This document shows positions 1 to 64,000 of a stretch of DNA of 64,000 bases, piece by piece (position 1 is the first letter of the stretch; every line of letters begins with the position of its first letter). The DNA comes from an uncultured Roseiarcus sp. (GTDB lineage: Bacteria > Pseudomonadota > Alphaproteobacteria > Rhizobiales > Beijerinckiaceae). The notes under the pieces were generated by a model, which was not told the DNA's origin, searched no databases, and saw only the letters and a program-made list of their open reading frames with translations. The translations under genes and the position numbers were made by a program. The stretch is taken from the NCBI GenBank assembly GCA_945957375.1, contig CAMFKX010000002.1, positions 3,323 to 67,322 on the forward strand, in the 5' to 3' direction.

Positions 1-350
1 TCGCCGACGAGGATGACGAGCCTCGAGCCGGCCGCCCGAGCCTCGTCGAGCGCGCGCGTCACCAGCGCCTCTCCGATGCCCTGGCTGCGGAACACCGGCT
101 CGACGATCAGCGGCCCGAGCAGCAGCGCGGCCGCGCCGCCGATCTCGATCGGGGTCATGGCGATGGCGCCGACCAGCAGCGTGCCGACGCGCGCGACGAA
201 GCACAGGCGGCGGTCCGGGTCAGCCGCTTCGCGCAGGCGATAGGCGGTGCGGGCGAAGCGGCCGGGGCCGAACACGCGCGCGTTGAGATGCTCGATCGCT
301 TCCGCGTCGTCGGGCGTTTCGGGTTCGAGCGAGAGGGTGAGGTCGGACAT
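1..350 (-). CDS. GNAT family N-acetyltransferase (partial, runs off the window start)
   Basis: Manual translation of the minus strand from ATG at 350 gives MSDLTLSLEPETPDDAEAIEHLNARVFGPGRFARTAYRLRE...LLGPLIVEPVFRSQGIGEALV...LVILVG, with the GNAT acetyl-CoA motif RSQGIG. It is absent from the ORF track because it has no stop in the window. Confidence 0.85.
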   Translation of the reverse strand, partial: MSDLTLSLEPETPDDAEAIEHLNARVFGPGRFARTAYRLREAADPDRRLCFVARVGTLLVGAIAMTPIEIGGAAALLLGPLIVEPVFRSQGIGEALVTRALDEARAAGSRLVILVG

Positions 351-445
351 CGCGCCGGCTGTAACACGCGGCGTGGCGGCGGGTCATCCCCCGGGAGGGC
401 GCGCTTGGCTTCGCTTGCGCGGCGAGACGGCGCGCTTCCCGGCAT

Positions 446-1903
446 TCAGGTCCCGAACTCGTCGGGGTCGCGCCATTCGCGCTCGAACGGCAGGCGCCAG
501 GAATGCGGCGAGATCAACTGGTAGATCGTCTGCGGCCCCCACGAGCCGGGCGCATAGACGCGGACAGGGGGCGGGTTGTCGAGGACGCGGCTCGAAATCT
601 CCCACAGGCGTTCGATGCCCTCGGCGGTGCAAAACAGCGTGTGGTCGCCGCGCATGGCGTCGAGGATCAGCCGCTCGTAGGCCTCGAGCACGTCGTCGCC
701 GGTATCGTTGAGACGAAATTGCAGGCTCTGCTTGGCGAGGCGCATGCCTGGCCCGGGTTTCTTGCCGTAGAACGACAGCGACACGCGCGTCTGGTCGGCG
801 AGATCGAAGGTGAGGTGATCCGGGCCCTGGAAGCCGAGCCCGGAATCCTCGGGAAACATGCTGCGCGGCGGCTCCTTGAAGGCGATCGAGATGATGCGCT
901 GTCCCTGAGCCATGCGCTTGCCGGTGCGCAGATAGAACGGCACTCCGGCCCAGCGCCAATTGTCGATCCGGCACTTCAGCGCGATGAAGGTCTCGGTGTC
1001 GGATTCGGGGTCGACTCCGGGCTCCTTTCGGTAGCCGATATATTGACCGCGCACGACGTTGGCCGGATCGACGGGCAGGAGCGAGCGGAAAACCTTGTTC
1101 TTCTCCTCGCTGATCGGCCCCGGCGCGAGCGAGGTCGGCGGCTCCATCGCGACGAAGCCGAGGATCTGGAAGAGGTGGGTCACGACCATGTCGCGATAGG
1201 CGCCGGTCTGCTCGTAGAAGCCGATGCGATTGCCGATTTCGAGGGTTTCGGGGACGTCGATCTGGATGTGGTCGATGAACTGGCGGTTCCAGATCGGCTC
1301 GAACAGGCCGTTGCCGAAGCGGAACGCGAGGATGTTCTGCGCCGGCTCCTTGCCGAGGAAATGGTCGATGCGGAAGATCTGATCCTCGGAGAACATCGTG
1401 TGCAATTCGGCGTTGAGCGCGACCGCGCTCTCGAGATCGTGGCCGAACGGCTTCTCCATGATGATGCGCGATCCGGCGGAAAGGCCGGCGGCATGCACCA
1501 TCCGCAGCGCCGACAGGGCCGCGCTCGGGGGCACGCTGAGATAGTGAATGAGTTGGGCCGTCCCGCCGAGCGCCGTCGCCGCCCGGTCGACCGCCGAGGC
1601 GAGCGCCTCGGGGCCAGCCTTGATCGCAACGTAGTCGAGCGCCGTGTCGAGCGCCGGCCAGTCGCCGTCGGCCGGCGGATGGTCGTGGTGCATCGTGATC
1701 GCCTTGTGGGCGAGGGCGCGAAAGGCGTCGGCGTCGATGTCGTCGAGCGAGACGCCGATGATGCGGCACTTGGGGATGAAACCCGTGGTGATGAGGTGGA
1801 AGAGTCCCGGCAGGAGCTTGCGCTGCGAGAGGTCGCCGGTCGCCCCGAACAGCACCACGATCTGAGGCAGCTTGGGGCCGACCCCGGCCGGTACTTTCGC
1901 CAT
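446..1903 (-). CDS. zwf: Glucose-6-phosphate 1-dehydrogenase
   Basis: Motifs VLFGATGDL, EKPFG, FRIDHFLGKE and DNWRWAGVPFYLRTGK. Start moved to the ATG at 1903 (MAKVPAG); the upstream extension in the track looks non-coding. Confidence 0.95.
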   Translation of the reverse strand: MAKVPAGVGPKLPQIVVLFGATGDLSQRKLLPGLFHLITTGFIPKCRIIGVSLDDIDADAFRALAHKAITMHHDHPPADGDWPALDTALDYVAIKAGPEALASAVDRAATALGGTAQLIHYLSVPPSAALSALRMVHAAGLSAGSRIIMEKPFGHDLESAVALNAELHTMFSEDQIFRIDHFLGKEPAQNILAFRFGNGLFEPIWNRQFIDHIQIDVPETLEIGNRIGFYEQTGAYRDMVVTHLFQILGFVAMEPPTSLAPGPISEEKNKVFRSLLPVDPANVVRGQYIGYRKEPGVDPESDTETFIALKCRIDNWRWAGVPFYLRTGKRMAQGQRIISIAFKEPPRSMFPEDSGLGFQGPDHLTFDLADQTRVSLSFYGKKPGPGMRLAKQSLQFRLNDTGDDVLEAYERLILDAMRGDHTLFCTAEGIERLWEISSRVLDNPPPVRVYAPGSWGPQTIYQLISPHSWRLPFEREWRDPDEFGT

Positions 1904-2134
1904 CGCGCGTCTCCCGTCACTCGCTCGCGCCGCATCTGCGCCTGCCGGTGTGACAGTGACGCGACAGGAGGGCGCCGGCAAGACGCCGCCCGCCGCGCGG
2001 AATGGGCGCGAGCGCTTCTGCCGTTTATTGACATCGCCCACGGGTCGGCCGCCGGCGGGGAAGGTCGAGAGGCGCGTTGCGGCGATCGTCGGGCGAGATA
2101 GCGCGGTCGACGACCGCGCATCGCCGAGCCGACC

Positions 2135-3052
2135 CTAGAGGCTCCGATGCAGACGCAGGCTCGCCCAGCCTTCGAGGTCGATCCGGTCGGCGAGGTAGAA
2201 GCCCTGCGCGCGCCAGCCGGCGAGGACGCCGGGGACGTCGGCGAGCAGCAGCCCCGAGACGATGGCGTCGCCGTCGGGCGCGGTGACGGCGGCGAGGGAG
2301 GGGGCGAGCAGGCGCAGCGGCCTCGCCAGAATGTTGGCGAAGACCACGTCGTAGGGCGCGCCTTCGCGCAGGAAACGGCTTTCGACGCCGCGCGAAACCA
2401 CGGCCTTGCAGATTTCGCCGACGCCGTTGAGGCGGGCGTTGTCGTTGGCGACCGTGACCGCGACCGGATCGATGTCGCCGAGCCAGACCTTGCACTTGAG
2501 CGCCTTGGCCGCAGCGATGGCGAGCACGCCGGCGCCGCAGCCGACGTCGAGCACCCGTCCCGGCCGGCGGCGCTTGAGCAGGCGATCGAAGTGCATCAGG
2601 CAGCCGCGCGTCGTGCCGTGGTGGCCGGTGCCGAAGGCGAGGCCGGCCTCGATCTCGATGCCGATGTCGCTGACGCCGACCTTGGCCCGGTCGTGGCTGC
2701 CGTGAACCAGAAATCGCCCGGCCCGCACCGGAGCAAGACCGGCGAGCGCGTTGGCGACCCAGTCCTTCTTCTCGGTCACGCCGAAAGCCGCCGCCTCGGC
2801 CGTCTCGGCGTCGGCGGCGGCGGCGATGAGCGCGCGGACGCCGTCTTCGTCGGGCGCAAAGCCGAAATAGGCCTCGACCAGCCACGCCTTGCCGCCGCCG
2901 GGCCACGAATCCTCGGTCTCGAACGCGGCGGAGGCGGCCTCGGCCGGTTCGAAGCTCTCGACGATCAGGTCTGCGACGGCGCGCGCGCGCTTCTCGTCGG
3001 TGATCAGGGTCAGGCGATGGGCGGCATTGTTGGGGGGCAGACCTTCGAGCAT
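2135..3052 (-). CDS. prmA: 50S ribosomal protein L11 methyltransferase
   Basis: Motifs EAGLAFGTGHHGTTRGC, VLDVGCGAGVLAIAA and YDVVFANILARPL. Confidence 0.95.
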   Translation of the reverse strand: MLEGLPPNNAAHRLTLITDEKRARAVADLIVESFEPAEAASAAFETEDSWPGGGKAWLVEAYFGFAPDEDGVRALIAAAADAETAEAAAFGVTEKKDWVANALAGLAPVRAGRFLVHGSHDRAKVGVSDIGIEIEAGLAFGTGHHGTTRGCLMHFDRLLKRRRPGRVLDVGCGAGVLAIAAAKALKCKVWLGDIDPVAVTVANDNARLNGVGEICKAVVSRGVESRFLREGAPYDVVFANILARPLRLLAPSLAAVTAPDGDAIVSGLLLADVPGVLAGWRAQGFYLADRIDLEGWASLRLHRSL

Positions 3053-3156
3053 GGCGCGCCGCCTATCACGCCAGCCCCGCTCCGGCTAGCTGCGCTATCC
3101 GATGGTTCGCCCGGACCATTGCGCCGGGACGATTTCGTAGCCCATGAGGCCCTACA

Positions 3157-3753
3157 ATGGCGAGGAAAGCTGAAAAGTCGCCTGCGACCGTAGTCGGAAC
3201 ACTGTCAAGGGTCAGCGCGGGGTTCACTATCGCGGCCGCTTTCGTCACGATCTGTCTGGGGGTCAGCACCACGTTGAACACCGCCTGCAACACCTCCTTC
3301 TTGTCCAGCGCTTGCTCCGCCGGACCCGTCGCAAAGGCCGGATCAGACCTTGCTGTCCGCGAAGGGAGCGGCGTAGACCGGAGCGCGGAAAAGGCGAGCA
3401 TCCCCCGCGGCCCGGAGCCTGCGAAGGTCAAAGCAAGCGTCTGGCACCGGGACGGGGTCGCCTTCTCCGAGGTGCGCAAAGCGATGGGCGCTCTGGAGAA
3501 CGAGGGATTTCTTGTTCGGGAAGGCCCCGCGGACCTCGGGAACGTTGTGGGGGTCAAGGACCGGTCTGCCGGAAGGATCGTAGTCAAATCCATCGCGGCG
3601 CTAAGGGACGTCCGGCGCCCGGTGCAAAGTGCGCTCCAGCGTGCGTTTCCGACGAAGCCCTTCGGCGCCATTGGCGTCGTCGATGTGGACATTCCCTCCG
3701 GCGACCCCGGGGCAGTCAGCCGCGGCGGCGAAGTCCAGGTCGACATGTTCTGA
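3157..3753 (+). CDS. Hypothetical orphan protein with N-terminal hydrophobic anchor
   Basis: 198-aa ORF preceded by GAGG, with hydrophobic segment GFTIAAAFVTICLGVS. Codon usage is less GC3-biased than neighbouring genes. No family recognised, and an overlapping minus-strand ORF (3066..3746) is an alternative. Confidence 0.4.
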   Translation: MARKAEKSPATVVGTLSRVSAGFTIAAAFVTICLGVSTTLNTACNTSFLSSACSAGPVAKAGSDLAVREGSGVDRSAEKASIPRGPEPAKVKASVWHRDGVAFSEVRKAMGALENEGFLVREGPADLGNVVGVKDRSAGRIVVKSIAALRDVRRPVQSALQRAFPTKPFGAIGVVDVDIPSGDPGAVSRGGEVQVDMF

Positions 3754-3871
3754 GCTAGGCGCCGTCCAGCGTACTCTTAAGGCCAGAGTACGATGGCGAC
3801 GCCCCGATCCATCGCATGATCACCGTGATCGGCGGCGGCAATTCCGGCCCCGATCTCGCCGACCCACCCAC

Positions 3872-5995
3872 TCACCCCGCGCCGCTCTCGTGGAAGAAGT
3901 CGTAGACGAGCTTCGCCGTCGCGGCGTTCAAGCCCGGCGTCTTCTCGAGGTCGGCGAGGCCGGCGCGCGCCACCGCCTTGGCGGTTCCGAAGGCGTGAAG
4001 GAGCGCGCGCTTGCGCGCCGGGCCGATGCCGGAGATCTCGTCGAGCGGGCTCTTGACGAAGTCCTTCTTGCGCCGCGCGCGGTGCGTGCCGATCGCGAAG
4101 CGGTGCGCCTCGTCGCGCAGGCGCTGGACGAAGAACAGCGCCGGGTCGCGCGGGCTCAGCCGAAACGGCTCGCGCTCGTCCATATAGAACGTCTCGCGGC
4201 CGGCGTTGCGGTCCGGACCCTTGGCGATCGAGGCGAGCGCCACGCCCTCGATGCCGAGCGCAGTCAGAACCTCGCGCGCCGCCTCGAACTGCCCGCGGCC
4301 GCCGTCGATGATGGCGAGATCGGGCGTCTCGGGGAACGCGTCCGGGTCCTGTAGCCGCGATCGCTGATCGCGGCCGCCGCGGTCATCGACCGTGGCTACA
4401 GGCTCGCTTTCCCGGCCGCGGTCATCGACCGCGGCTACAGGGTCGCCATCCCCGTCGCGCTCATCCGGAGCGGCGACTGCCGCCTGCTTCTTCAGCCGGG
4501 CGAAGCGGCGGGTCAGCACCTCGCGCATCATGGCGTAGTCGTCGCCGGGGGTGAGGTCGGCGCTCTTGATGTTGAAGGTGCGGTAGGCGCTTTTCACGAA
4601 GCCCTCGGGCCCGGCGACCACCATCGCGCCGATCGCGTTCGTCCCCATGATGTGGGAATTGTCGTAGATCTCGACCCGACGCAGCGGCGTCTCGATCCCG
4701 AACGCCTGCGCCAGCGCGGCGAGCAGCTTTTCCTGGCTCGCGGCCTCGGCGAGCTTGCGCGACAAAGCCTCGCGGGCGTTGCGCATCGCCGCCTCGACCA
4801 GGTCGCGCTTTTCGCCGCGTCGCGGCACGCCGATCGCGATGCGGTGGCCGGCGCGGGCGCTCAGCACCTCGCACAAGGTCGCCGCGGTCGCGACCGGATG
4901 GCTCAGCAGCACCAGCCGCGGCGCCGGCCGCTCGACGTAGAACTGGCCGAGGAAGGCGTCGAGCACCTCTTCCGGACCGAGCGCCCGGTCCGCCCGGGGA
5001 AAATAAGCCCGGTTACCCCAGTTCTGGTAGGTGCGGAAGAAGAACACCTCGACGCAATATTGCCCGGCCTCCTCGGTGACGGCGAACACGTCCGCCTCGG
5101 GGATCGAGCGCGGGTTGACGCTCTGCTCGCCCTGGATCGCCGAGAGCGCGGAAATCCGATCGCGCAGGCGCGCCGCTCTTTCGAATTCGAGCGCGGCCGA
5201 AGCTTCGCTCATCTCGACCGCAAGCCGGCGGCGGATGGCGAGGCTGCGCCCCGACAGGAAGTCCTTCGCCTCCTTGACGAGTCCGGCGTACTCGTCGAGC
5301 CCGATCTCGCCCGTGCACGGGCCGGAGCAGCGCTTGATCTGATAGAGCAGGCAGGGCCGGGTGCGGTTCTCGTAGTAGCTGTCGGAACAGGTGCGCAGCA
5401 GAAACGCGCGCTGCAAGGCGTTCATGGTGCGGAAGACGGCGCCGGCGCTGGCGAACGGTCCGAAATAGTCGCCCGGAATCGAGCGCGCGCCGCGATGCTT
5501 GACCAGCCGCGCCGCGGCGCCGCTGGCGATCAGGATGTACGGGAAGCTCTTGTCGTCGCGTAGCACCACGTTGTAGCGCGGCTTGAGCTGCTTGATGAGA
5601 TTGGCTTCGAGCAGCAGCGCCTCGGCTTCCGTCTCGGTGGTGACGAACACCATCGAGCGGGTCTGCGAGACCATGCGGGCGATCCGCACCGACTGCCGCT
5701 CGGGCGTCGTGTAGGCGGTGATCCGCTTCTTGATCGAGCGCGCCTTGCCGACATAGAGCACCTCGCCCTCCGCCCCGATCATCCGGTAGACGCCCGGCCC
5801 CAGCGGCGCGTGGCGCCAGAACGCCTTGATGGCCTCGGCGCCGCGCGCCAGACTCGAGGCGTCGGCCGGCGGCTCGTCGAGCGCGATCTCGAGCGCGCCC
5901 GCGTCGGCCTCGAGCTCGCGGGCGAGCGCCGCCTCGTCCCGGGCGGCGGCCTCGGGCGTCTGGTCCGGGGGAAGGGATTTCGGCGCGCCGGTCAT
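3872..5995 (-). CDS. uvrC: Excinuclease ABC subunit C (with in-frame repeat insertion)
   Basis: GIY-YIG motif (GVYRM...YVGKA), [39 protein letters not shown] and a C-terminal HhH ([11 protein letters not shown]). Confidence 0.97.
4348..4441. repeat. Cluster of three GTAG-type REP-like palindromes inside uvrC
   Basis: CCTGTAGCCGCGATCGCTGATCGCGGCC at 4348-4375 (+), plus two minus-strand copies CCTGTAGCC(A/G)CGGTCGATGACCGCGGC at 4376-4402 and 4414-4441, ending 39 bp apart. Confidence 0.8.
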
Positions 5996-6194
5996 GCGCG
6001 CCTATCTAGGGCCGGCCGAAAGCCTTGGGAATAGGCGGCCGCCGACTGGGCCCAGGCTGCGGCGCGGCGCGCGTTAACCCACTTTGGCCGCTCGGGCTGG
6101 ACCGCGCGCGGCGTTGCCGCTAGCTGTCACGCTGCGTTAAGCATTTGGTAACCATCATTCCCGGCGGTCGCCGGGACGGAGCGGGAGTTCGGCC

Positions 6195-6749
6195 GTGACA
6201 GGCACCGGCGGATTGAGGAGGCGGCGGGCGGCCGCCGCGGCGCTGGCGTTTGTCGCCGCGGCCGGGCTCGGAGGGTGCGTTGAGACCGCAGGCGACGTGT
6301 CGGCGGACGCCGCGGGCTCCTATCAATTCGTGCGCCGCCCGGACGCCGCCATGTCGGGAGCGACGGTCGCGATCCTGTCGGTCGTGGGCGCCCCGGACAC
6401 GCTCGGGCAGACGTTCGACCAGGACCTCGACGCGGCGGCCGCCGAGCGCCAGATCGCGCTCGCCCCGCCAACCTCGGCGAAATATCTGGTGCGCGGCTAT
6501 CTCGACGCCGCGCGCGTGAGCAGCGGCTCGTCGGTCAGCGTCGTCTTCGACGTGTTCACCCGCGACAAGCAGCGCGCGCAACGACTGACCGACACGATCG
6601 TCGTCGCCGGTTCGGGCGACGACCCCTGGGCGATGGTCGCGCCGGCTACGCTCGCGAGCATCGCCGGCAAGGCGGCCGACGACCTCGCCGCCTACCTTTC
6701 GAACACGCCCGAAGCCGCCCCGGGAAGCGCGCTCAGCTACGCGCAATAG
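6195..6749 (+). CDS. Putative lipoprotein
   Basis: Basic N-terminus (RRRR), hydrophobic stretch and lipobox LGGC; typical host codon usage; lies upstream of prs. Confidence 0.7.
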   Translation: MTGTGGLRRRRAAAAALAFVAAAGLGGCVETAGDVSADAAGSYQFVRRPDAAMSGATVAILSVVGAPDTLGQTFDQDLDAAAAERQIALAPPTSAKYLVRGYLDAARVSSGSSVSVVFDVFTRDKQRAQRLTDTIVVAGSGDDPWAMVAPATLASIAGKAADDLAAYLSNTPEAAPGSALSYAQ

Positions 6750-6871
6750 CGCCGCTCCGGACGCGGCCGCCGCTGTAGAAAAAGTGTCATGTTGTTTGCG
6801 ACGGGCGCGGCTGCTATGAGCCGGCCCGTCCGCGCTCGCGTGGGCGCACGACGCGTTCGAGGAGATTTGCC

Positions 6872-7819
<948 letters not shown>

Positions 7820-7956
7820 CGTAGCGGCGCTGAACTCGGAAACGCCGGAACCTGTCTTGCGGGCGCGGAAACCGCCGAATAAGTTTTCCTGCGCTCTCCG
7901 CGCGAGCGGGTCCCTGACGGACCGGCGTTGACATCGCCGCCGCGGGCAGGTTGTCT

Positions 7957-7970
7957 TGACTGATTGGTCA
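7957..7970. promoter_or_regulatory. Possible operator (TGAC-N6-GTCA) upstream of the nucleoside ABC operon
   Basis: Imperfect inverted repeat TGACTGATTGGTCA about 60 bp upstream of the BMP gene; function inferred only. Confidence 0.3.
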
Positions 7971-8030
7971 GGATTCGAGGGTCAGGGCGCCTGCCGGATG
8001 TCGGCCGTCGCCACCACCGGGAGGTAGAAT

Positions 8031-9041
8031 ATGGTTACGGGCAATTTCATGCTGAGGACGGCGCTCCTCTGCGGCAGCCTTGTCGCGTCGGCTGCGGCGC
8101 TCGCCGCCGACGTCAAGCCGGCGGTGATCTATGATCTCGGCGGCAAGTTCGACAAGTCGTTCAACGAAGGCGTGTTCAACGGCGCGAGCAAGTTCAAGAA
8201 GGACACCGGCATCGATTTCCGCGATCTCGAGATCCAGAACGAGGCGCAGCGCGAGCAGGTCCTGCGCAAGTTCGCCAAGGACGGCTTCTCGCCGATCATC
8301 ATGCCCGGCTTCGCCTGGGCGACCGCGCTGACCAAGGTCGCCGACGAATATCCCAACACCAAGTTCGGCATCATCGACATGGTGGTCGACAAGCCGAACG
8401 TGCAGTCGATGGTGTTCAAGGCCGAGGAAGGCTCGTTCCTGGTCGGCGTGATCGCGGCCGAGACGTCGAAGTCCGGCAAGGTCGGCTTCGTCGGCGGCAT
8501 GGACATTCCGCTGATCTCGGCGTTCGAGTGCGGCTACGCCCAGGGCGTCAAGTACGACACCGGCGGCAAGGGCGAAGTCATCGCCAACATGACCGGCACG
8601 ACCCCCGCTGCCTGGAACGATCCGGTCAAGGGCGGCGAACTCGCCAAGTCCCAGATCGGCCGCGGCGCGGACATCGTCTACGCCGCCGCCGGCTCGACCG
8701 GGCAGGGCGTGCTCAAGGCTGCGGCGGACGCGGGCAAGTTCGGCATCGGCGTCGATTCCAACCAGAACGGCCTGTTCCCCGGCAAGATCCTGACTTCGAT
8801 GCTCAAGCGCGTCGACGTCGCGACCTATGATTCGTTCAAGGCCGCCAAGGACGGAACCTGGAAGCCGGGCATCCAGGTGTTCGGCCTGAAGAACGACGGC
8901 GTCGGCTACGCCGTCGACGACAACAACAAGGCGATCCTGTCCGACGCCGCCAAGAAGAAGGCCGAAGCGGCCAAGGCCGACATCATCGCCGGCAAGATCC
9001 AGGTGCACGACTACATGTCGGACAACAAGTGCCCGCTTTGA
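8031..9041 (+). CDS. BMP family ABC transporter substrate-binding protein (nucleoside/purine)
   Basis: Signal peptide, GGKFDKSFNE, GFVGGMDIPLI, AIGVDSNQN-like FGIGVDSNQN, TSMLKRVD. Confidence 0.9.
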   Translation: MVTGNFMLRTALLCGSLVASAAALAADVKPAVIYDLGGKFDKSFNEGVFNGASKFKKDTGIDFRDLEIQNEAQREQVLRKFAKDGFSPIIMPGFAWATALTKVADEYPNTKFGIIDMVVDKPNVQSMVFKAEEGSFLVGVIAAETSKSGKVGFVGGMDIPLISAFECGYAQGVKYDTGGKGEVIANMTGTTPAAWNDPVKGGELAKSQIGRGADIVYAAAGSTGQGVLKAAADAGKFGIGVDSNQNGLFPGKILTSMLKRVDVATYDSFKAAKDGTWKPGIQVFGLKNDGVGYAVDDNNKAILSDAAKKKAEAAKADIIAGKIQVHDYMSDNKCPL

Positions 9042-9052
9042 GGTCTGGATCG

Positions 9053-9138
9053 CTGTAGGGCGGGGTCGCTGACCTCGTCCGCGGCCCGCCTGCTTGCGGA
9101 CGCCGGAACCCGTCGGGGCGCGGTCGTAGACCGCGCCC
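9053..9138. repeat. REP-like element plus second hairpin in the SBP-ATPase intergenic region
   Basis: CTGTAGGGCGGGGTCGCTGACCTCGTCC at 9053-9080, and a perfect hairpin GGGCGCGGTC-GTA-GACCGCGCCC at 9116-9138. Confidence 0.65.
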
Positions 9139-9179
9139 TCAAGCGCCGAAGGCGACCGCTGAGAGGCAAGGAGCGACGT

Positions 9180-10724
9180 GTGACCTCTGCGGCCGGCATG
9201 GCGCCTCCCGCCATCGAACTGATCGGCATCGACAAGAGTTTCGGCCCGGTTCACGCCAACCGGAACGTCAATTTGCGCGTCGAGCGCGGCCTGATCCACG
9301 GCATCGTCGGCGAGAACGGCGCCGGCAAGTCGACGCTGATGTCGATCCTCTACGGCTTCTACGAGGCCGACGCCGGCGAGATCCGGGTCAACGGCGAGCG
9401 GGTGCGCATCCGCTCGTCGCGCGAGGCGATCGACTGCGGCATCGGCATGGTGTTCCAGCATTTCATGCTGGTGCCGCCGCTGAGCGTGCTCGAGAATGTG
9501 ATGCTCGGCGCGGAGGGCGGCGCGCTGCTCGCCCGCGGCGCGAGCGCCATCCGCAAGCGGCTCGGCGAGCTCGGCGCGGAATACGGCCTCGAGGTCGATC
9601 CCGACGCAATCGTGGGGGAACTGTCGGTCGGCCTGCAGCAGCGCGTCGAAATCCTCAAGGCGCTGGTGCGCGGCGCCGAGATCCTGGTGCTCGACGAGCC
9701 GACCGCGGTGCTGACGCCCTCCGAGGCCGACCAGCTCTTCGAGATGCTGAGAGTGCTGAAGGGCCAGAACAAGACCATCGTGTTCATCACCCACAAACTG
9801 CGCGAGATCATGAGCCTCACCGACCGCGTGTCGGTGATGCGGCGCGGCGAGATGGTCGCGACCTTCGACACCGCCGACACCTCGCCGCCGGAGCTGGCCG
9901 ACGCCATGGTCGGGCGCAAGGTGATCCTCAAGATCGACAAGGGGCCGGCTCATCCGGGCCGGGTGGCGCTCGAGGCGCGCGACCTGGTGGTGCGCGACGA
10001 CCGCGGCGTGGTGCGCGTCGACGGCGTGTCGTTCGAGCTGCGCGAGGGCGAGATCCTCGGGGTCGCCGGCGTCGCCGGCAACGGCCAGTCGGAGCTGCTC
10101 GAAGCGCTCGCCGGCATCCGTCCGCTGAACGGCGGCGAGATCCTGATCGACGGCAGGCCGCTCGCGGCGGCCCAGCGCAATCCGCACGACGAACGGCTGA
10201 TCGGCGTCGGCCACGTGCCGGAGGATCGCCACCGGGTCGGCCTGATCATGCCGTTCGAGGCCTGCGAGAGCGCGATGCTCGGTTTCCAGCACGAGACGAC
10301 CTACGGCGCCGGCCTTCTCTACGACCGCAAGGCGATCATCGCCGACGCCGACCGCAAGATGGAGGCGTTCGACGTGCGCCCGCGCGCCCCGCTGCTCAAG
10401 ACCGCCAATTTTTCCGGCGGCAACCAGCAGAAGCTGGTGCTCGCGCGCGAGATCGAGCGCAATCCGAAGATCATGCTGGTCGGACAGCCGACCCGCGGCG
10501 TCGACATCGGCGCCATCGAGTTCATCCACAAGCGCATCGTCGCCCAGCGCGACGCCGGCAAGGCGGTGCTGCTGGTGTCGGTCGAGCTCGACGAGATCTT
10601 CGCGCTGTCCGACCGCATCATCGTGCTGTGCGGCGGGCGGGTGACCGGCGAGCGCCGGCCCGAGGACACCAACGCGCGCGATCTCGGCCTGCTGATGGCC
10701 GGCGTCAGCGATCACGCCGCATGA
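9180..10724 (+). CDS. Nucleoside/sugar ABC transporter ATP-binding protein (two NBDs)
   Basis: Walker A GENGAGKST, LSVGLQQRVEI, LVLDEPT and a second signature FSGGNQQK. Confidence 0.93.
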   Translation: MTSAAGMAPPAIELIGIDKSFGPVHANRNVNLRVERGLIHGIVGENGAGKSTLMSILYGFYEADAGEIRVNGERVRIRSSREAIDCGIGMVFQHFMLVPPLSVLENVMLGAEGGALLARGASAIRKRLGELGAEYGLEVDPDAIVGELSVGLQQRVEILKALVRGAEILVLDEPTAVLTPSEADQLFEMLRVLKGQNKTIVFITHKLREIMSLTDRVSVMRRGEMVATFDTADTSPPELADAMVGRKVILKIDKGPAHPGRVALEARDLVVRDDRGVVRVDGVSFELREGEILGVAGVAGNGQSELLEALAGIRPLNGGEILIDGRPLAAAQRNPHDERLIGVGHVPEDRHRVGLIMPFEACESAMLGFQHETTYGAGLLYDRKAIIADADRKMEAFDVRPRAPLLKTANFSGGNQQKLVLAREIERNPKIMLVGQPTRGVDIGAIEFIHKRIVAQRDAGKAVLLVSVELDEIFALSDRIIVLCGGRVTGERRPEDTNARDLGLLMAGVSDHAA

Positions 10725-11830
10725 GCACGCCGCTGAAACCCCTGCCCGCCTGGGCCGACGTCGCGGTGATCCCGCTGGTCAATGTCGCCGCCGCCTTCGT
10801 GATCTCCGGCCTCGTGGTGCTGGCGATCGGCGAGAACCCGCTTCAGGCCGTGCAGATCCTGCTGACCGGCGCGCTCGGCGACCTCGAAGGGATCGGCTTC
10901 ACCCTCTATTACGCGACAAGCTTCATTTTCACCGGCCTTGCGGTGGCGCTGTGCTTTCACGCCGGCCTGTTCAACATCGGCGTCGAGGGCCAGGCCTATT
11001 TCGCCGGACTAGGGGCGGCGCTGGTCGCGCTCCATCTCGGCTTCCTGCCCGGCTATTCGCTGGTGATCGTCGCGATCCTCGCCGCGGCGCTGTTCGGCGC
11101 GGCCTTCGCCGCCATCCCCGGCTATCTCCAGGCCTACCGCGACAGCCACATCGTCATCACGACGATCATGTTCAATTACATCGCCTCGGCGATCATGGGC
11201 TATCTGCTGGTCAACGTGATGCGCGTGCCCGGGCAGATGAACGCGGAGACGGCGGCGTTCCCCGCCAACGGACGGGTGCTGCAATTCCACGAGGTGATGG
11301 CCTGGTTCGGGGTGCATTGGCCGGTGACGCCGTTCAACCTGTCGTTCCTGCTCGCCCTCGTCTGCGCCTTCGTGGTGTGGCTGCTAATCTGGCGCACCCG
11401 GCTGGGCTACGAAATCCGCACCGTCGGCGCCAATCCGACCGCGGCGGTCTATGGCGGCATCTCGCCCGCCCGCATCACCATCCTCTCGACGCTGCTCTCG
11501 GGCGCGCTCGCCGGCGGCCTCGCGGTCAACGTCATCCTCGGCGAGGAGCACCGGCTGATCCTCGAATACACGTCCGGCTTCGGCTTCGTCGGCATCGCGG
11601 TCGCGCTAATGGGCCGGGCGCATCCGGTCGGCATCATCCTCGCCGCGATCCTGTTCGGCGTGCTCTACCAGGGCGGCGCGGAGCTCGCCTTCGAGCAGCC
11701 GAAGATCAGCCGCGACATGATCGTGGTCATCCAGGGCCTCGTGGTGCTGTTCGCCGGCGCGCTCGAACACATGTTCCGCCGCCCGGTGGCGACGCTGCTC
11801 GCGCGGCGCACCGCCCAGCCGCCGATCTAG
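10721..11830 (+). CDS. Nucleoside ABC transporter permease
   Basis: Multiple TM segments, GLFNIGVEGQ and GYEIRTVGANP. The ATG overlaps the upstream stop (ATGA). Confidence 0.9.
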   Translation: MSTPLKPLPAWADVAVIPLVNVAAAFVISGLVVLAIGENPLQAVQILLTGALGDLEGIGFTLYYATSFIFTGLAVALCFHAGLFNIGVEGQAYFAGLGAALVALHLGFLPGYSLVIVAILAAALFGAAFAAIPGYLQAYRDSHIVITTIMFNYIASAIMGYLLVNVMRVPGQMNAETAAFPANGRVLQFHEVMAWFGVHWPVTPFNLSFLLALVCAFVVWLLIWRTRLGYEIRTVGANPTAAVYGGISPARITILSTLLSGALAGGLAVNVILGEEHRLILEYTSGFGFVGIAVALMGRAHPVGIILAAILFGVLYQGGAELAFEQPKISRDMIVVIQGLVVLFAGALEHMFRRPVATLLARRTAQPPI

Positions 11831-11840
11831 GGCCCGCGCG

Positions 11841-12812
11841 ATGGAATGGTTCGACGCCTTCATCGTCATGTTCGCCTCGGGGATGCGGCTCGCGATCCCG
11901 CTGATCCTCGCCTGCCTCGCCGGGCTGTGGTCGGAGCGATCGGGGGTGGTCGACATCGGACTCGAAGGCAAGATTCTCGTCGGCGCCTTCGCCTCCGCGG
12001 TCGGGGCGACCTTTACCGGCAGCGCCTGGGCGGGGCTTGCGGTCGGCGTCGTCGCGACGATCGGCTTCTCGCTCATCCACGGCTACGCCTCGATCGACCA
12101 GCGCGCCAACCAGATCGTTTCGGGCACGGCGATCAACATGGTCGCCGACGGCCTGACCGCGTTGATCGGCAACGCCATCTGGCAGCAGGGCGGCCGCACC
12201 CCGCAGCTCCCAGCCGACGCGCAGTTCGGCGCCATCGCCTGGCGGTTCGCGGAGGAGATCGGGCGAATCCCGATCCTCGGGCCGATCTACCAGCACGTCG
12301 TCTCCGGCAACGACATCATCACCTACATCGCTTTTCTTGTCGTCCCGTTGACTTACTGGGCGCTCTACCACACGCGATTCGGCCTGCGTCTGCGCGCGGT
12401 CGGCGAGAACCCGGCCGCAGTCGACACCGCCGGCATCTCGGTTCGCGCGCTGCGCTACAGCGCCGTCATCATCTGCGGGGTCCTGGTCGGGCTCGCCGGC
12501 GTCTATCTGGCGCTCGGTCAGACCGGCTATTTCCAGCCGCACATGTCGGCCGGGCGCGGCTTCATCGCGCTCGCCGCCCTCGTCTTCGCCAAGTGGCGGC
12601 CGTGGCCCGCGCTCGCGACCTGCCTGCTGTTCGGCTTCCTCGACGCGCTCGCGATCCGGCTTCAGGGGGTCGAGCTTCCGGTCATCGGCCCGGTGCCGGT
12701 GCAGGCGATCGAGGCGCTGCCTTACGTGCTGACGGTCATCCTGCTCGCGGGCTTCATCGGCAAGGCGATTCCGCCGCGCGCCTCAGGAATTCCTTATGTC
12801 AAAGAACGCTGA
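11841..12812 (+). CDS. Nucleoside ABC transporter permease
   Basis: Motifs SERSGVVDIGLEG, GLRLRAVGENP and GRGFIALAA. Confidence 0.9.
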   Translation: MEWFDAFIVMFASGMRLAIPLILACLAGLWSERSGVVDIGLEGKILVGAFASAVGATFTGSAWAGLAVGVVATIGFSLIHGYASIDQRANQIVSGTAINMVADGLTALIGNAIWQQGGRTPQLPADAQFGAIAWRFAEEIGRIPILGPIYQHVVSGNDIITYIAFLVVPLTYWALYHTRFGLRLRAVGENPAAVDTAGISVRALRYSAVIICGVLVGLAGVYLALGQTGYFQPHMSAGRGFIALAALVFAKWRPWPALATCLLFGFLDALAIRLQGVELPVIGPVPVQAIEALPYVLTVILLAGFIGKAIPPRASGIPYVKER

Positions 12813-13209
12813 CGTCCTCGCCGACCTGTTCGCCGCGGCCAAGGCGGCGCAGGCGATGGCCTATGTCCCCTACTCCAACTTCCCGGTCGGCGCCGCGCTG
12901 AGGGCGAGCGACGGGACGGTCTACGTCGGCGGCAATGTCGAAAACGCCGCATTCCCAGAGGGTTGGTGCGCCGAAACGAGCGCCATCGCCGCCATGGTCG
13001 CCGCCGGCGGTCGACGCATCGCGGAGATCTGCGTCATCGGCAACGGCGCCGCGCTCTGCACCCCCTGCGGCGGCTGCCGCCAACGCATCCGCGAATTCGC
13101 CGACGCCGCAACCCGTGTGCATATCGCCGGGCCGGAGGGAGTGCGGGCGAGCTTCACCCTTGCGGCGCTGTTGCCGGAGTCATTTGGTCCGGGTCATCTG
13201 AAGGCGTGA
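12796..13209 (+). CDS. cdd: Cytidine deaminase
   Basis: Motifs AYVPYSNFPVGAA, GNVENAAFPEGWCAETSAI and TPCGGCRQ (zinc ligands). Confidence 0.93.
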   Translation: MSKNADVLADLFAAAKAAQAMAYVPYSNFPVGAALRASDGTVYVGGNVENAAFPEGWCAETSAIAAMVAAGGRRIAEICVIGNGAALCTPCGGCRQRIREFADAATRVHIAGPEGVRASFTLAALLPESFGPGHLKA

Positions 13210-13420
13210 CCTCCGTCGCGGGCGCTCGGATTCGCGCTCCCGGTTCGTCGCCCTCGGCGGCCCCGCCCAAGGTCATCCGGGGACCGGCCTGCGATCGCGA
13301 TCTTTTCCTGCCGCCAGGCGTCGGGTACGGTCGTCGACGGCGAGATCGACGACCGCCACGTCCCCGGGGAAACGCTCGCCACGGATCCGGCGCGCGAACC
13401 GTCCGAAGAGCCGCCACCGC

Positions 13421-14425
13421 ATGAAGCGCGAACCCCATCCCTTCGCCCGATTCATCGCCGTTCTCGGGCGCGGCAAGTCGCTGACCCGTTCGCTGACGCT
13501 CGACGAAGCCGGCGAAGCGATGGGCATGATCCTCGACGGCGGGGTCCTGCCGGAGCAGCTCGGCGCCTTCCTCATGCTGCTGCGGGTGAAGGAGGAGAGT
13601 CCGGAGGAGATCGCCGGCTTCGTCCGCGCCGCCCGCGCCCGCATCGTCCCGCCCGCCGGCGCCCCGCGGGTCGATCTCGACTGGTCGTCCTACGCCGGCA
13701 AGCGCCGGCAATTGCCGTGGTTCCTGCTTTCGGCGCTGGCGCTGGCTGAGAGCGGCCGGCGCGTCTTCATGCACGGCGCCGAGGCGCATACCGAGGGGCG
13801 CGTCTACACCGGCGAGGCCCTGCGCGCGCTCGGCCTGCCGGTCGCGGAGAATCTTCCGGACGCGTCGGACCGACTGAAGACCGACAATTTCGCCTACCTC
13901 CCGATCGACGCCCTCTGCCCGCCGATCGCCGACATGCTGGAGCTTCGCCCGATCCTCGGCCTGCGCTCGCCGGTCCACACGTTCGCCCGCATGCTCAACC
14001 CGTTCGGGGCGCCGGCGGTGCTGCAGGGCGTGTTCCATCCCGGCTACATGCGCATCCACCGCGACGCGGGACTGATCCTTGAGGAGCAGCGGCTTGCGGT
14101 GTTCCGCGGCGAAGGCGGCGAGATCGAGCGGCGGCCGGCCAAGCCCTGCGAGGTCATGATGGCCGCGGACGGCGCCGCCGTCGACGAGCGCTGGCCGCCG
14201 CTGATCGACGAGCCGCGCCAGCCCCACGACGAATCGATGGACCTTTCCCGTCTCGCCGCCCTGTGGCGCGGCGAGATCGCCGACGCCTACGGCGAGGCCG
14301 CAGTAGTCGGCACGCTGGCGATCGCCTTACGGACCCTGGGCGCGGCGGCTGAGCCGGCGCAGGCCGAGGCCGAGGCGCGCGCGTTGTGGAGCGTCCGAGC
14401 GCGAGAAAGATTCGCGGCGGCATGA
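13421..14425 (+). CDS. Glycosyl transferase family 3 / YbiB-like (TrpD2-like) protein
   Basis: N-terminal GRGKSLTRSLTLDEA...LGAFLMLLRVKEES, DWSSYAGKRRQLPW and LGLRSPVHTFARMLNP, as seen in YbiB-like proteins. Confidence 0.8.
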   Translation: MKREPHPFARFIAVLGRGKSLTRSLTLDEAGEAMGMILDGGVLPEQLGAFLMLLRVKEESPEEIAGFVRAARARIVPPAGAPRVDLDWSSYAGKRRQLPWFLLSALALAESGRRVFMHGAEAHTEGRVYTGEALRALGLPVAENLPDASDRLKTDNFAYLPIDALCPPIADMLELRPILGLRSPVHTFARMLNPFGAPAVLQGVFHPGYMRIHRDAGLILEEQRLAVFRGEGGEIERRPAKPCEVMMAADGAAVDERWPPLIDEPRQPHDESMDLSRLAALWRGEIADAYGEAAVVGTLAIALRTLGAAAEPAQAEAEARALWSVRARERFAAA

Positions 14426-14541
14426 CGCGGCGCGGCGGCGCTCCCGGTCGACGGCGCGGCCGTCGTCGGGCATGACGAACATCGCCGGGCGCGCCGCGCG
14501 CGCCGAAGCGGACAGCGACGCCGGCTTCGTAGGATAACACC

Positions 14542-15966
14542 ATGCGCGATCTGCCGATTTTTGTCGTCATGCGCGACCGCCCGGTGATCGTGGTCGGCGG
14601 CGGTCTGGTCGCGGCGCGGCGCGCCGAAGCCGCCCTGCGAGCCGGCGGGCGGGTAACCGTGTTCGCCCCCGCGCTCGGCGACGAGTTCCGGGCGCTGCGG
14701 GATGCGCCGAATTTCGTCTGGGCGGCGCGCGAAGCGGCCGGCGCGGACTTCGCGCCCGGATCGCTCGCCTTCATCGCAACGGACGATGACGGCCTGATTA
14801 CGCGGGCGCGCGCGGCGGCGAAGGCCGCCGGCGCGCTCGTCAACGTCGCCGACCGGCCGGCGCTGTGCGATTTCCTCATGCCCTCGATCGTCGACCGCAG
14901 CCCGTTGGTGATCGCGGTCTCGACCGGCGGCGCCTCGCCGATCCTCGGACGGATGCTGAAGGCGCGGCTTGAGACGCTGATCCCGGCCGCCTACGGGCGG
15001 CTCGCTGGGCTCGTGAGCGGCTTCCGCGGGCGGCTCGCCGCGGCGGTTCCCTCGCAGACCCAGCGGCGCCGGTTCTGGGAAACGGTGCTCGAAGGCCCGA
15101 TCGCGGAAGCGGCGCTCGCGGGCGATGAGGAGGCGGCCAAGGCCCGTCTCGCGCGCGCGATCGACCGCTGGGCGGCGGACGGCGCCGCGCCGACGGGCGA
15201 GGTCTTTCTGGTCGGCGCCGGCCCCGGCGACCCCGACCTCGTCACCTTCCGCGCCTTCCGCCTGATGCAGAAGGCGGACGTCGTGCTGTTCGACCGCCTG
15301 ATCGACGATCGCATCATGACGCTGGTTCGGCGCGAGGCGGAGCGCATCTACGTCGGCAAGGAGCCCGACAACCACGAGGTGCCGCAGGAGGAGATCAGCG
15401 CGCTGCTCGTGCGCCTCGCCCAGGAGGGCAAGCGGGTCCTGCGCCTCAAGGCCGGCGATCCGTTCCTGTTCGGCCGCGGCGGCGAGGAGATCGAGACCCT
15501 GGCGGCGCACGGGATTCCCTTCCAGGTCTGCCCCGGCGTGACGGCGGCGGTCGGCGCCTCGGCCTACGCCGGCATTCCGCTGACCCACCGCGACCACGCG
15601 CAGGCCTGCGTGTTCGTCACCGGCCACGGCAAGGAGGGCCGCATCGATCTCGACTGGAAGGCGCTGATCCAGCCGCGCCAGACGGTCGCCGTCTACATGG
15701 GGCTGCGTCGTCTCGAAGCCCTGACCGCCGCCTTCATCGTCCATGGCGCGCCCCGCGACATGCCGGCTGCGATCGTCGACAACGCGACCCGCGCCAATCA
15801 GCGCGTGGTCGTCGCCACACTCGCCACGCTCGCTGCGGAAGCGCGCGCCGCCGGCCTCAAGGGTCCGTCGATCGTCATCGTCGGCACGGTGGTGGCCCTG
15901 CGCGACAAGCTCGAATGGTTCGCGCCGGCGCCGGCGGAGCCGGCCTCGCGGACCGCGGAGCCGTAG
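14542..15966 (+). CDS. cysG: Siroheme synthase
   Basis: N-terminal dehydrogenase (VVGGGLVA, NVADRPALCDF, STGGASP) fused to a methyltransferase (VGAGPGDPDL, RLKAGDPFLFGRGGEE). Confidence 0.95.
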   Translation: MRDLPIFVVMRDRPVIVVGGGLVAARRAEAALRAGGRVTVFAPALGDEFRALRDAPNFVWAAREAAGADFAPGSLAFIATDDDGLITRARAAAKAAGALVNVADRPALCDFLMPSIVDRSPLVIAVSTGGASPILGRMLKARLETLIPAAYGRLAGLVSGFRGRLAAAVPSQTQRRRFWETVLEGPIAEAALAGDEEAAKARLARAIDRWAADGAAPTGEVFLVGAGPGDPDLVTFRAFRLMQKADVVLFDRLIDDRIMTLVRREAERIYVGKEPDNHEVPQEEISALLVRLAQEGKRVLRLKAGDPFLFGRGGEEIETLAAHGIPFQVCPGVTAAVGASAYAGIPLTHRDHAQACVFVTGHGKEGRIDLDWKALIQPRQTVAVYMGLRRLEALTAAFIVHGAPRDMPAAIVDNATRANQRVVVATLATLAAEARAAGLKGPSIVIVGTVVALRDKLEWFAPAPAEPASRTAEP

Positions 15967-16034
15967 GCCGACGCCATTCCGGAGGGCGCAGCACCTGTCG
16001 TATTGCGCGCCGCGGGCGTCAGTTATTATATCAC

Positions 16035-16051
16035 ATTCATAGATATGAAAT
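16035..16051. promoter_or_regulatory. Probable BigR/SqrR-type operator in the AT-rich promoter of the ArsR gene
   Basis: Inverted repeat TTCATA-GA-TATGAA (16036-16049), reading ATTC-N8-GAAA, close to the ATTC-N8-GAAT SqrR consensus. It sits just upstream of the ATG at 16068. Confidence 0.55.
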
Positions 16052-16067
16052 TGAGACGTTGATCGTC

Positions 16068-16402
16068 ATGGCGCTGTTGGATGCGGCGAAGCGCGAGGAT
16101 CGACTCGAGGTCGACCGGATGGCCGGCAACGCGCGCGAGGCCAGCGAGTTCCTCAAGGCGCTCGCCCACGAATCGCGGCTCATGATCCTGTGCAACCTGC
16201 TCGACGGCGAGAAATCGGTCAGCGAACTGGAGGCGGCGCTGTCGCTGCGCCAGTCGACGGTACGGTCTCGCAACAGCTCGCGCGCTTGCGCCTCGAGGGG
16301 CTGATCGCCGCGCGCCGCGACGGCAAGACCATTCATTACAGCATCGCGGACGACAAGGTCCGCGCCGTCATCGACGTCCTGTACCGGACCTTCTGCCGCT
16401 GA
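16068..16402 (+). pseudogene. Frameshifted ArsR/SmtB-family persulfide-sensing repressor (BigR/SqrR-like)
   Basis: Two ORF halves: ...LKALAHESRLMILCNLLDGEKSVSELE...QSTV and SQQLARLRLEGLIAARRDGKTIHYSIAD...YRTFCR. A tandem duplication ACGGT-ACGGT at 16257-16266 shifts the frame; removing one copy restores QSTVSQQLARLR. Confidence 0.85.
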
Positions 16403-16432
16403 CGACGCCGCGACGCGCCGACCCTCTCCGCC

Positions 16433-17818
16433 TCAGCATTCCGGCAGGTTGACCGCGAGACCGCCGAGGCTCGTCTCTTTGAACTTGGCGCTCATCTCCT
16501 CGCCGGTCTGGCGCATCGCGGCGATGCAATTGTCGAGCGGCATGAAATGCGAGCCGTCGCCGCGCAGGGCGAGCGAGGCGGCCGCGACCGCCTTCATGGC
16601 GCCGATGCCGTTGCGCTCGATGCACGGCACCTGAACGAGGCCGGCGACCGGATCGCAGGTCATGCCGAGATGATGTTCGAGGGCGATCTCGGCCGCGTTC
16701 TCGACCTGCGCCGGCGATCCGCCGAGGACGGCGCAGAGCCCGGCGGCGGCCATGGCGGCGGCCGAGCCGACTTCGCCCTGGCAGCCGGCTTCCGCGCCGG
16801 AGATCGAGGCGTTGTGCTTGATCAGGCCGCCGATGGCGGCGGCGGTCAGGAGAAAGTCCGGGATCCTGTCCCGGGTCGCCCCGACGCAATGATCGAGATA
16901 GTAGCGCAGGACCGCGGGCACCACCCCAGCGGCGCCGTTGGTCGGCGCGGTCACCACCCTGCCGCCGGCGGCGTTCTCCTCGTTGACCGCGAGGGCGTAG
17001 ACGCTGAGCCAGTCGGATACGACATGCGGCTGCACGGCGTTCGATCCCCGCTCATGTTCGAGCTGGTCGCGAATGCGCTTCGCCCGGCGCCGGACCCCGA
17101 GTCCGCCCGGCAATTCGCCGTCGCGCGCCAGACCGCGCTCGATGCAGGCGTCCATCGCCGACCAGATCGTCGCCAGGCCGCGCTCGACCTCGCGCTCGGA
17201 CCGCGCCGTGCATTCGTTGGCCTTCTTCATCTCGGCGACGCTGAGCCCGCTGTCGCGCGCCATCCGCAGCATTTCCGCCGCGTTGGCGAAGGGAAACGGC
17301 CGCGTCGGCCGCCGGGCGGCTTCGATCTCTTGCGGCCGCTCCCTTTGTTCGCCGGTGACGACAAAACCGCCGCCGATCGAATAGCAGGTCTGCGAGAGCG
17401 CGACGCCGCCCGCGGCGTCGCGCGCCTCGAAGATCATCCCGTTGGCGTGCCCCGGCAGCGGCGGGCCGAAGTCGAACACGATGTCGCTTTCCGGATCGAA
17501 CGTGAGCGCCTGCAGTCCCGCCGGCGCGAGGCGGCGCGTCTTCCGCAGCGCTTCGAGCTGGCGCTCCGCCTCGTCGACGTCGAGGTCGGCGGGACGCCAG
17601 CCCAGCAGCCCGAGCGCGACCGCCCGATCGGTCGCATGGCCCTTGCCGGTGAAGGCGAGTGACCCGTGCAGCGTGACCCGCACCGCGGCGGCCCGCGCCG
17701 CGGCGACGGAACCGCGCAGAAGATCGAGGAAGTCGGCGGCCGCCGTCATCGGCCCCATCGTGTGCGAGGACGAAGGGCCGACGCCGACTTTGAACACGTC
17801 GAACACGCTGAGGAACAT
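16433..17818 (-). CDS. sdaA: L-serine ammonia-lyase (Fe-S, single chain)
   Basis: Motifs [58 protein letters not shown] and VPCIERN. Confidence 0.96.
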
Positions 17819-18102
17819 ACGATGGTCCCCTCGGGCGGTCGGGCGCGCGCGGGATTCCGCGAGCGTGGGCCGCCGGCAGGATCGCCTTCCGCGTCCGCCG
17901 GCGCAAGCGCCTCGCTCCCGGTCCGGCGACGATGAGAGGTCCCGCCGTCAAGCCAGACGCAAGAACGCGCGCCGTCAGAGGGACGCCACATGCAAATAGT
18001 CGGAGCGAAGGAAATTCTTCCGGCTGAAGGCGAACGACTCCCAACGGGCGCCGGGACCGCCGCGCCCTCGTTTGCGAGCGATGCGCCGCGCGCCCGATCA
18101 GG

Positions 18103-18117
18103 CTATCTTTCGATAGG
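18103..18117 (+). promoter_or_regulatory. Conserved activator box 1 (CTATC-N4-GATAG)
   Basis: CTATCTTTCGATAGG upstream of the kinase/carboxylase operon; identical to the box at 24457. Confidence 0.7.
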
Positions 18118-18212
18118 TGGTCGTCGATAGGCGGGCGCTTAAGAGCAGGATGCGGTGATGATCGCCGGAGGGACGACGAAGAGCGTCCCCCGCTGCCTGA
18201 GGAGATGCAAGG

Positions 18213-20030
18213 ATGTCGGCCAGCGAGCGCGCGTTCCCCCTGCCTTCCGAAATTCGCGACCTGCCCGGGACCGAGGGCTGGGAGCAGATGTATCCCTACT
18301 TCACCCGCTTCCGGCCCGAGGACGACAAGGTCTTCTGGTTCTACAACGCCATGCACTTTCCCGAGCCGATGCCGGCCTTCGACGTGCTGACGGCGGAAGT
18401 GCCCTATCAGGCGCTCGGCGCCTTCACGACCCGCGTGTTCTCGTTCCCGACCACGCTCGGCATCGACCACCGCATCGTCAACGGCCGCATCTACATCACC
18501 GCCTATCCGGTCACCGATCCGGAGGAGATCGGTCGCCGCCTCGCGGTGTTCCAGGAGCGCGCCGGCTACTATTTCCAGAACTGGGAGCGGCTCTACGGCG
18601 AATGGAAGGAGCGGATGCACGCCCTCATCCGCGACCTCCAGGCGATCCACGTCCCCGCGTTGCCCGAACTCGACGACATCGAAACCGTCACTTCGGCCAA
18701 GGGCATCGGCCAGAACCACTACGTGCGCGAGTCCTATCACCGGACGATCGAATCCTTCTCGAAGATGTGGCACCACCACTTCGAGTTCCTGATGCTGGGC
18801 TACGGCGCCTATCTCGTCTTCTTCGAATTCTGCAAGAAGGCGTTCCCCGAGATCTCCGACCAGACCGTCGCGCGCATGGTGGCGGGCATCGACGTCTTCA
18901 TGTTCCGCCCGGACGAGGAACTGAAGAAGCTCGCCAGACTCGCCGGCGAACTGAAGGTCGGCCACAAGTTCGGCGACGGCTCGGACCCGACCGAAATCAT
19001 CAGCGCGCTGGAGCAGATGGGCGAGCCGGGCAAAGCCTGGCTCGCGGCGCTCGAGGAGACGCGCGACCCGTGGTTCCTGATGTCGACCGGCGACGGCTTC
19101 TATCATCACCACCGCAGCTGGAACGACGACCTCTCGGTGCCGTTCTCCGCGATCGCGCGCTACATCACGATGATCGAGGCCGGCCAATCGATCGAGCGCC
19201 CGACCGCGGCGCTGAAAGCGGAGCGCGAACGGATCATCGCCGACTACCGCGCGTTGCTCGGAAGCGACGAGGAGCGCGGCGCCTTCGACCAGATGCTTGG
19301 CCTCTGCCACCTCGTGTTCCCCTTCGTCGAGGACCACAAGTTCTACTGCGAGCACTGGTTCACGACGCTGTGGTTCACGAAGCTGCGCGAGTTCGGCGCG
19401 CTGCTCGCCCGCTTCGGCGTGATCGCCGACGTCGAGGACTTCTTCCACCTTCACCACACCGAGGCGGACCTCGCCCTGCAGGAAGTGGCGCTCGCCTGGG
19501 CCTCGGGCGGCCCGCCCGCCGGGCGCGGCCACTGGAAGCCGATCCTCAAGGAGCGCAAGCGCATCTGGGAGAAGCTCAAGGACTGGTCGCCGCCGCCGGC
19601 GCTGGGGCCGATTCCCGAAAACATCGCCGACCCGGCGCTGCAGATGCTGTGGGGCATCACTTCGGAGACCCTCGCCTCGTGGGCGCGCAAGCCCAGCGTC
19701 GCCGACGCCAACGAACTGCATGGCTTTGCGGCCTCGCCGGGCGTCGCCGAGGGCGTCGCCCGGGTCTTGAAGAGCGCCAACGACATCGGGCAGATGCGCG
19801 ATGGCGAGATCCTCGTCTGCCCCGTCACCAACCCGTCCTGGGGCCCGGTATTCGGCAAGATCAAGGCGGCCGTGTCGGACATCGGCGGCACCATGTCGCA
19901 CGCGGCGATCGTGGCGCGCGAATACGGCATGCCCGCCGTCGTCGGCACCGGCGGCGCGACCAAGCGCATCACCACCGGCCAGCGGGTGCGCGTGGACGGC
20001 AACACCGGCGTCGTCACCATTCTCGGCTGA
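18213..20030 (+). CDS. Phenylphosphate-synthase subunit A-like PEP-utilising phosphotransferase (HpeH/AcvA/CreH-like aryl kinase subunit)
   Basis: N-terminus PGTEGWEQMYPY...FWFYNAMHFPEP and HHFEFLMLGYGAY resemble Thauera phenylphosphate synthase A as I recall it. C-terminal phospho-His swivel domain GGTMSHAAIVAREYGMPAVVG. No pyruvate-binding barrel. Confidence 0.85.
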   Translation: MSASERAFPLPSEIRDLPGTEGWEQMYPYFTRFRPEDDKVFWFYNAMHFPEPMPAFDVLTAEVPYQALGAFTTRVFSFPTTLGIDHRIVNGRIYITAYPVTDPEEIGRRLAVFQERAGYYFQNWERLYGEWKERMHALIRDLQAIHVPALPELDDIETVTSAKGIGQNHYVRESYHRTIESFSKMWHHHFEFLMLGYGAYLVFFEFCKKAFPEISDQTVARMVAGIDVFMFRPDEELKKLARLAGELKVGHKFGDGSDPTEIISALEQMGEPGKAWLAALEETRDPWFLMSTGDGFYHHHRSWNDDLSVPFSAIARYITMIEAGQSIERPTAALKAERERIIADYRALLGSDEERGAFDQMLGLCHLVFPFVEDHKFYCEHWFTTLWFTKLREFGALLARFGVIADVEDFFHLHHTEADLALQEVALAWASGGPPAGRGHWKPILKERKRIWEKLKDWSPPPALGPIPENIADPALQMLWGITSETLASWARKPSVADANELHGFAASPGVAEGVARVLKSANDIGQMRDGEILVCPVTNPSWGPVFGKIKAAVSDIGGTMSHAAIVAREYGMPAVVGTGGATKRITTGQRVRVDGNTGVVTILG

Positions 20031-20042
20031 CGGAGGCGATCC

Positions 20043-21107
20043 ATGGCCGCTTTCGCTTCGCCCTTCGCCGATCTGAGCGTCGTCGACCGTCCGACGGTCG
20101 GCGGCAAGGGCGCCTCGCTTGGGGAGATGACCCGGGCGGGCGTCCGCGTGCCGCCCGGCTTTGTCGTCACCACCGGCGCATTCGAGCGCTTCCTCGCTGG
20201 CGTCGACCCGGAGGGGCACATCCGGCGCTCGATCGAGGCGCTGCCGGCGGGCGACTTGATCGCCGTGTCGAAGGCGGCGGAGGCGGCGCGCGCGCGCATC
20301 GTCTCCGCGCCGATGCCGGCCGAGATCGGCGAGGCGATCGTCTCCGGTTACGCCGAACTCTGCGGCGCAGGCGGCGACCAGCCGGTCGCGGTGCGCTCGT
20401 CGGCGACCAGCGAGGATTCGAGCGAGGCGAGCTTCGCCGGCCTGCAGGAGACCTATCTCTGGATCGTCGGCGCCGATGCGGTGCTGCATGCGGTGCGCGA
20501 CTGCTGGGCGAGCCTCTACAGCGCCGAGTCGGTCAGCTACCGCCTGCGCTTCAAGCTGCCGGAAGAGGGGCTGGCGATGGGCGTCGTCATCCAGCGCATG
20601 GTCGATCCGCGCTGCTCGGGGGTGATGTTCACCCGCAGCCCGCTGACCGGCGACCGCTCGGTGATCGCGATTGAGTCGAGCTGGGGCCTCGGTTCGGCGG
20701 TGGTCAGCGGCGTCGTCACGCCGGACAAGTACGTGATCAACAAGGTCACCGGCGAAGTCGTCAAGCGCACCGTGTCGCACAAGACGGTCGCCCACGTGCC
20801 CGACGCCGCGGCTGGCGGAGTGCGCGAGATCGCGGTGCCGGACGACCGCCGCGACGCGCCGTGCCTGGACGATGCGCAAATCGCCGAGCTCGCGCGCATC
20901 GGCAAGTCGATCGAGGCGCATTACGGCTGTCCGCAGGACATCGAATGGGCTCTGGCGCCGGACGTCGACGGGACGGAGCGGCTGTTCCTGCTGCAGAGCC
21001 GGCCCGAAACGATCTGGGCCAACAAGGAGCGTCAGCCGGCGGCGGCGCCCAAGGCGACCGCCTTCGCCCACGTCTTCGACATGTTCGGAGGAAAGCCCAG
21101 GACATGA
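20043..21107 (+). CDS. PEP/pyruvate-binding (ATP-grasp) subunit of the aryl kinase (phenylphosphate synthase B / HpeI / AcvB-like)
   Basis: Motifs VGGKGASLGEM, VAVRSSATSEDS...SFAGLQET, SGVMFT and PQDIEW; stand-alone ATP-grasp module. Confidence 0.88.
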   Translation: MAAFASPFADLSVVDRPTVGGKGASLGEMTRAGVRVPPGFVVTTGAFERFLAGVDPEGHIRRSIEALPAGDLIAVSKAAEAARARIVSAPMPAEIGEAIVSGYAELCGAGGDQPVAVRSSATSEDSSEASFAGLQETYLWIVGADAVLHAVRDCWASLYSAESVSYRLRFKLPEEGLAMGVVIQRMVDPRCSGVMFTRSPLTGDRSVIAIESSWGLGSAVVSGVVTPDKYVINKVTGEVVKRTVSHKTVAHVPDAAAGGVREIAVPDDRRDAPCLDDAQIAELARIGKSIEAHYGCPQDIEWALAPDVDGTERLFLLQSRPETIWANKERQPAAAPKATAFAHVFDMFGGKPRT

Positions 21108-21583
21108 CGACGTTGACCCACGAGGACGTCGAGGAGATCGTCCGCATCCTCGACACGTCGCCCTACGCCGAGTTGACGTTGAAAACGGACACGTTCGAAC
21201 TGAGCCTGAGGCGCGGCGAGGGCGGCTGGACGCAGGAGCGCAAGACCCTTGCCCGCGCGCAGGTCGTCGGGGCGGCGGCGTCCGCCAAGGGAGAAGCCGA
21301 GACGCGGCCGGGCGCGGCCGAGCCCGAGGAGGACGGCGTCGTCGCCGTGCGCGCGCCGATGGTCGGGACCTTCTACCGCGCGCCGAAGCCGGGCGCGCCG
21401 CCCTTCGTCGAGGTCGGCGCTACCGTCGGCGAGCACGACGTCGTCGGCATCATCGAGACGATGAAGCTGATGAACTCGATCCCCGCCGGCGCCGCCGGCG
21501 TCGTGACCCAGATCTGCGTCGCCGACGGCGAACTCGTGCCGGCGGGCGCGACCCTGATGCGGCTGAGACAGGCCGCGCCATGA
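21104..21583 (+). CDS. Biotin carboxyl carrier protein (HpeC-like)
   Basis: Motifs APMVGTFYRAPKPGAPPFV and the biotinylation site ETMKLMN. ATG at 21104 overlaps the upstream stop. Confidence 0.92.
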   Translation: MTTLTHEDVEEIVRILDTSPYAELTLKTDTFELSLRRGEGGWTQERKTLARAQVVGAAASAKGEAETRPGAAEPEEDGVVAVRAPMVGTFYRAPKPGAPPFVEVGATVGEHDVVGIIETMKLMNSIPAGAAGVVTQICVADGELVPAGATLMRLRQAAP

Positions 21584-22938
21584 CCATCCGCCGCGTCCTG
21601 ATCGCCAATCGCGGCGAGATCGCCGCGCGCATCATCCGGACCTGTCGCGACCTCGGCATCGAGGCCGTGCTTGCAGCCTCCGACGCTGACCTCGACAGCG
21701 CCCCCGCCCGCCTCGCCGACCGGGTCGTGCGTATCGGCGGCCCGCGCTCGCTCGACAGCTACCTCAACGTCGATGCGGTCGTCAGCGCGGCGAGCGAGGC
21801 GAAGGCCGACGCGATTCATCCCGGCTACGGCTTCCTGAGCGAGAACGCCGCGCTCGCCCGCGCCGCGCGCGCGCGCGGCCTGATCTTCATCGGGCCGACC
21901 GAGGCCAATCTCGAAGCCGTCGGCGACAAGCTGCGCGCGCGCGAGCATGCGCTCGCGGCCGGCCTGCCGCTTGCGCCGGGCGGTTCGATCGCAACGTCCG
22001 AAGACGCCGCCGCGCTCGCCGATCGGATCGGCTGGCCAGTGCTGGTCAAGGCGGTCGGCGGCGGCGGCGGAAAGGGCCTCAAGCGCGTCGACGATCCGGC
22101 GAAACTCGCGGCGACCGTCGAACTCGCCACGGCCGAGGCGGGCGCCGCCTTCGGCGATGCGCGCGTCTATCTCGAATGCTTCGTCGCCTCCGGGCGTCAC
22201 GTCGAGGTGCAGGTCCTAGGCGACGGCGACGACGTCATCCACCTCGGCGACCGCGACTGCTCGGTGCAGCGACGCTATCAGAAGCTGGTCGAGGAGGCGC
22301 CTGCGCCCGACCTTCCCGATCGTCTGCGCGCAGACATGCGCGCAGCCGCCGTCCGCTTCGCGAGGCATCTGCGCTACGTCGGCGCGGGCACGGTGGAATT
22401 CCTCTACGATCGCGAGCGCGAGGCGTTCTACTTCCTCGAGATGAACGCGCGCATCCAGGTCGAGCATCCGGTGACCGAAGCCGTCACCGGCGTCGACCTG
22501 GTCGCCGAGCAGATCGCCATCGCCGAGGGGCGCAAGCTTCGCCTCGCGCAGGCCGACGTGCGCATCGCCGGGCATGCGATCGAGTGTCGGCTCAACGCCG
22601 AGGACTGGTTGCGCGACTTCGCCCCGTCGCCGGGCGCGGTCGCCTTCGCCCGCTTCCCCGCGGAGCCGGGCGTGCGGGTCGATACCCACATCGAACCGGG
22701 CGCGAGCGTGCCGCCCTTCTACGATTCCCTGCTCGCCAAGATCATCGTGCATGGCGAGACCCGCGCCGACGCGCTCGATCGCTGCCGCCGCGCCATGGCC
22801 CTCTGCGCCGTCACAGGCGTCGCGACCAACCGCGACATGCACCTCGCTCTGCTCGCCGATCCGGTATTCGCGGAGGGCGGAGTCGACACGGCGTTCTTCG
22901 CCCGGTTCCTCGGCGCGCGCGCGGGAGGCGCCGCATGA
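21580..22938 (+). CDS. Biotin carboxylase subunit (HpeB-like)
   Basis: Motifs LIANRGEIA, HPGYGFLSEN, GGGGKG, RDCSVQRRYQK, FLEMNARIQVEHPVTE and YDSLLAK. Confidence 0.95.
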   Translation: MTIRRVLIANRGEIAARIIRTCRDLGIEAVLAASDADLDSAPARLADRVVRIGGPRSLDSYLNVDAVVSAASEAKADAIHPGYGFLSENAALARAARARGLIFIGPTEANLEAVGDKLRAREHALAAGLPLAPGGSIATSEDAAALADRIGWPVLVKAVGGGGGKGLKRVDDPAKLAATVELATAEAGAAFGDARVYLECFVASGRHVEVQVLGDGDDVIHLGDRDCSVQRRYQKLVEEAPAPDLPDRLRADMRAAAVRFARHLRYVGAGTVEFLYDREREAFYFLEMNARIQVEHPVTEAVTGVDLVAEQIAIAEGRKLRLAQADVRIAGHAIECRLNAEDWLRDFAPSPGAVAFARFPAEPGVRVDTHIEPGASVPPFYDSLLAKIIVHGETRADALDRCRRAMALCAVTGVATNRDMHLALLADPVFAEGGVDTAFFARFLGARAGGAA

Positions 22939-24407
22939 CCCGCGTCCGTCTTGTCGACGTCTCGATCCGCGACGGCAACCAGAGCACCTGGGGCGCGACC
23001 GGTCTCAACACCCCACAGTGCCTCCAGATCGCGCCGGTGATGAACCGGGTCGGCTTCCACGCCATCGACTTCACCGCCTCGACCCACATGGGCGTTGCGG
23101 TCAAGTATTACCAGGAAGACCCGTGGGAGCGAATCCGGTTGATGCGCAGGCTCGTTCCCGACGCGCCGCTGCAGTTCATCGGCACCGGCTTCCGCTTCAT
23201 CTCGTGGGAGACGCTGGCGCCCGACGTGATGCGGCTCGTCTACCGCTGCCTCGTGCGCAACGGCATGTCGCGCTTCATCGTGCTCGATCCGATGCACGAC
23301 CTCGACGCGATGCTCGAGACGGCTAAGATCATCCGCGAGGAAGGCGGCGCGCACGTCGTCGGCGCCCTCACCTATACCCTGAGCGACGCCCACGACGACG
23401 CCTTCTACGCCGACCTTTCGGCGAAGCTCGCCGCCTCGCCCGACTTCACCCGCATCTACATCAAGGATCCGGCCGGGCTGCTCACCGCCGACCGCGCGAA
23501 GACGCTGATCCCGGCGATCCAGGCGGCGAAGGGGCGGCTGCCGCTGGAACTGCATTCGCACTGCACGATCGGCCTTGCGCCCTACGTCTACACGGTCGCG
23601 GCCGATCTCGGCATTGACGTGCTACATGTCGGGGTTGGGCCGCTCGGCGGCGGCACCTCGTTGCCCGGGGCGCTGCAGACCGTCGAGAACCTGCGCGAAC
23701 TCGGGCACGAGGTCGATGTCGACGACGACGCCCTCACGCGCATGAACGACTACCTCTGCGCGCTCGCCCGCGCCGAGGGGCTGCCGTTCGGCGGCCCGCG
23801 CGACTTCGACGCGCGTTTCTTTCATCATCAGGTCGCCGGCGGGGTGATGACCACGACCAAGCGGCAGCTCGAGGAGGTCAAGCTCGGCCACCTGATGCCC
23901 AGGGTGATGGAGGAGGTCGACCGGGTGCGCGCCGAACTCGGCTATCCGATCATGGTGACGCCCTTCCCGCAGATCGTCTGCACCCAGGCGATGTTCAACG
24001 TGACGTCGGGCGAGCGCTACGCCCAGACGCCCGATCAGGTGATCCGCTACGTGCTCGGCCGCTTCGGTCGTCCGGCGAGGCCGGTCGACCCGGAGGTGAT
24101 GGACCGCATCCTGTCGCGCCCGCGCGCCAGGGAGATCGCGGCCGAGCCGCCGCCGCCGCCGCTCGCCGAGTTGCGCAGGCGCTTCTCGCCAAACCTCTCG
24201 GACGAGGAGTTCCTGCTGCGCGCGACGCTTCCCGGCGATCAGGTCGACGCGATGGTCGCGGCCGGCCCTGCGCGGCGGCGCTACAATCCGGACGCGGCGC
24301 CGATCCTGAAGCTGCTGCGCGCCTGCGCCGCCCGGCCGGACGCGCCGGAAATTGCGGTCGACAAGCCGGGGTTCCGGCTGGAGTTGTCGCGCGCGGCGCC
24401 TTTGTAG
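22935..24407 (+). CDS. Carboxyltransferase subunit, OadA/PycB (HMGL-like) family (HpeA-like)
   Basis: Motifs DVSIRDGNQS, EDPWERIR, IYIKDPAG, LHSHCT and GYPIMVTPFPQIV. No fused biotinyl domain. Confidence 0.88.
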   Translation: MTRVRLVDVSIRDGNQSTWGATGLNTPQCLQIAPVMNRVGFHAIDFTASTHMGVAVKYYQEDPWERIRLMRRLVPDAPLQFIGTGFRFISWETLAPDVMRLVYRCLVRNGMSRFIVLDPMHDLDAMLETAKIIREEGGAHVVGALTYTLSDAHDDAFYADLSAKLAASPDFTRIYIKDPAGLLTADRAKTLIPAIQAAKGRLPLELHSHCTIGLAPYVYTVAADLGIDVLHVGVGPLGGGTSLPGALQTVENLRELGHEVDVDDDALTRMNDYLCALARAEGLPFGGPRDFDARFFHHQVAGGVMTTTKRQLEEVKLGHLMPRVMEEVDRVRAELGYPIMVTPFPQIVCTQAMFNVTSGERYAQTPDQVIRYVLGRFGRPARPVDPEVMDRILSRPRAREIAAEPPPPPLAELRRRFSPNLSDEEFLLRATLPGDQVDAMVAAGPARRRYNPDAAPILKLLRACAARPDAPEIAVDKPGFRLELSRAAPL

Positions 24408-24435
24408 GGCGCCGTCGCCGACGCCGCCCTACAAA
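24401..24435. repeat. REP-like hairpin with GTAG/CTAC ends, possible terminator
   Basis: TTTGTAGGGCG (24401-24411) pairs with CGCCCTACAAA (24425-24435) and contains the TAG stop of the carboxyltransferase gene. Confidence 0.6.
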
Positions 24436-24456
24436 GGGCGCCCGACGGATAGGCGT

Positions 24457-24471
24457 CTATCTTTCGATAGG
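24457..24471 (+). promoter_or_regulatory. Conserved activator box 2 (CTATC-N4-GATAG)
   Basis: CTATCTTTCGATAGG upstream of the ABC importer operon, with a -10-like CGTAAT at 24494. Confidence 0.7.
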
Positions 24472-24654
24472 TGAGGGGTTGCGGCGGCTGGGTCGTAATG
24501 GGATGGTCAGTCGCCAAGACAATGGTCAACATGCTGGCGACGGGCGCGGTTCAGGGCGCGCCCAGAAAGAATGAAGCGGGAGGAGACGGTCGCCCACAGG
24601 CGTAAGGCCTGAGGAACGGCTCCGCGGCCTCCCGAACATGACGGGAGGACATGC

Positions 24655-25971
24655 GTGGATACTTTCGAGACAGTTTTGCGCGCCGGGCGTTTGAACCGCC
24701 GCGATCTCATCAAGGCCGCGGGCGGCATGGCGTTCGCCGCGCCCTTCGGCCTCGCCGCCCCGGCGCGCGCCGCCGACGCGACGCTCAAGGTCGGCTTCGT
24801 CAGCCCGCGCACCGGGCCGCTCGCGAGCTTCGGCGAGAGCGATCCCTTCATTCTCCAGCAGGTGCGCGCTGCGCTCGCCAAGGGCGTCGAGGTCGGCGGC
24901 AAGACCTATGGGATCGAGATTCTCGACCGCGACACCCAGTCTGACCCGGTGCGCGCCGGCCAGCTCGCCAAGGAGTTGATCAACAAGGACAAGGTCGACT
25001 TCATGCTGTCGACCTCGACGCCCGAGACGGTCAATCCGGTCGCCGACGCCTGCGAGGCGGCCGGAGTGCCGTCGCTCTCGACGATCATGCCGTGGGAGGC
25101 GTTCTACTTCGGCCGCGGCGCCAAGCCCGGCGAGCCGTCGCCGTTCAAGTGGAGCTTCCTGTTCAGCTTCGGCGTCAACGACTTCCTCAAGTGCTACGTG
25201 TCGCAGTGGAACGGCCCGGTGCAGACCAACAAGAAGGTCGGCGCGCTGCTGCCCAACGACGCCGACGGCAATGCGATCCGCGCGCACCTGATGCCGGCGC
25301 TCGCCAAGGCCGGCTTCACCATCGTCGATCCGGGCGGCTATGAGGACGGCACCACCGACTTCTCGGCCCAGATCGCCAAGTTCAAGTCGGAAGGCGTCGA
25401 GATCCTCGTCACCTTCCCGATCCCGCCGGACTTCGCCACCTTCTGGCGCCAGGCCGCCCAGCAGGGCCTGACCAAGCAGCTCAAGATCGTCCAGGTCGCC
25501 AAGACCGGCCTGTTCCCCTCGACCATCGAGGCGCTGGGCTCGCTTGGCCCCAACATCGCCTCGGCCTGCTACTGGCACAAGGACTTCCCCTACAAGTCCT
25601 CCGTCACCGGCATGTCCTCGAAGGACATCGCCGACTCCTACGAGAAGGCGACGGGCAAGCAGTGGAGCCAGCAGCTCGGCGCGACCCAATCGCTGTTCGA
25701 CGCCGGAGTCGCGGCGCTGAAGGCCTCTGGAGCGCCGACCGACAAAGCCGCGCTCGCCAAGGCGATCAGCACCCTGAAGGCGGACACGACCGTCGGCGCG
25801 ATCGACTTCGCCAAGGGGCCGGTGCCCGGCGTCGTCAACACGCCGATCATCGGAACGCAGTGGATCAAGGCGAAGCCGGGCTCGAAGTTCAAGCTGGACT
25901 ACGTGATCACCGAGAACGCCAACGACCCGAACGTGCCGGTCGGGGCCAAGCTCATTCCGTACAACGGCTGA
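24655..25971 (+). CDS. ABC transporter substrate-binding protein, LivJ/HAAT type, Tat-exported
   Basis: Twin-arginine signal LNRRDLIK, then KVGFVSPRTGPLASFG and DRDTQSDP. Confidence 0.88.
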   Translation: MDTFETVLRAGRLNRRDLIKAAGGMAFAAPFGLAAPARAADATLKVGFVSPRTGPLASFGESDPFILQQVRAALAKGVEVGGKTYGIEILDRDTQSDPVRAGQLAKELINKDKVDFMLSTSTPETVNPVADACEAAGVPSLSTIMPWEAFYFGRGAKPGEPSPFKWSFLFSFGVNDFLKCYVSQWNGPVQTNKKVGALLPNDADGNAIRAHLMPALAKAGFTIVDPGGYEDGTTDFSAQIAKFKSEGVEILVTFPIPPDFATFWRQAAQQGLTKQLKIVQVAKTGLFPSTIEALGSLGPNIASACYWHKDFPYKSSVTGMSSKDIADSYEKATGKQWSQQLGATQSLFDAGVAALKASGAPTDKAALAKAISTLKADTTVGAIDFAKGPVPGVVNTPIIGTQWIKAKPGSKFKLDYVITENANDPNVPVGAKLIPYNG

Positions 25972-25985
25972 GCGGCGAACCTCGC

Positions 25986-26723
25986 ATGACCTCGGAAGCG
26001 GTCGCGATCCTGGAAGGCGCCGGACTTTCGAAGAGCTTCGGCGCCCTCACGGTGCTCGACAACGTCGACTTCACGCTCCGGTCCGACGAAGCCGTCGGCA
26101 TCGTCGGACCGAACGGGGCGGGCAAGACGACGCTGCTGACCGTGCTGTCGGGGGGCCTTCGCTCTACCGGCGGCGTCGTGCGCTTCCGCGGCGCGGACGT
26201 GACGGCCGTCGGCGCGGCTGAGCGCAGCCGCCTGGGGCTCGTCAAGACGCATCAGGTGCCGCGCCCCTTCAGCGGCATGACCGCGTTCGAAAACGTCTAC
26301 GTCGCGGCGACCGCGGCTGGCGGCCTGAATGGCCGCGGCGCGCACGCCGCCTGTGTCGAGGCGCTGGAGCTCTGCAACATGCTGCATGTCGCCAACCGCC
26401 GCGCCGAGACGCTCGGCCTCCTCGATCGCAAGCGCCTCGAACTCGCCCGGGCGCTTGCGACGAGTCCGTCGGTCGTCCTGCTCGACGAGATCGGCGGCGG
26501 GCTCACCGACGAGGAGACGGTGCAGCTTGTCGAGACGATCCGCGAGATGCGCCGGCGCGGCATGGCGATCGTGTGGATCGAGCACATCGTCCATGTGCTG
26601 CTGCAGGTGGTCGAGCGGCTTGTCTGCATGGTGTCCGGCCGGGTCATCGCCGACGGCGACCCGAAGGCGGTGATGGCCGATCCGGTGGTGGTCGAGGCCT
26701 ATCTCGGGAGCGGCGCCACGTGA
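25986..26723 (+). CDS. ABC transporter ATP-binding protein (LivG-like)
   Basis: Motifs GPNGAGKTT, LELARALA and LLDEIGGG. Confidence 0.9.
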   Translation: MTSEAVAILEGAGLSKSFGALTVLDNVDFTLRSDEAVGIVGPNGAGKTTLLTVLSGGLRSTGGVVRFRGADVTAVGAAERSRLGLVKTHQVPRPFSGMTAFENVYVAATAAGGLNGRGAHAACVEALELCNMLHVANRRAETLGLLDRKRLELARALATSPSVVLLDEIGGGLTDEETVQLVETIREMRRRGMAIVWIEHIVHVLLQVVERLVCMVSGRVIADGDPKAVMADPVVVEAYLGSGAT

Positions 26724-27448
26724 GCCTCCTCAGCATCGAAAGGCTCGACGTCCGCCACGGCCTGCTGCAGGCGGTGCGCGAGGTGTCGTTCGCGATCGAC
26801 CAAGGCGAGACGGTGGCGCTCGTCGGGGCCAACGGCGCCGGCAAGTCCACGCTCCTGCGCGCCATCGCCGGGGCGCATGCCCCGGCCTCCGGGCGCATCG
26901 TGTTCGACGGCGCGGACGTGACGTCGCTCCGCGCCTACAAGCGCGTCGCGCGCGGCATCGCCCTCGTGCCCGAGGGCCGGCGCCTGTTCGGCGAGATGAC
27001 GGTCGAGGAGAACCTTCAGGTCGCCGAGCGCGTCGGACGGCGGGGCTACTGGACGATGCAGACCGTGATGCAGCTGTTCCCGATGCTGCAGGCGCGACGC
27101 GACGCTCTCACCGGCAACCTCTCCGGCGGCGAACGGCAGGCGGTCGCGATCGGCCGGGCGCTGATGACCAACCCGCGCCTGATCCTGCTCGACGAGGTCT
27201 CGCTCGGCCTCGCCCCCGTCGTCATCGAGGGCCTCTACCGCTCGCTGCCGCAGCTCCTGCAGGGCGGCGCGACGCTGGTGCTGGTCGAGCAGGAGCTGTC
27301 GCGCGCGCTCTCGGTCGCGACCCGCGTCATGTGCATGCTTGAGGGCCGCATCGTGCTGGACACGCCGGCCGCGAGCGCGACCCGGGAGGCGATTGTCGAC
27401 GCCTATTTCGGCCTGCATCGCGGCGCCGAAGCCAAGGGGGCCGCATGA
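26720..27448 (+). CDS. ABC transporter ATP-binding protein (LivF-like)
   Basis: Motifs GANGAGKST, VPEGRRLF, LSGGERQ and LLDEVSLGLAP; GTG start overlaps the upstream stop. Confidence 0.9.
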   Translation: MSLLSIERLDVRHGLLQAVREVSFAIDQGETVALVGANGAGKSTLLRAIAGAHAPASGRIVFDGADVTSLRAYKRVARGIALVPEGRRLFGEMTVEENLQVAERVGRRGYWTMQTVMQLFPMLQARRDALTGNLSGGERQAVAIGRALMTNPRLILLDEVSLGLAPVVIEGLYRSLPQLLQGGATLVLVEQELSRALSVATRVMCMLEGRIVLDTPAASATREAIVDAYFGLHRGAEAKGAA

Positions 27449-28341
27449 GCCTCGTCAACCTGATCGCGCAGGGCGTCCTGCTCGGCGGCTACTACGCCCT
27501 GATCGCCTGCGGCCTGTCGCTGATGTTCGGCGTCATGCGCATCGTCAACCTCGCCCACGGCGATCTCGCGGTGCTGGCCGCCTTTCTCGTCCTGACGATT
27601 TCGACGACTTTCGACGTCTCGCCGTTCCTCGCGCTCGTCGTCACGGTGCTGATCATGGCGGCCGTCGGGTGGGCGCTGCAGCGCTTCATCCTCGAGCGCA
27701 GCCTGCGCTCCGGCCTGCTCGTGCCGCTGCTCGCGACCTTCGGCCTGTCGATCGCGCTGGAGAACATGCTGTTCGAGGCCTTCGGCGCCGACACGCGCTC
27801 GCTCGGCGACCTGATCGGCGACCTGGTCTTCGACAGCGTCGAAGTAACGAGCGCCTTCAGTCTCAGTTATCTCGCCATGCTCATATTCGGTCTCGCCGTC
27901 GCCCTGCTCGGCGCGCTGTCGCTCTTCCTCAAGAGGACTTCGCTCGGCCGCGCGATCCGCGCCACCGCCGAGGACCCGGACACGGCGGAGCTGGTCGGGA
28001 TCAACGCCCGCGCCGTCTACGGCGTCGCCGCCGCGATCTCGGTCGCGACCGTCGCCGTCGCCGGCGCGATGCTGGCGATGCGCGCGACCTTCGATCCCTA
28101 TTCCGGGCCGATGCAGCTCATCTTCGCCTTCGAGGCGATCGTCATCGGCGGCATCGGCTCGCTGTGGGGGACGCTGGTCGGCGGCGTCGTGCTCGGCCTG
28201 GCGCAGTCGGTCGGCGCGACCTTGAACCCGAAGTGGTTCCTGCTCGCCGGGCATCTGACGTTCTTCGCCGTCCTCGCGGGCCGGCTCGCCCGCGACTGGG
28301 GCCGTGCGCGGGGCGGCCTGCGCGCAGCCCTCGGGTTCTGA
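27445..28341 (+). CDS. Branched-chain amino acid type ABC permease (LivH-like)
   Basis: Motifs GLSLMFGVMRIVNLAHG, GRAIRATAED and GGIGSLWG. Confidence 0.9.
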   Translation: MSLVNLIAQGVLLGGYYALIACGLSLMFGVMRIVNLAHGDLAVLAAFLVLTISTTFDVSPFLALVVTVLIMAAVGWALQRFILERSLRSGLLVPLLATFGLSIALENMLFEAFGADTRSLGDLIGDLVFDSVEVTSAFSLSYLAMLIFGLAVALLGALSLFLKRTSLGRAIRATAEDPDTAELVGINARAVYGVAAAISVATVAVAGAMLAMRATFDPYSGPMQLIFAFEAIVIGGIGSLWGTLVGGVVLGLAQSVGATLNPKWFLLAGHLTFFAVLAGRLARDWGRARGGLRAALGF

Positions 28342-28345
28342 TGCG

Positions 28346-29371
28346 ATGACCGTCCTGCCCAAATTCGCGGTCGAGCGCTGGACCCGGGCCTCCGCCGTCT
28401 CGGGCGGCGTCGCCGTCGCCGTCGTCGCCGCGCTCGCGGTCCTGCCGCTGATCGGCGGCGACAATCTGGTCGACAAGCTGACGACGCTGTTCGTCTACGT
28501 GATCCTGGCGGCGATGTGGAACGCGCTCGCAGGCTACGCCGGCCTCGTCTCGGTCGGACAGCAGGCGTTCTTCGGCGTCGGCGCCTATTTCGCCATTCGT
28601 TGCTCGGTCGCCGGCGTCCCGCCCTATCCAGCGCTGATCGCGGGAGCGTTGATCGCGACCGCCGTCGCGGTTCCGCTCTCGTACTTCATGCTCCTCCTGC
28701 GCGGCGGCGAGTTCTCGATCGGCATGTGGGTGCTGGCCGAGGCGATCCATCTGCTGGTCAATCTCGACCCGCTGATCCAGGGCGAGACCGGCACCTCGAT
28801 GATCGCCCTCAACGCCTATGCGCACGAGACGCGGCTCGCGGCCAACTACTGGCTCGCGCTCGCCGGCATGGTCGGCCTGCTCGGCGCGATTTTCGTCCTG
28901 CTGCGCAGCCCGTTCGGCGCCTCGGTGCAGGCGATCCGCGACGACGAAGAGGCGGCCGCCTCGATCGGCGTCAGCGTGCAGCGCGCCAAGCGCACCATGT
29001 TCGTGCTCGCCGCCTTCGGCTGCGCGCTCGCGGGCGTGCTGTGGCTTGCGACCTCCGTCACCTTCCAGCCCAAGACCAACTTCGGCGTGCAGTGGACGGC
29101 CTACATGATCCTGATGGCGCTTGTCGGAGGGCTCGGCACCTTCGAAGGGCCGATCCTCGGCGCGGTGCTGTTCTTCCTGGTCCAGGACCAGTTCGCCGAG
29201 ACCGGCGTCGCCTACATGGCGGGCTTGGGAACGGTCGCGATCCTGTTCGCCCTGTTCGCGCCGCGCGGAATCTGGGGCGAGATCGAGAAGCGCTGGAACC
29301 TGAGGCTGCTGCCGGTCGGCTATTTCCTGCGCCCGACCGGGCCGCCGAAGCCGGACCGCCGAAGCAAATGA
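28346..29371 (+). CDS. Branched-chain amino acid type ABC permease (LivM-like)
   Basis: Motifs WNALAGYAGLVSVGQ, AIRDDEEAA and GGLGTFEGPILG. Confidence 0.9.
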   Translation: MTVLPKFAVERWTRASAVSGGVAVAVVAALAVLPLIGGDNLVDKLTTLFVYVILAAMWNALAGYAGLVSVGQQAFFGVGAYFAIRCSVAGVPPYPALIAGALIATAVAVPLSYFMLLLRGGEFSIGMWVLAEAIHLLVNLDPLIQGETGTSMIALNAYAHETRLAANYWLALAGMVGLLGAIFVLLRSPFGASVQAIRDDEEAAASIGVSVQRAKRTMFVLAAFGCALAGVLWLATSVTFQPKTNFGVQWTAYMILMALVGGLGTFEGPILGAVLFFLVQDQFAETGVAYMAGLGTVAILFALFAPRGIWGEIEKRWNLRLLPVGYFLRPTGPPKPDRRSK

Positions 29372-29500
29372 CCGCCACCGCCAACCTGTCGCGAATCTTG
29401 GCCCCCTTCCACCACGCTTCGCCGCCCGTTGAGCGGCGGCCGGGGACATGGCGGGCGGCCTTTGGGAAACGCCAATGACCAAAATGCTGGAGGAACGCCC

Positions 29501-30604
29501 GTGAAGATCGAAGCCGCCGTGACCCGCGCGCCCGCCGCGCCGATGTCGCTCGAGACCCTCGACCTCGCCGAGCCGCGCGACGACGAGATCCTCGTCCGGC
29601 TGGTCGCGACCGGCGTCTGCCACACCGACATGGCGATGCGCGACCAGGCCTTCCCGGTGCCGCAGCCGATCGTCCTCGGCCACGAGGGCGCGGGCGTCGT
29701 GGTCAAGGCCGGGCGCTTCGTCGCCGAGGTGGCTCCCGGCGATCACGTCGTCATGTCTTACAATTCCTGCGGCCATTGCCCGAGCTGCCGGGACGATCAG
29801 GCGACCTATTGCCACGACTTCTTCGGCCGCAACTTCTCCGGCGTGCGGCCCGACGGCACGAGCGCGCTCTCGAAGGGCGACGAGCGCATCCATGGCAATT
29901 TCTTCGGCCAGTCGTCGTTCGCGACCTATGCCCTCTGCCATCCGCGCAATATCGTGAAGGTGCGCAAGGACGCGCCGCTCGAACTGCTCGGCCCGCTCGC
30001 CTGCGGCGTGCAGACCGGCGCCGGCGCGGTCGTCAACGCCCTCAAGGTCGGCGTCGGCGACTCGCTAGACGTTTTAGTCGCGGGCTCGGTGGGCCTCAGC
30101 GCCGTGATGGCGGCGAAGGTCGTCGGGGCGACGACTATCGTCGCGGTCGATCTCAACGCCAAGCGCCTCAACCTCGCGCTCGAACTTGGAGCGACTCACG
30201 TGGTCGACGGGGCCGATCCGGACGTGGTCGGCAAGGTGAAGGCCGCGACGGGAGGCGGCGCGAATTTTTCGTTCGAGACGACGGCCCTGCCGGCCGTCGT
30301 GCGCAAGGCGGTTGACTGCCTCGCGCCGCGCGGGACCTGCGGCATCGTCGGCGCCGCGCCGATCGGCACCGAGGCCAGCATCGACCTCATGGACCTGATG
30401 CCGAACGGCAAGACCTTGCGCGGCATCGTCGAAGGCGACGCGACGCCGCAGGTGTTCATCCCGAAGCTGATCGAACTCTACCTGCAGGGCCGGTTCCCGT
30501 TCGACAGGCTCGTAACCTTCTACCCGTTCGAGGCCATCAACGACGCCATTCACGATTCGGAGAGCGGCGCCGCCGTGAAGCCGATCCTGCGCATGCCCAA
30601 ATAA
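29501..30604 (+). CDS. Zn-dependent aryl-alcohol/benzyl-alcohol dehydrogenase family protein (Rossmann motif apparently altered)
   Basis: Motifs GVCHTD, GHEGAG, CGHCPSC, FFGQSSFA and GPLACGVQTGAGAV. GGAGG lies before the GTG at 29501. The NAD motif reads VLVAGSVG rather than VFGAGxVG. Confidence 0.88.
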   Translation: MKIEAAVTRAPAAPMSLETLDLAEPRDDEILVRLVATGVCHTDMAMRDQAFPVPQPIVLGHEGAGVVVKAGRFVAEVAPGDHVVMSYNSCGHCPSCRDDQATYCHDFFGRNFSGVRPDGTSALSKGDERIHGNFFGQSSFATYALCHPRNIVKVRKDAPLELLGPLACGVQTGAGAVVNALKVGVGDSLDVLVAGSVGLSAVMAAKVVGATTIVAVDLNAKRLNLALELGATHVVDGADPDVVGKVKAATGGGANFSFETTALPAVVRKAVDCLAPRGTCGIVGAAPIGTEASIDLMDLMPNGKTLRGIVEGDATPQVFIPKLIELYLQGRFPFDRLVTFYPFEAINDAIHDSESGAAVKPILRMPK

Positions 30605-30620
30605 CGGAAGGACCGAATTC

Positions 30621-31427
30621 GTGAGCGAGATCGATCTTACCGGCAAGGTCGCCCTGATCAGCGGCGGCGCGCGCGGCATCGGCGCGGAGACCGCGCGCTG
30701 TTTCGCCGGACACGGCGCGGCGGTGGTGATCGGCGACGTGCTCGACGAAGCCGGCCGCGGGACCGCCGAGGCGATCCGCCACGCCGGCGGCAAGGCCGAT
30801 TTCATCCACCACGACGTGACGAACGAGTCCGAATGGGAGGCCGCGGTCGATCACGCGATCCGAACCTTCGGCGGCCTCGAGATCCTCGTCAACAACGCCG
30901 GCGTCGAGGAGGCCGAGCACCTGGTCGACCTCGACATCGCCCGCGCGCGCCGACTGATCGACGTCAACGTCAACGGCGTGCTGCTCGGTCACAAGCACGC
31001 GGCGCGCGCCATGCGCCCTGGCGGCCCGGCGGGGCGCGGCGGCTCGATCATCAACCTGTCGTCGGTCGCCGGCTTGATCGGCACGCCCGGGCTCGGCGCC
31101 TATACCGCTTCCAAGGGCGCCGTGCGGCTCCTCTCCAAGACGGCGGCGGTCGAGTTCGGCTTTCTCGGCTACGGCGTCCGGGTCAACTCGATCCATCCCG
31201 GCTACGTCGAGACCGACATGGGCCGCAAACTGATCGACCAGTTCGTCGGCTTCGGCATGCTGCCCAACAAACTGACGGCGCATGCCGACATGGCCAGAGC
31301 CTATCCCGTCGGCCGGACCGGCGTGCCGCTCGACATCGCCCGCGCGGCGCTGTTCCTCGCCTCCGACCTCTCGAGCTTCGTCACCGGCGCCGAGATCGTC
31401 GTCGACGGCGGCATGACCGTCGCATGA
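30621..31427 (+). CDS. Short-chain dehydrogenase/reductase
   Basis: Motifs SGGARGIG, NNAG, YTASKG and RVNSIHPG. Confidence 0.92.
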   Translation: MSEIDLTGKVALISGGARGIGAETARCFAGHGAAVVIGDVLDEAGRGTAEAIRHAGGKADFIHHDVTNESEWEAAVDHAIRTFGGLEILVNNAGVEEAEHLVDLDIARARRLIDVNVNGVLLGHKHAARAMRPGGPAGRGGSIINLSSVAGLIGTPGLGAYTASKGAVRLLSKTAAVEFGFLGYGVRVNSIHPGYVETDMGRKLIDQFVGFGMLPNKLTAHADMARAYPVGRTGVPLDIARAALFLASDLSSFVTGAEIVVDGGMTVA

Positions 31428-31488
31428 CCGGCGACGCCATGGACCTTGCGGCGCGCGCGGTGTCAGCCAGCACGGCGGAGGGCGGACG

Positions 31489-32733
31489 ATGACTGTCGCG
31501 CGCAAGGGCGTCGTCATCATCTGCAACCTCGATACCCGCGGCGAGGACATCGTCTTCGTGCGCGACCTCATCCGCGCCCGCGGCCACGACGCCATTCTGG
31601 TCGACTTCAGCATGGAGGAGGCGCCGGCCGTCGCCGGCGACGTCAGCTGCGACGAGGTCGCGGCGCGCGGCGGGCTCGGCATCGAGACGGTGCGCGCCTA
31701 TTACCGAACGAACCGCGAGGCCGCGACGAACAACCAGATCGCGGGCGTCAGCGCCATCGTCGAGGATCTCAGGAAGGCCGGGCGCGTCCATGGCGTGCTG
31801 GGCATCGGCGGCGCCACCTCGACCCTCGTCTCGACCGCGATCATGCAACGCCTACCGTTCGGCATGCCCAAGGTGATGGCGACGCCGATGGCCGGCCACC
31901 CGCGCTACGTCGAAAAGGCCGTCGGCACGCGCGACATCACGATGCACAACACCGTGCTCGACATCGTCAAGATGAACCCGCTGTTGCGCGCGCAGATCGT
32001 CAACGCCGTCGGCGCCGTCTGCGGCATGGTCGAGATGACCGAAGGGACGGATTTCCGCTTCGACAGGCCCGTCGTCGCCGTCTCGTCGTTCGGTTTCGCC
32101 GAGATGGCCGGGCAGGCCGCCGTCGGCTGTCTGGAAGAAGAGGGCTTCATCCCGGTCGTCTGCCACGCCCAGGGCAAGGGCGACCGCGCGATGGAGGAGA
32201 TGATCGCCGACGGCGTGTTCGCCGGCGTGCTCGACCTCTGCATCGGCGGGGTGCTCGAGCACCTTCAGGGCGGAAACCGCGATCCGGGGCCTGACCGTCT
32301 GAAGGCCGCCGCGGAGCGAGGCGTTCCCGCCGTGCTCGCGCCCTGCGGCCTCGATTTCCTGAGCTACGGCGGGAGGCCCGACAAGTTGAAAGAGACGGAG
32401 GGACGCGCCCGCTACGTGCAGGACTCCTTCCGCGTCCAGGTGCGCAGCACGGCGGATGAATTGCGAGAGGCGGCGGACGTGGTCGCGGCGCGGCTGAACG
32501 CGTCGAACGGCCCGTTCGTGGTCCTGAACCCTCTTCGCGGCTGGTCGTCGATCGACCGCGAGGGGCGGCCGCTGTGGGACCCCCAGGCCGACGCAGCGTT
32601 CTTCCAACGCCTCAGGGACAAGCTCGCGCGCAAGGAGGCGATCGTCGACGTCGACCTCAACCTCTACGACGCCGCTTTCGCCCGGGTCGCGGTGGATCAT
32701 CTCGCCCGATTGATGCGCGGGGCGACAGGATGA
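31489..32733 (+). CDS. Tm-1-like ATP-binding domain protein (UPF0261 family)
   Basis: Motifs NLDTRGED (family LDTKGEE), LPFGMPKVMAT, SSFG...CHAQGKGDRAME and VLAPCGLD. Confidence 0.75.
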   Translation: MTVARKGVVIICNLDTRGEDIVFVRDLIRARGHDAILVDFSMEEAPAVAGDVSCDEVAARGGLGIETVRAYYRTNREAATNNQIAGVSAIVEDLRKAGRVHGVLGIGGATSTLVSTAIMQRLPFGMPKVMATPMAGHPRYVEKAVGTRDITMHNTVLDIVKMNPLLRAQIVNAVGAVCGMVEMTEGTDFRFDRPVVAVSSFGFAEMAGQAAVGCLEEEGFIPVVCHAQGKGDRAMEEMIADGVFAGVLDLCIGGVLEHLQGGNRDPGPDRLKAAAERGVPAVLAPCGLDFLSYGGRPDKLKETEGRARYVQDSFRVQVRSTADELREAADVVAARLNASNGPFVVLNPLRGWSSIDREGRPLWDPQADAAFFQRLRDKLARKEAIVDVDLNLYDAAFARVAVDHLARLMRGATG

Positions 32734-35507
32734 CCTCGGCGGCGGTGTCGAGCGACGTCGGCGCTTACAGCGGCTGGAGCGAAGCCGACGTCGTCGTGCG
32801 GACGCGTCTGAGCCCGCCCACGCGCGCCGCCGGCGCCGTCTACCGGCATCGGCTCGATCACCATGACGAGGACTTCCGCCGCCGCGCCGTCACCCTCGTC
32901 AAGGCGCCGGCGGGCTACGGCAAGTCGAGCCTGCTCGCGCAATGGTTCGAGCAGCTGCGCCAGAGCGACGCCGCCGCCGGCTGGCTGAGCCTCGACCCGA
33001 CGCCGGACGACCTCATGGGCTTCGTGCGCCATCTCGTCGCCGCGCTGCAGCGCGCCCGCCCCGAGTTCGGGCGGAAGCTCGATCTCTTCTTCGGCGCGGC
33101 GGCCCGGCCCTCGGTCGCGGGCGTCACGACGACCCTCGCCAACACCCTGGCCGCGGTCGACGAGGACCTGTTCCTGTTCATCGACGACTTTCATCTTGCG
33201 ACCGACGCCGACGTCGCCGCCGCAATGCGGGCCCTGCTCGAGAGGCCGCCGGCGAACGTCCATTTCCTCCTGTCCTCGCGCCATTCGCTGCCGTTCTCCC
33301 TGTCGCGGCTGCGCGCCAAGGGCGCGGTCGCGGAGATCGACAGCCGCGAGCTGCGCTTCGACAACCAGGAGGCGGCCGAGTTCCTGCGCACCTCGGGCCA
33401 TGGCGCGCTGTCGCTCAAGGACATCGAGACGCTGGTGTCGCAGACGGAAGGCTGGCCCGCCGGCATCCAGCTCGCGGCGATCCTGCTCGCGCAGGACCGC
33501 GACCGCGCGACGCTGTTCTCGCTGCTCGCCGGACGCCACCGCCACCTGTGCGAATATCTCACCGACGACGTGATCGACCGTCTGCCGCCGGATACGGTCG
33601 AGTTCCTCGCCCAGACCTCGATCCTGTCGCGGCTGTGCGCCGACCTCTGCGACGCGGTCACCGGCGGCAGGGACGCGCGCCGGCGCATCGACGACCTCGA
33701 ACGCCAGAGTCTGTTCCTGTTCTCGCTCGACGGGGAGCGGCTCTGGTATCGCTACCACCACCTGTTCGCGAGCATTCTCCGGCGGCGGCTCGCCGAACAG
33801 GACCCGGCGATCGAACAGGCGCTGCACCGGCGGGCCTCCGACTGGTTCGGCCGCAACGGCCTGGTCGACGAGGCGTTCGGCCACGCGCTCGACGCGGGAG
33901 ACACGGCGCGCGCAGCCGGGCTGCTCGACGAATGGTGCGACCGGCTGCTCTACAACGGCCGCCTGCCGACGGTCCTTCGCTGGGCCGACAGGCTGCCCGT
34001 CGAGGCGCTCCGGCCTTACCCGCGGGTGCGGCTGCAGGCGGCGTTCTCGCACATCCTCGAATGGCGCTTCGCGGCCGCGGCGCGGATCATCGCCGAGGTC
34101 GAGGCCGATCTGGCGCAGGGGCTCGCCCATTCCGGCGCGACCGGGCGCGCGGCCCTCGACGTCCGCCACATCGTCTCGCATCGCAAGCTGATGCTGTTTC
34201 ACTTCCAGGACGACACGCCGAACACGGAACGCATCATCCACGAGATGATCAGCGACTTCCCGGACATCGACCCCTACCTCCGGGGCAATCTCGAGACCTG
34301 CCTCATCTACGCGCGGCGCGAGAAATACCGGTTGAACAACGTCGAGCGCATGGACGTCAACGCGCGCGACTACTACGAGAAGGCCGGCAGCCTGTTCGTC
34401 GCGGTGTGGCACGAGGCGGTGCTCGGGCCGACCTACTACCTCAGCGGCGACACGCCGATGGCGGTGCGCTCGCTGGAGACCTCGATGCACACCGCCGCGC
34501 GCATCGACGGCGAGGTGTCGTCGCTCGTCGCCATGCCGGCGCTCCTGCTCGCCGATATCCTCACCGAGCGCAACGAGTGCGAGCGCGCGGCCGAGCTGAT
34601 CCGGATCTATGGGCCGGAGGGCGAGAAGCAGGGCTTCGTCGATCACCTCATCGCCTTCTTCGTCACCCGGGTCCGGCTCGCGCAGCGGGCGGGCGACGCC
34701 GAGGCGGCGAACGCGGCGATCCGCGAAGGCGGCCTTTCGGCGACGCGCCACGGCTTCGCGCGCCTCGAGAACCACATGCTGCACGAAGAGATGCGCCGCG
34801 CCGTCGCCGATGGCGATCCCGCGTCCGTCAGGCGACTCGAGGCCGCCCTCGCGGAGCGCCGGATCGAGCCGGCGTTGAACCCGGGCCCGCACACGACGAC
34901 GCGCGACGAGCCGCTGGCGATGGCCCATTGCCGCGCCCAGACGGCGCTCGGCGGGCTCTCCGAGGCGACGCGCGTCGCGCGCCGCTGGATCGCCTTCGCC
35001 AACGGCCGCGGCGCGCTGAAGACGGAAGTGCGAATGCTGGTCCTGCTCGCGGTCGCGCTGGCGCAGGACGGGCGCGAGGGCGAAGCCATGCGCTCGCTGC
35101 GCGAAGCGGTGAAGAAGGCCGCGCGGCCGCGCTTCATCCGCAGCTTCCTCGACGAGGGGCCCGTCGTCGACCAGCTGTTGCGCAGCCTTTTCGCCGGCGC
35201 GGACGCTGAACTCGGGCCGACGACGGCCTTTGGGCTCGAGCTGATCCGCGCCTTCGCCGAGGAAGGCGGCGAGCCGGCGAGCGCGCCGGCGTCCGACGCC
35301 GACGCCGGGCTGCCCGAGCCGCTGAACCTGCGCGAGTCGGAGGTCATCAAGCTCGTGTCGATGGGGCTCTCCAACCGCGAGATCGGCGCCCGGCTCGGCA
35401 TGACCGAGGGTTCGGTGAAATGGTACCTGCAAGGGGTCTTCGCCAAGCTCAACGTGCGCCGCCGCTCGATGGCGGTGTTGAAGGCGCGCAAGTTCGGGCT
35501 GGCGTAG
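32730..35507 (+). CDS. MalT-like large ATP-binding LuxR-family transcriptional activator
   Basis: Walker A APAGYGKSS, WLSLD, FIDDFH, TEGWPAG, WYRYHHLF and a C-terminal LuxR HTH (LNLRESEVIKLVSMGLSNREIG...VKWYLQGVFAKLNV). Confidence 0.92.
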   Translation: MTSAAVSSDVGAYSGWSEADVVVRTRLSPPTRAAGAVYRHRLDHHDEDFRRRAVTLVKAPAGYGKSSLLAQWFEQLRQSDAAAGWLSLDPTPDDLMGFVRHLVAALQRARPEFGRKLDLFFGAAARPSVAGVTTTLANTLAAVDEDLFLFIDDFHLATDADVAAAMRALLERPPANVHFLLSSRHSLPFSLSRLRAKGAVAEIDSRELRFDNQEAAEFLRTSGHGALSLKDIETLVSQTEGWPAGIQLAAILLAQDRDRATLFSLLAGRHRHLCEYLTDDVIDRLPPDTVEFLAQTSILSRLCADLCDAVTGGRDARRRIDDLERQSLFLFSLDGERLWYRYHHLFASILRRRLAEQDPAIEQALHRRASDWFGRNGLVDEAFGHALDAGDTARAAGLLDEWCDRLLYNGRLPTVLRWADRLPVEALRPYPRVRLQAAFSHILEWRFAAAARIIAEVEADLAQGLAHSGATGRAALDVRHIVSHRKLMLFHFQDDTPNTERIIHEMISDFPDIDPYLRGNLETCLIYARREKYRLNNVERMDVNARDYYEKAGSLFVAVWHEAVLGPTYYLSGDTPMAVRSLETSMHTAARIDGEVSSLVAMPALLLADILTERNECERAAELIRIYGPEGEKQGFVDHLIAFFVTRVRLAQRAGDAEAANAAIREGGLSATRHGFARLENHMLHEEMRRAVADGDPASVRRLEAALAERRIEPALNPGPHTTTRDEPLAMAHCRAQTALGGLSEATRVARRWIAFANGRGALKTEVRMLVLLAVALAQDGREGEAMRSLREAVKKAARPRFIRSFLDEGPVVDQLLRSLFAGADAELGPTTAFGLELIRAFAEEGGEPASAPASDADAGLPEPLNLRESEVIKLVSMGLSNREIGARLGMTEGSVKWYLQGVFAKLNVRRRSMAVLKARKFGLA

Positions 35508-35522
35508 GGGGCTTTGCGGGGT

Positions 35523-35565
35523 CGCCGACCCCGGCCGAGGCGGCGTCAGCGACGCCGCCTACAGG
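35523..35565. repeat. REP-like palindrome(s) downstream of the MalT-like gene
   Basis: Minus strand CCTGTAGGCGGCGTCGCTGACGCCGCCT at 35538-35565, with an adjacent GGGGTCGCCGACCCC palindrome. Confidence 0.65.
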
Positions 35566-35601
35566 CGGGCGGCGATCCGAGCGGCGCGGCCGCGCGAGCG
35601 C

Positions 35602-35616
35602 CAACCTTTCGATAGG
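35602..35616 (+). promoter_or_regulatory. Conserved activator box 3 (variant)
   Basis: CAACCTTTCGATAGG matches boxes 1 and 2 at 13/15 positions; a -10-like TAGGAT lies at 35638. Confidence 0.55.
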
Positions 35617-35758
35617 GGACCGACGTCCGGCGATCGTTAGGATGGAGGGAATACAGGATCGCGCCGCGCTCGCTGCGCGCGAAGCGAGGCAATCCACGGG
35701 CGCAGGAGGCCGCGGCTTCGTCCCGGCGCGCCTGGCAAAGACGGGAGAAACGCGGCCG

Positions 35759-37762
35759 ATGGTCGAGCAAAGCGAACTGCTCTGGACGCCGAGCCCCGAC
35801 TGGATCGCGAAGACCGAACTCGCCCGCTTCATGGCCTTCCTGCGCGACACGCGCGGGCTGGGCTTCACCGACTACGCCGGCCTGTGGCGCTGGTCGGTCG
35901 ACGACCTCGAGGGGTTCTGGGGTGCGGACTTCTTCGCCATCAAGGCGTCCGAGCCTTATACGCGCGTGCTCGCCTCGTCCGGGATGCCGGGCGCCCGGTG
36001 GTTTCCGGGCGCGCGACTGAACTACGCCGAACATGTGCTCAGGCGCGAGCGCCCGGGGGCGGACGCGCTGATCGCGGTCTCGGAGGATTCGCCGCCGGCC
36101 GGCGTGCCCTGGCCGGAGTTCGCCGCGAAGGTGCGCCTCGTCGCGACGCAGCTTCGCGCGCTCGGCGTCGAACCCGGCGACCGCGTCGCCTCCTACGCCC
36201 CGAACATCCCCGAGACCATGATCATGATGCTGGCCGCGACCGCGGTCGGGGCGATCTGGGCGAGCTGTTCGCCGGATTTCGGCGCCAAGGGCGTGCTCGA
36301 CCGGCTCGCGCAGCTGAAGCCGAAGATCCTGTTCTGCGTCGATGGCTATCGCTACGGCGGCAAGGCGTTCGACCGACGGGCGGAGCTTCGCGGCGTCGTC
36401 GCCGGCCTTGAAGGCCTCGACCGGGTGGTGACGCTGAAGCGGCTCGACCCCGACGCGCCCTTCGACCTCGGCGTCGCCGCGACCCGCTTCGAGGATCTGC
36501 TGGATCATCCGCCTGTGGCGGCCGAAGACTTCGCCTTCGAGCAGGTCGCCTTCGATCATCCGCTCTGGGTGCTGTTCTCCTCCGGCACGACCGGGCTGCC
36601 GAAGGCGATCGTCCACGGCCACGGCGGCATCCTGCTCGAGACCATGAAGACGCTCGCCTTCCACATGGACGTCCATGCCGGCGAGCGCGCCTTCTTCTAC
36701 ACCACGACCGGCTGGATGATGTGGAACGTGGTCGCGAGCATGCTGGCGGTCGGCGCCTGCCCGGTGCTGTACGACGGCAACCCGGCGTATCCGTCGATCG
36801 ACGCGCTGTGGCGCATGGCGGACGAATGCGGCGTCGCCTTCTTCGGCGCGAGCCCGAGCTATGTCGACATCATGCGCAAGGCCGACGTCGTGCCGAAGGA
36901 GCGCTTCGCGCTGAAGGCGCTGCGCGCCATCATGCCGGCGGGCTCGCCGGTCTCGGCCGAATGCACGGGATGGTTCTACGCCAACGTCAAGTCCGACCTC
37001 TGGATCGCCACCGGCAGCGGCGGCACCGACGTCTGCTCCGGCCTCGTCGGCGGCGTGCCGATCCTGCCGGTGCGCGCCGGCGAGATCCAGGCGCGCCAGC
37101 TCGGCGCGGCGATCGAGGCCTACGACGAGGACGGCGTCGCGGTGATCGGCGAGGTCGGCGAACTGGTCGTGACCAAGCCGCTGCCCTCGATGCCGCTCGG
37201 CTTCTGGGGCGACGAGACCGGCGCGCGCTATCGCGAGGCCTATTTCGACGTCTACCCCGGCGTCTGGCGCCACGGCGACCTCCTGCGCATCAACGAACGC
37301 GGCGGCTGCTTCGTGCTCGGCCGGTCCGACGCCACTCTCAATCGCCATGGGATCCGGATCGGCACGGCGGAAATCTATCGCACGCTCGACCACATGCCGG
37401 CGATCGCCGACGCGCTGATCATCAATCTCGACCTCGCCGACGGCGGCTTCTTCATGCCGCTGTTCGTCAAGCTCAAGCCCGGCTTCGCCCTCGACGCCGC
37501 GCTGAAGGCGGAGATCGCCGAGACGCTGAAGCGCGCCTATACGCCGCGCCACATCCCCGACGCGATCGTCGCGGTCAGGGACATCCCCTACACGCTGACC
37601 GGCAAGAAGATGGAAGTGCCGGTCCGGCGCATCCTGATGGGGACGTCTCCCGAGGCGGTTCTGAACCGCAACGCCATGTCGGACCCGCACGCGCTCGACG
37701 AATACGTCGCCTACGCCGCGGGCCGGCGCAATCGGCAACACGAGCAGGAAGCACGGGCATGA
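35759..37762 (+). CDS. Acetoacetate-CoA ligase family acyl-CoA synthetase (HpeE/AcsA-like beta-keto acid CoA ligase)
   Basis: Motifs WFPGARLNYAE, SCSPDFG, FSSGTTGLPK, YTTTGWMMWN, SGGTD, WRHGD and GRSDATLN. Confidence 0.9.
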   Translation: MVEQSELLWTPSPDWIAKTELARFMAFLRDTRGLGFTDYAGLWRWSVDDLEGFWGADFFAIKASEPYTRVLASSGMPGARWFPGARLNYAEHVLRRERPGADALIAVSEDSPPAGVPWPEFAAKVRLVATQLRALGVEPGDRVASYAPNIPETMIMMLAATAVGAIWASCSPDFGAKGVLDRLAQLKPKILFCVDGYRYGGKAFDRRAELRGVVAGLEGLDRVVTLKRLDPDAPFDLGVAATRFEDLLDHPPVAAEDFAFEQVAFDHPLWVLFSSGTTGLPKAIVHGHGGILLETMKTLAFHMDVHAGERAFFYTTTGWMMWNVVASMLAVGACPVLYDGNPAYPSIDALWRMADECGVAFFGASPSYVDIMRKADVVPKERFALKALRAIMPAGSPVSAECTGWFYANVKSDLWIATGSGGTDVCSGLVGGVPILPVRAGEIQARQLGAAIEAYDEDGVAVIGEVGELVVTKPLPSMPLGFWGDETGARYREAYFDVYPGVWRHGDLLRINERGGCFVLGRSDATLNRHGIRIGTAEIYRTLDHMPAIADALIINLDLADGGFFMPLFVKLKPGFALDAALKAEIAETLKRAYTPRHIPDAIVAVRDIPYTLTGKKMEVPVRRILMGTSPEAVLNRNAMSDPHALDEYVAYAAGRRNRQHEQEARA

Positions 37763-38535
37763 GCGCGCACGACATCTTCGACGTCCGGGGCAGGGCCGCC
37801 TTCGTGACCGGCGCCGCCGGCGGCCTAGGCCGCGCCATGGCGGAAGCGATGGCGGAGGGCGGCGCGAAGGTCGCGGCGTTCGACATCGACGCAGCCGGCC
37901 TCGCCGAGACGGCCGCCGCCCTGCGCGGCCTCGGCGCCGAGGCGATCACCTTCATCGGCGACGTCGCCGACGAGACGGCCGTCGAGGCGGCGGTCGCGGC
38001 GACGATCGACGCCTTCGGGAGTCTCGACATCCTGTTCGCCAACGCCGGCGTCGGCGATCCGGAGCCGGCCCTGCTGCACGAATATTCGACCGCGAACTGG
38101 AACCGCGTCGTGGCGATCAACCTTCAGGGCGTGTTTTACGCCGCTCGCGCCGCGCTGCGTCAGATGGTGAAGCAGGGTCACGGCAAGGTCATCGCCACCG
38201 CCTCGATGTGGGGCCTCGCCGGCTCCTCGAGCGTCTTCCCGCTGCCGGCCTACAACGCGACCAAGGGCGCGGTGGTCAACCTGACGCGCGAACTCGCCCT
38301 GCAATACGCCGAGCGCAACATCCAGGTGAACGCGATCTGCCCCGGCTTCTTCCGCACCAGGCTCGGCCCCTACGACGATCCGGAATTCGTCGCCGCGATC
38401 ACCGCCTTCACGCCGATGAAGCGGATCGCCGAGCCCGAGGAGATCAAGGGGACCGCGCTCTATCTCGCCTCGTCCGCGTCCGACTTCGTCACCGGCCTCG
38501 CTCTCGTCATCGACGGCGGCTGCATGGCGAAATGA
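37759..38535 (+). CDS. Short-chain dehydrogenase/reductase
   Basis: Motifs TGAAGGLG, ANAG, YNATKG and VNAICPG. Confidence 0.92.
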   Translation: MSAHDIFDVRGRAAFVTGAAGGLGRAMAEAMAEGGAKVAAFDIDAAGLAETAAALRGLGAEAITFIGDVADETAVEAAVAATIDAFGSLDILFANAGVGDPEPALLHEYSTANWNRVVAINLQGVFYAARAALRQMVKQGHGKVIATASMWGLAGSSSVFPLPAYNATKGAVVNLTRELALQYAERNIQVNAICPGFFRTRLGPYDDPEFVAAITAFTPMKRIAEPEEIKGTALYLASSASDFVTGLALVIDGGCMAK

Positions 38536-38694
38536 TCGCGAGGTTGAGCCGGGGCGGCGCGACCGCGCCCGCGCGGCGAAAAACCCGGGCGCGGAATCAA
38601 CCTTTTCAAGGCGTTGCGCCGGGATTCCCGGGCGAATCGCAACTCGCCGCGACGCGACAGTCGGGCAAATTGCGGACCTCCTGCCGCACGCCGC

Positions 38695-38892
38695 CCTCAT
38701 CCTGAGCTTGTCGAAGGATGATCCAGTGGCTTCGACCGTCGGCGCAACTTGGAGCGTCCTCGACAAGCTCAGGACGAGGACGGCGGCAGGGGCGGCTCGG
38801 CATGCTGGGCGCGGCATGCCGGACGCGGACCTCATCCTGAGCCTGTCGAAGGATGATCCAGGGGGCTCGACCGTCGCCGCCATCAGGACGAG
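38695..38892. repeat. Intergenic inverted/direct repeat element (CCTCATCCTGAGCTTGTCGAAGGA family)
   Basis: A copy at 38695-38726, an inverted copy at 38756-38779 forming a hairpin, and a direct copy from 38830 followed by a degenerate right arm. Confidence 0.7.
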
Positions 38893-39073
38893 ATTCGGGG
38901 ACCCTTCCCGGGTTACGGGCGGAGTCGTCGCCTGCGGATTCGGATGTCAAACAGCGGCGCGGGACGCGCAGGGGCGGCGTTTCCACAATCCCGCGATCCT
39001 AGCGATGATTTCCGTTTTTCGCAATGAATTGCCAGCCGTTCAGCCGGGCGGTCCGCGCCCTCGCCCGGCCGCT

Positions 39074-39730
39074 TCACAGCGCGAGGCGCCGCTCGGCTTC
39101 GGCGAAAGAATGGGCCGGTCTCGTGACGTCGAACCAGACCGCGTCGAGCCCGGCCGCGCGCGCGCCCTCGACGTTGCGCATCTGGTCGTCGACGAAGACG
39201 ACCCGCTCCGGCTCGGCGTTGAGCGCCGCGCAGCCGAGCGCATAGGCCCGCGGATCGGGCTTGAGGATCTTGGTGTGCGTGGCGTCGACCAGACAGTCCG
39301 TCAGGCGCAGGATGTTCAGCGCCTCCATCTCCTCCCGGCCATGGAAGAGTTCGAGCTCGTTCGACAGGATCCCGACCTTGCGCCCCGCGCGCTTCGCCCG
39401 CTCGACCGTCGCCAGCGCCTCCTTGCGGACGTGGGCGTTCGGGTCGTCGCCCGCGGCGCGGCGGGTCAGCGTCAGCATCGTCCAATCCTCGCCGACCATT
39501 CGTCCCACTTCGGCGGCGCGCTCGGCCCAGTAGCCGCGTTCGGAAATCCTGCCCTCGATCATGTCGCGCCAGAGCGGGTCGCCGTCCGGATCGAACGGCC
39601 CGCGCCAGGTCAGCGCGCCCTCGGCGAGGCCGAGAAGCCTTTCCGTCTGCCGGTGGCGTTCGAAGAGGGTGATCGAGACGACGCCGCCGAAGTCGAGCAG
39701 CAGGGCCTTGGCGACGGACGAATCGGGCAA
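39074..39730 (-). CDS. HAD-superfamily hydrolase (candidate aryl-phosphate phosphatase, HpeD/AcvF/CreD-like role)
   Basis: Motif I LLLDFGGV, LSN, KPDPRAY and motif IV VFVDD. The specific role is inferred from context. Confidence 0.85.
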   Translation of the reverse strand: MPDSSVAKALLLDFGGVVSITLFERHRQTERLLGLAEGALTWRGPFDPDGDPLWRDMIEGRISERGYWAERAAEVGRMVGEDWTMLTLTRRAAGDDPNAHVRKEALATVERAKRAGRKVGILSNELELFHGREEMEALNILRLTDCLVDATHTKILKPDPRAYALGCAALNAEPERVVFVDDQMRNVEGARAAGLDAVWFDVTRPAHSFAEAERRLAL

Positions 39731-39834
39731 AGCGCGAAATTCCCGGAAAACGATGCGATCAGGCGTCAGCCTCTAGCTTCGCGCCGATTTTCTGGCAATC
39801 GTGCAGCGGCGTCAGAACGGAACGGAGGCCGGCG

Positions 39835-40842
39835 GTGAAGGTTCTCAGACTTGCGAAACCGGGCGGCCTCGACCGGCTGACGCTGCGCGACGAGCCGGAC
39901 CCGGGGGCTCCCGGTGCGGGCGAGGTCCGCGTCCGCGTCCATGCGAGCTCGCTCAATTTTCATGATCTCGGCGTCGTGTCGGGGCGGGCGGGCGCCGCCG
40001 ACGGACGGATTCCGATGTCCGACGGCGCGGGCGTCGTCGAAGCGGTCGGCGAGGGCGTTAACGCCTTCGCGCCCGGCGACGCGGTCGTGTCGTGCTTCTT
40101 CCCCACCTGGGAGGACGGCGAGCCGACCATCGCCGACTTCTCGCAGACGCCCGGCGACGGCGTCGACGGCTACGCGCGCGAGACCGTCGTCGCGCCGGCG
40201 ACGGCCTTCACCCGCGCCCCGCGCGGCTGGAGCGCCGCCGAAGCCGCCACGATCACCACCGCCGGCCTGACCGCGTATCGGGCGCTGGTCGTCAACGGCG
40301 GCCTGAAGGCGGGCGAGACGGTGCTTGCGCTCGGCACCGGCGGGGTGTCGATCTACGCGCTGCAGATCGCCCGGGCGATGGGCGCGACCGTGATCGTCAC
40401 CTCGTCGTCGGACGAAAAGCTCGCGCGCGCGATCGGCATGGGCGCCGACCACACGATCAACTATCGGCGCGACGAACATTGGGCCGCCGCGGTCCTCGAC
40501 GCCACCGGCGGGCGCGGCGTCGATCACGTCGTCGAGGTCGGCGGCTCGGGCACGCTGCCGCAGTCGATCGAGGCCTGCCGCATCGGCGGCCACATCGCGC
40601 TGATCGGCGTGCTCACCGGCCGCGGCGGCGAGATCCCGACCGGCCTGCTGATGCGCCGCCAGCAGCGCCTGCACGGCCTGATCGTCGGCAGCCGCAGGCA
40701 CCAGCAGAGCTTCGTCGAAGCGCTCGAGACGCTGGCGATCCGGCCGGTGATCGACCGGACCTTCGCGCTCGAGGACACCGCGGCGGCGTTCCGCTACGAG
40801 GTCGAGCAGCGCCATTTCGGCAAGATCGCGCTGGGGTTCTGA
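39835..40842 (+). CDS. NAD(P)-dependent medium-chain (zinc-type-like) oxidoreductase
   Basis: Motifs SSLNFHD, PMSDGAG, AATITTAGLTA, LGTGGVS and HFGKI. Confidence 0.88.
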   Translation: MKVLRLAKPGGLDRLTLRDEPDPGAPGAGEVRVRVHASSLNFHDLGVVSGRAGAADGRIPMSDGAGVVEAVGEGVNAFAPGDAVVSCFFPTWEDGEPTIADFSQTPGDGVDGYARETVVAPATAFTRAPRGWSAAEAATITTAGLTAYRALVVNGGLKAGETVLALGTGGVSIYALQIARAMGATVIVTSSSDEKLARAIGMGADHTINYRRDEHWAAAVLDATGGRGVDHVVEVGGSGTLPQSIEACRIGGHIALIGVLTGRGGEIPTGLLMRRQQRLHGLIVGSRRHQQSFVEALETLAIRPVIDRTFALEDTAAAFRYEVEQRHFGKIALGF

Positions 40843-40928
40843 AACGGCGCCCGGGCGCGCGCGAGCGCGAACGGGAGCGGGGAACCCGACAGGGACGCAC
40901 GCATCAGGAAGCGACGGGAGGAAGCGGG

Positions 40929-41687
40929 ATGTCGACGACGGGCGGGAACTGGGCGGTGGTGGCGGGGGCGACCGGGGCGCTCGGGAGCGCGATCGCGCGC
41001 AAGCTCGCGTCGAAGGGCCTCAAGGTGCTCGCGGTCGCCCGGCGCAAGGCGGAGCTCGACGCGCTCTGCGCCGAGACGCCCGGCATCACGCCCTGCGTCG
41101 CCGACATGGCGGACAATGCGTCGATCGAGGTCGTGCGCGCCGCGGTCGGCGGGCCGGTCAGGATGGCGGCGCAGGCGGTCGGCCTGCCGATCCGGCCGAA
41201 GGATCAGCCGTTCGACCCGGCCTCCATGGGCGCCGCGGTCAACGTGAAGATCGGCGGACTCCTGCGGCTGACGAGCGCGGTCGACGAGCGGCTCGGCCGC
41301 GGCTCGCGCATCGTCGCGCTCGGCGGCTACCACGGCTTCGAGCCCGACCCGACCGCGACCGGACCGGGCGTGGTCAATTCCGCCCTCGCCAACCTGATCC
41401 GCCAGCTCAGCGTCCGCTACGGCGCCCGCGGGATATCCGTGCATCTGATCTCGCCCGGGCCGGTCGACACGCCGCGCATCCGCAAGCTCGCCGACGACGC
41501 GGCCCGGCAGACCGGGGCCTCCCCCGAAAGCATCCTCGACGGGTGGCGGAAGGAGAGTTCGTTCGGCAAGCTCATCACCGTCGACGAGGTCGCCTGGGCC
41601 GCGGCGCTGCTGCTCGATCCGGAAGCCGACGCCCTGCACGGCTCGGTGCTGCACTTGGACGGAGGACGACGCAAGGGGATCGTTTGA
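40929..41687 (+). CDS. Atypical short-chain dehydrogenase/reductase
   Basis: Motifs AGATGALG, ISPGPVDT and LHLDGG. No canonical YxxxK (GVVNSALAN instead). Confidence 0.8.
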   Translation: MSTTGGNWAVVAGATGALGSAIARKLASKGLKVLAVARRKAELDALCAETPGITPCVADMADNASIEVVRAAVGGPVRMAAQAVGLPIRPKDQPFDPASMGAAVNVKIGGLLRLTSAVDERLGRGSRIVALGGYHGFEPDPTATGPGVVNSALANLIRQLSVRYGARGISVHLISPGPVDTPRIRKLADDAARQTGASPESILDGWRKESSFGKLITVDEVAWAAALLLDPEADALHGSVLHLDGGRRKGIV

Positions 41688-41702
41688 GGGCGGTCGCCCG
41701 GC

Positions 41703-42509
41703 TCAGACCTCGGCGCCGAGTCGGATCGAGATCTTCCGGGCGATCTCGCGAACGTTCGAGACGATGCTGTTGATCTCGCGCTCGTCGAAATCGCGCTTCG
41801 GCAGACTGACGGCGAGGCCGGCGATCGGGCGGTTGCGCGAGTTGAGAACCGGGTATCCGAAGCACACCATCCCTTCCTTCACGCCCTCGTCGTCGATCGA
41901 ATAGCCGCGCTTCCGGCAGGCCGAGATGTCTTCGAGAAGGTCGTCGACGCTCTTTGCGCTCCGATTGGTGAGCGGCGCCGGAAATCCGTCGGCGAACAGC
42001 CGTCTGACCTCGAGTTCGGACATGGCGCCGAGGAACGCCTTGCCGGTCGCGGTGAACGCGGCCGGCAGGCGCATGCCGGCGCGGAACTCGAAGAACGGCA
42101 GGGCGTGCGAGTTGCGCGCCGCAATGTAGACGACCTCCGCGCCGTCGAGCACCGAGAGCGTGATCGTCGCGCCGGGAAACTGGGTGCCCTCGTCCCAGAT
42201 GGTGACGAATTCCGCTGCGACGTCGGAGCGCTCCGAGAAGGCGTTGGCCCAGCGCATGATGTGCGGCCCGAGATGAAAACTCTGGTCGGAGCGGCGGGTG
42301 AGCAGGCCGAGATGGGCGAGCGTGGCGCACAGGCTGTGGGCGGTGCTCCGCGCGATCCCCATCTGGCGCGCGAGTTCGGACGCGCTCAGGCCGTGCGGCG
42401 CCCGGGCGACGAGGTCCATGATGTGCGAAGCGCGCTCGACCGCGGGCACGCGCTGCGGCGTCCCGGCCTTGGCCCCGGCGTTTCCCGTCCTCACTTTCGC
42501 CGCTGACAT
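41703..42509 (-). CDS. IclR-family regulator, BlcR/AttJ-like
   Basis: VPAVERASHIMDLV HTH, GPHIMRWANAF, GMRLPAAFTATGK and RGYSIDD; resembles Agrobacterium BlcR as recalled. Divergent from an attM-like operon. Confidence 0.88.
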   Translation of the reverse strand: MSAAKVRTGNAGAKAGTPQRVPAVERASHIMDLVARAPHGLSASELARQMGIARSTAHSLCATLAHLGLLTRRSDQSFHLGPHIMRWANAFSERSDVAAEFVTIWDEGTQFPGATITLSVLDGAEVVYIAARNSHALPFFEFRAGMRLPAAFTATGKAFLGAMSELEVRRLFADGFPAPLTNRSAKSVDDLLEDISACRKRGYSIDDEGVKEGMVCFGYPVLNSRNRPIAGLAVSLPKRDFDEREINSIVSNVREIARKISIRLGAEV

Positions 42510-42560
42510 TTCACTTGCCTGCCGTTTTTCTTTATGAGATGGTATCCAGAATACGGAACG

Positions 42561-42580
42561 TTGTCCAGCTAAATGGACAA
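42561..42580. promoter_or_regulatory. Candidate IclR/BlcR operator
   Basis: Perfect inverted repeat TTGTCCA-N6-TGGACAA in the AT-rich divergent promoter region. Confidence 0.55.
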
Positions 42581-42660
42581 GAGCTGGAGGAGGAAACATG
42601 GTCCTTCATGGCGCACGGCGTCGTCGCCCCTCCGCTTCCGCGAGCGCGTGAGCGGACACG

Positions 42661-43044
42661 ATGGACATTCGCGACTGGGCCATTCGCTTCGCCGACGCCT
42701 CGGACTCCGACCCGGCGATCGGGGCGATGGCGCGCTACTTCACCTGCACGTACCTGTTCGACATGGGCGAGGCGAAGGTCATCGTCGAGATGGTCGACGG
42801 CAAGGTCCATCGCATCAACATCGCTCCCCAGCCGATGGACGCCTACGACTTCGCCCTGCGGGCGAGCGCGCAGACCTGGCGGGAGTTCGCGCGCGCCGTG
42901 CCGCGGCCGATGTTTCACGGCATCTGGGCGGCGAGCTTTCGCGAGGACCTGCGCATCGAGGGCAACACGCTCGCGCTGATGCAGAACCTGCGCAACTTCA
43001 CGCTGCAGTTCGAGCTGCTGCGCAAGGTGGGGGTTCCGGTATGA
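42661..43044 (+). CDS. Small hypothetical protein, possible SCP2-like fold
   Basis: 127 aa with host-like codon usage. The pattern YDFALRASAQTWREF...LRIEGNTLALMQ resembles the ends of SCP2-like domains. Confidence 0.6.
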   Translation: MDIRDWAIRFADASDSDPAIGAMARYFTCTYLFDMGEAKVIVEMVDGKVHRINIAPQPMDAYDFALRASAQTWREFARAVPRPMFHGIWAASFREDLRIEGNTLALMQNLRNFTLQFELLRKVGVPV

Positions 43045-43086
43045 CGCGCTCGGGCATCGCGGCGGGACGGATCGGCGGAGGCGCGC

Positions 43087-43938
43087 GTGGCTAAGCACTC
43101 TCCCGTCATCGGCCGCTACGTGACCATCGACGTCGACGGCTGCGAGTACAAGGTGTTCTACCTGCAGAACGGTCAGGGCGCGCCGCTGGTCTGCCAGCAT
43201 ACCGCGGGCTGTCACAACCACCAGTGGCGCGATCTGCTCGAGGACGAGGAGATCACCCGCCACTACAACGTGATCGCCTACGATCTCGCCCGACACGGCA
43301 AGTCCGATCCGCCGCTCAACAAGGAGTGGTGGAAAGAGGAGTACCGGCTGACCGCGGACCATTACGTCAATTTCATCGTCGCCTTCTGCGACGCGCTCGA
43401 GCTCAAGGACCCGATCTTCATGGGCTCGTCGTTCGGCGGCAACGTCGCGCTTCAGCTCGCGCTGAGAAAGCCCGATCGGTTCCGCGCCGTGATCCCGGTC
43501 GAGGCGGCGGCGCACGCGCCGGGCTTCTTCCTCGACGTCTGGCGCCATCCGCACGCCAACGCCGCGCAGGTGTGCGCGAGCGGCGTCTGGGACCTCATGG
43601 CGCCGCAGTCGCCCGATCGCGACCGCTGGCTAACCTGGCACTATTACACCCAAGGGTCCGAGGCTTTTCGCGGCGATCTCTACTTCTACTCGGTCGACCA
43701 CGACCTGCGCGACCATCTCGCGAAGATCGACACGCGCCGCTGTCCGGTGGTGATGATGACCGGCACGTACGACTACCTCACGCCGCCCGACGCGACGGAG
43801 AAGACGGCGAGCGGCATCCCCGGCGGCATCTACATCGAGATGGAGGACATCGGGCACTTCCCGATGAGCGAGAACTATCCCGTGTTTCGCATCTATCTCA
43901 AGGAAGCCCTGCGGATCATCAGGGAGCGCACGGGCTGA
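43087..43938 (+). CDS. Alpha/beta hydrolase
   Basis: QHTAG oxyanion region, YDLARHGKS, nucleophile elbow GSSFGG, DYL and GHF catalytic His. Confidence 0.85.
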   Translation: MAKHSPVIGRYVTIDVDGCEYKVFYLQNGQGAPLVCQHTAGCHNHQWRDLLEDEEITRHYNVIAYDLARHGKSDPPLNKEWWKEEYRLTADHYVNFIVAFCDALELKDPIFMGSSFGGNVALQLALRKPDRFRAVIPVEAAAHAPGFFLDVWRHPHANAAQVCASGVWDLMAPQSPDRDRWLTWHYYTQGSEAFRGDLYFYSVDHDLRDHLAKIDTRRCPVVMMTGTYDYLTPPDATEKTASGIPGGIYIEMEDIGHFPMSENYPVFRIYLKEALRIIRERTG

Positions 43939-43977
43939 GGCCCGAGCTTCCGCGAAAGAGAGCTGGAACGGCAGACC

Positions 43978-44901
43978 ATGAAGATCGTCGAGTTCGATGG
44001 GCGAGGGCAGAAGGTCGAGACCGACAGCCGGTCGGTCGGCGGCGGGCGGCGGAGTTCGCTCGCGCCGCGGCCGAACCTCTCGATCGGCGGCGGCGGCGTC
44101 GGCCGCGCCCGCTCCGACGTCCAGCTCTACATGTTCCAGACCGGGACGCTGAAGACCAAGACCAAGTACATCAAGATGAACCAGGGCGAGGGCGACTTCG
44201 AGATCCCCGTGCCGTGGTATCTGATCAAGCATCCCAAGGGGATCGTGGTCATCGACGGCGGCAACGCGGTCGAGGCGGCGCTCGACAAGCGCGCCCACTG
44301 GGGCGCCGTGGTCGACGCCTACGATCCCATCATGGATCCGCGCGAGAATTGCGTCGACCAGTGCCGCTCGGTCGGCGTCAGGCCCGAGGACGTGCGCTAC
44401 GTCGTGCAGTCGCACCTCCACCTCGACCACACCGGCGCGATCGGACGCTTTCCCCGCGCCGAGCACATCGTGCAGCGGCTGGAATACGAATACGCCTACA
44501 ATCCCGACTGGTTCTCCGCCGGGGCCTACATCCGCGCCGACTTCGACCGCCCGAACCTCAACTGGAAGTTCCTCGGCGGCGAATACACCGACCATTTCGA
44601 TCTGTTCGGCGACGGCGTCGTGCGCATGATCTTCACCCCCGGGCACTCGCCCGGCCATCAGTCGTTTCTGATCACCCTGCCCAACAGCGGGCCGATCCTG
44701 CTCGCCGTCGACGCGGCCTATACGCTCGACCACTGGGAGGACAAGGCGCTGCCGGGGCTCGTCACCTCTTCGGTCGACGCGGTTCATTCCGTCGCCAAGC
44801 TGCGCAAGATCGCCGCCGACACCAAGGCGCTCGTCGTCACCGGCCACGATCCCGATCTGTGGCGCACCTTCCGCAAGGCTCCGAGCGCCTTCTACGACTG
44901 A
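43978..44901 (+). CDS. attM: N-acyl-homoserine lactone / gamma-butyrolactone lactonase, AttM/BlcC family, with N-terminal extension
   Basis: Motifs IKMNQG, EIPVP, IDGGNA, VVQSHLHLDHTGAIGRFP, TPGHSPGHQSFL, DAAYTLDHWEDKALPG and VTGHDP match Agrobacterium AttM as recalled. Confidence 0.9.
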   Translation: MKIVEFDGRGQKVETDSRSVGGGRRSSLAPRPNLSIGGGGVGRARSDVQLYMFQTGTLKTKTKYIKMNQGEGDFEIPVPWYLIKHPKGIVVIDGGNAVEAALDKRAHWGAVVDAYDPIMDPRENCVDQCRSVGVRPEDVRYVVQSHLHLDHTGAIGRFPRAEHIVQRLEYEYAYNPDWFSAGAYIRADFDRPNLNWKFLGGEYTDHFDLFGDGVVRMIFTPGHSPGHQSFLITLPNSGPILLAVDAAYTLDHWEDKALPGLVTSSVDAVHSVAKLRKIAADTKALVVTGHDPDLWRTFRKAPSAFYD

Positions 44902-44961
44902 GGCGAGGGGCGCAACGAGCGATCGAAGCCTCGCACAACGATCCATGAGGAGGAAACAACG

Positions 44962-46134
44962 ATGAAAGCCCTGAAAGTCCTGCTACTCGCCGCGACCGCC
45001 AGCCTGGTAGCGCAGGCGACGATGGCCGCCGGCCTCGACGAACTGCCGCCCGACGTCGTCAAGCGCCTCTACAGCAAGGACATGCTCGACCCGGCGCAGC
45101 CGACCGGCGCGAGCGCCTATCGCGACTTCGCCGCCAAGCGCCCGCCGCCGTGGACGATCGGCTACGCCAGCTCCTACGCCGGCAACACCTGGCGCGCCAA
45201 CGCCATGGACCACCTGCTCAAGGAGGTGGTGCCGAAGTGGAAGCAGCTCGGCCTGGTCAAGGACGTGATCATCACCCAGTCGAACCTCAACGATTCGACG
45301 CAGATCCAGCAGATGCGCCAGCTCGTCGACCAAGGCGTCGACGCGATCTTCGTGTGCTGCTCGAACCCGACCGCGCTCAACCAGAGCGTCAAATACGCCT
45401 TCGACAAGGGCGTTCCGGTGTTCTCGTTCACCGGCTACCTGACCTCGCCCTACTCGGTCAATTCTTCGGTCAACTATCAGCTCGCCGGCTACGAGATCGG
45501 CAAGGCGATGGCCGACGAGCTGAAGGGCAAGGGCAACGTCCTCGTGGTCGAGGGCATTCCCGGCACCTCGGCGTCGGACAGCCAGGACCGCGGCGTCAAG
45601 GCGGGGCTCGCGACCGCGCCGGGCGTCAAGATCGTCGGCTCGATCGCCGGCAACTGGACCGACCAGGTCGCGCAGGGCGAAGTGCAGAAGTGGCTCGCCA
45701 CCCACCCCGGCCAGCTCGACGGCATCGTCGTGCAGTCGGCGGCGGAGATGGGCGTGTTGCGCGCCATCGCCCAGTCGGGCCGCAAGGACGTCAAGATCGC
45801 GGTCGGCGGCGAGCTCGGCGCGCTGTGCTCGTGGCGCAAGGATCCGAAGATCATCTCGGCCGCCTATCAGGTCTGGCCGCCCGGCGACGAAATCGAGCTG
45901 ATCTTCGACATCATGATGCGCACCCTCGAGGGCCAGGGCCCGAAGGTGCAGTCGATCCTGGTCGACCCGATCGTGCTGACGATGGACGACGTCAAGGCCA
46001 AGCTCGACGACAAGTGCGACGCGCAGACCGCGTCGTGGTGGGAAGTGGGCCCGAACAAGTGGGGCCAGGATCCGGCTTACCTCAACCAGTTCTTCCTGAG
46101 GCCGGCCGACCCGACCGCCTTCAAGCACAACTGA
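44962..46134 (+). CDS. Sugar-type (RbsB-like) ABC transporter substrate-binding protein
   Basis: Signal peptide, QIQQMRQLVDQGVDAI and VLVVEGIPGTSAS; strong RBS GAGGAGG. Confidence 0.88.
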   Translation: MKALKVLLLAATASLVAQATMAAGLDELPPDVVKRLYSKDMLDPAQPTGASAYRDFAAKRPPPWTIGYASSYAGNTWRANAMDHLLKEVVPKWKQLGLVKDVIITQSNLNDSTQIQQMRQLVDQGVDAIFVCCSNPTALNQSVKYAFDKGVPVFSFTGYLTSPYSVNSSVNYQLAGYEIGKAMADELKGKGNVLVVEGIPGTSASDSQDRGVKAGLATAPGVKIVGSIAGNWTDQVAQGEVQKWLATHPGQLDGIVVQSAAEMGVLRAIAQSGRKDVKIAVGGELGALCSWRKDPKIISAAYQVWPPGDEIELIFDIMMRTLEGQGPKVQSILVDPIVLTMDDVKAKLDDKCDAQTASWWEVGPNKWGQDPAYLNQFFLRPADPTAFKHN

Positions 46135-46145
46135 TCCCGCCGACC

Positions 46146-46182
46146 CGGGATGGGGCCGCCTCTCGCGGGCGGCCTCATCCCG
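46146..46182 (+). terminator. Stem-loop after the SBP gene (mRNA stabiliser or attenuator)
   Basis: CGGGATGGGGCCGCC-N7-GGCGGCCTCATCCCG forms a 15-bp stem with one G-U pair. There is no U tract. Confidence 0.5.
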
Positions 46183-46208
46183 CGCGAGCCAGAGACCCCG
46201 CCCCGGCA

Positions 46209-47924
46209 ATGACCGAAGCCGCCTCGCCCATCGTCGTCACCGCCGCCGGCGTCCGAAAGTATTTCGGGCCGACGCGGGCGCTCGACGGCTGCAGCTTCTC
46301 GGCCCGCGCCGGCGAAATCCACGCCATCATCGGCGGCAACGGCTGCGGCAAGAGCACGCTCGCCAAGGTGATCTCGGGCGTCCTGCCGATCGACGGCGGC
46401 AGCTTCTCGGTCCTCGGCGAAGCGCCCTCGACGCCGGCCGAATCGCGCGCCATCGGCATCGCCACCGTCTACCAGGAGGTGCTCGTCGCCGAGGAGAGTT
46501 CGGTCGTCGACAATCTCTACATGGGCGTCGACGGCCTGTTCTCGGCCTCGGTCCCCGCCGCGCAGAAGATCCGCGACGCCGCCGCGATCATGGAGGAGCT
46601 GGCCGGCCAGCCGGTCGACCCGCTCGCGACCGTGGGCGCGCTGCCGCTCGCGATCAAGCAGTGGATCACCATCGGGCGGGCGCTGCTGTCGCGGCCGAAG
46701 GTGCTGATCCTCGACGAATCGTCGGCCGCGCTCGACTTCGACTCGACCCAGCGCCTGTTCGCCAAGATGCGCGAGCTCAGAGCCGCGGGCGCGACGGTGC
46801 TGATCGTCACTCACCGGATCGCCGAGCTGATCTCGATCTCCGATCGCGCGACCGTCATGCGCGACGGCCGCGACGTCGGCATCCTCGAGGGGGAGCAACT
46901 CACCGAAAAGAACCTGATCGCGTTGATGACGGGCGAGGCGCAGGAGGAGGCGCATCCCGAGCGGCGCGCGCCGCGCCCGGCGGGCCGGGAAGTCGTCATG
47001 CGGGCGCACCGGCTGGTCAATGCGCCGGGCTCGGCGCCCTTCGACTTCGAGCTCCTGCGCGGCGAGATCGTCGGCGTCGCCGGCCTCGACGGACAGGGGC
47101 AGAGCGAGTTCGTCCGCCACCTCGCCGGCGTCGCCCATCCGCTCGCGGGCGAGATCTCGGTTCTCTCCCGCAGCGGCGGCTTTCGCCGCATCGACCACCT
47201 CAAGACCGCGGTCAAGGAGCGCGTCGTCTACGTCTCCGGCGACCGCAAGCGCGAGGGCATCTTCGCGGCGCTGTCGATCTTCGAGAACATGACGATCCCG
47301 CTCTACCGCGAGAAGCGGCGGGCGGGCCTCCTCGGCTTCATCGACTGGCCCTCGCTCGCCGCCGTGTTCGCGCGCGAGGCGGCCAATCTCTCGCTCCGCT
47401 TCGGCGAGCGCGACGACAAGATCACCTCGCTCAGCGGCGGCAACCAGCAGAAGGTGCTGATCGGCCGCGGCTTCGCGCTCCGGCCCGACATCATCGTGCT
47501 CAACGACCCGGCGCGCGGCATCGACATCGGCGCCAAGACCGAGCTCTACCGGCAGTTGCGCGCCTTCGCCGAAGCCGGCAAATCGGTCGTCTACATGTCG
47601 AGCGAGCTCGAGGAGTTCATCGGCTTCGCCACCCGGGTGATCGTGTTCCGCGGCGGCCGCCCGTTCGACGCCTTCGCCGGCGACGAGGTCGAGGGCCACG
47701 CGATCCTCGCCGCCATGTTCGGCCAGACGAGCGGCTCGGGCCTGCGCCACGTCGCCGCCGGTCCCGAGGGGCCGCGTCCTTCCGCCGCCGTCCCGGATCC
47801 CCGGCTCGCGCCGCCGCCTGCGCGCGCCTTCGCGCCCGAGACGCCGGCTGCGCCGCCGCGGCCGACGATCAAGATCGTCGAGTTCGGCGCCCGCGGCGAG
47901 GTCGTGCGCAGGAGGAGCGCGTGA
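46209..47924 (+). CDS. Sugar-type ABC ATP-binding protein (RbsA-like, two NBDs) with Pro/Ala-rich C-terminal tail
   Basis: Motifs GGNGCGKST, LILDES, SLSGGNQQK and DPARGIDIGAK. Confidence 0.9.
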   Translation: MTEAASPIVVTAAGVRKYFGPTRALDGCSFSARAGEIHAIIGGNGCGKSTLAKVISGVLPIDGGSFSVLGEAPSTPAESRAIGIATVYQEVLVAEESSVVDNLYMGVDGLFSASVPAAQKIRDAAAIMEELAGQPVDPLATVGALPLAIKQWITIGRALLSRPKVLILDESSAALDFDSTQRLFAKMRELRAAGATVLIVTHRIAELISISDRATVMRDGRDVGILEGEQLTEKNLIALMTGEAQEEAHPERRAPRPAGREVVMRAHRLVNAPGSAPFDFELLRGEIVGVAGLDGQGQSEFVRHLAGVAHPLAGEISVLSRSGGFRRIDHLKTAVKERVVYVSGDRKREGIFAALSIFENMTIPLYREKRRAGLLGFIDWPSLAAVFAREAANLSLRFGERDDKITSLSGGNQQKVLIGRGFALRPDIIVLNDPARGIDIGAKTELYRQLRAFAEAGKSVVYMSSELEEFIGFATRVIVFRGGRPFDAFAGDEVEGHAILAAMFGQTSGSGLRHVAAGPEGPRPSAAVPDPRLAPPPARAFAPETPAAPPRPTIKIVEFGARGEVVRRRSA

Positions 47925-49273
47925 GCGCGGTCCCCGCCGGAGGCCGGGCGCCCGCGGCGATCGCCGGCGCCCGCTCGAGCCCGCATCTGCTGATGCCGAT
48001 GACGCTGCTGTTCGCGCTCCTGATCATCGCGGTGCTGCGTTCGCCGGTGCTCGTCACCAACGCCGGGCTCGGCAGCGCGGTGATCGTGGCCGCGCCGCTG
48101 ATCCTCGCGACCTACGCTCTGATGTCGACGGTGGTGGCGGGCCGCGGCACCGTCGATCTCGCAATCGGGCCGCTGATCAGCTTCATCAACGTGACGCTGA
48201 TCCAGCTCGTCGCCGCCGACGTGATCGGCTCGCCGATCATCGTGTTCGTCTACGCCGTCGCCGTCGGCATGGCCTACCAGCTCCTGATGGCGCTGATCGT
48301 CATCTTCGTCCGCGTCCAGCCGATCATCGTGTCGCTGTCGGGCTTCCTCGCGCTCTCCGGCATCAACCTCGTCATTCTGCCGAGGCCCGGCGGCGTCGCG
48401 CCGGACTGGATGGCGTCGTGGGGCGCGGGGACGTCGGTGTTCTCGCCGGTCATGGCCATCCTCGCGCTCGCCAGCCTCGCCTGGCTGCTCATGACCCGCA
48501 CCGCCTTCTTCACCCATCTGCGCCTGATGGGCTCGGACGAGCGCGCGGCCTACACGAGCGGCATTCCGATCACCCTCGTGCGCATCGGCGCGCATCTCAT
48601 GGCCGGGTTTTTCGCCGGGCTCTCGGCGATTTGCTTCACCGCGCTGATCGGGTCGGGCGACCCGGGGCAGGGCACCACCTACACGCTGCTCGCCGTGACC
48701 GCGCTGGTGCTCGGCGGCGCCTCGCTCGGCGGCGGCCGGGCGAGTCTCGCGGGCTCGCTCATCGGCGCGGTCGACCTCTATCTCATCACCTACGTGCTCT
48801 CGACCTTCTCCTTCGGCGGCATCCAGAGCTTCGTCACCGACCTGTGCTACGGGGCGATCCTGGTCGCCTCGCTCCTCCTCACCCTGACGCTGCCGGTGAT
48901 CCAGCGGACCATCGGCGCCTTCTCGTCGCTGCTCTATTTCGTCGCGCTCGCCATCGTCGCCCTCGGCGTAATCCTCTACTCGACCTGGACCGGCGACGGG
49001 CCGGCTGCGCCGGGCTCGGCCGCCGCGGGCTTCCTCGAGATCGAGGCGCTGCGCGGCGCGGCGAGCGGGGCCGAGCGCGACGGCCGGATCTGGGCGTTCG
49101 TCGGCGTCCTGCTCCTGACCCTGCCGCTGATCGCCCGGACGCTGATCATGGGCGCGTCGCGCCGCGGCATCGGGCCGATCGTCACCATCGTGCTGGCCGG
49201 CGTCGTCCTGCTCGGCGTCTATCTCGCGACCCACGGCGTCGCCAGCGCGCCGCACGGGTTCGCCCGGCCATGA
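47921..49273 (+). CDS. ABC transporter permease (RbsC-like) with C-terminal extra TM segments
   Basis: Motifs DLAIG, GSDERAAYTSGI and ALVLGGASLGGG. About 450 aa; GTG start overlaps the upstream stop. Confidence 0.85.
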   Translation: MSAVPAGGRAPAAIAGARSSPHLLMPMTLLFALLIIAVLRSPVLVTNAGLGSAVIVAAPLILATYALMSTVVAGRGTVDLAIGPLISFINVTLIQLVAADVIGSPIIVFVYAVAVGMAYQLLMALIVIFVRVQPIIVSLSGFLALSGINLVILPRPGGVAPDWMASWGAGTSVFSPVMAILALASLAWLLMTRTAFFTHLRLMGSDERAAYTSGIPITLVRIGAHLMAGFFAGLSAICFTALIGSGDPGQGTTYTLLAVTALVLGGASLGGGRASLAGSLIGAVDLYLITYVLSTFSFGGIQSFVTDLCYGAILVASLLLTLTLPVIQRTIGAFSSLLYFVALAIVALGVILYSTWTGDGPAAPGSAAAGFLEIEALRGAASGAERDGRIWAFVGVLLLTLPLIARTLIMGASRRGIGPIVTIVLAGVVLLGVYLATHGVASAPHGFARP

Positions 49274-50640
49274 GCGTCTCGTCCGCCCCGCCGCCGGCCG
49301 GCACCCTGCTCTCGCGCGTCGTCGGCCTCCTGATCGCGGTCCTGCTCACCGCCGCGAGCGCGGGCGTCGGCGTCTACCAGAACCTGCCGGCGCAGCAGGT
49401 CATCCTCTATTCGGCCGCGACGCTCGCGCTGACCGCCTGGATCTGGCGCTTCTACGTCGTCCAGTTCGGCGTCGGCGCCGGCGGCGAACAGGGGACGGGC
49501 GAGCTGCGCCGCGCCTGGCGGCGCTATCGCCCCGGCATCCTCGGCTTCCTCGCGCTGCTCGCCGTGTTCGTCGCGCTGTCGCTGACGATCGACGGCTTCT
49601 TCAACGTCTGGACCGTCATTTCGGCGCTGATCCTGCTCATGATCATCATCCTGACCATGAGCGTCGGCCGCTTCATGGCGGAGAACCGCAGCGCCTTCAT
49701 CGGCCTCATGGTGCTGATGGGCCTGTTCTCGGTCGGCTCGATGAACATCGAGGGCTTCGCCTCGGCGACCAACATCAAGTCGATGCTGCTGTTCGCCTCG
49801 TTCCTCGGGCTCGCCTCGATCGGCCAGACGCTCGTGGCGCTGCTCGGCGGCCTCGATCTCTCGATCCCCTACGTGATCGGCGCGGCCAACGTCGGGCTCC
49901 TCTATCTCATCAGCCTCGGCGTGCCGCCGTGGCTCACCTTCCTGCTGATCCTGCTTGCGGGCGCCCTGATCGGGATCATCAACGGCGTGCTGAGCCTGCG
50001 CTTGCAGGGACAGGCGCTGATCGTCACGCTCGGCGCCGGCTTCGTCGTCTCCGGCGGCACGCAGATCGTGACCTCGATCGGCTCGGCCTACAGCGGCAAC
50101 GTGTTCGGGACCGTGCCCGAGTGGCTGACCAACCTCTCCTCGATGGCGGGGTCGACCTTCGGCCTGCCGTTCCCGCCGGTGATCGCGATCTGGGGCGCGG
50201 CGGCGATCGTGCTCACGATCGGCCTGCGCCACACCGTCTATGGCCGGTTCCTCTACGCCCTCGGGGTGAACCGCACCTCGGCCGAGCGACTGTTCATCTC
50301 GGAGCGCGCCTATTGGATCTCGGCCTTCGGCCTCAGCGGCTTCTTCTCCGCCTTCACCGGCTGCCTCCTTCTGGGCTGGAGCGGCGGAGGCTTCATCGGC
50401 GTCGGGTCGCAGTACCTCTTCATGACGCTCGCCGCGGTGGTGGTCGGGGGAACCTCGCTGCTCGGCGGGGTCGGCGGCTACGGCTTCACGGTGATCGGCG
50501 TCCTCGTCCTGCAGGTGCTGACCTCGTTCCTCGTCGGCATCGGGCTCAAGTTCGAGTGGCAGCAGTTCATCTTCGGGCTCCTGATCCTGCCGATGGTCGC
50601 CCTCTACGCGCGCTCGCCGCACATCCGAACCCAGATCTAG
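49270..50640 (+). CDS. ABC transporter permease (RbsC-like) with N-terminal extra TM segments
   Basis: Motifs GQTLVALLGGLDLS, GRFLYALGVN and AAVVVGGTSLLGG. About 456 aa. Confidence 0.85.
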   Translation: MSVSSAPPPAGTLLSRVVGLLIAVLLTAASAGVGVYQNLPAQQVILYSAATLALTAWIWRFYVVQFGVGAGGEQGTGELRRAWRRYRPGILGFLALLAVFVALSLTIDGFFNVWTVISALILLMIIILTMSVGRFMAENRSAFIGLMVLMGLFSVGSMNIEGFASATNIKSMLLFASFLGLASIGQTLVALLGGLDLSIPYVIGAANVGLLYLISLGVPPWLTFLLILLAGALIGIINGVLSLRLQGQALIVTLGAGFVVSGGTQIVTSIGSAYSGNVFGTVPEWLTNLSSMAGSTFGLPFPPVIAIWGAAAIVLTIGLRHTVYGRFLYALGVNRTSAERLFISERAYWISAFGLSGFFSAFTGCLLLGWSGGGFIGVGSQYLFMTLAAVVVGGTSLLGGVGGYGFTVIGVLVLQVLTSFLVGIGLKFEWQQFIFGLLILPMVALYARSPHIRTQI

Positions 50641-50682
50641 AGGAAAGCCCATGACAGCCAGAGACCTTCGGGAGCCGGGCCG

Positions 50683-51393
50683 GTGAATGCGATGATCGAT
50701 CCCCAGGACCTGACCGGCGCCAGCTATTCGGCCGTGCTCTATGCGCTCGTCGGCGCGACCGCGTTCCTGCTCCTCGGCGTGAGCTGGGTCGGGCGCGCTT
50801 GGAAGCTCGTGGTCGCGCTCGCCGCGGTCGCGACGCTGGTCGGCGCTTGCCAGGCCTGGGATTCGCGCAGCGCGTGGCTCGCGGCGAAGAGCGTCTCGGT
50901 CGCCTACCCCTACGCCGGCTGGATCATCTCGATGCCGGTCCAGGTGGTGACCCTGTTCTTCCTCGCCGCGCGCGGCGGCAAGGTCTCGCAGGCGCTGTTC
51001 TGGCGGCTCGCCGCCGTGTCGATCCTGATGGTGCTCGTCCGCTATCTCGGCGACGCCAAGCTGATGGTCCCGACCCTCAGCTTCCTGATCGGCGTCGCGC
51101 TCTGGCTGTACATCCTCGGCGAGCTCTACTTCGGCCAGATGGACGAGGCGGTCGCGACCAGCAGCGACGACGCCCTGAAGCGCGGCTATTTCTGGCTGCG
51201 CACCGTCGTCACCGTCGGCTGGGCGATCTATCCGCTCGGCAGTTTCATCGTGAGCTTCACCAGCGCCGTCGACGACGGCCGGCTGAGCCTCACCTACAAT
51301 CTCGCCGAGTTCGTCAACCTGATCGCGTTCGGCCTCGCGGTGCTCGCCACCGCAATGGTGAGCGCGGACGGCGACCGCAAGGCCGCGGCCTGA
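50683..51393 (+). CDS. Proteorhodopsin-like 7-TM protein lacking the retinal-binding lysine (Rh-noK, FArhodopsin-like)
   Basis: Seven hydrophobic helices. WK after helix A; helix C YPYAGWIISMP (PR: YRYIDWLLTVP); ILM..RYLGD (PR: VM..GYLGE); VTVGWAIYPLG (helix F, near-identical to PR); YNLAEFVNLIAFG (PR: YNLADFVNKILFG). Confidence 0.88.
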   Translation: MNAMIDPQDLTGASYSAVLYALVGATAFLLLGVSWVGRAWKLVVALAAVATLVGACQAWDSRSAWLAAKSVSVAYPYAGWIISMPVQVVTLFFLAARGGKVSQALFWRLAAVSILMVLVRYLGDAKLMVPTLSFLIGVALWLYILGELYFGQMDEAVATSSDDALKRGYFWLRTVVTVGWAIYPLGSFIVSFTSAVDDGRLSLTYNLAEFVNLIAFGLAVLATAMVSADGDRKAAA

Positions 51394-51444
51394 GGACGGC
51401 GCCGCCGCCCTCGGAAAGACAAAGTGAATTCTGGAGCTGACGAA

Positions 51445-53118
51445 ATGAACGGCGCCGACATCATCGCGGTCATCATCCTGGCGGCCATCGTCATCGCGAT
51501 CCTCGCCTATCTCCTGCACTGGCTCTATCGCCGGTCGACCAAGGACGTCTCGTTCGTCCGGACCGGCCTCGGCGGCGAGAAGGTGATCATGGGCGGCGGT
51601 GCCTTCATCCTGCCGATCGTCCACGACCTGACCGAAGTCAGCATGAACACTTTGCGGCTGCAGGTGACGCGCGCCCGCGAAAAATCGCTGATCACCAAGG
51701 ACCGCATGCGCATCGAGCTCGAAGTCGAGTTCTATGTCCGCGTCGTGCCGAACGCGGCCGAGGTCGCGACCGCGGCGCGCACGCTCGGCCGGCGCACCAT
51801 GGATCCCGAGAAGCTGCGCGAACTGGTGCAGGGCCGCTTCGTCGACGCGATGGGCGCCGTCGCCGCCTCGATGACGCTCGAGGAGATGCACGAGCGGCGC
51901 GACCGCTTCATCGCCGGCGTCAAGGCGGAGGTTGTCAAGAACCTCGGGCAGAACGGCCTCGAACTCGAGGCGGTGTCGCTCGTTTCGCTCGACCAGGCCG
52001 ACATGAAGCTCTTCAACCCGGCCAACGCCTTCGACGCCGAGGGCCTCACCCGCCTCACCGAGGAGATCGAGTCGCGCAAGAAGAAGCGCAACGACATCGA
52101 GCAGGACACGATGATCGCGATCCGCAACAAGAATCTCGAGGCCGAGAAGATGGCGCTCGAGATCGCGCGCGAGAGCGAGTACGCGCGCCTCGCGCAGGAG
52201 GGCGAGATCGCCGTGCGGCGCGCGCAGCAGGCGGCCGAGGTCGAGCGCGAGCGCGCGGCGCGCGAGCGCGACATCGAGGCGGCCAAGATCGAGGAGCGCG
52301 AGCAGGTCGAGCGCATCCGCATCGCCATGGAGCGTCAGCTCGAGGCGCTCGAGATCAGCCGGATCGAGGCGCGCGAGATCGCCGAGCAGGCGCGCGAGAT
52401 CGCGGTGGCGGAAAAGTCGCAGGAGCGCTCCCGCAGCCAGACCGCGGCGGAAGAGGCGCGCAAGGCGCTGCTCGAGGCGCAGGAAGGCGTCGAGACCGCG
52501 CGCGAGACGGCGGTGGCGAACCGCAGGCGCGAGATCGACCTGATCGCGGCGAGGCGTCAGGCCGAGGTCGAGGCGGTCAGGGTCACGATCTCGGCGGAAG
52601 CCGAGAAGGCCGCCGCCGCCGACCGCGCCGAGGCCGACCGCATCGCCGTCGCGGCGCTGAAGGAGCGCTCCGCGGTCGAGGCGGAGGCGAAGCGCGCCGT
52701 GAACGAGGCGGAGAACCTGCGTTCCGACGCGAGCCGCCGCAGCGCTCTGCACCAGAAGCTCGTCGAGGCGCTGCCGTCGATCATCCGCGAGAGCGTCAAG
52801 CCGATGGAGCGCATCGAAGGCATCAAGATTCTCCACGTCGAGGGTCTGCCCGGCCTGTCGAGCCCGGGCGCGGCGGGCGGCGGCGGCGACAGCGGCGGAG
52901 GCGCGCCGTCTGCGCCTCGGGACGGCAATCTCGCCGAGGAGGTGGTCAGCTCGGCGCTGCGCTACCGGGCGCAGGCGCCGTTCGTCGACACGCTGCTCGG
53001 CGAAATCGGCCTCAACTCGGCCGACATCCATCGCACGCAGCCGCTGCAGAACCTGTCGAAGATCGTCTACTCGCAGACGAACGAACCGGATCGCGGACCC
53101 GAGCGCGGCGGCCGGTGA
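51445..53118 (+). CDS. Flotillin-family (SPFH/band 7) membrane scaffold protein
   Basis: N-terminal TM, FVRTGLGGEKV, ITKDRMR..VEFYVRV, SLDQ, FNPANAFDAEGLT and a long E/A/R coiled coil. GGAG RBS lies before ATG 51445. Confidence 0.92.
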   Translation: MNGADIIAVIILAAIVIAILAYLLHWLYRRSTKDVSFVRTGLGGEKVIMGGGAFILPIVHDLTEVSMNTLRLQVTRAREKSLITKDRMRIELEVEFYVRVVPNAAEVATAARTLGRRTMDPEKLRELVQGRFVDAMGAVAASMTLEEMHERRDRFIAGVKAEVVKNLGQNGLELEAVSLVSLDQADMKLFNPANAFDAEGLTRLTEEIESRKKKRNDIEQDTMIAIRNKNLEAEKMALEIARESEYARLAQEGEIAVRRAQQAAEVERERAARERDIEAAKIEEREQVERIRIAMERQLEALEISRIEAREIAEQAREIAVAEKSQERSRSQTAAEEARKALLEAQEGVETARETAVANRRREIDLIAARRQAEVEAVRVTISAEAEKAAAADRAEADRIAVAALKERSAVEAEAKRAVNEAENLRSDASRRSALHQKLVEALPSIIRESVKPMERIEGIKILHVEGLPGLSSPGAAGGGGDSGGGAPSAPRDGNLAEEVVSSALRYRAQAPFVDTLLGEIGLNSADIHRTQPLQNLSKIVYSQTNEPDRGPERGGR

Positions 53119-53162
53119 CACCGTACGCAAGCGCGCGAACCGCATCGCGATGAGGACATCTC

Positions 53163-53582
53163 GTGGACACTGACCGGTATGTCGAGCACGGGATCGCCGT
53201 CTTCGCCGCCTGGGGCGTGTTCGGCGCGATCGCCGTCGGCTTCCTGATGGAGGGGATTTCGCGCGAAGCCTACCTGCTGTCGCTCGTGGGCGTCGCGGCG
53301 GCGATCGCCGGCTTCGTCGCCCACCTGCTCGTCAACGCCTGGTTCGGGCTGACGTTCTCGCGCGCCGAGGGCGGGCTCGGGCTCGCGGCGCTCGGTCTCG
53401 TGACGCTGGTGTTCACCGTGTCGTGGCTCGCGAGCGGGCTCGCCCAGACGACGGTCTGGACCGGCCTGACGCTGATCGCCGCGCTGATCGCGACCGCCTT
53501 CCTCTATCTCGCCACCCGCTTCGGGGTGAGAGGCGCGTTCTCGCAATATCACGGGCGACGCGAAGGCGGCGGGCGGCGATGA
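53163..53582 (+). CDS. Small 4-TM membrane protein of unknown function
   Basis: Four hydrophobic helices; GAGGA RBS; its stop overlaps the next start. Confidence 0.75.
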   Translation: MDTDRYVEHGIAVFAAWGVFGAIAVGFLMEGISREAYLLSLVGVAAAIAGFVAHLLVNAWFGLTFSRAEGGLGLAALGLVTLVFTVSWLASGLAQTTVWTGLTLIAALIATAFLYLATRFGVRGAFSQYHGRREGGGRR

Positions 53583-55519
53583 ACCTCACCGCGGCCCAGA
53601 TCTGGCTCATCGCGTTCGGGACGGCCTATGTGGCCGCGACCTCGTTCTGGGCCCGCCAGTGCTCGCTGCGGGAAAAGGGGGCGCGCCGCTACCTCTCGGC
53701 GACGGGCGAGCTTCCCGGCTGGATCGTCGCGCTCGCGCTGGCCGCGGTGAGCCTCTCGGCGTGGTTCGCGCTGGGACTGCCGGACGCCGTCGCGCGCGAC
53801 GGATTTTCCGGCGCGGGGCTTGCGCTCGCCACCATCCCGATGGCGCTGGTCGGGGTCGCGACCTTCAAGCGGCAGTGGCAGACCGCGCGCCGCTTCGGCG
53901 CGCGCAGCCAGGCGCAGCTGCTCGCCTTCTACTACCGCTCGCGCGGCTTCGCGTGGCTCTCCGGGGGACTCGCGGCCCTGTTCGCGGTCGCCTTCGCCGC
54001 GCTCCAGCTCGCCGTGCTCGGCAGGCTGATGGCGGATCTCTCCGGCGGCGGCATCGCCCCGGAGCCGGCCACGTGGCTCCTCAGCCTCATGACCTTCTCC
54101 TACGTGATCGTCGGCGGGTTCTACGCCGCCGGGGCGCTCGGCGCCCTGCAATGCGTCTTGCTCGCGGGCGGCGTCGTCGGACTCGCGATCGCGGCCGGCG
54201 AGCTCGGCGGCGGCTTCGCCGCGATCAATTTCGCGCTCGGGAAGCTCGCCGAAGTCCCGGCCAACGCCCATCTCTTCCAGGTGTCGGGCGTCGTCCGCTT
54301 CGTCGCCGGCGCCGACGACGGCGGCGGCTGGACCGCCGCGCTGGTGCTCTCGACCGCGCTCGCGCTCGCGGGCGTGCAGGCGAGCCCGATCGCGACCCAG
54401 CTCCTGCTCTCGGCGCGCGACGACCGTGCGGTCGCGGCCGGCCAGACTTGGGTGCTCGCGGCCTTCTTCGGCGGCCTGTGCGCGTTCGGCCTCGTGCTCG
54501 TCGGCGCCTGGGGCATGGCGTTCGCGTCGAAGGATGCGGTCGGGGACCTGCTCGCCCGGCTCGGCGCCGGCTCGCCATGGTTCATGGCGGCGATTTATTT
54601 CGGGCTGGTCGCCGGCTTCCAGGCGCTCGCCGCGGTGAGCGTCCTGACCGCCGCGCGCGGGCTCGTGCGCGACATCTTCGTGCCCGACTTCATGCCCGAC
54701 CTTTCCGGAGAGACCGCGAACCTGATCGGGCGCGTCGCGGTCGGCCTGCTGATGCTCGTGAGCGTCCTCCTCGCGACGCGCGCGCCCGCCGCCACAGTGT
54801 CGCTCGGCGCGCTCGCGCTCCCTTTCGCCGCGCAGATGCTTCCGGCGCTCGTGGGCCTGTGCTGGCTGCGCTGGATCATGCCTCCTGCGGCCCTCGTCGG
54901 CGCCGTCGTCGGCCTCGCGGTCGTGGCGCTGACCGACAGTTTCGGCCTGGCGCTCATGGATTTCGTCGGCCTGCACCTGCCCTGGGGCCGCTGGCCGTGG
55001 ACGATCCACTCCGCCGGCTGGGGTCTCGCCGCCAACGCCGCGACGATCCTGGTCATCACCGCGATCGCCCCGGCGCGCCGGGCGAGCCAGCGGGCGGCGA
55101 CCCTCGACGAGTTCTTCGCCGGGCTCGGCGCGCCGCGGCCGCCCGCCCGCGGCGTCAGTTCGGCGGCCTGGTCGGCGGCGCTCGCCTGGCTGTTCGCCGG
55201 CGTGGGGCCGGGGCTCCTGTTCGGCAATTTCGCCTTCGGGCAGAGCGGCGGCGGCTTCGGCGGGTGGCTGCTCGGCATGCCGCCGTTGTGGGCGTGGTGC
55301 CTGCTGATGTGGTCGCTCGGCGTCATTCTCGTCTGGCTCGTCGCCTACCGGCTTCGGCTCGCGACCCCGGCGGGCGTCGAGATCCCGCCGATCGAAAGCG
55401 GTCCGGAAGGCCGGAAGCGCGCCGCCGGCCTTCGCGTTGACCATCTTGAGGCGCTTCTTTGGGCCCTCAGCGGCGCCGGGGCGCTGATTACCGCCGCGGC
55501 GTGGACCTTCGGACACTGA
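53579..55519 (+). CDS. Divergent sodium:solute symporter (SSS) family protein
   Basis: About 13-15 TM segments. SSS-like N-terminal pattern YLSATGELPGW..A..AVSLSAWFALGLP..VARDG, plus KRQW..ARRFG and WPWTIHSAGWG. Confidence 0.7.
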   Translation: MNLTAAQIWLIAFGTAYVAATSFWARQCSLREKGARRYLSATGELPGWIVALALAAVSLSAWFALGLPDAVARDGFSGAGLALATIPMALVGVATFKRQWQTARRFGARSQAQLLAFYYRSRGFAWLSGGLAALFAVAFAALQLAVLGRLMADLSGGGIAPEPATWLLSLMTFSYVIVGGFYAAGALGALQCVLLAGGVVGLAIAAGELGGGFAAINFALGKLAEVPANAHLFQVSGVVRFVAGADDGGGWTAALVLSTALALAGVQASPIATQLLLSARDDRAVAAGQTWVLAAFFGGLCAFGLVLVGAWGMAFASKDAVGDLLARLGAGSPWFMAAIYFGLVAGFQALAAVSVLTAARGLVRDIFVPDFMPDLSGETANLIGRVAVGLLMLVSVLLATRAPAATVSLGALALPFAAQMLPALVGLCWLRWIMPPAALVGAVVGLAVVALTDSFGLALMDFVGLHLPWGRWPWTIHSAGWGLAANAATILVITAIAPARRASQRAATLDEFFAGLGAPRPPARGVSSAAWSAALAWLFAGVGPGLLFGNFAFGQSGGGFGGWLLGMPPLWAWCLLMWSLGVILVWLVAYRLRLATPAGVEIPPIESGPEGRKRAAGLRVDHLEALLWALSGAGALITAAAWTFGH

Positions 55520-55539
55520 CGGATGAGGAGAGGAAGCGC

Positions 55540-56697
55540 ATGAACCCCTTCACCTTCAACACAAGCGCCGGCATCCAGTTCGGGGCGGGGGCGATCGCCC
55601 GGATCGGCGCGCTGGCGCGCGAGCGGCTGGGCCCGCGCGTGCTCCTCGTCACCGACCCCGGCATGGTGGCGACCGGCATGGTCGACCGGGTGATGGGCCT
55701 GCTCGCGGAAGCCTGCGTCGCGGCGGAAGTCTTCGCCGACGTCGTCGCCGACCCGCCGGCCCAGATGATCCTGACCGCCGTCGAGAAAGCGACCGCGGCC
55801 GGGACGACCGGCGTGCTCGGCTTTGGCGGCGGCTCCTCGCTCGACACGGCGAAGCTCGTCGCCCTGCTCGCGCCGGGCCGCCAACAGCTCGCCGACGTGT
55901 TCGGGGTCGGCAACGCCAAAGGGCCCCGGCTGCCGATGATCCTGGTGCCGACGACCTCCGGAACGGGGTCCGAGGTGACGCCGATCTCGATCGTCACCAC
56001 CGGCGAGAACGAGAAGATGGGCGTCGTCTCGCCGGTCATCCTGCCCGACGTCGCCCTGCTCGACCCGGAGCTGACGCTCGGCCTGCCGCCCCACGTCACC
56101 GCCGCGACCGGAATCGACGCGATGGTGCACGCCATCGAGGCCTATGCCTCGCGCAACGCCAACGCCAATCCGGTCTCGCGCGCGCTCGCCAAGGAGGCGC
56201 TGGCGCTCCTCGGCGGCGCGATCGAGACTGCGGTCCATGACGGCGCCAACCTCGAGGCGCGCTCGGCCATGCTGCTCGGCTCGATGCTCGCCGGCCAGGC
56301 CTTCGCCAATTCGCCGGTCGCCGCGGTGCACGCGCTCGCCTATCCGCTCGGCGGCCATTTCCACATTCCCCACGGCCTCTCGAACGCGCTGGTGCTGCCG
56401 CACGTGCTGCGCTTCAACTGCAAGACCGCTCCCGACGCATACGTCGACATCGCGCCGATCGCCTTTCCGGACCTCGCGCGGCTCGAGGGGCAGGCGCGGG
56501 CGGAGGCCTTCTGCGACGCGCTCGAGGCCCTGTCGCAGCGCTGCAACCTGCCGCCGCGCCTGCGCGACGCCGGGGTCCCGGAAGCCATCCTGCCGACGCT
56601 GGCGCGCGACGCCATGAAGCAGACGCGCCTGTTGCCGAACAATCCGCGCCCCGTGACAGAGCCGGACGCGCTCGAGATCTATCGGCGCGCTTTCTAA
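55540..56697 (+). CDS. Iron-containing alcohol dehydrogenase, 4-hydroxybutyrate dehydrogenase (BlcB/AttL)-like
   Basis: Motifs GGGSSLDTAK, PTTSGTGSEVT, GIDAMVHAIE, VHALAYPLG and PHGLSNA. Confidence 0.88.
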   Translation: MNPFTFNTSAGIQFGAGAIARIGALARERLGPRVLLVTDPGMVATGMVDRVMGLLAEACVAAEVFADVVADPPAQMILTAVEKATAAGTTGVLGFGGGSSLDTAKLVALLAPGRQQLADVFGVGNAKGPRLPMILVPTTSGTGSEVTPISIVTTGENEKMGVVSPVILPDVALLDPELTLGLPPHVTAATGIDAMVHAIEAYASRNANANPVSRALAKEALALLGGAIETAVHDGANLEARSAMLLGSMLAGQAFANSPVAAVHALAYPLGGHFHIPHGLSNALVLPHVLRFNCKTAPDAYVDIAPIAFPDLARLEGQARAEAFCDALEALSQRCNLPPRLRDAGVPEAILPTLARDAMKQTRLLPNNPRPVTEPDALEIYRRAF

Positions 56698-56711
56698 GCG
56701 AGGAAACGAAC

Positions 56712-58160
56712 ATGCTGAACCTCAACGATCCGTCGCTGCTCGTCTCCGACGCGTACATCGACGGCCAGTGGATCAAGGCCGAACGGCGGTCACAAGTCCG
56801 CAATCCGGCCAATGGCCAGATCGTCGCCGAAGTCGCCGACGTCGGGGTCGCGGGCGCCCGCGCCGCGATCGACGCGGCCGAGCGCGCGCAGCCGGAATGG
56901 GCGGCGCGCACCGCGCGCGACCGGTCGAACATTCTTCTCGAATGGAACCGGCTGATGCTCGCCAATGTCGAGGATCTCGCCCGCATCCTGACCGCGGAAA
57001 TGGGCAAGCCGCTCGCCGAGGCGAGGGGGGAGATCGCCTATGGCGCGAGCTTCATCGAGTGGTTCGCTCAGGAAGGCCGGCGGGTCTACGGGGACACCAT
57101 CCCCGGCCACCAGCCCGACAAGCGCATTCTCGTCATGAAGCAGCCGATCGGGGTCGCAGCGTCGATCACGCCATGGAACTTCCCGAACGCGATGATCGCG
57201 CGCAAGGTCGGCCCGGCGCTCGCCGCCGGCTGCGCCTTCGTCGCCCGCCCCGCCGAACTGACGCCGCTCTCGGCGCTGGCGATGGCCGTGCTCGGCGAAC
57301 GCGCGGGAATCCCGAAGGGCGTGCTCAACGTCGTCACCAGTCACGATTCCGCCGGCGTCGGTCTAGAATTCTGCACGAACCCGAAAGTGCGCAAAATTTC
57401 GTTCACCGGGTCGACGCGGGTCGGCTCGATCCTGATGCGCCAGAGCGCCGACGGGATCAAGAAGCTGAGCCTCGAACTCGGCGGCAACGCGCCGTTCATC
57501 GTGTTCGACGACGCCGACCTCGACAAGGCGGTCGAAGGCGCGATGATCGCCAAATTCCGCAACGCCGGGCAGACCTGCGTGTGCGCCAACCGGATCTACG
57601 TGCAGCGCGGCGTCCATGACGCGTTCGCGGCGAAACTCGCCGCCGCCGTCGGACGGCTGAAAGTCGGCGACGGCGCGGAGGCCGGCGTGCAGATCGGCCC
57701 GCTGATCGAGAGGGCGGCGCTCGACAAGGTCGAGAGCCATGTCGCCGACGCTCTCGCCAAGGGGGCGAAAGTCGCGACCGGCGGGCGCCGGCACGCGGCG
57801 GGCGACCTGTTCTACGAGCCGACCGTTCTGACCAACGCGACCGCCGACATGCTGCTCGCGCGCGAGGAGACGTTCGGTCCCGTCGCGCCGCTGTTTCCCT
57901 TCGACACGGTCGAGGAGGCGATCGCGCTCGCCAACGACACGGAGTTCGGCCTCGCCTCCTACTTCTACGCCCGCGATCTCAGCCGGGTGTGGAAGGTCGC
58001 GGAGGCGCTCGAATACGGGATGGTCGGCGTCAACACCGGGCTCGTGTCCACGGCGGAGGCGCCGTTCGGCGGCGTCAAGATGTCGGGCCTCGGACGGGAA
58101 GGGTCGAAATACGGGATCGACGAGTATCTGACGCTGAAATACGTCTGCCTGTCGATCTGA
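56712..58160 (+). CDS. gabD: NAD(P)-dependent succinate-semialdehyde dehydrogenase (GabD/BlcA-like)
   Basis: Motifs ITPWNFP, ISFTGST, LELGGNAP, KFRNAGQTCVCANR, EETFGP and GREGSKYG. Confidence 0.9.
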   Translation: MLNLNDPSLLVSDAYIDGQWIKAERRSQVRNPANGQIVAEVADVGVAGARAAIDAAERAQPEWAARTARDRSNILLEWNRLMLANVEDLARILTAEMGKPLAEARGEIAYGASFIEWFAQEGRRVYGDTIPGHQPDKRILVMKQPIGVAASITPWNFPNAMIARKVGPALAAGCAFVARPAELTPLSALAMAVLGERAGIPKGVLNVVTSHDSAGVGLEFCTNPKVRKISFTGSTRVGSILMRQSADGIKKLSLELGGNAPFIVFDDADLDKAVEGAMIAKFRNAGQTCVCANRIYVQRGVHDAFAAKLAAAVGRLKVGDGAEAGVQIGPLIERAALDKVESHVADALAKGAKVATGGRRHAAGDLFYEPTVLTNATADMLLAREETFGPVAPLFPFDTVEEAIALANDTEFGLASYFYARDLSRVWKVAEALEYGMVGVNTGLVSTAEAPFGGVKMSGLGREGSKYGIDEYLTLKYVCLSI

Positions 58161-58311
58161 CGTCCGGTCCGGCCGCCGGCGGCCAAGGCGCGGCGTCGCT
58201 GTCCGGGCCTCCCGGGCGAGGGTCGCCGTTCGCCGGCTCGATCATCCTGCCCCGGCGGGCAGGATGATGGGATCGTCGCCGGCGGGGGACCACCCCATTG
58301 CGCTCGGCGGC

Positions 58312-60027
58312 TCACCTCCCGAGTTCGTCGAGGATGCGCTTGCGCAGTTTGTATTTCTCGACCTTGTTGGTCAAGGTGCGCGGCAGGTCCTCGACCACCC
58401 GGACATGGTGAGGGCGCATGAACTTCGGCATCGTGCGCGCGGCGAATTCGTGCAGCGCCTTCTCGCTGACCGGTTCGCCGGCGGTCGCAACGACGAAGGC
58501 CACGACCTGATCCTCGCCGCCCTCGTCGCTCGGAATGGCGACCACCGCGCTCATCTGCACCTGCGGATGCTGATTGATCGCGTCTTCGACCTGGAAAGAC
58601 GACAGATTCTCCCCGCGCACGCGGATGCGGTCGCCGAGCCGGTCGACATAGTAATATAGGCCGTCGCTTCCGCGCACCGCGGCGTCGCCAGTGTGGAACC
58701 AGAGATTGCGGAACGCCTTGGCGGTCGCCTCCGGCTTGCCGAAATAGGCCTCGAAGAACGTCGCGGGCAGGCGAGGTCGCAGCGTCAGATGGCCAACCGT
58801 CTCGGCGTCGCATTCGGAGTCGCGCTCGTCCCGGATCGCGATCTCGACGAATGGCGAGGGCGCGCCCATCAGCCCCTTGCGAGAGACCTCGCCGCCCGGC
58901 AGCAGCGGCATGCCGCGCCGCGAGGCAATCGAAGCGATCTCCGCGTGAGAATAGCCGCGGTAGAGTTCCGCCGGCGCGCCGTCCCCTTCCTTGGTCTCCT
59001 CGATGGCAATGCTGAGGCAGGAGCCGGATTCGGTCTGGCCGAAGCCCGCTGTGACGAAATCGATGCCGAACCGCCGCGCGAAGGCGTTGTGCGTCGGCGG
59101 CAACGGCTGCATGTGCACTTTGTTGAGCGAGTTCAGGCGGTCGTCGGGCGAAGGCGGCGCCGCGCTGAGCCAGGGGATCATCACATCGAGCAGGATCGCC
59201 GTGGTCGCCCGGCGCGCCTTCACCCGACCCCAGAACGCATCGGGACTGAAGCGGTCCCACACCGCCGTCTCGCAGCCGACCCACAAGGCGCGGCAAACGT
59301 TCGCGACCGCCCCGCCGACGTGATAGAGCGGGAGATCGTTGTAGATCACGTCGTCGCTGTTGACGAGGCTGCGCAGATTGAAAGTGTATTGCGCCATCCA
59401 GCGATAGGGCTGCAGGACTCCTTTCGACGGTCCGGTGGTGCCGGAGGTGTAAATGAGGTTGGCGGGATCGTCGAAGCCAACGACGATTCCCGGCGCTTCG
59501 GCCGCCTGAGTCAGGTCCGTCCAGCGGATCTCCCGGCAATCTCCGCGCACCGTGGCGAGCCCGACGCCGTAATCGTGCGCGCCGGGCGGAGGCGCGTAGA
59601 CCGCGTCGGCAGGCTTTTCCGCCACGTCGTCGAGCGCCGCGTTGAGCGCCGGCATGAGGCTCGCCTCCGCGACAACGAGCTTCGGCGCCGTGTCGTTGAG
59701 TTGATAGGCGAGCAACCGGCCGGCATAGCCGAAGTTGATCGGGGAATAGATCGCCCCGGCGCGCCAGACGCCGAACATCGTCAGCGCGCTCGCCAGCGAA
59801 TTGCGACAGAACACGCTGACCCGGTCGCCTTTGCCGATCCCGAGCGTTGCGAGATTGCCGGCGATGGCGTCGGCGCGGCGCTTGAACTCGGCGAAGCTCA
59901 GCGCGACGTCGTCCTCGCCGTAGTAGAAGAACGTCCGCTCTCCCGCTACCGCCGCCCAGTGGTCCAGGCGCTCCGTGACGATCTCGCCGTCGGCGGCCAG
60001 CAGCGCCGCGAGTTCGCGTTCGTTCAT
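58312..60027 (-). CDS. ATP-dependent acyl-CoA ligase (CaiC-like AMP-binding enzyme)
   Basis: Motifs YTSGTTGPSKG, LPLYHVG, GFGQTE, WFHTGD and RVRGENLSS. Confidence 0.9.
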   Translation of the reverse strand: MNERELAALLAADGEIVTERLDHWAAVAGERTFFYYGEDDVALSFAEFKRRADAIAGNLATLGIGKGDRVSVFCRNSLASALTMFGVWRAGAIYSPINFGYAGRLLAYQLNDTAPKLVVAEASLMPALNAALDDVAEKPADAVYAPPPGAHDYGVGLATVRGDCREIRWTDLTQAAEAPGIVVGFDDPANLIYTSGTTGPSKGVLQPYRWMAQYTFNLRSLVNSDDVIYNDLPLYHVGGAVANVCRALWVGCETAVWDRFSPDAFWGRVKARRATTAILLDVMIPWLSAAPPSPDDRLNSLNKVHMQPLPPTHNAFARRFGIDFVTAGFGQTESGSCLSIAIEETKEGDGAPAELYRGYSHAEIASIASRRGMPLLPGGEVSRKGLMGAPSPFVEIAIRDERDSECDAETVGHLTLRPRLPATFFEAYFGKPEATAKAFRNLWFHTGDAAVRGSDGLYYYVDRLGDRIRVRGENLSSFQVEDAINQHPQVQMSAVVAIPSDEGGEDQVVAFVVATAGEPVSEKALHEFAARTMPKFMRPHHVRVVEDLPRTLTNKVEKYKLRKRILDELGR

Positions 60028-60061
60028 TGGGTTTCCTCCCGATTTTCGCCGCCGCTCGCGT

Positions 60062-63000
60062 TCAGGGCCTCATGCCGAAGGCGGGCGGTCCGATCAGCTC
60101 CGGCAACAGCCGATAGGCGTCCTTCACCCAGTCGCACAGCAGCGCCCGGCTCTCGCGCGGGTCGATGATGTCCTGCACGCCGAACCGCTCGGCGGTGCGG
60201 AGCGGCGATCCGATCTGTTCGAGCTGGCGCGCGATGCGCGCGATGGCGGCCTCGCGATCCGGCGCCGTGTCGAGCTCGGCGCGGAACGCCGCCTCGATGC
60301 CCCCCTGGGCCGGGAGCGAGCCCCAGACTCCCGAGGGCCAGCACCAACTTCGATTGGCCTTGTGGCGGTTGACCGCCCCGGCGCCGCCAACTCCGAACAC
60401 CCGCCGCAGCACCAGTTCCGCCTGCGGCGCGCGGGCCTGATAGATCGCCGCGATCGCGCGCGCGCCATAGCGGATCGCGCCGGACCTCTCCGCCGTGAGG
60501 CCGATCGAGACGCCCGCCTGATCGGTCAGGCTGACGATCGGCAGGTGAAACGTCTCGCACAGGTCGATGAGCCGCGTGACCGCCATCGCGCCCTCGGCGG
60601 TCATGGTCGCGCCCTTCATCGGGTCGGACGTGACGATCCCGACGGGATGGCCGTCGAGCCGAGCCAGCGCGGTCACCGTCGCGCCGCCGTATTCCGCGTA
60701 GGGGAACACCGAGCCGGCGTCGAATACCGCCTCCAGGATCGGCTGGATCGCGTAAGGCCGCCGCTCGTTGCGGGGGATGGCCGAAACCAGACTCTGCTCA
60801 ACCCGATCGACCGGATCGGTCGAGGCGGTCACCGGCGGCGTTTCGTAAACGCTCGACGGCAGATAGGAGAAGAAGCGGCGGATCGTCGCGAACGCCTCCG
60901 CCTCGCTCGCGACGACCCGCTCGACCACGCCGTTGGCGCGATGGACCGCGGCCCCTCCGAGCTCCTCCTTGGTCAACTTTTCCCGGGTTGCGGAGAGCAC
61001 GACCGGCGGCCCTGCGGTGAAGACCTGCCCAAGCCCTTCGACCAGGATCGCCAGATGCGACATCGCGAGCCGCGCGGCGCCCAGCCCGACCGTCGGCCCA
61101 AGCGCGGCCGCCGCCACGGGCGCGATCGAGAGATTGTCCACGACGGCGTCCCAGCCGGGATTCACCGGCAGGTAGTGGAAGCCATTCTCCTGCGCGATCT
61201 TGACGCTGCCGCCGCCGCTCGCGCCGTCGAGCAGACGCACCATGGGCAGCCGCATGCGGCCGGCGTAAAGCTCGCTGAAGATCTGCTTCTGATGGATCGC
61301 GGCGTCCCCCGACCCCGCCCTCAGCGTGAAATCGTCGACTCCGACGACCACCTTGCGTCCGTCGATGCGCCCCGTGCCGGCGACGAAATTGGCCGGCGCA
61401 TGCGCGGCGATTTCGCCCTCGTCGTCATAATCGACGAAGGCCGTCAGCGCCCCGATCTCGTGGAAACTTCCCGCATCCAGCAGCGCCGCAATCCGCTCGC
61501 GCGCATTGAGCTTGCCGTCGGCCTTCTGGCGCGCGAGCTTCGCGGGACCGCCCATCGCCAACGCCAGCACCCGCCGGCGATCGACCTCGGCGATCTCGCG
61601 GCTCCATCCGGAATCCGCAGGCGCAGCCTGCGCCGACTGCGCCGCGCCCGGATCGACGTGGATGCGCACGAGTCCGTCGCCTTCGCGCGCCTCCTCGCCG
61701 ACGGCCGCCATCGCCAGGACGACGCCGCCGACCGGCGTGCGCACCGCATGCTCCATCTTCATCGCCTCGAGCACCAGCAACGTATCGCCGGGCGCGACCG
61801 CATCGCCGACCTGCGCCATCACGGCGATGACGGCGCCGGCCATCGGCGCGCGCGCCAGCGCGACGCCCTCTTCCTCGGGGCCAAGATCGCCCTCCTCCTC
61901 GGCGTCGGCGCCGTCGTCCCCCCCGACCGCGGCGACGAGCGTCTTCTGACGCGCGGCGGCGGCGAGGAGTCCCGCAAGGTTCCCGGCGATCAGCCCGGTG
62001 TCGAAGTCGCCCGCCCGCAGCGCCGGCAGCTCCAGCACGCTCAGCAGCAACGGGATGTTGGTGGGCGCGCCGCCGATCTGGAATTCGCGCAGCGCGGAGT
62101 CGAGGTTGCGCAGCGCCTGCGCATAGGTGTCGCCGCGAGCAATGACCTTGGCGAGCAGCGAATCGTAGCGCACGCTCGTCGCGTAGCCCGCGTAGCCGTA
62201 ACCGTCGACGCGCACATGCGGGCCGGAAGGCGGCTGGTAAATGCGGAGCCTCCCCGCGCTTGCAATCGGGTCGCCGTCGGGCGTCAGCGTCTCGAGGTTG
62301 ACGCGCGCCTCGATCGCGAAGCCGCGGGGCGGCGGCGGGGGGTCGAGGCCGATCTCGTCGAGCCGCGCGCCGAGGGCGATGCGGATCTGCGCCTGGACGA
62401 GATCGACGCCGTGCGCCTCCTCGGTGACGGTGTGCTCGACCTGCAGTCGGGGATTGGCCTCCAGGAACCAAAATTCATCGCCGCTGGTCAGGAATTCGAA
62501 CGTGCCGAGGCCGCGATAGCGAACATGCGCAGCGAGCGCGATCGCCGTCTCCAGCAGCCGATCGCGCAGGGCCGGCGCAAGCGCGGGGGCCGGGGCGATC
62601 TCGATCAGCTTCTGGTGGCGGCGTTGCGCCGAGCAGTCGCGCTCGCCGACATGCTGCGCCGAGACGCCGTCGCCCACGATCTGCACTTCGATGTGGCGGG
62701 CGGCAGGCAGAAGCTTCTCGACGTAGAGCGCGTCGTCGCCGAACGCGGCGCGCGCTTCGGAAGCGCAGCGCGCATAGGCTTCGTCGAGTTCATCGGGCTC
62801 GCGGACCGCGCGCATGCCACGACCGCCTCCGCCCGCGACCGCCTTCAGCATCACCGCCCCGTGTTCGCGCATGAAGGCCCGCGCCTCCTCCAGCGTCGTT
62901 GATCCGCTGGTTCCCGGCGCGACCGGGGCGCCGAGATTGCGCGCGAGACGGCGCGCCGCCGCCTTGTCGCCGAAGAGCGCCAACGTCCCCGCCGAAGGCC

Positions 63001-63304
63001 CGATGAAAATCAGCCCGGCCGCCTCGCAGCGCGCTGCGAAACCCGCGTTTTCGCTCAGGAAGCCGTAACCTGGATGGATGGCCGTCGCGCCTGCGGCCTG
63101 CGCGGCCTCCAGCATCGCCGCGACGTCGAGGTAGGCGGCCGGGCCCTGCCCCGGCAGAGTTTGAGCGCTGTCGGCGAAGCGCACGTGCAGCGAAGCGGCG
63201 TCGTCGGCGGAATGGACGGCGACGCTCCGAAAGCCGAGCTCTCGCGTCGCGCGCGCGATGCGGATGGCGATCTCGCCGCGGTTGGCGATCAGAATGGTCG
63301 TCAC
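60062..63304 (-). CDS. Single-chain acyl-CoA carboxylase (BC-BCCP-CT fusion)
   Basis: BC motifs ANRGEIA, PGYGFLSE and RDCSAQRRHQK; biotin site EAMKMEH; C-terminal carboxyltransferase (GTGRIDGRKVVV, GGGSV, LARLDGHPVG). Confidence 0.92.
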   Translation of the reverse strand: MTTILIANRGEIAIRIARATRELGFRSVAVHSADDAASLHVRFADSAQTLPGQGPAAYLDVAAMLEAAQAAGATAIHPGYGFLSENAGFAARCEAAGLIFIGPSAGTLALFGDKAAARRLARNLGAPVAPGTSGSTTLEEARAFMREHGAVMLKAVAGGGGRGMRAVREPDELDEAYARCASEARAAFGDDALYVEKLLPAARHIEVQIVGDGVSAQHVGERDCSAQRRHQKLIEIAPAPALAPALRDRLLETAIALAAHVRYRGLGTFEFLTSGDEFWFLEANPRLQVEHTVTEEAHGVDLVQAQIRIALGARLDEIGLDPPPPPRGFAIEARVNLETLTPDGDPIASAGRLRIYQPPSGPHVRVDGYGYAGYATSVRYDSLLAKVIARGDTYAQALRNLDSALREFQIGGAPTNIPLLLSVLELPALRAGDFDTGLIAGNLAGLLAAAARQKTLVAAVGGDDGADAEEEGDLGPEEEGVALARAPMAGAVIAVMAQVGDAVAPGDTLLVLEAMKMEHAVRTPVGGVVLAMAAVGEEAREGDGLVRIHVDPGAAQSAQAAPADSGWSREIAEVDRRRVLALAMGGPAKLARQKADGKLNARERIAALLDAGSFHEIGALTAFVDYDDEGEIAAHAPANFVAGTGRIDGRKVVVGVDDFTLRAGSGDAAIHQKQIFSELYAGRMRLPMVRLLDGASGGGSVKIAQENGFHYLPVNPGWDAVVDNLSIAPVAAAALGPTVGLGAARLAMSHLAILVEGLGQVFTAGPPVVLSATREKLTKEELGGAAVHRANGVVERVVASEAEAFATIRRFFSYLPSSVYETPPVTASTDPVDRVEQSLVSAIPRNERRPYAIQPILEAVFDAGSVFPYAEYGGATVTALARLDGHPVGIVTSDPMKGATMTAEGAMAVTRLIDLCETFHLPIVSLTDQAGVSIGLTAERSGAIRYGARAIAAIYQARAPQAELVLRRVFGVGGAGAVNRHKANRSWCWPSGVWGSLPAQGGIEAAFRAELDTAPDREAAIARIARQLEQIGSPLRTAERFGVQDIIDPRESRALLCDWVKDAYRLLPELIGPPAFGMRP

Positions 63305-63990
63305 GGCGTTCCCTTCCCCGGCTCGCCCTCGGCGGGCCTCAAAACCTCTGGCCCCGGCGTCGCGCCCAGGCTGCGCATCACCATGCCGGCCACGACGTCG
63401 GCGACTTCGGCGGCCGAGGCGCCGCCGTCGGGCTTGAACCAGTGCGCCGGCGACAGGCAGGCGCGGATGATCGTGAAGGCGGTGATCTTGAGGTCGCCGA
63501 CGACGAACGCCTTCGCGGCCGCGCCTTCGCGCAACAGGCCGATCAGCGCCGCTTCGTAGCGTCGCTCGATGACGCGCACCCTGGCGCGGTGGACGGGATC
63601 GAGGCCGCTGGCGATCGAGGTCTGGATGACGTGGCGCGACTGTTCCTCGAATCCCGTGGCGACGAGATCGCGCACGGCGCGCTCCATCCGCCGCGCAATA
63701 TCCCCTGGGCCGGCGGCGATCGCCTCCAGTCGCTCCGCCGCGCCGCCCGATGTCGCCTGCCGCGTCTCGACGATGATGTCCTGCTTGTTGCGGAACTGAT
63801 AGTAGAGCACGCCCTTGCTGGTCCCGAGCTCGGCGGCGATGTCATCCATCGTCGCGTCCGCGTAGCCCTTGCGCGCGAACACGCGGCTGGCGGCCTCAAG
63901 GATCTCGCGGCGTTGCGCGTCTCGCCGCGCGGGATCGCGCACCACGCCGCCACGCAGCCCGATCCGAAGTTTCCGGGAGTCCGTCTGCAC
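63301..63990 (-). CDS. TetR/AcrR family transcriptional regulator
   Basis: HTH ILEAASRVFARKGYADATMDDIAAELGTSKGVLYYQFRNK. The start is uncertain near the window edge. Confidence 0.9.
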   Translation of the reverse strand: MQTDSRKLRIGLRGGVVRDPARRDAQRREILEAASRVFARKGYADATMDDIAAELGTSKGVLYYQFRNKQDIIVETRQATSGGAAERLEAIAAGPGDIARRMERAVRDLVATGFEEQSRHVIQTSIASGLDPVHRARVRVIERRYEAALIGLLREGAAAKAFVVGDLKITAFTIIRACLSPAHWFKPDGGASAAEVADVVAGMVMRSLGATPGPEVLRPAEGEPGKGTP

Positions 63991-64000
63991 CTCGCGCGCC

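Follow-up and report, generated by a model that had tools for sequence, protein, structure and literature searches.

A candidate phosphorylation–carboxylation gene cluster for phenolic methyl ketones in an uncultured Roseiarcus species

The region from 18.1 to 38.5 kb of the window (the whole 64,000-nucleotide stretch of uncultured Roseiarcus sp. DNA analyzed here) is predicted to be an island of Hpe/Acv/Xcc-like genes that catabolize 4-hydroxyacetophenone/acetovanillone-type phenolic methyl ketones. We put the probability of this reading at roughly 0.75; the island possibly reaches 41.7 kb. The cluster would represent a peat-bog alphaproteobacterial version of a recently described pathway in which phenolic methyl ketones are phosphorylated and then carboxylated. 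It is unusual in two respects: the phosphatase normal for the pathway is missing, and the cluster brings with it a distinct kinase-like gene of the UPF0261 family, an importer of the ABC type, and a regulon with three promoters of its own. The biochemistry of homologous systems has been published (PMC9618137; bioRxiv 10.1101/2022.04.28.489975; PMC12167813; PMC13101465). Genes were called by GC3 frame analysis combined with Pfam and NCBIfam scans. Only HpeI and MarK, through their PDB entries, served as direct alignment references; the match to acvABCDE and hpeHICBA is one of gene order and domains.

Five genes (g1–g5) occupy positions 18213–24407 of the forward strand, and domain scans show the same gene order as in acvABCDE and hpeHICBA. 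The preliminary description had named a split aryl kinase, biotin carboxyl carrier protein (BCCP), biotin carboxylase (BC), and carboxyltransferase (CT) in this order, mostly translationally coupled, and all were recovered where it had located them. A gap of 12 nt separates g1 from g2, and g2/g3, g3/g4, and g4/g5 overlap by 4 nt each. The first gene, g1 (18213–20030, +), is assigned as a HpeH/AcvA-like dikinase α subunit with substrate-binding and swivel domains (NF006153, 803 bits against a cut-off of 578). Its sole Pfam domain is the PF00391 swivel (residues 529–599), whose histidine is His563 in SDIGGTMSH. The protein carries the T/SxxGGxxxH motif with methionine at position −2, as reported for phenolic kinases (PMC12167813). 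The product of g2 (20043–21107, +) is a HpeI/AcvB-like ATP-grasp β subunit (PF01326, 5.9e-106) whose top PDB match is HpeI (9GOJ, 1e-83). Identity of g1 to kinases linked to biotin carboxylases is 56–86%, versus 47–51% to the UbiD-linked phenylphosphate-synthase clade. In a FastTree phylogeny of α subunits, with clades labeled from gene context rather than from characterized reference sequences, a single branch (support 0.978) parts 44 biotin-linked sequences and g1 from 22 UbiD-linked ones. The α subunit g1 falls on the biotin-linked side, apart from the Pps-type kinases, and g1 and g2 match the two-component dikinase of the Hpe/Acv pathway.

The next three genes encode a BCCP with a biotinyl domain and an ETMKL biotinyl-lysine motif (g3, 21104–21583, +), a BC that scores below the housekeeping AccC cut-offs (g4, 21580–22938, +), and a CT of the XccA/AcvE/Hpe type with PYC_OADA/HMGL domains and RDGNQS, KDPAG, and HSH motifs (g5, 22935–24407, +). 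A search for the CT family gave at least 589 relatives, and gene architecture was read in the best 80 loci: nearly all are of the acv/hpe or marK-acv kind, with a kinA-kinB arrangement in 48 and a MarK-like one in 20. The CT is 63% identical to that of an Aromatoleum xcc-like cluster and 56–57% identical to those of Novosphingobium marK-type clusters. This set lies directly downstream of the kinase genes, as in the Hpe/Acv pathway. A strong hairpin over the g5 stop codon (24392–24448, +; −40.1 kcal/mol, z = −5.1) parts operon 1 from operon 2.

Between the carboxylase genes and the CoA ligase gene lie an ABC importer, a Zn-dependent alcohol dehydrogenase (ADH), a short-chain dehydrogenase (SDR), a UPF0261 gene, and a MalT/LuxR-type regulator. 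The importer comprises a Peripla_BP_6 substrate-binding protein with a twin-arginine signal (g6, 24655–25971, +), two ATPases (g7, 25986–26723, and g8, 26720–27448, both +), and two permeases (g9, 27445–28341, and g10, 28304 or 28346–29371, both +), the last four assigned by domain scan. Homologues of g6 are 80–85% identical in close kin, and one of 64% follows the carboxylase cluster in locus L077; a search of g6 for a clue to its ligand found none. The ATPases have counterparts in L077, L104, and L109. The class-III-like ADH (g11, 29429–30604, +; domain and family scans) has homologues of 77–79% identity in L105 and L109 and one of 56% upstream of the kinase in L013. The SDR g12 (30621–31427, +; domain scan), a candidate 1-(4-hydroxyphenyl)ethanol dehydrogenase, is 65% identical to an SDR of Aromatoleum locus L025 whose neighboring gene encodes a VAO/PchF-family flavoprotein. 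A further SDR, g16 (37759–38535, +; 80% identity in L104), overlaps the ligase gene by 4 nt. Neither g12 nor g16 is an orthologue of Hped. The earlier proposal that importer, ADH, and SDRs extend the pathway gains weight because the importer, ADH, and g12 recur with the carboxylase in other bacteria. Beyond 39 kb, the MDR/quinone-oxidoreductase-like g18 (39835–40842, +; domain scan) is a recurrent neighbor: homologues 42–48% identical are found next to many loci, in most cases upstream of the cluster and in divergent orientation, and that in L025 reaches 71%. The SDR-like g19 (40929–41687, +), also a recurrent neighbor, was assigned by motif reading only.

A CTATC-N4-GATAG box precedes three operons and is kept in relatives even after rearrangement; four matches at one mismatch or fewer were counted against 0.45 expected. 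Candidate operator box 1 (CTATCTTTCGATAGG; 18103–18117, +) is an exact palindrome about 100 bp upstream of g1, with counterparts upstream of g1 in L021, L107, and L109. Candidate box 2, of the same sequence (24457–24471, +), lies upstream of the importer operon and is conserved in L021, L102, L104, and L109, in the last of these on the minus strand. Candidate box 3 (CAACCTTTCGATAGG; 35602–35616, +) lies upstream of the ligase gene g15 and has positional counterparts in L021 and L104. The MalT-type STAND ATPase/TPR/LuxR-HTH regulator g14 (32730–35507, +; 69–74% identity in kin) is the candidate activator at these boxes. The common box suggests that the ligase and the kinase–carboxylase operon form one regulon. 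The preliminary description had overlooked both the MalT-type regulon and the UPF0261 gene.

The acetoacetate-CoA-ligase-like gene that it had placed further on is g15 (35759–37762, +; NF002937, 897 bits against a cut-off of 639). Its true start is taken as 35759, not 35420, because of the family alignment and the third box. Homologues, mostly 59–66% identical, adjoin kinase–carboxylase genes in more than 30 loci, and HpeE and AcsA of strain EbN1 also belong to the acetoacetyl-CoA-synthetase family. This HpeE/AcsA-like protein is a candidate aryl-β-ketopropionate-CoA ligase and would fill that step of the pathway. No enzyme for β-ketoacyl-CoA cleavage (HpeF/CouO amidohydrolase, VceB, or thiolase) was found in the cluster. 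An Amidohydro_2 gene of the HpeF/CouO-like type on contig C113 is 77–80% identical to cluster-linked hydrolases, and such hydrolases, like g15-type ligases, recur in related clusters. In this metagenome-assembled genome (MAG), the C113 product, encoded by a gene unlinked to the cluster, may be the thioester-cleaving enzyme. The MAG comprises 470 contigs with 4.35% contamination, so parts supplied in trans possibly come from another strain. The genome also encodes PobA (697 bits against a cut-off of 539) with an adjoining intradiol dioxygenase, and LigB-type enzymes.

A profile scan of the window found no NagD-type (HAD-IIA, PF13344) phosphatase corresponding to AcvF/HpeD, and the genome's only PF13344 copies are on contigs C374 and C79. 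Almost every other locus examined has a HAD-IIA gene after the CT gene; the exceptions besides the present cluster include the close kin L021 and L104. The NagD-type phosphatase is essential in Sphingobium sp. SYK-6 and N. aromaticivorans, and its absence counts against the proposed pathway. So do the unlinked cleavage enzyme, SDRs that are not Hped orthologues, and a substrate-binding protein that offers no hint of its ligand. The HAD hydrolase gene noted earlier is present as g17 (39074–39730, −), a doubtful pathway member; its equation with AcvF/HpeD did not hold, as it belongs to subfamily IA, lies on the opposite strand, and has a motif I of DFGGV, without the second aspartate.

The UPF0261 gene g13 (31489–32733, +) encodes a MarK relative (9MPY, 7.7e-53) of a "DTRGED" subfamily. 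It is not a MarK orthologue: identity is ∼28% to 19 cluster-linked MarK-like proteins, which share 52–100% among themselves. The conserved MarK residues used for comparison were D14-T15-K16, G195, H219, and H304: K16 is replaced by R and H304 by Q, as is the nearby H302 by Y, and the phenol-site residues G195 and H219 are kept. The subfamily occurs mostly in metagenomic ppsA-ppsB-UbiD-[UPF0261]-CBS-UbiX phenol clusters. In Geobacter, a g13-type gene accompanies a biotin carboxylase beside a true MarK-like gene and HAD-IIA. Genes of this type stand alongside a two-component kinase in the present cluster and alongside MarK-like genes in Geobacter and L137. Tentatively, the subfamily could be an unrecognized conserved third component of aryl-phosphate pathways, a suggestion we hold as possible rather than probable. 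Having lost the NagD-type phosphatase, the Roseiarcus-like lineage may use g13 to deal with the phosphate on the carboxylated intermediate, for instance by passing it to ADP. Another possibility is that g13 serves, next to the AMP-forming dikinase, as a phenol kinase that forms ADP and is cheaper to run.

Homology and gene linkage, on which every step is based, suggest the following pathway. The ketone or its alcohol precursor would be taken up by g6–g10, and 1-(4-hydroxyphenyl)ethanol-type alcohols would be oxidized to the ketone by g11, g12, and g16. The g1/g2 dikinase would transfer phosphate from ATP to the phenolic hydroxyl via His563, and g3/g4/g5 would carboxylate the aryl phosphate at its acetyl methyl group. 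Candidates for phosphate removal are g13, g17, and the g1 subunit, the last by phosphotransfer. The aryl-β-ketopropionate would be converted to its CoA thioester by g15 and cleaved by the C113 amidohydrolase to 4-hydroxybenzoate and acetyl-CoA, with 4-hydroxybenzoate passing through PobA to ring cleavage. The regulator g14 would activate the three promoters through the box.

Automatic names (PEP-utilizing enzyme, pyruvate carboxylase subunit B, acetoacetate-CoA ligase) invite a reading in central metabolism, as a split PEP synthase with a subunit-type pyruvate carboxylase, or as carboxylation of acetone to acetoacetate that feeds an acetoacetate-CoA ligase, whose cut-offs g15 passes. We consider this very unlikely. 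Resemblance of g1 to PEP synthases is confined to the 100-residue swivel, and the PEP/pyruvate-binding domain (PF02896) is absent; g2 scores 339 against a PEP synthase cut-off of 598; g4 falls below the AccC cut-offs; and g5 is under every pyruvate carboxylase (PycB)/OadA cut-off (288 against 402). The ligase family also holds HpeE and AcsA, and other large PEP-utilizer ORFs, of 789 and 946 aa, occur elsewhere in the genome. Clustering with PEP synthase or pyruvate carboxylase was the outcome that the preliminary description had set against its own proposal of an Hpe/Acv homologue. The genes came out as neither, and the proposal gains from the place of g1 on the biotin-linked side, HpeI as the best solved relative of g2, and the low PycB/OadA scores of g5.

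A Pps-type system, converting phenol to phenylphosphate for ring carboxylation, would draw on the common superfamily of g1/g2 and PpsAB and on the usual company of g13-type genes; it is hardly credible, given that UbiD, UbiX, and CBS-domain PpsC genes are absent from the window (compare L119, which has such a cluster), that g1 lies on the biotin-linked side of the tree and is only 47–51% identical to UbiD-linked kinases, and that a biotin carboxylase set is directly coupled to the kinase genes. Somewhat less improbable, and still unlikely, is that the same chemistry serves another natural phenolic ketone, such as alkylphenol-derived propiophenones or another Sphagnum phenolic. Kinase and CT are only 56–71% identical to clusters outside close Roseiarcus-like kin, the accessory genes (g13, g18, the importer, no HAD-IIA) are unusual, and the dependence of guaiacylpropanone growth on MarK indicates that the family accepts other ketones (PMC12624787). 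Against this, 4-hydroxyacetophenone and acetovanillone are preferred by all characterized members (PMC12167813; PMC13101465), Sphagnum cell walls contain phenolic p-hydroxyacetophenone (PMC7010833), and a Roseiarcus MAG from a peat bog (SPRUCE) is the closest relative. A 4-hydroxyacetophenone/acetovanillone-type substrate is the reading we prefer.

Among known systems, acvABCDEF of Sphingobium sp. SYK-6, likewise an alphaproteobacterium, acts on acetovanillone and acetosyringone (bioRxiv 10.1101/2022.04.28.489975) and has the same order of the first five genes. The present cluster differs in lacking acvF after the CT gene, in having a MalT/LuxR-type regulator instead of the AraC-type AcvR and an AcsA/HpeE-type ligase instead of VceA, and in the added importer, ADH/SDR, and UPF0261 genes. 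It shares with hpeHICBADEF of Rhodococcus rhodochrous GD02 (PMC9618137; PMC12167813) the kinase–carboxylase order with 4-nt overlaps, the HpeI match, the swivel motif with its methionine, a HpeE-like ligase, and, in the genome, a HpeF/CouO-like amidohydrolase; however, hpeD is absent, the counterpart of hpeF lies on a different contig, and the ligase has an operon of its own, preceded by the same box. In marK-acvCDEF of Novosphingobium aromaticivorans (PMC12624787; 9MPY), a UPF0261 protein is likewise encoded with this carboxylase family, whereas g13 comes after the genes for the importer and dehydrogenases, not before the BCCP gene, and coexists with a two-component kinase. The p-ethylphenol/4-hydroxyacetophenone cluster of Aromatoleum aromaticum EbN1 (xccABC, acsA, SDRs, pchF) was compared through L025, from an Aromatoleum MAG related to EbN1 and not the characterized strain itself. 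Identities to L025 are 63% (CT), 69% (BC), 64% (ligase), 65% (g12), and 71% (g18), and both clusters group alcohol dehydrogenases with the carboxylase; the present cluster has no counterpart of the MarK-like kinase, the HAD-IIA, or the VAO/PchF-type flavoprotein of L025. The UbiD-type ppsABC-ppc systems of anaerobic phenol degraders have a homologous two-component dikinase and are the main home of the g13-type subfamily, but their kinase is of a different clade and goes with UbiD, UbiX, and CBS genes, whereas the carboxylase here is predicted to be biotin-dependent and to act on the side chain.

Because the window has a G+C content of about 70%, genes were called by third-position G+C, and the calls were confirmed with Pfam and NCBIfam. 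Operon 1 comprises five genes. The first, g1 (18213–20030, 605 aa), has a C-terminal PEP-utiliser swivel as its sole domain and scores above the cut-off of the NCBIfam model NF006153 (803 bits versus 578). It is followed by a stand-alone PPDK_N ATP-grasp gene (g2, 20043–21107), a BCCP gene with the ETMKL motif (g3, 21104–21583), a biotin carboxylase (BC) gene (g4, 21580–22938), and a PYC_OADA-type carboxyltransferase (CT) gene with RDGNQS, KDPAG and HSH motifs (g5, 22935–24407). The last three junctions (g2/g3, g3/g4 and g4/g5) are 4-nt overlaps, in line with the "mostly translationally coupled" core of the preliminary description, and a hairpin of −40 kcal/mol overlaps the g5 stop codon. Pfam and NCBIfam also bore out the gene order described there and the presence of kinase, BCCP, BC, CT, ligase and HAD genes.

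Operon 2 (g6 to g14) encodes an SBP with a Tat signal (g6), two ATPases (g7 and g8), two permeases (g9 and g10), a Zn-ADH (g11), an SDR (g12), a UPF0261 protein (g13) and a MalT/LuxR regulator of 925 aa (g14). Operon 3 consists of an acetoacetyl-CoA-synthetase-family ligase gene (g15) and an SDR gene (g16). The predicted true start of g15 is 35759, since the longer ORF aligns with its family only from residue 117 onward; a start at 35420 was rejected on this ground and because it would place the third copy of the promoter box (see below) inside the supposed N-terminus. A convergent HAD-IA gene (g17) lies beyond a 540 bp repeat-rich spacer after g16; next to it come a divergently oriented gene for an MDR oxidoreductase (g18) and an SDR-like gene (g19, recognized by motif reading only). 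Within the spacer, two copies of an element of approximately 50 bp (CTCATCCTGAGC-TGTCGAAGGATGATCCAG...) were read by eye only, at 38690–38885.

The three operons appear to be connected by the box CTATC-N4-GATAG. One and the same 15-mer precedes both g1 and g6, and g15 is preceded by a copy with two mismatches; the shared box thereby connects the ligase with the kinase-carboxylase operon. The closest relative, a Roseiarcus MAG locus (L021), carries boxes in the three corresponding intergenic positions, and three matches occurred in none of 100 shuffles. In another close relative (L109), the importer operon is inverted and the box is inverted with it. A scan near the first box found no sigma-70 consensus. 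As g14 is conserved beside the cluster with its shared boxes, we infer that it is likely the activator acting at them. Operator and MalT-type regulator would constitute a candidate ketone-responsive switch, accompanied by a dedicated ABC importer.

The core enzymes could in principle be a PEP synthase and a pyruvate carboxylase, the alternative weighed in the preliminary description. However, g2, g4 and g5 fall short of the curated PEP synthase, AccC and PycB/OadA cut-offs, and the match of g1 to PEP synthases is confined to the 100-residue swivel domain. The best solved relative of g2 is HpeI (9GOJ, 1e-83), and g1 contains the T/SxxGGxxxH motif with Met at −2, as described for phenolic kinases. 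Kinase α subunits were labeled as biotin- or UbiD-linked by their neighbor genes; the characterized sequences compared in the analysis were HpeI and MarK. In the resulting tree, one branch (support 0.978) parts 44 biotin-linked sequences and g1 from 22 UbiD-linked sequences and a paralogue encoded on another contig of the MAG (C38). Identity of g1 is 56–86% to the biotin-linked group versus 47–51% to the UbiD-linked group. Taken together, these results argue against the alternative and for an Hpe/Acv homologue. The C38 paralogue is part of a second kinA/kinB pair (L002:3–2517; 44% and 39% identity), which falls among the UbiD-linked (Pps-type) kinases; this pair has no visible carboxylase alongside it, and a 2959-aa ORF adjoins on the opposite strand.

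A scan of the CT alignment against species-representative genomes yielded at least 589 relatives. Among the best 80 of these loci, 48 have the order kinA-kinB-BCCP-BC-CT and 20 a MarK-like UPF0261-BCCP-BC-CT order; a NagD-type HAD-IIA gene comes next in nearly all of both types. A g15-like ligase gene (mostly 59–66% identity) and an Amidohydro_2 gene are also present in many of the 80. The closest partner of g5 in the CT tree is a Roseiarcus MAG from a peat bog (100% support), and across this tree the kinase type changes at least five times. In one acv-like cluster from an alphaproteobacterium (L013, genome G122), tblastn found no BC gene between BCCP and CT. The genome that contains the window has a second, differently built dikinase and biotin carboxylase cluster on contig C1 (approximately 36–49 kb; L001:1560–12358), comprising a small swivel-domain ORF, two proteins of 519 and 200 aa that match no Pfam family, AMP-ligases, a 699-aa fusion of PPDK_N and swivel domains, BCCP, BC, a CT with only 35% identity to g5, and a thiolase. 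The ketone activated by this cluster may be a different one.

A HAD-IIA gene, encoding the AcvF/HpeD type of phosphatase, was found neither in the window nor in the close relatives L021 and L104. The preliminary description had listed a HAD hydrolase along with the pathway genes. The gene is present, as g17, but cannot be equated with AcvF: it belongs to HAD subfamily IA, and is convergent and set apart by the repeat-rich spacer. The second Asp of motif I is the general acid/base in HAD phosphatases; motif I of g17 reads DFGGV, so this residue is missing, and the L104 orthologue has the same motif. Since g17 in L104 closely follows an HpeF/CouO-like amidohydrolase gene in the same orientation, we retain a pathway role for it as a minor possibility. 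Contig C374 of the window's own genome (L003, 4354 bp) holds the mosaic remains of a further acv-like cluster, in the order MalT-like internal fragment, BCCP C-terminus, BC N-terminus joined to a CT C-terminus, HAD-IIA gene and, at the contig end, kinase-α N-terminus; either the cluster has decayed or the contig is a chimera of the MAG assembly.

In N. aromaticivorans, the gene ahead of acvCDEF encodes MarK, an aromatic kinase of the UPF0261 family (PMC12624787). The g13 protein matches its structure (9MPY, 7.7e-53), yet is not a MarK orthologue. Nineteen cluster-linked MarK-like proteins share 52–100% mutual identity and keep K16, H219, H302 and H304, with G195 in 17 of the 19. By contrast, g13 and three genomic kin (73–95% mutual identity) are about 28% identical to the MarK group; their motif is DTRGED (R16), and while G195 and H219 are retained, positions 302 and 304 are occupied by Y and Q. 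Both types occur together, with HAD-IIA, in Geobacter (L036 and L041) and in L137. In a metagenome scan, 5 of 80 g13-type loci lay with biotin carboxylase genes. The gene immediately before the g13-type one is UbiD in 38 of the 46 cases that could be read, and the one immediately after it encodes a CBS-domain protein in 52 of 64. Pfam gives the order ppsA′, ppsB′, UbiD, UPF0261, CBS, UbiX for L119; this locus and some 45 other metagenome loci (L112–L181) share the conserved order ppsA-like, ppsB-like, UbiD, g13-type UPF0261, CBS, UbiX, DUF2390, and UPF0261 thus appears to belong routinely to clusters of the anaerobic phenol type. It is through the g13 subfamily that UPF0261 proteins are linked to such clusters; the literature searched contained no report of a UPF0261-phenylphosphate connection. 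The common denominator of the g13-type contexts is an aryl-phosphate intermediate. Contig C34 of the window's genome encodes a 736-aa fusion of an ABC-transporter ATPase domain with a complete UPF0261 protein (N- and C-domains; L004:7269–9479).

Genes that could feed the pathway have counterparts elsewhere. The g12 SDR is 65% identical to one adjoining a VAO/PchF-family flavoprotein gene in an Aromatoleum xcc-like locus, a homologue of g11 (56%) precedes the kinase gene of another alphaproteobacterium, and in a bog MAG of the Acetobacteraceae the carboxylase cluster is likewise followed by the importer. The SDRs are not Hped orthologues, as 4URE gives only 134–136 bits, no better than many other SDRs; comparing g6 with aromatic-binding proteins of solved structure gave no discrimination. 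CouO, a ketohydrolase, belongs to the amidohydrolase superfamily (PMC4737184), and the cluster contains no HpeF/CouO-like cleavage enzyme. Contig C113 of the same genome has an Amidohydro_2 gene beside ligase and enoyl-CoA hydratase genes, 80% identical to that of L104 and 77% to one directly after HAD-IIA in an Acidobacteriota cluster. The genome also encodes a genuine PobA, next to an intradiol dioxygenase, as well as LigB-type enzymes. Given that close relatives were assembled from peat bogs and that p-hydroxyacetophenone is among the phenolics of Sphagnum cell walls (PMC7010833), the cluster may contribute to the turnover of phenolics in peat.

Homologues of g1 occur in 6 of 400 sampled Alphaproteobacteria, with the carboxylase genes downstream of every one. 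They occur in 2 of 100 same-family genomes, both of the 46–47% paralogue type, and are absent from two same-genus genomes. The nearest relatives are Roseiarcus MAGs and metagenome contigs (CT 82%, kinase 85–86%), and the best 120 homologues, every one an unnamed or MAG protein, have at least 69% identity. This patchy distribution and these nearest kin are compatible with horizontal acquisition. In L021 (13330–14946 and 3226–4851), an amidase takes the place of the ABC ATPases, permeases, ADH and SDR, and a VAO/PCMH-family flavoprotein gene lies divergently upstream of the kinase, so that the accessory genes are fluid within the lineage.

Published systems have the gene order kinase α, kinase β, BCCP, BC, CT, phosphatase, and acvF is essential in both SYK-6 and N. 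aromaticivorans. The Roseiarcus cluster is a natural variant without this phosphatase, otherwise complete and co-regulated, and poses the question of phosphate removal or recycling. The analysis thus supports, with corrections, an Hpe/Acv-like cluster with predicted activities and a presumed substrate, a variant of a pathway described in 2022 and now under engineering for lignin valorisation.

Follow-up and report, generated by a model that had tools for sequence, protein, structure and literature searches.

What does a rhodopsin that lacks its Schiff-base lysine do among genes for lactone breakdown? The question is raised by a locus of an uncultured Roseiarcus sp. in a 64-kb window (the whole stretch of DNA that was analysed), where such a rhodopsin and a flotillin are encoded between two transport systems.

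Gene content and relation to known clusters

Genes were called from an ORF map combined with Pfam and NCBIfam scans. A 16-kb operon of 13 co-directional genes (42661-58160, plus strand) diverges from a gene for a 268-aa, BlcR-like IclR-family repressor (41703-42509, minus strand; IclR_C 95.6 bits, HTH_IclR 51.5 bits). The operon genes are spaced, in order, by 42, 39, 60, 74, -4, -4, 42, 30-51, 44, -4, 20 and 14 nt, with 74 nt as the largest gap and 4-nt overlaps elsewhere. The initial annotation had described this layout of abutting or overlapping genes, and both it and the named coordinates were borne out. No intergenic terminator that would part the rhodopsin and flotillin genes from attM, ADH and gabD emerged from a scan of the operon, whose three terminator-like sites all lie within coding sequence (7.1 in shuffled sequences). 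The gene that follows the operon encodes an AMP-ligase and is convergent.

When the cluster was searched with the Blc proteins of A. fabrum pAtC58, matches to BlcR (42% identity), BlcA (62%), BlcB (55%) and BlcC (64%) were recovered, all of them by far the best in the 5.6-Mb genome, and the blcR/blcABC set proposed at the outset is indeed recognisable. The lactonase of the AttM/BlcC family (43978-44901) scores 444.7 bits against NCBIfam NF045700 (cut-off 390) and is 63.5% identical to A. fabrum AttM. Its start was placed at 43978 because the conserved N-terminal peptide MKIVEF begins there in all homologues; an internal ATG at 44131 was ruled out. The iron-dependent alcohol dehydrogenase (Fe-ADH; 55540-56697; Fe-ADH 154.5 bits, ADH_Fe_C 179.7 bits) is the orthologue of BlcB, the GHB dehydrogenase, and the only such match in the genome; it falls below every NCBIfam equivalog cut-off. 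The last gene of the operon (56712-58160) encodes the succinic semialdehyde dehydrogenase (SSADH), a BlcA orthologue that passes TIGR01780 with 708.3 bits (cut-off 646), the next-best match to BlcA in the genome reaching 38%. The blc pathway and its repression by BlcR have been described in Agrobacterium (blcR/blcABC, or attJ/attKLM, on pAtC58; PMC3907764), where the repressor is likewise divergent. That operon is a compact one of three genes in the order A-B-C, whereas the order here is C ... B-A and nine extra genes are interspersed (two of a hydrolase module, two transport systems, rhodopsin and flotillin).

The hydrolase module consists of an SCP2-like protein (127 aa, 42661-43044) and an alpha/beta hydrolase (43087-43938; Abhydrolase_1 78.9 bits). 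No other protein of the cluster is as strongly conserved as the latter (82-94% identity across loci). Among characterised proteins it comes closest to esterases, enol-lactonases and MCP hydrolases, all of them distant (E 4e-11 or worse), and the classical blc pathway has no step for it. The gene identities assigned initially were confirmed, apart from the SCP2 fold, which is a weak assignment: the Pfam SCP2 model is sub-threshold for this protein (13.2 bits), as are all other Pfam models, and Foldseek returned no significant match from a poor AF2 model (pLDDT 60). The Pfam SCP2 model does match 18 of the 27 homologues, and the protein is 63-68% identical to those annotated as 'SCP2 sterol-binding superfamily' in the SAR11 and HIMB59 clusters described next.

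The initial annotation had regarded the locus as an undescribed system, a view that could not be upheld. Haro-Moreno et al. (mSystems 2023, PMC10308929) had already described the rhodopsin-flotillin pair with its neighbouring genes in SAR11 (Pelagibacterales), HIMB59 and Pseudothioglobus, under the name of flotillin-associated rhodopsin (FAR) gene cluster. Table S2 of that paper lists rhodopsin-flotillin, SCP2-like protein, alpha/beta hydrolase, AttM lactonase, Fe-ADH, SSS transporter and a sugar-type ABC transporter, the last two being marked present in all three marine taxa. Freshwater metagenomes had yielded Lys-less FAR relatives in the same study, the Schiff-base site being occupied by Q, T, L or R. 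The function of the cluster is without explanation in published work (PMC10308929).

The present cluster has the same dead-pocket proteorhodopsin-family rhodopsin immediately upstream of a same-strand flotillin, and the same accessory set, including a large SSS protein and an ABC transporter of sugar type whose permeases are oversized. Identities to SAR11 AG-390-L03 are 79% for the alpha/beta hydrolase, 63% for the SCP2-like protein, 64% for AttM, 57% for Fe-ADH and 29% for FAR. It represents the FAR gene cluster in an alphaproteobacterium of soil or freshwater. It differs from the marine members in its divergent BlcR-like IclR gene with a conserved operator motif, its SSADH and the 4-TM partner of its SSS protein, and in the predicted gathering of all genes into one operon, and it lacks their formamidase-like and PxpABC/carboxylase genes. 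Carriers of the present type include large-genome, cultured bacteria from soil, plants and sediment, as well as plasmids. Since the marine clusters lack IclR and SSADH and carry amidase/carboxylase-type genes, what unites the family may be something other than GBL catabolism. No connection between the FAR cluster and the blc pathway was drawn in PMC10308929; the full Agrobacterium-type gene set for GBL breakdown, the repressor and the putative operator are new to it, and with these beside it a blind rhodopsin gains a testable job.

About 20 species from several families share the gene order, at 40-94% protein identity; it is found in cultured isolates and on plasmids, among them one of Hoeflea, and the arrangement is therefore not due to chance. 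The order kept is IclR, SCP2-like protein, hydrolase, AttM, four ABC genes, FAR, flotillin and SSS, followed by Fe-ADH in most loci and by SSADH in about half. Loss of this linkage in other genomes had been named as grounds for rejecting the initial reading; instead, it is strongly conserved. We consider it probable that the locus is one regulon, in which a BlcR-type IclR protein controls a divergent 13-gene operon for uptake and catabolism of a small lactone or hydroxy-acid, and that this Lys-less alphaproteobacterial member of the FAR cluster includes a rhodopsin-flotillin scaffold.

The repressor and its putative operator

The IclR protein aligns with A. fabrum BlcR over 245 aa, and the next-best match in the genome reaches 27% identity. 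Within the 151-nt divergent intergenic region lies a palindrome, GTCCAGCTAAATGGAC (42563-42578), which overlaps the -35-like hexamer of the promoter on the iclR strand. GTYCA-N6-TGRAC is matched exactly nowhere else in the window (0.09 matches expected). GTTCA-N6-TGAAC, with at most one mismatch, occurs at the equivalent position in all 15 related divergent spacers compared, and the Agrobacterium blcR-blcA spacer holds a palindrome of the same type, GTTCAATTAGTTGAAC. The consensus over the compared loci is GT[T/C]CA-N6-TG[A/G]AC; at the present locus and one other (L003), matched T-to-C and A-to-G changes are found in both half-sites. From sequence alone, we regard the palindrome as a putative BlcR-type site.

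In three related loci (L023, L024, L026) the palindrome lies just upstream of the binding-protein gene that heads a separate ABC-FAR-flotillin-SSS operon, and a fourth (L019) has two copies, one per operon, each facing its operon. The suspicion that rhodopsin and flotillin obey the same repressor is thereby strengthened, and comparative evidence backs their predicted co-regulation. The repressor would sit on GTCCAGCTAAATGGAC between the two promoters and be released once it binds an intermediate of the pathway. The inducer may be succinic semialdehyde, GHB or GBL, as the analogy to BlcR of Agrobacterium suggests.

Rhodopsin and flotillin

The rhodopsin (236 aa, 50683-51393; PF01036 60.6 bits) has its best PDB match in PsFAR (9r21, 146 bits), followed by the paralogue PsPR (117 bits), and it falls within the Lys-less FAR clade of the tree. 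In an ungapped alignment to PsFAR, and likewise in an alignment to the SAR11 FAR, the Schiff-base position is taken by Leu213 (codon 51319-51321), in agreement with the lysine loss noted initially. PsFAR residues K213, H84, E120 and D79 are replaced by L213, M84, R120 and G79. With neither lysine nor counter-ion Asp, and with its pocket predicted to be filled by Met84 and Arg120, the protein cannot bind retinal. [quoted passage not shown]

For marine FARs, the favoured hypothesis is that FAR modulates a proton-pumping proteorhodopsin as a light-related accessory; in marine single-cell genomes, FAR is always accompanied by a proteorhodopsin paralogue. Here, however, lysine and counter-ion are lost, no second rhodopsin gene was found in the 96%-complete genome, nor in any of 10 other carriers (three complete chromosomes), and PsFAR itself does not bind retinal. 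Such a role is very improbable for the present protein and is already contradicted for the Lys-less FAR clade.

The flotillin (51424-53118, likely start ATG 51445) combines SPFH/Band_7 and Flot domains (PF01145 54.8 bits, PF15975 115.1 bits), matches the FloT model weakly (53 bits, cut-off 700) and has an N-terminus near-identical to that of the flotillin in the SAR11 FAR cluster. A flotillin gene follows FAR in every FAR-type locus examined (n=30). In the functional membrane microdomains of Bacillus subtilis, the flotillins FloT and FloA have NfeD partners, and there too the gene for a flotillin with SPFH and Flot domains directly follows that for a polytopic membrane protein within an operon, an adjacency that suggests a scaffold-plus-partner pair. 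In the present locus a retinal-free rhodopsin with 7 TM helices takes the place of NfeD, and the pair belongs to a catabolic operon. Rhodopsin and flotillin would form a light-independent membrane scaffold that holds importers and enzymes together. In SAR11, published metatranscriptome reads bridge FAR and flotillin; in the PsFAR structure, an adaptation to flotillin binding is not obvious (Kovalev et al. 2025, PDB 9r21).

The same genes could be read as a module in which SCP2-like protein, hydrolase, rhodopsin and flotillin remodel or build lipid domains, with the blc-like enzymes and transporters as mere neighbours sharing an island. The flotillin and SCP2-like annotations suit this reading, which was suggested in the 2023 paper itself (PMC10308929); FAR, SSS and the 4-TM protein are fast-evolving, a trait to be expected in structural membrane proteins, and the genome's second flotillin paralogue likewise adjoins lipid-binding SRPBCC proteins. 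We nevertheless hold it to be improbable: the linkage of enzymes and transporters survives several rearrangements and extends across classes, and it is the ABC-FAR-flotillin operon that the putative operator precedes where that operon has split off.

Transport, terminal peptides and the candidate substrate

Two importers would serve the proposed regulon. The first is a CUT2-type ABC system, whose periplasmic binding protein (44962-46134; Peripla_BP_4 137.6 bits) has CUT2 proteins 4rs3, 5hko and 4rsm as best solved relatives (E 3e-22); it is of sugar/polyol type and not an obvious binder of lactones or hydroxy-acids. The double-NBD ATPase (46209-47924; ABC_tran in two stretches) aligns in its core with residues 10-506 of YtfR/AraG-type models. 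Permease 1 (47921-49273; BPD_transp_2 58.9 bits) has an extra C-terminal region and overlaps both neighbours by 4 nt, and permease 2 (49270-50640; BPD_transp_2 81.2 bits, residues 169-440) has an N-terminal extension of about 165 aa; in related loci, its gene always comes immediately before that for the rhodopsin. The second importer is a divergent SSS-family symporter (646 aa, 53579-55519; PF00474 34.4 bits), which almost every FAR locus encodes (30-75% identity) and whose SAR11 counterpart has 688 aa and 16 TM helices. Its start is overlapped by 4 nt by the stop of the 4-TM protein gene (139 aa, 53163-53582), a probable accessory subunit without a Pfam or NCBIfam match that is recognisable in part of the related loci at 33-72% identity.

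The substrates might instead be N-acyl-homoserine lactones (AHLs) or similar hydrophobic lactone signals, scavenged or quenched. The SCP2-like protein would then carry the acyl chain, AttM open the ring, the alpha/beta hydrolase remove the acyl group, and Fe-ADH and the aldehyde dehydrogenase oxidise the homoserine-type product, while the flotillin domain concentrates membrane-partitioned signals. The lactonase does pass a curated 'AttM family quorum-quenching AHL lactonase' model, and an SCP2-like protein hints at a hydrophobic ligand. Esterase 5egn, the closest solved relative of the alpha/beta hydrolase, degrades AHLs. BlcC degrades AHLs as well as GBL, but in Agrobacterium it supports growth on GBL and not on AHLs (PMC3907764). 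Two further points speak against AHLs: the binding protein is of sugar/polyol type, and the last enzyme passes the specific SSADH model, an indication of a C4 hydroxy-acid route. The cluster is, moreover, widespread in SAR11-type oligotrophs, for which no AHL-signalling role was found in the literature searched. We judge AHLs an unlikely substrate. In the favoured small-lactone or hydroxy-acid regulon, the AttM/BlcC lactonase and the strongly conserved alpha/beta hydrolase, paired with the SCP2-like protein, would supply two hydrolases, and Fe-ADH (BlcB) and SSADH (BlcA) would oxidise a 4-hydroxy-acid to the semialdehyde and on to succinate.

One terminal peptide, (K/R)I(V/I)EF, is common to the lactonase and the ABC ATPase and is conserved in homologues. 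It forms the lactonase N-terminus (MKIVEFD, 43978-43998), followed by a low-complexity linker of about 45 aa, and ends the C-terminal tail of about 65 aa on the ATPase (IKIVEFG, 47868-47888). The peptide is docking-like, and its presence on both proteins fits tethering to a common partner. A physical tie of the soluble lactonase to the transport machinery, beyond mere position, would also weigh against the lipid-domain module. The tag occurs twice in the window and, over six frames, four times genome-wide; it occupies the same termini across loci and is additionally found on a non-AttM MBL lactonase.

Gene content and blc-like wiring of the cluster

The high G+C content of the window (~70%) gives rise to many spurious open reading frames, and a single consistent gene set occupies positions 41703-58160, formed by an IclR regulator gene on the minus strand (41703-42509) and 13 divergent genes on the plus strand (42661-58160). 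The gene identities named in the initial annotation were each confirmed by Pfam and NCBIfam. After a first gene whose 127-aa product (the SCP2-like protein) matches no family significantly, the plus strand genes encode, in order, an alpha/beta hydrolase (43087-43938), an AttM-family lactonase scoring above the curated cut-off (NF045700, 444.7 bits against 390), a binding protein (SBP) of the Peripla_BP_4 family, an ABC ATPase with two NBDs, a pair of BPD_transp_2 permeases, a rhodopsin (Bac_rhodopsin), a flotillin, a 4-TM protein of 139 aa, a divergent transporter of the sodium:solute symporter family (SSS), an Fe-ADH that reaches 250.8 bits with the 4-hydroxybutyrate dehydrogenase model, under its cut-off of 500, and an aldehyde dehydrogenase scoring above the cut-off of the SSADH model (TIGR01780, 708.3 bits against 646.35). 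Similarities of the SBP are weak and of sugar/polyol type, without an equivalog, and an assignment of the substrate from this protein was rejected on these grounds. The SCP2-like protein scores 13.2 bits with PF02036 (cut-off 21.3), with sub-threshold matches in 18 of 27 homologues. SCP2 chains are among its top Foldseek matches but with E >0.1, and the AF2 model is poor (pLDDT 60), which leaves the sub-threshold Pfam matches as support for an SCP2 fold.

Intergenic gaps measure 14-74 nt, three junctions overlap by 4 nt, and a consensus scan for terminators and promoters found none between the operon genes, nor any terminator-like hairpin. The downstream neighbour of the operon is a convergent gene. 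Wider limits were considered and rejected: the Zn-ADH and SDR genes upstream, and the convergent AMP-dependent ligase and 1080-aa biotin carboxylase-BCCP-carboxyltransferase single chain downstream (58312-63304, minus strand), are not kept beside the cluster in other loci, and the limits of 41703-58160 therefore stand. Carboxylase-type genes also occur in marine clusters of this kind; since the ligase/carboxylase pair is not conserved beside the cluster elsewhere, this likeness may be a coincidence.

We retrieved the Agrobacterium fabrum pAtC58 locus through its lactonase match, and compared its four Blc proteins against the 5.6-Mb genome that contains the window. BlcR is 42% identical to the cluster's regulator (next-best protein in the genome, 27%), BlcA 62% to its SSADH (next-best 38%), BlcB 55% to its Fe-ADH (no other match), and BlcC 64% to its lactonase (63.5% for A. 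fabrum AttM; next-best 26%). With each match well above the next-best, the blc-like content proposed in the initial annotation holds. In Agrobacterium this pathway converts gamma-butyrolactone (GBL) through GHB and succinic semialdehyde to succinate, and these three compounds (GBL, GHB and succinic semialdehyde) lift the repression exerted by BlcR (PMC3907764). The arrangement differs, since Agrobacterium has a compact blcA-blcB-blcC operon, whereas in the window transport, rhodopsin and flotillin genes lie between attM and the Fe-ADH-SSADH pair. Both systems share a divergent IclR-type repressor gene and, as judged from the spacer sequences, a putative operator palindrome.

The 151-nt divergent spacer of the window carries GTCCAGCTAAATGGAC at 42563-42578, the single exact match in the window to GTYCA-N6-TGRAC (0.09 expected). 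The form GTTCA-N6-TGAAC, with at most one mismatch, occupies the same relative place in all 15 Rhizobiales and Rhodobacterales spacers, and the window and its near relative (L003) have a symmetric variant, with a T-to-C change in one half-site and an A-to-G change in its partner. The Agrobacterium blcR-blcA spacer carries GTTCAATTAGTTGAAC, and our comparison with the BlcR site is based on this spacer sequence itself. In three loci (L023, L024 and L026) the IclR gene and hydrolase module lie elsewhere, and the motif closely precedes the SBP gene, the first of an operon of ABC transporter, rhodopsin, flotillin and SSS genes; in a fourth (L019) there are two copies, each facing one operon. Background loci amounting to 0.9 Mb of SAR11 DNA contain two matches. 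As sequence evidence, this distribution, at the divergent promoter and before the split-off operons, is the strongest support available for the rhodopsin and flotillin being under the same repressor, as had been suggested, and makes it probable. Internal operator-like sites were rejected, since the 4 one-mismatch matches are about as many as chance predicts (3.3).

A flotillin-associated rhodopsin, probably without a light role

The rhodopsin of the window aligns without gaps to PsFAR (PDB 9r21), the flotillin-associated rhodopsin (FAR) of known structure. PsFAR is the top match among all PDB chains (146 bits), followed by its proteorhodopsin (PR) paralogue PsPR (117 bits) and other PRs (at most 110 bits). 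In this alignment the helix G Schiff-base lysine, a feature of retinal-binding microbial rhodopsins, is replaced by Leu213, the counter-ion Asp by Gly79, and Met84 and Arg120 occupy the positions of the two residues blocking the PsFAR retinal pocket. In the other loci the Schiff-base site is R, Q or E, and K is kept only in marine and sponge-symbiont FARs and in PRs. The flotillin gene lies directly 3' of the rhodopsin gene on the same strand, with a gap of 30-51 nt, and follows it in 30 of the 30 FAR-type loci examined; in SAR11, metatranscriptome reads have been reported to span both genes.

The initial annotation regarded the locus as the best candidate for an undescribed system, a claim that does not survive the literature, because both the FAR cluster and Lys-less FARs are already published. 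The SAR11 single-cell genome AG-390-L03 carries genes for a FAR, a flotillin, an SCP2-superfamily protein, an alpha/beta hydrolase, a formamidase-like enzyme with small partners, a 16-TM SSS, an Fe-ADH, an AHL-lactonase-family protein, carboxylase-type proteins and a sugar-type ABC transporter (Table S2 of PMC10308929), and freshwater metagenomes contain, beside flotillins, FARs whose Schiff-base residue is Q, T, L or R (PMC10308929). The window shares with this cluster the alpha/beta hydrolase (79% identity to the SAR11 counterpart), lactonase (64%), SCP2-like protein (63%) and Fe-ADH (57%), as well as SSS and ABC transporters, while FAR identity is 29%. Marine clusters differ in their regulators and in carrying additional genes of amidase and carboxylase type. 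The locus thus adds a member to the published family of FAR gene clusters, within the Lys-less branch. The 2025 PsFAR structure paper closes with a call for work on the rhodopsin-flotillin complex, and our literature search found no paper combining flotillin, rhodopsin and AttM or lactonase.

A tree of FARs and PRs, built without an outgroup and with pumps represented by a subset of SAR11 PR loci, has three groups meeting at one node: Lys-less FARs, Lys-bearing marine and sponge FARs including PsFAR and the SAR11 FAR, and the pumps. This topology is compatible with a single origin of FARs, which the shared synteny favours.

In marine carriers a proton-pumping PR paralogue has been reported as a constant companion, an association rather than a definition of FARs in that study (PMC10308929), and assistance to PR is the hypothesis favoured for marine FARs. 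A PF01036 search found one rhodopsin gene in the 96%-complete genome of the window and one in each of 10 other carriers (three with complete chromosomes, one with a Lys-bearing FAR), with no PR paralogue elsewhere in any of these genomes. Assistance to PR therefore cannot be a general role, and the cluster, which appears to work without any PR partner, is probably not a light system. A search for the Blh family of retinal synthesis (PF15461) returned no match, but control genomes were equally silent.

Conservation and probable horizontal spread

A protein search returned 759 relatives, many of them from cultured Rhizobiales and Rhodobacterales, the closest named one being from Roseiarcus fermentans (88% identity). 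Scanning one genome per species yielded 597 loci, of which 80 were fetched and 30 are FAR-type; the lower-ranked ones (L030-L081, except L051 and L077) were set aside as ordinary SAR11 PR loci without any cluster gene. About 20 species, including Oricola, Hoeflea, Rhizobium aquaticum, Rhizobium sp. LjRoot30, Roseovarius, Cohaesibacter, a Martelella plasmid, Rhodobiaceae and Paracoccaceae, have an identical order of IclR (minus strand), SCP2-like, hydrolase, AttM, SBP, ATPase, two permeases, FAR, flotillin, in some cases the 4-TM protein, and SSS, followed by Fe-ADH in most and also by SSADH in about half. The proposed linkage of the rhodopsin-flotillin pair with blc-like genes is thus conserved. 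In the more distant Tistlia, Hypericibacter, Lichenifustis, Rhodospirillales and sponge symbionts, parts are rearranged and the permease-FAR-flotillin-SSS and SCP2-hydrolase-lactonase groupings are kept. In the closest MAG locus (L002:1409-8584), the lactonase match ends after 71 residues and is followed by ~7 kb of unmatched sequence until permease 2, which may reflect masking, an insertion or an assembly fault.

The whole cluster is plasmid-borne in Martelella (OY781108.2, L021) and in Hoeflea sp. IMCC20628, where it adjoins copper-resistance genes on a complete 123-kb plasmid (NZ_CP011481.1, L083), ~1.7 kb from an IS5 transposase. Within the window's own genus it was found in 3 of 25 genomes, with FARs 45-54% identical to that of the window, and across the class a high-identity hydrolase was present in 5 of the 401 genomes sampled. 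Such a rare and patchy distribution fits a mobile accessory island and, together with plasmid carriage, points to horizontal spread.

The proteins differ widely in conservation. The alpha/beta hydrolase is by far the most conserved, at 82-94% identity across orders and classes, which is unusual for this fold; its first strand is followed by a conserved segment, CQHTAGCHNHQWR. FARs range over 39-80%, and outside the two closest loci SSS identity falls to 30-40% and that of the 4-TM protein to 33-45%. By these comparisons, the membrane "scaffold" parts evolve fast around a hydrolase that hardly changes.

A shared peptide tag and a proposed working

The lactonase and the ABC ATPase share a short peptide, (K/R)I(V/I)EF or, with its flanking residues, (M/I)(K/R)I(V/I)EF(D/G), each copy on a low-complexity linker. 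The lactonase reading frame starts with MKIVEFDGRG (tag at 43978-43998), followed by a ~45-aa linker and then the conserved core, and the ATPase has a ~65-aa tail with IKIVEFGARG (tag at 47868-47888), 12 residues before the stop codon. The strict motif occurs twice in the window in all six frames and four times in the whole 5.6-Mb genome. Almost all FAR loci have it at these two termini, some with two to four copies, and it is also found on another MBL lactonase with 29% identity to AttM. In sponge-associated Rhodospirillaceae MAGs (L051:5728-6075 and L077:1261-2095), the ABC ATPase and permease 1 are separated by three tandem IKIVEFD copies, in a reading frame that differs from the ATPase match; these could represent a small "tag protein" in its own right or result from a frameshift.

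Two sister genomes (L016 and L017; complete chromosomes OZ254962.1 and OZ246977.1) keep AttM, the ABC transporter, FAR, flotillin, SSS and Fe-ADH. No orthologue of the alpha/beta hydrolase was found anywhere in either genome, nor the SCP2-like gene in a search of the two loci; the ATPase tag is gone and that of the lactonase is degenerate (MKFNECDGRD). The tag looks like a docking peptide tying a soluble enzyme and an importer to one partner, which we offer as a lead only, and because tags and hydrolase were lost together, in what counts as one evolutionary event, this partner is possibly the hydrolase/SCP2-like pair.

We consider it somewhat probable that the cluster as a whole is a BlcR-type-repressed uptake and catabolism operon with a rhodopsin-flotillin platform. 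Its substrate would be a small lactone or hydroxy-acid imported by the ABC system, the SSS or both; AttM and the alpha/beta hydrolase would open the ring or ester, Fe-ADH and SSADH would oxidise the product to succinate, and the rhodopsin, presumably free of retinal, and the flotillin would form a membrane platform. Counting against this model are the sugar/polyol-type SBP, the absence of SSADH from about half of the loci, and the marine clusters with their other regulators and amidase and carboxylase genes.

A bolder version, a "transport metabolon", is tentative and on balance rather doubtful. Here rhodopsin and flotillin would nucleate a membrane cage holding the ABC importer and SSS beside enzymes docked through the tag of lactonase and ATPase, with the ultra-conserved hydrolase/SCP2-like pair as likely partner. 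With importers caged beside docked enzymes, an imported lactone or ester would be hydrolysed and oxidised at its point of entry, under a BlcR-type metabolite switch. If true, this would be the first function assigned to FARs, with the rhodopsin fold reused as a light-independent scaffold.

FARs abound in the bacteria that are most common in the ocean, one structure has been solved, and their study has been described as limited to uncultivated cells. The same cluster is present on plasmids and in cultured bacteria, some of them likely open to genetics, including a close relative in Roseiarcus fermentans, Rhizobium aquaticum DSM 29780, Rhizobium sp. LjRoot30 and Leaf391, Tistlia consotensis and the Hoeflea sp. 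IMCC20628 plasmid. In these bacteria our comparisons also tie it to BlcR/BlcABC, a repressor and pathway that are well understood, and to a candidate operator that can be recognised, a wiring that provides concrete inducers, substrates and knockouts to try, and the docking-like tag is a handle for finding physical partners. FAR function becomes testable through these carriers, the lack of a PR partner, the known type of repressor and operator, and the tag.

The genome of the window encodes a second flotillin paralogue (G000:C34:26300-28500; L086:4583-7528), 57% identical over the SPFH domain. It follows a Peripla_BP_6-type ABC transporter and a UPF0261/PEP-hydrolase-like pair and precedes two SRPBCC (Polyketide_cyc2) lipid-binding proteins, with no rhodopsin, and is thus another flotillin amid transport, enzyme and ligand-carrier genes.

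What the first reader, a model, noticed from the sequence alone, without database searches (positions are those of the whole stretch)
50683..51393. Retinal-less proteorhodopsin homolog: Schiff-base Lys replaced by Leu and the whole proton pathway lost
Seen in the sequence: the 236-aa ORF aligns by eye with proteorhodopsin (PR) along helices C-G. The lysine in DFVNK is Leu213 (codon CTG, 51319-51321). The second counterion Asp is Glu. The DTE motif is G79/S83/T90, the R94 equivalent is Pro76, and no His is evident in helix B. Established: this Lys is required for covalent retinal binding, and Lys-less rhodopsins, including flotillin-associated ones, have been reported with unknown function. Inference: several coordinated substitutions in an intact, host-adapted gene point to repurposing rather than decay. 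It may be a small-molecule sensor or channel, for example for a lactone or short acid, rather than a light-driven pump. No retinal synthesis genes occur in the window.
Basis: partly seen in the sequence, partly recalled or inferred. Interest (0 to 1): 0.9.

Follow-up and report, generated by a model that had tools for sequence, protein, structure and literature searches.

The report
Lysine-less flotillin-associated rhodopsin homolog
This gene encodes a rhodopsin-fold membrane protein that has lost the retinal-binding lysine and sits next to a flotillin gene; it belongs to a family described in 2023 (FArhodopsins), here found in a large soil-type alphaproteobacterial genome inside a lactone-breakdown operon.

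Summary
ORF 50683-51393 (+) is a proteorhodopsin-family protein with Leu213 (CTG 51319-51321) in place of the Schiff-base Lys. It also has G79/S83/T90, P76, E209 and no helix-B His.

It is not a new kind. Its best sequence and fold match is the solved flotillin-associated rhodopsin PsFAR (9R21; E 1e-41, TM 0.93). A flotillin gene follows 51 nt downstream. It nests (100/100) in the Lys-less FArhodopsin clade reported from freshwater metagenomes in 2023.

Loss of the Lys is clade-wide. Of 120 homologs, 111 have Arg, 7 Leu and none Lys. dN/dS is 0.10-0.21.

New here:
- The host is a 5.6-Mb Roseiarcus-like Hyphomicrobiales genome, and cultured relatives carry the same cluster.
- This is the only rhodopsin in the genome, and there is no blh. 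That argues against the published idea that FArhodopsins assist a proteorhodopsin.
- The gene lies in a conserved 14-gene IclR-controlled unit: AttM lactonase, Fe-ADH, SSADH, an ABC importer and an SSF-like symporter. This unit is orthologous to the SAR11 FAR cluster.

Most likely function, inferred rather than shown: a retinal-free 7TM partner of flotillin that organises the co-encoded transporters.

The parts
41703..42599 (-). Divergent IclR-family regulator (BlcR-like position)
   Evidence: Pfam HTH_IclR + IclR_C. An IclR gene holds the same position in Rhizobium sp. Leaf391 and Zhengella mangrovi.
42661..43044 (+). 127-aa SCP2-like protein, first gene of the operon
   Evidence: No Pfam hit. 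It is 63% identical to the SAR11 FAR-cluster protein that InterPro calls SCP2 sterol-binding (Table S2 of PMC10308929).
43087..43938 (+). Alpha/beta hydrolase (PcaD-like enol-lactonase superfamily)
   Evidence: Abhydrolase_1, E 6e-22. The best NCBIfam hit, 3-oxoadipate enol-lactonase, is far below its cut-off. It is 79% identical to the SAR11 FAR-cluster hydrolase.
43978..44901 (+). AttM/BlcC-family metallo-beta-lactamase-fold lactonase
   Evidence: NCBIfam NF045700 AttM equivalog, 444.7 bits against a cut-off of 390. It is 63% identical to the SAR11 cluster MBL.
44962..46134 (+). Periplasmic substrate-binding protein (Peripla_BP_4)
   Evidence: Pfam E 7e-40.
46209..47924 (+). ABC transporter ATPase (two ABC domains)
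   Evidence: ABC_tran in 2 stretches. The start codon was chosen.
47993..49273 (+). ABC permease 1 (BPD_transp_2)
   Evidence: Pfam.
49270..50640 (+). ABC permease 2 (BPD_transp_2), overlaps permease 1 by 4 nt
   Evidence: Pfam. A permease lies immediately upstream of the rhodopsin in every Hyphomicrobiales locus examined.
50683..51393 (+). Lys-less flotillin-associated rhodopsin (FArhodopsin), 236 aa, GTG start
51319..51321 (+). Codon CTG = Leu213 at the Schiff-base lysine position
   Evidence: Read; aligned. Orthologs carry CTG (Leu) or CGC (Arg).
51445..53118 (+). Flotillin (N-terminal membrane anchor, SPFH/Band_7, Flot C-terminal domain)
   Evidence: Flot E 2.7e-33 and Band_7 E 1.6e-14. 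It is 56-59% identical to SAR11 FAR-cluster flotillin. The ATG at 51445 has a GGAG 8 nt upstream and matches the SAR11 N-terminus.
53163..53582 (+). 139-aa hydrophobic membrane protein, ATGA-overlapped with the next gene
   Evidence: No family hit. It is syntenic in all close loci. The overlap is shown.
53579..55519 (+). Divergent sodium:solute-symporter-family (SSF-like) transporter
   Evidence: Pfam SSF E 1.4e-8. It is 24% identical to the SAR11 cluster SSF.
55540..56697 (+). Iron-containing alcohol dehydrogenase (AttL/BlcB-like position)
   Evidence: Fe-ADH + ADH_Fe_C. It is 57% identical to the SAR11 cluster Fe-ADH. All NCBIfam equivalog hits, including 4-hydroxybutyrate dehydrogenase, are below their cut-offs.
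56712..58160 (+). Succinate-semialdehyde dehydrogenase (AttK/BlcA-like), last gene
   Evidence: TIGR01780 SSADH, 708 bits against a cut-off of 646.

Best explanation
The ORF is a member of the Lys-less branch of the flotillin-associated rhodopsins (FArhodopsins). It keeps the seven-helix proteorhodopsin fold, cannot form a retinal Schiff base, and works independently of light.

It is made together with the flotillin encoded 51 nt downstream. It most likely serves as the flotillin's polytopic membrane partner. The pair would organise or stabilise a membrane patch holding the transporters encoded on either side: an ABC importer upstream, and a small membrane protein plus an SSF-like symporter downstream.

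All of this sits in one IclR-controlled operon whose enzymes form a blc/att-type lactone to hydroxy-acid to succinic semialdehyde to succinate route (AttM-family lactonase, Fe-ADH, SSADH).

Shown: family membership, loss of Lys and of the proton-relay residues, purifying selection, strict linkage to flotillin and to the transporters and enzymes, and the absence of any other rhodopsin or of blh. Inferred: no chromophore, physical partnership with flotillin, and a role in organising transport.
For: Identity:
- Best PDB sequence hit is PsFAR 9r21, E 1e-41.
- The AF2 model (pLDDT 90.8, pTM 0.88) matches 9r21 best (TM 0.93).
- In the ML tree the FAR clade has 98/97 support, the Lys-less subclade 100/100, and the L213 Roseiarcus subclade 99/95 nested among R213 sequences.

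Selection:
- dN/dS is 0.10-0.21.
- 53 positions are invariant across 50 homologs.
- R120 is invariant in 120/120 and G79 occurs in 119/120.

No chromophore:
- No Lys in 120 homologs.
- R120 and M84 sit at the two positions (E120, H84) whose side chains block retinal in PsFAR.
- No blh in this genome or in 7 other carriers, with a positive control.

Linkage:
- Flotillin lies directly downstream in all 15 loci inspected, at 29-88% FAR identity.
- The 13-gene operon plus IclR is syntenic in Roseiarcus fermentans, Rhizobium sp. Leaf391, Zhengella mangrovi and several MAGs.
- The SAR11 FAR-cluster proteins are orthologous: hydrolase 79%, SCP2-like 63%, lactonase 63%, Fe-ADH 57%, flotillin 56-59%.

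Pathway:
- The AttM equivalog and the SSADH family are both above cut-off.
- blcABC converts GBL to succinate via GHB and SSA under the repressor BlcR (PMC3907764).

Scaffold-like behaviour: FAR and SSF diverge far faster (29% and 24% identity) than the enzymes. Position 213 changed at least three times (L, Q, V). Residue 209 is D/E in all 111 R213 sequences, but A or G in 5 of the 9 sequences without a basic residue at 213. This is what one expects if the former Schiff-base site is only a structural ion pair.
Against: - No experiment and no co-folding shows a FAR-flotillin contact. The PsFAR structure paper found no obvious surface adaptation for flotillin.
- I could not inspect the model's coordinates, so pocket occlusion by R120 and M84 is inferred from alignment only. 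M84 is not aromatic, whereas that paper states that aromatic residues are conserved at this position in FARs.
- An invariant buried Arg (R120) without an obvious partner could indicate a ligand site rather than filler.
- This genome has a second flotillin paralog (49% identity), so the FAR-linked flotillin is not the cell's only one.
- Co-transcription is inferred from spacing and from the lack of above-chance terminators, not from RNA data.
Confidence: 0.55

Rival explanations
1. The protein is a chemoreceptive or transport-facilitating opsin. The former retinal pocket, with the clade-invariant buried Arg120, binds a carboxylate or lactone handled by the operon (for example a hydroxy-acid, a fatty-acid-like molecule or succinic semialdehyde). 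Binding regulates or assists the neighbouring transporters. This is.
For: - R120 is invariant in 120/120, and also in the other Lys-less clades (P0124, L012, L014).
- Retinal-free proteoopsin binds decanoate in the retinal pocket, with the carboxylate on the Schiff-base Lys (PDB 8cnk; PMC11322631).
- The operon encodes lactone and hydroxy-acid enzymes and an SCP2-like carrier.
Against: - In PsFAR the equivalent pocket is fragmented and water-filled.
- Position 213, which contacts the carboxylate in proteoopsin, is freely exchanged (R/L/Q/V) in this clade.
- No transducer or signalling domain is conserved in the cluster.
- FAR sequence diverges much faster than the enzymes that would define the ligand.
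Confidence: 0.22
2. The protein is an accessory subunit that forms hetero-oligomers with a bona fide proteorhodopsin and tunes it for dim light. This is the hypothesis offered for marine FArhodopsins.
For: Proposed in PMC10308929, because marine carriers always had a second, pumping proteorhodopsin.
Against: - This 96%-complete genome has only one Bac_rhodopsin hit.
- Seven other carriers, including the isolates R. fermentans and Z. mangrovi, also have one.
- All 11 carriers of this clade among 401 genomes of the order have a single copy.
- No blh is present.
Confidence: 0.02
3. The protein is a photoreceptor that uses a non-covalently bound retinal or carotenoid-derived chromophore.
For: - PMC10308929 leaves open binding of other carotenoid derivatives.
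- Several pocket aromatics (W80, W180, Y183, P184) are conserved.
- Roseiarcus is a pigmented bacteriochlorophyll-containing genus (my own knowledge, not tested here).
Against: - There is no Schiff-base Lys or counterion D79.
- Bulky R120 and M84 occupy the positions that exclude retinal in PsFAR.
- No blh is present.
- Carriers include non-phototrophic Rhizobium-type isolates.
Confidence: 0.05
4. The gene is a decaying pseudogene or an assembly or sequencing error at codon 213.
For: None beyond the unusual residues. Raw reads could not be consulted.
Against: - The frame is intact and GC3 is 0.94.
- dN/dS is 0.10-0.21.
- The identical CTG codon occurs in R. fermentans and in MAG L004.
- The clade holds hundreds of members (758 hits at E<=1e-5).
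Confidence: 0.01

Closest known systems
PsFAR, flotillin-associated rhodopsin of Pseudothioglobus (PDB 9R21; Kovalev et al., bioRxiv 10.1101/2025.04.29.651185)
   Same: Best sequence and fold match (36% identity, TM 0.93). Same length with a gap-free alignment over residues 1-226. A long helix G runs to the C-terminus (model helix 200-235). Flotillin gene lies downstream. Retinal-free. No helix-B His and no Glu proton donor.
   Different: PsFAR keeps K213, D79, R76 and D209 and blocks the pocket with H84 and E120. The window protein has L213, G79, P76 and E209, with M84 and R120 at the blocking positions. The PsFAR host is a streamlined marine gammaproteobacterium with a proteorhodopsin paralog. 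This host has 5.6 Mb and no other rhodopsin.
Lys-less 'freshwater' FArhodopsins (Haro-Moreno et al. 2023, mSystems, PMC10308929)
   Same: Same clade logic: FAR branch, flotillin adjacent, helix-G Lys replaced by Q, T, L or R, and parts of the FAR cluster preserved.
   Different: Those were short metagenomic contigs without taxonomy, whole genomes or isolates. Here the host is a Roseiarcus-like Hyphomicrobiales genome. Cultured carriers are identified (R. fermentans DSM 24875, Rhizobium sp. Leaf391 and BK313, Zhengella mangrovi, Gellertiella hungarica, Metarhizobium album). The rhodopsin count per genome and the full operon are also known.
Green/blue proteorhodopsin proton pumps (e.g. 7B03, 4JQ6, PsPR 9R22)
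   Same: Same fold and family (29-34% identity). Conserved W80, W180, Y183, P184, N212 and R108.
   Different: All functional residues are replaced: K to L, D97-equivalent to G, T to S, E108-equivalent to T, R94-equivalent to P, H75-equivalent to Q. No retinal pathway is present.
Rh-noK (lysine-less xanthorhodopsin-like proteins) and retinal-free haloarchaeal opsins
   Same: Type-1 rhodopsin folds that have naturally lost the Schiff-base lysine.
   Different: Rh-noK belongs to a different rhodopsin subfamily. It sits in tandem with a functional pump and regains pumping when Lys is restored (as summarised in PMC10308929). The FAR clade has additional pocket and relay changes, no partner pump, and a flotillin partner.
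Agrobacterium blcR / blcABC (attJ / attKLM) gamma-butyrolactone catabolic operon
   Same: An IclR-type regulator is divergent from genes for an AttM-family lactonase, an iron alcohol dehydrogenase and a succinate-semialdehyde dehydrogenase.
   Different: The Agrobacterium operon has three genes. Here the same three enzyme types bracket ten extra genes: SCP2-like protein, alpha/beta hydrolase, ABC importer, FAR, flotillin, small membrane protein and SSF-like symporter. The actual substrate is unknown.
NfeD-SPFH/flotillin gene pairs (e.g. B. subtilis yuaF-floT)
   Same: A membrane protein gene lies immediately upstream of, and is co-transcribed with, a flotillin/SPFH gene (my own knowledge of these operons).
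   Different: The upstream partner here is a seven-helix opsin, not an NfeD protein. No NfeD domain was detected in the cluster.

Membership tests
Flotillin-associated rhodopsins (FArhodopsins) | Proteorhodopsin-family seven-helix fold | tested here: met
   Pfam PF01036 E 2e-16. The AF2 model has seven TM helices and pLDDT 90.8. TM is 0.93 to 9r21 and 0.87-0.89 to proteorhodopsins.
Flotillin-associated rhodopsins (FArhodopsins) | Falls in the FAR clade, separate from pumping proteorhodopsins | tested here: met
   In the ML tree (LG+C20) PsFAR, SAR11 FAR and the window protein share a clade with 98/97 support, distinct from the DTE/K proteorhodopsins.
Flotillin-associated rhodopsins (FArhodopsins) | Flotillin gene immediately downstream on the same strand | tested here: met
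   Flot + Band_7 protein at 51445-53118, 51 nt after the stop. The same arrangement holds in 14 related loci.
Flotillin-associated rhodopsins (FArhodopsins) | Conserved FAR gene cluster (SCP2-like, alpha/beta hydrolase, MBL lactonase, SSF symporter, Fe-ADH) | tested here: met
   BLASTP against the SAR11 AG-390-L03 cluster proteins from Table S2 gives 63%, 79%, 63%, 24% and 57% identity.
Flotillin-associated rhodopsins (FArhodopsins) | Retinal pocket occluded (bulky or aromatic residue at position 84 plus a bulky residue at 120 or 137) and no retinal binding | tested here: inconclusive
   By alignment the window has M84 (not aromatic), R120 (invariant in the clade) and G137.
Flotillin-associated rhodopsins (FArhodopsins) | Co-occurs with a bona fide proteorhodopsin in a streamlined aquatic genome (a property of the marine members, not of the Lys-less branch) | tested here: not met
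   There is a single Bac_rhodopsin in a 5.6-Mb genome. The same holds in 7 other carriers and in 11 of 11 clade carriers in the order survey.
Retinal-binding type-1 rhodopsins (light-driven pumps, channels, sensors) | Schiff-base lysine in helix G | tested here: not met
   L213, codon CTG at 51319-51321. There is no Lys in 120 homologs.
Retinal-binding type-1 rhodopsins (light-driven pumps, channels, sensors) | Counterion / proton acceptor and donor (DTE motif) and access to retinal (blh) | tested here: not met
   G79/S83/T90. There is no PF15461 hit in the genome, with a positive control in relatives.
blc/att-type lactone catabolic operon | AttM/BlcC-family lactonase | tested here: met
   NF045700 equivalog, 444.7 bits against a cut-off of 390.
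blc/att-type lactone catabolic operon | Succinate-semialdehyde dehydrogenase | tested here: met
   TIGR01780, 708.3 bits against a cut-off of 646.
blc/att-type lactone catabolic operon | 4-hydroxybutyrate dehydrogenase (Fe-ADH) and a BlcR-type IclR repressor responding to GBL/GHB/SSA | tested here: inconclusive
   The Fe-ADH fold is clear, but every NCBIfam equivalog is below cut-off (4-hydroxybutyrate DH 250 against 500). The IclR family is clear, but no BlcR-specific model was available.

The most novel reading that the evidence does not exclude
The FAR-flotillin pair, with the ATGA-coupled small membrane protein and the divergent SSF-like symporter (plus the ABC importer in Hyphomicrobiales), forms a dedicated light-independent membrane module. 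In it an ex-rhodopsin acts as a ligand-binding or gating subunit for uptake of a lactone or hydroxy-acid class of substrates, using the invariant buried Arg120. That would be an opsin turned chemoreceptor or transport cofactor. Because cultured Rhizobium and Roseiarcus strains carry the cluster, this could be tested genetically.
Probability: 0.2. Interest if true: 0.75.

Novelty: new member of a known kind. Interest (0 to 1): 0.4.

Why it matters
The function of FArhodopsins is unknown. So far they have been studied only in uncultured, streamlined plankton. The main published idea is that they assist a co-resident proteorhodopsin in dim light.

This locus shows that the same rhodopsin-flotillin cluster lives in large-genome Hyphomicrobiales, and several carriers are culturable strains. 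In these genomes it is the only rhodopsin and there is no retinal synthesis gene. That makes the light-assistant idea unlikely for this branch.

The locus also ties the pair to a defined, inducible catabolic operon (AttM lactonase, Fe-ADH, SSADH, two transporters). This gives a concrete growth and induction phenotype to test in genetically tractable bacteria.

Tried and rejected
- Pocket inspection failed. The AF2 model's coordinates are not exposed to the Python box, so occlusion by R120 and M84 rests on alignment to PsFAR.
- Table S4 of PMC10308929 (their Lys-less alignment) is stored only for the first ~47 columns. I could not check whether near-identical sequences were in their set.
- I looked for an NfeD-type partner beside the second flotillin paralog on contig C34. 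None was evident and the contig ends shortly after.
- The terminator and promoter scan of the operon gave nothing above chance.
- NCBIfam gave no family for the rhodopsin, the 127-aa protein, the 139-aa protein or the SSF-like protein.
- The pseudogene and one-off-mutation readings were rejected on dN/dS and clade-wide conservation.
- The proteorhodopsin-partner hypothesis was rejected for this clade on genome-wide searches.

Full report
**1. The observation**

The ORF at 50683-51393 (+) is real. It has 236 codons and a GTG start. GC3 is 0.94 in a 69.5% GC window.

It scores 60.6 bits (E 2e-16) on Pfam Bac_rhodopsin against a gathering cut-off of 24.6. Against PDB sequences the best hit is the flotillin-associated rhodopsin PsFAR (9r21, E 1e-41), aligned without gaps over residues 1-226. 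Next come its paralog PsPR and the blue and green proteorhodopsins, at 1e-33 to 1e-27.

In that alignment PsFAR YNLTDFLNKIIFG pairs with YNLAEFVNLIAFG. The Schiff-base Lys is Leu213, codon CTG at 51319-51321.

The other residues, numbered as in PsFAR, are P76 (Arg in PR), G79 (Asp), S83 (Thr), T90 (Glu in PR), Q57 (His in PR) and E209 (Asp).

**2. It is a flotillin-associated rhodopsin**

- The next gene is a flotillin with an N-terminal membrane anchor (Flot E 2.7e-33, Band_7 E 1.6e-14). I place its start at the ATG at 51445, 51 nt after the rhodopsin stop.
- An AlphaFold2 model built from 50 homologs is confident (pLDDT 90.8, pTM 0.88). It has seven helices and a long helix G reaching the C-terminus. 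Its best structural match is PsFAR (TM 0.93), ahead of proteorhodopsins at 0.85-0.89.
- In a maximum-likelihood tree of 53 full-length relatives the FAR clade has 98/97 support. It splits into a Lys-containing marine group (PsFAR, SAR11 FAR) and a Lys-less group with 100/100 support. The window protein, the Roseiarcus fermentans protein and one MAG protein form an L213 subclade (99/95) nested among R213 sequences.

**3. This kind is already described**

Haro-Moreno et al. 2023 (PMC10308929) defined FArhodopsins. They reported that most freshwater members lack the helix-G lysine and carry Q, T, L or R there. They also reported that long-enough contigs always carry flotillin next door.

Kovalev et al. 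2025 (bioRxiv 10.1101/2025.04.29.651185) showed that PsFAR binds no retinal. H84 and E120 fill the pocket, and only the double mutant regains pigment.

The window protein has M84 and R120 at those positions. R120 is invariant in 120 of 120 homologs, and G79 is present in 119 of 120.

**4. Not a one-off, not decay**

- The search for homologous proteins returned 758 relatives at E<=1e-5.
- Among the best 120, position 213 is Arg in 111, Leu in 7, Gln in 1, Val in 1, and never Lys.
- Leu codons are CTG and Arg codons CGC in the orthologs.
- Pairwise dN/dS among the window and four orthologs (77-88% identity) is 0.10-0.21.
- Whenever 213 is Arg, 209 is Asp or Glu (111/111). When 213 is L, Q or V, residue 209 is Ala or Gly in 5 of 9 cases. 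This suggests an Arg213-Asp209 ion pair stands in for the Schiff base and its counterion, and that the pair is dispensable. I read the former active site as structural filling rather than a conserved ligand contact. This is inference.

**5. Genomic setting**

Pfam and NCBIfam annotation and start-codon refinement give one divergent IclR regulator followed by 13 co-directional genes:

1. SCP2-like 127-aa protein
2. Alpha/beta hydrolase
3. AttM/BlcC-family lactonase (equivalog, 444.7 bits against a cut-off of 390)
4. Peripla_BP_4 binding protein
5. ABC ATPase
6. ABC permease 1
7. ABC permease 2
8. FAR
9. Flotillin
10. 139-aa membrane protein
11. SSF-like symporter, ATGA-overlapped with the 139-aa gene
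12. Fe-ADH
13. Succinate-semialdehyde dehydrogenase (TIGR01780, 708 bits against a cut-off of 646)

The lactonase, Fe-ADH, SSADH and IclR set is the composition of the Agrobacterium blcR/blcABC gamma-butyrolactone pathway (PMC3907764).

The whole unit is syntenic, with changing flanks, in these genomes:
- Roseiarcus fermentans DSM 24875 (neighbouring proteins 82-98% identical)
- Four MAGs
- Rhizobium sp. Leaf391
- Zhengella mangrovi
- A Rhodobiaceae MAG

The proteins of the SAR11 FAR cluster (Table S2 of the 2023 paper) are clear orthologs despite a GC difference of about 40 points. Identities are hydrolase 79%, SCP2-like 63%, lactonase 63%, Fe-ADH 57%, flotillin 56-59%, FAR only 29% and SSF 24%. 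No paper in the searchable library links rhodopsin, flotillin and lactonase.

**6. What the whole genome adds**

The window lies in a 5.6-Mb, 96%-complete assembly. This gene is its only Bac_rhodopsin hit, and blh is absent.

Seven other carriers also have a single rhodopsin and no blh. They include the R. fermentans (6.8 Mb) and Z. mangrovi (5.1 Mb) genomes.

The blh search is validated by relatives G031 and G037, where blh lies beside true rhodopsins.

In an even sample of 401 genomes of the order, 11 carry this clade (above 340 bits), in at least 7 families, and each has a single copy. Within the window's own genus, rhodopsin-family genes occur in 5 of 37 species. The cluster is therefore a sporadic accessory island.

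These facts contradict, for this branch, the published suggestion that FArhodopsins complement a co-resident proteorhodopsin. One caveat: lack of blh alone would not exclude retinal scavenging (PMC11322631). It is the missing Lys and counterion that do.

**7. Mechanism**

The elements found with FAR in every clade examined are flotillin and an SSF-like transporter. In Hyphomicrobiales an ABC permease also lies immediately upstream.

My best reading (0.55) is that FAR is a retinal-free seven-helix partner of flotillin, and that the pair organises a membrane patch for the operon's transporters. By homology with PsFAR it is probably pentameric; this is not tested.

The main rival (0.22) is that invariant R120 marks a carboxylate or lactone site. 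This is encouraged by decanoate bound in retinal-free proteoopsin (8cnk). Three points weaken it:
- The fragmented pocket of PsFAR.
- The lability of position 213.
- The rapid divergence of FAR relative to the enzymes.

A photoreceptor with a non-covalent chromophore (0.05), a proteorhodopsin accessory subunit (0.02) and a pseudogene (0.01) are unlikely.

**8. Verdict**

The gene is a new member of a known kind.

Its value lies in host range (large genomes and culturable strains), in the absence of a partner pump, and in the blc-like operon context that makes FArhodopsin function testable. Interest 0.4.

Noticed in passing
L013:5973-6671 (-), genome G089 (5.25 Mb, single contig): A Lys-containing, PsFAR-like FArhodopsin (H84, E120, K213; YNLAEFLNKIIFG) sits in a large Hyphomicrobiales genome. 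Its neighbours run permease-permease-FAR-flotillin-SCP2-hydrolase-MBL-SSF, and it is the only rhodopsin hit in that genome. So the marine type is not confined to streamlined plankton or to genomes with a proteorhodopsin.
   Followed up: partly
L012:6248-6937 (-) and L014:6090-6779 (-): A second, separate Lys-less (Leu) FAR type with R120 occurs in Rhodoligotrophos defluvii and Pseudoxanthobacter sp. M-2 (names). It is about 40% identical to the window protein. The cluster is rearranged, with SCP2 and the hydrolase placed before the permeases.
   Followed up: partly
window 43087-43938: The alpha/beta hydrolase is 79% identical to its SAR11 counterpart and 83-98% identical among Hyphomicrobiales. 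It is far more conserved than the FAR (29%) or the SSF (24%). This is an unusually constrained enzyme of unknown substrate and may hold the key to the cluster's chemistry.
   Followed up: no
genome contig C34:26410-28464 (outside the window): A second flotillin paralog (49% identical) follows two ABC ATPase genes. Unlike the marine SAGs in the 2023 paper, the FAR-linked flotillin is not the only flotillin in this genome.
   Followed up: partly
relative genome G031, contig C83:217-6362: A species of the same genus carries a strong retinal-type rhodopsin hit (E 1e-37) with blh about 5 kb away. The genus therefore contains both true rhodopsin/blh carriers and FAR carriers.
   Followed up: no
L003:10001-10702: The MAG ortholog (82% identity) has Ala at position 209 as well as Leu at 213. 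Both former Schiff-base partners are gone in an otherwise conserved protein.
   Followed up: partly
window 53579-53582: The 139-aa membrane protein and the SSF-like transporter overlap by ATGA. The pair (small hydrophobic protein plus symporter) is conserved in all close loci and in the P0124 clade (153-aa protein after flotillin).
   Followed up: partly
window 58312-63990 (-): Convergent with the operon are an acyl-CoA ligase, a 1080-aa biotin carboxylase/BCCP/carboxyltransferase fusion and a TetR regulator. The SAR11 and HIMB59 FAR clusters also contain biotin-dependent carboxylase genes according to the 2023 paper. I did not test whether this is more than coincidence.
   Followed up: no
window 43981-43995 and 47871-47885: An earlier first-reader note (e1-5233638) reports the same short peptide at the lactonase N-terminus and the ABC ATPase C-terminus. 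I did not examine it.
   Followed up: no
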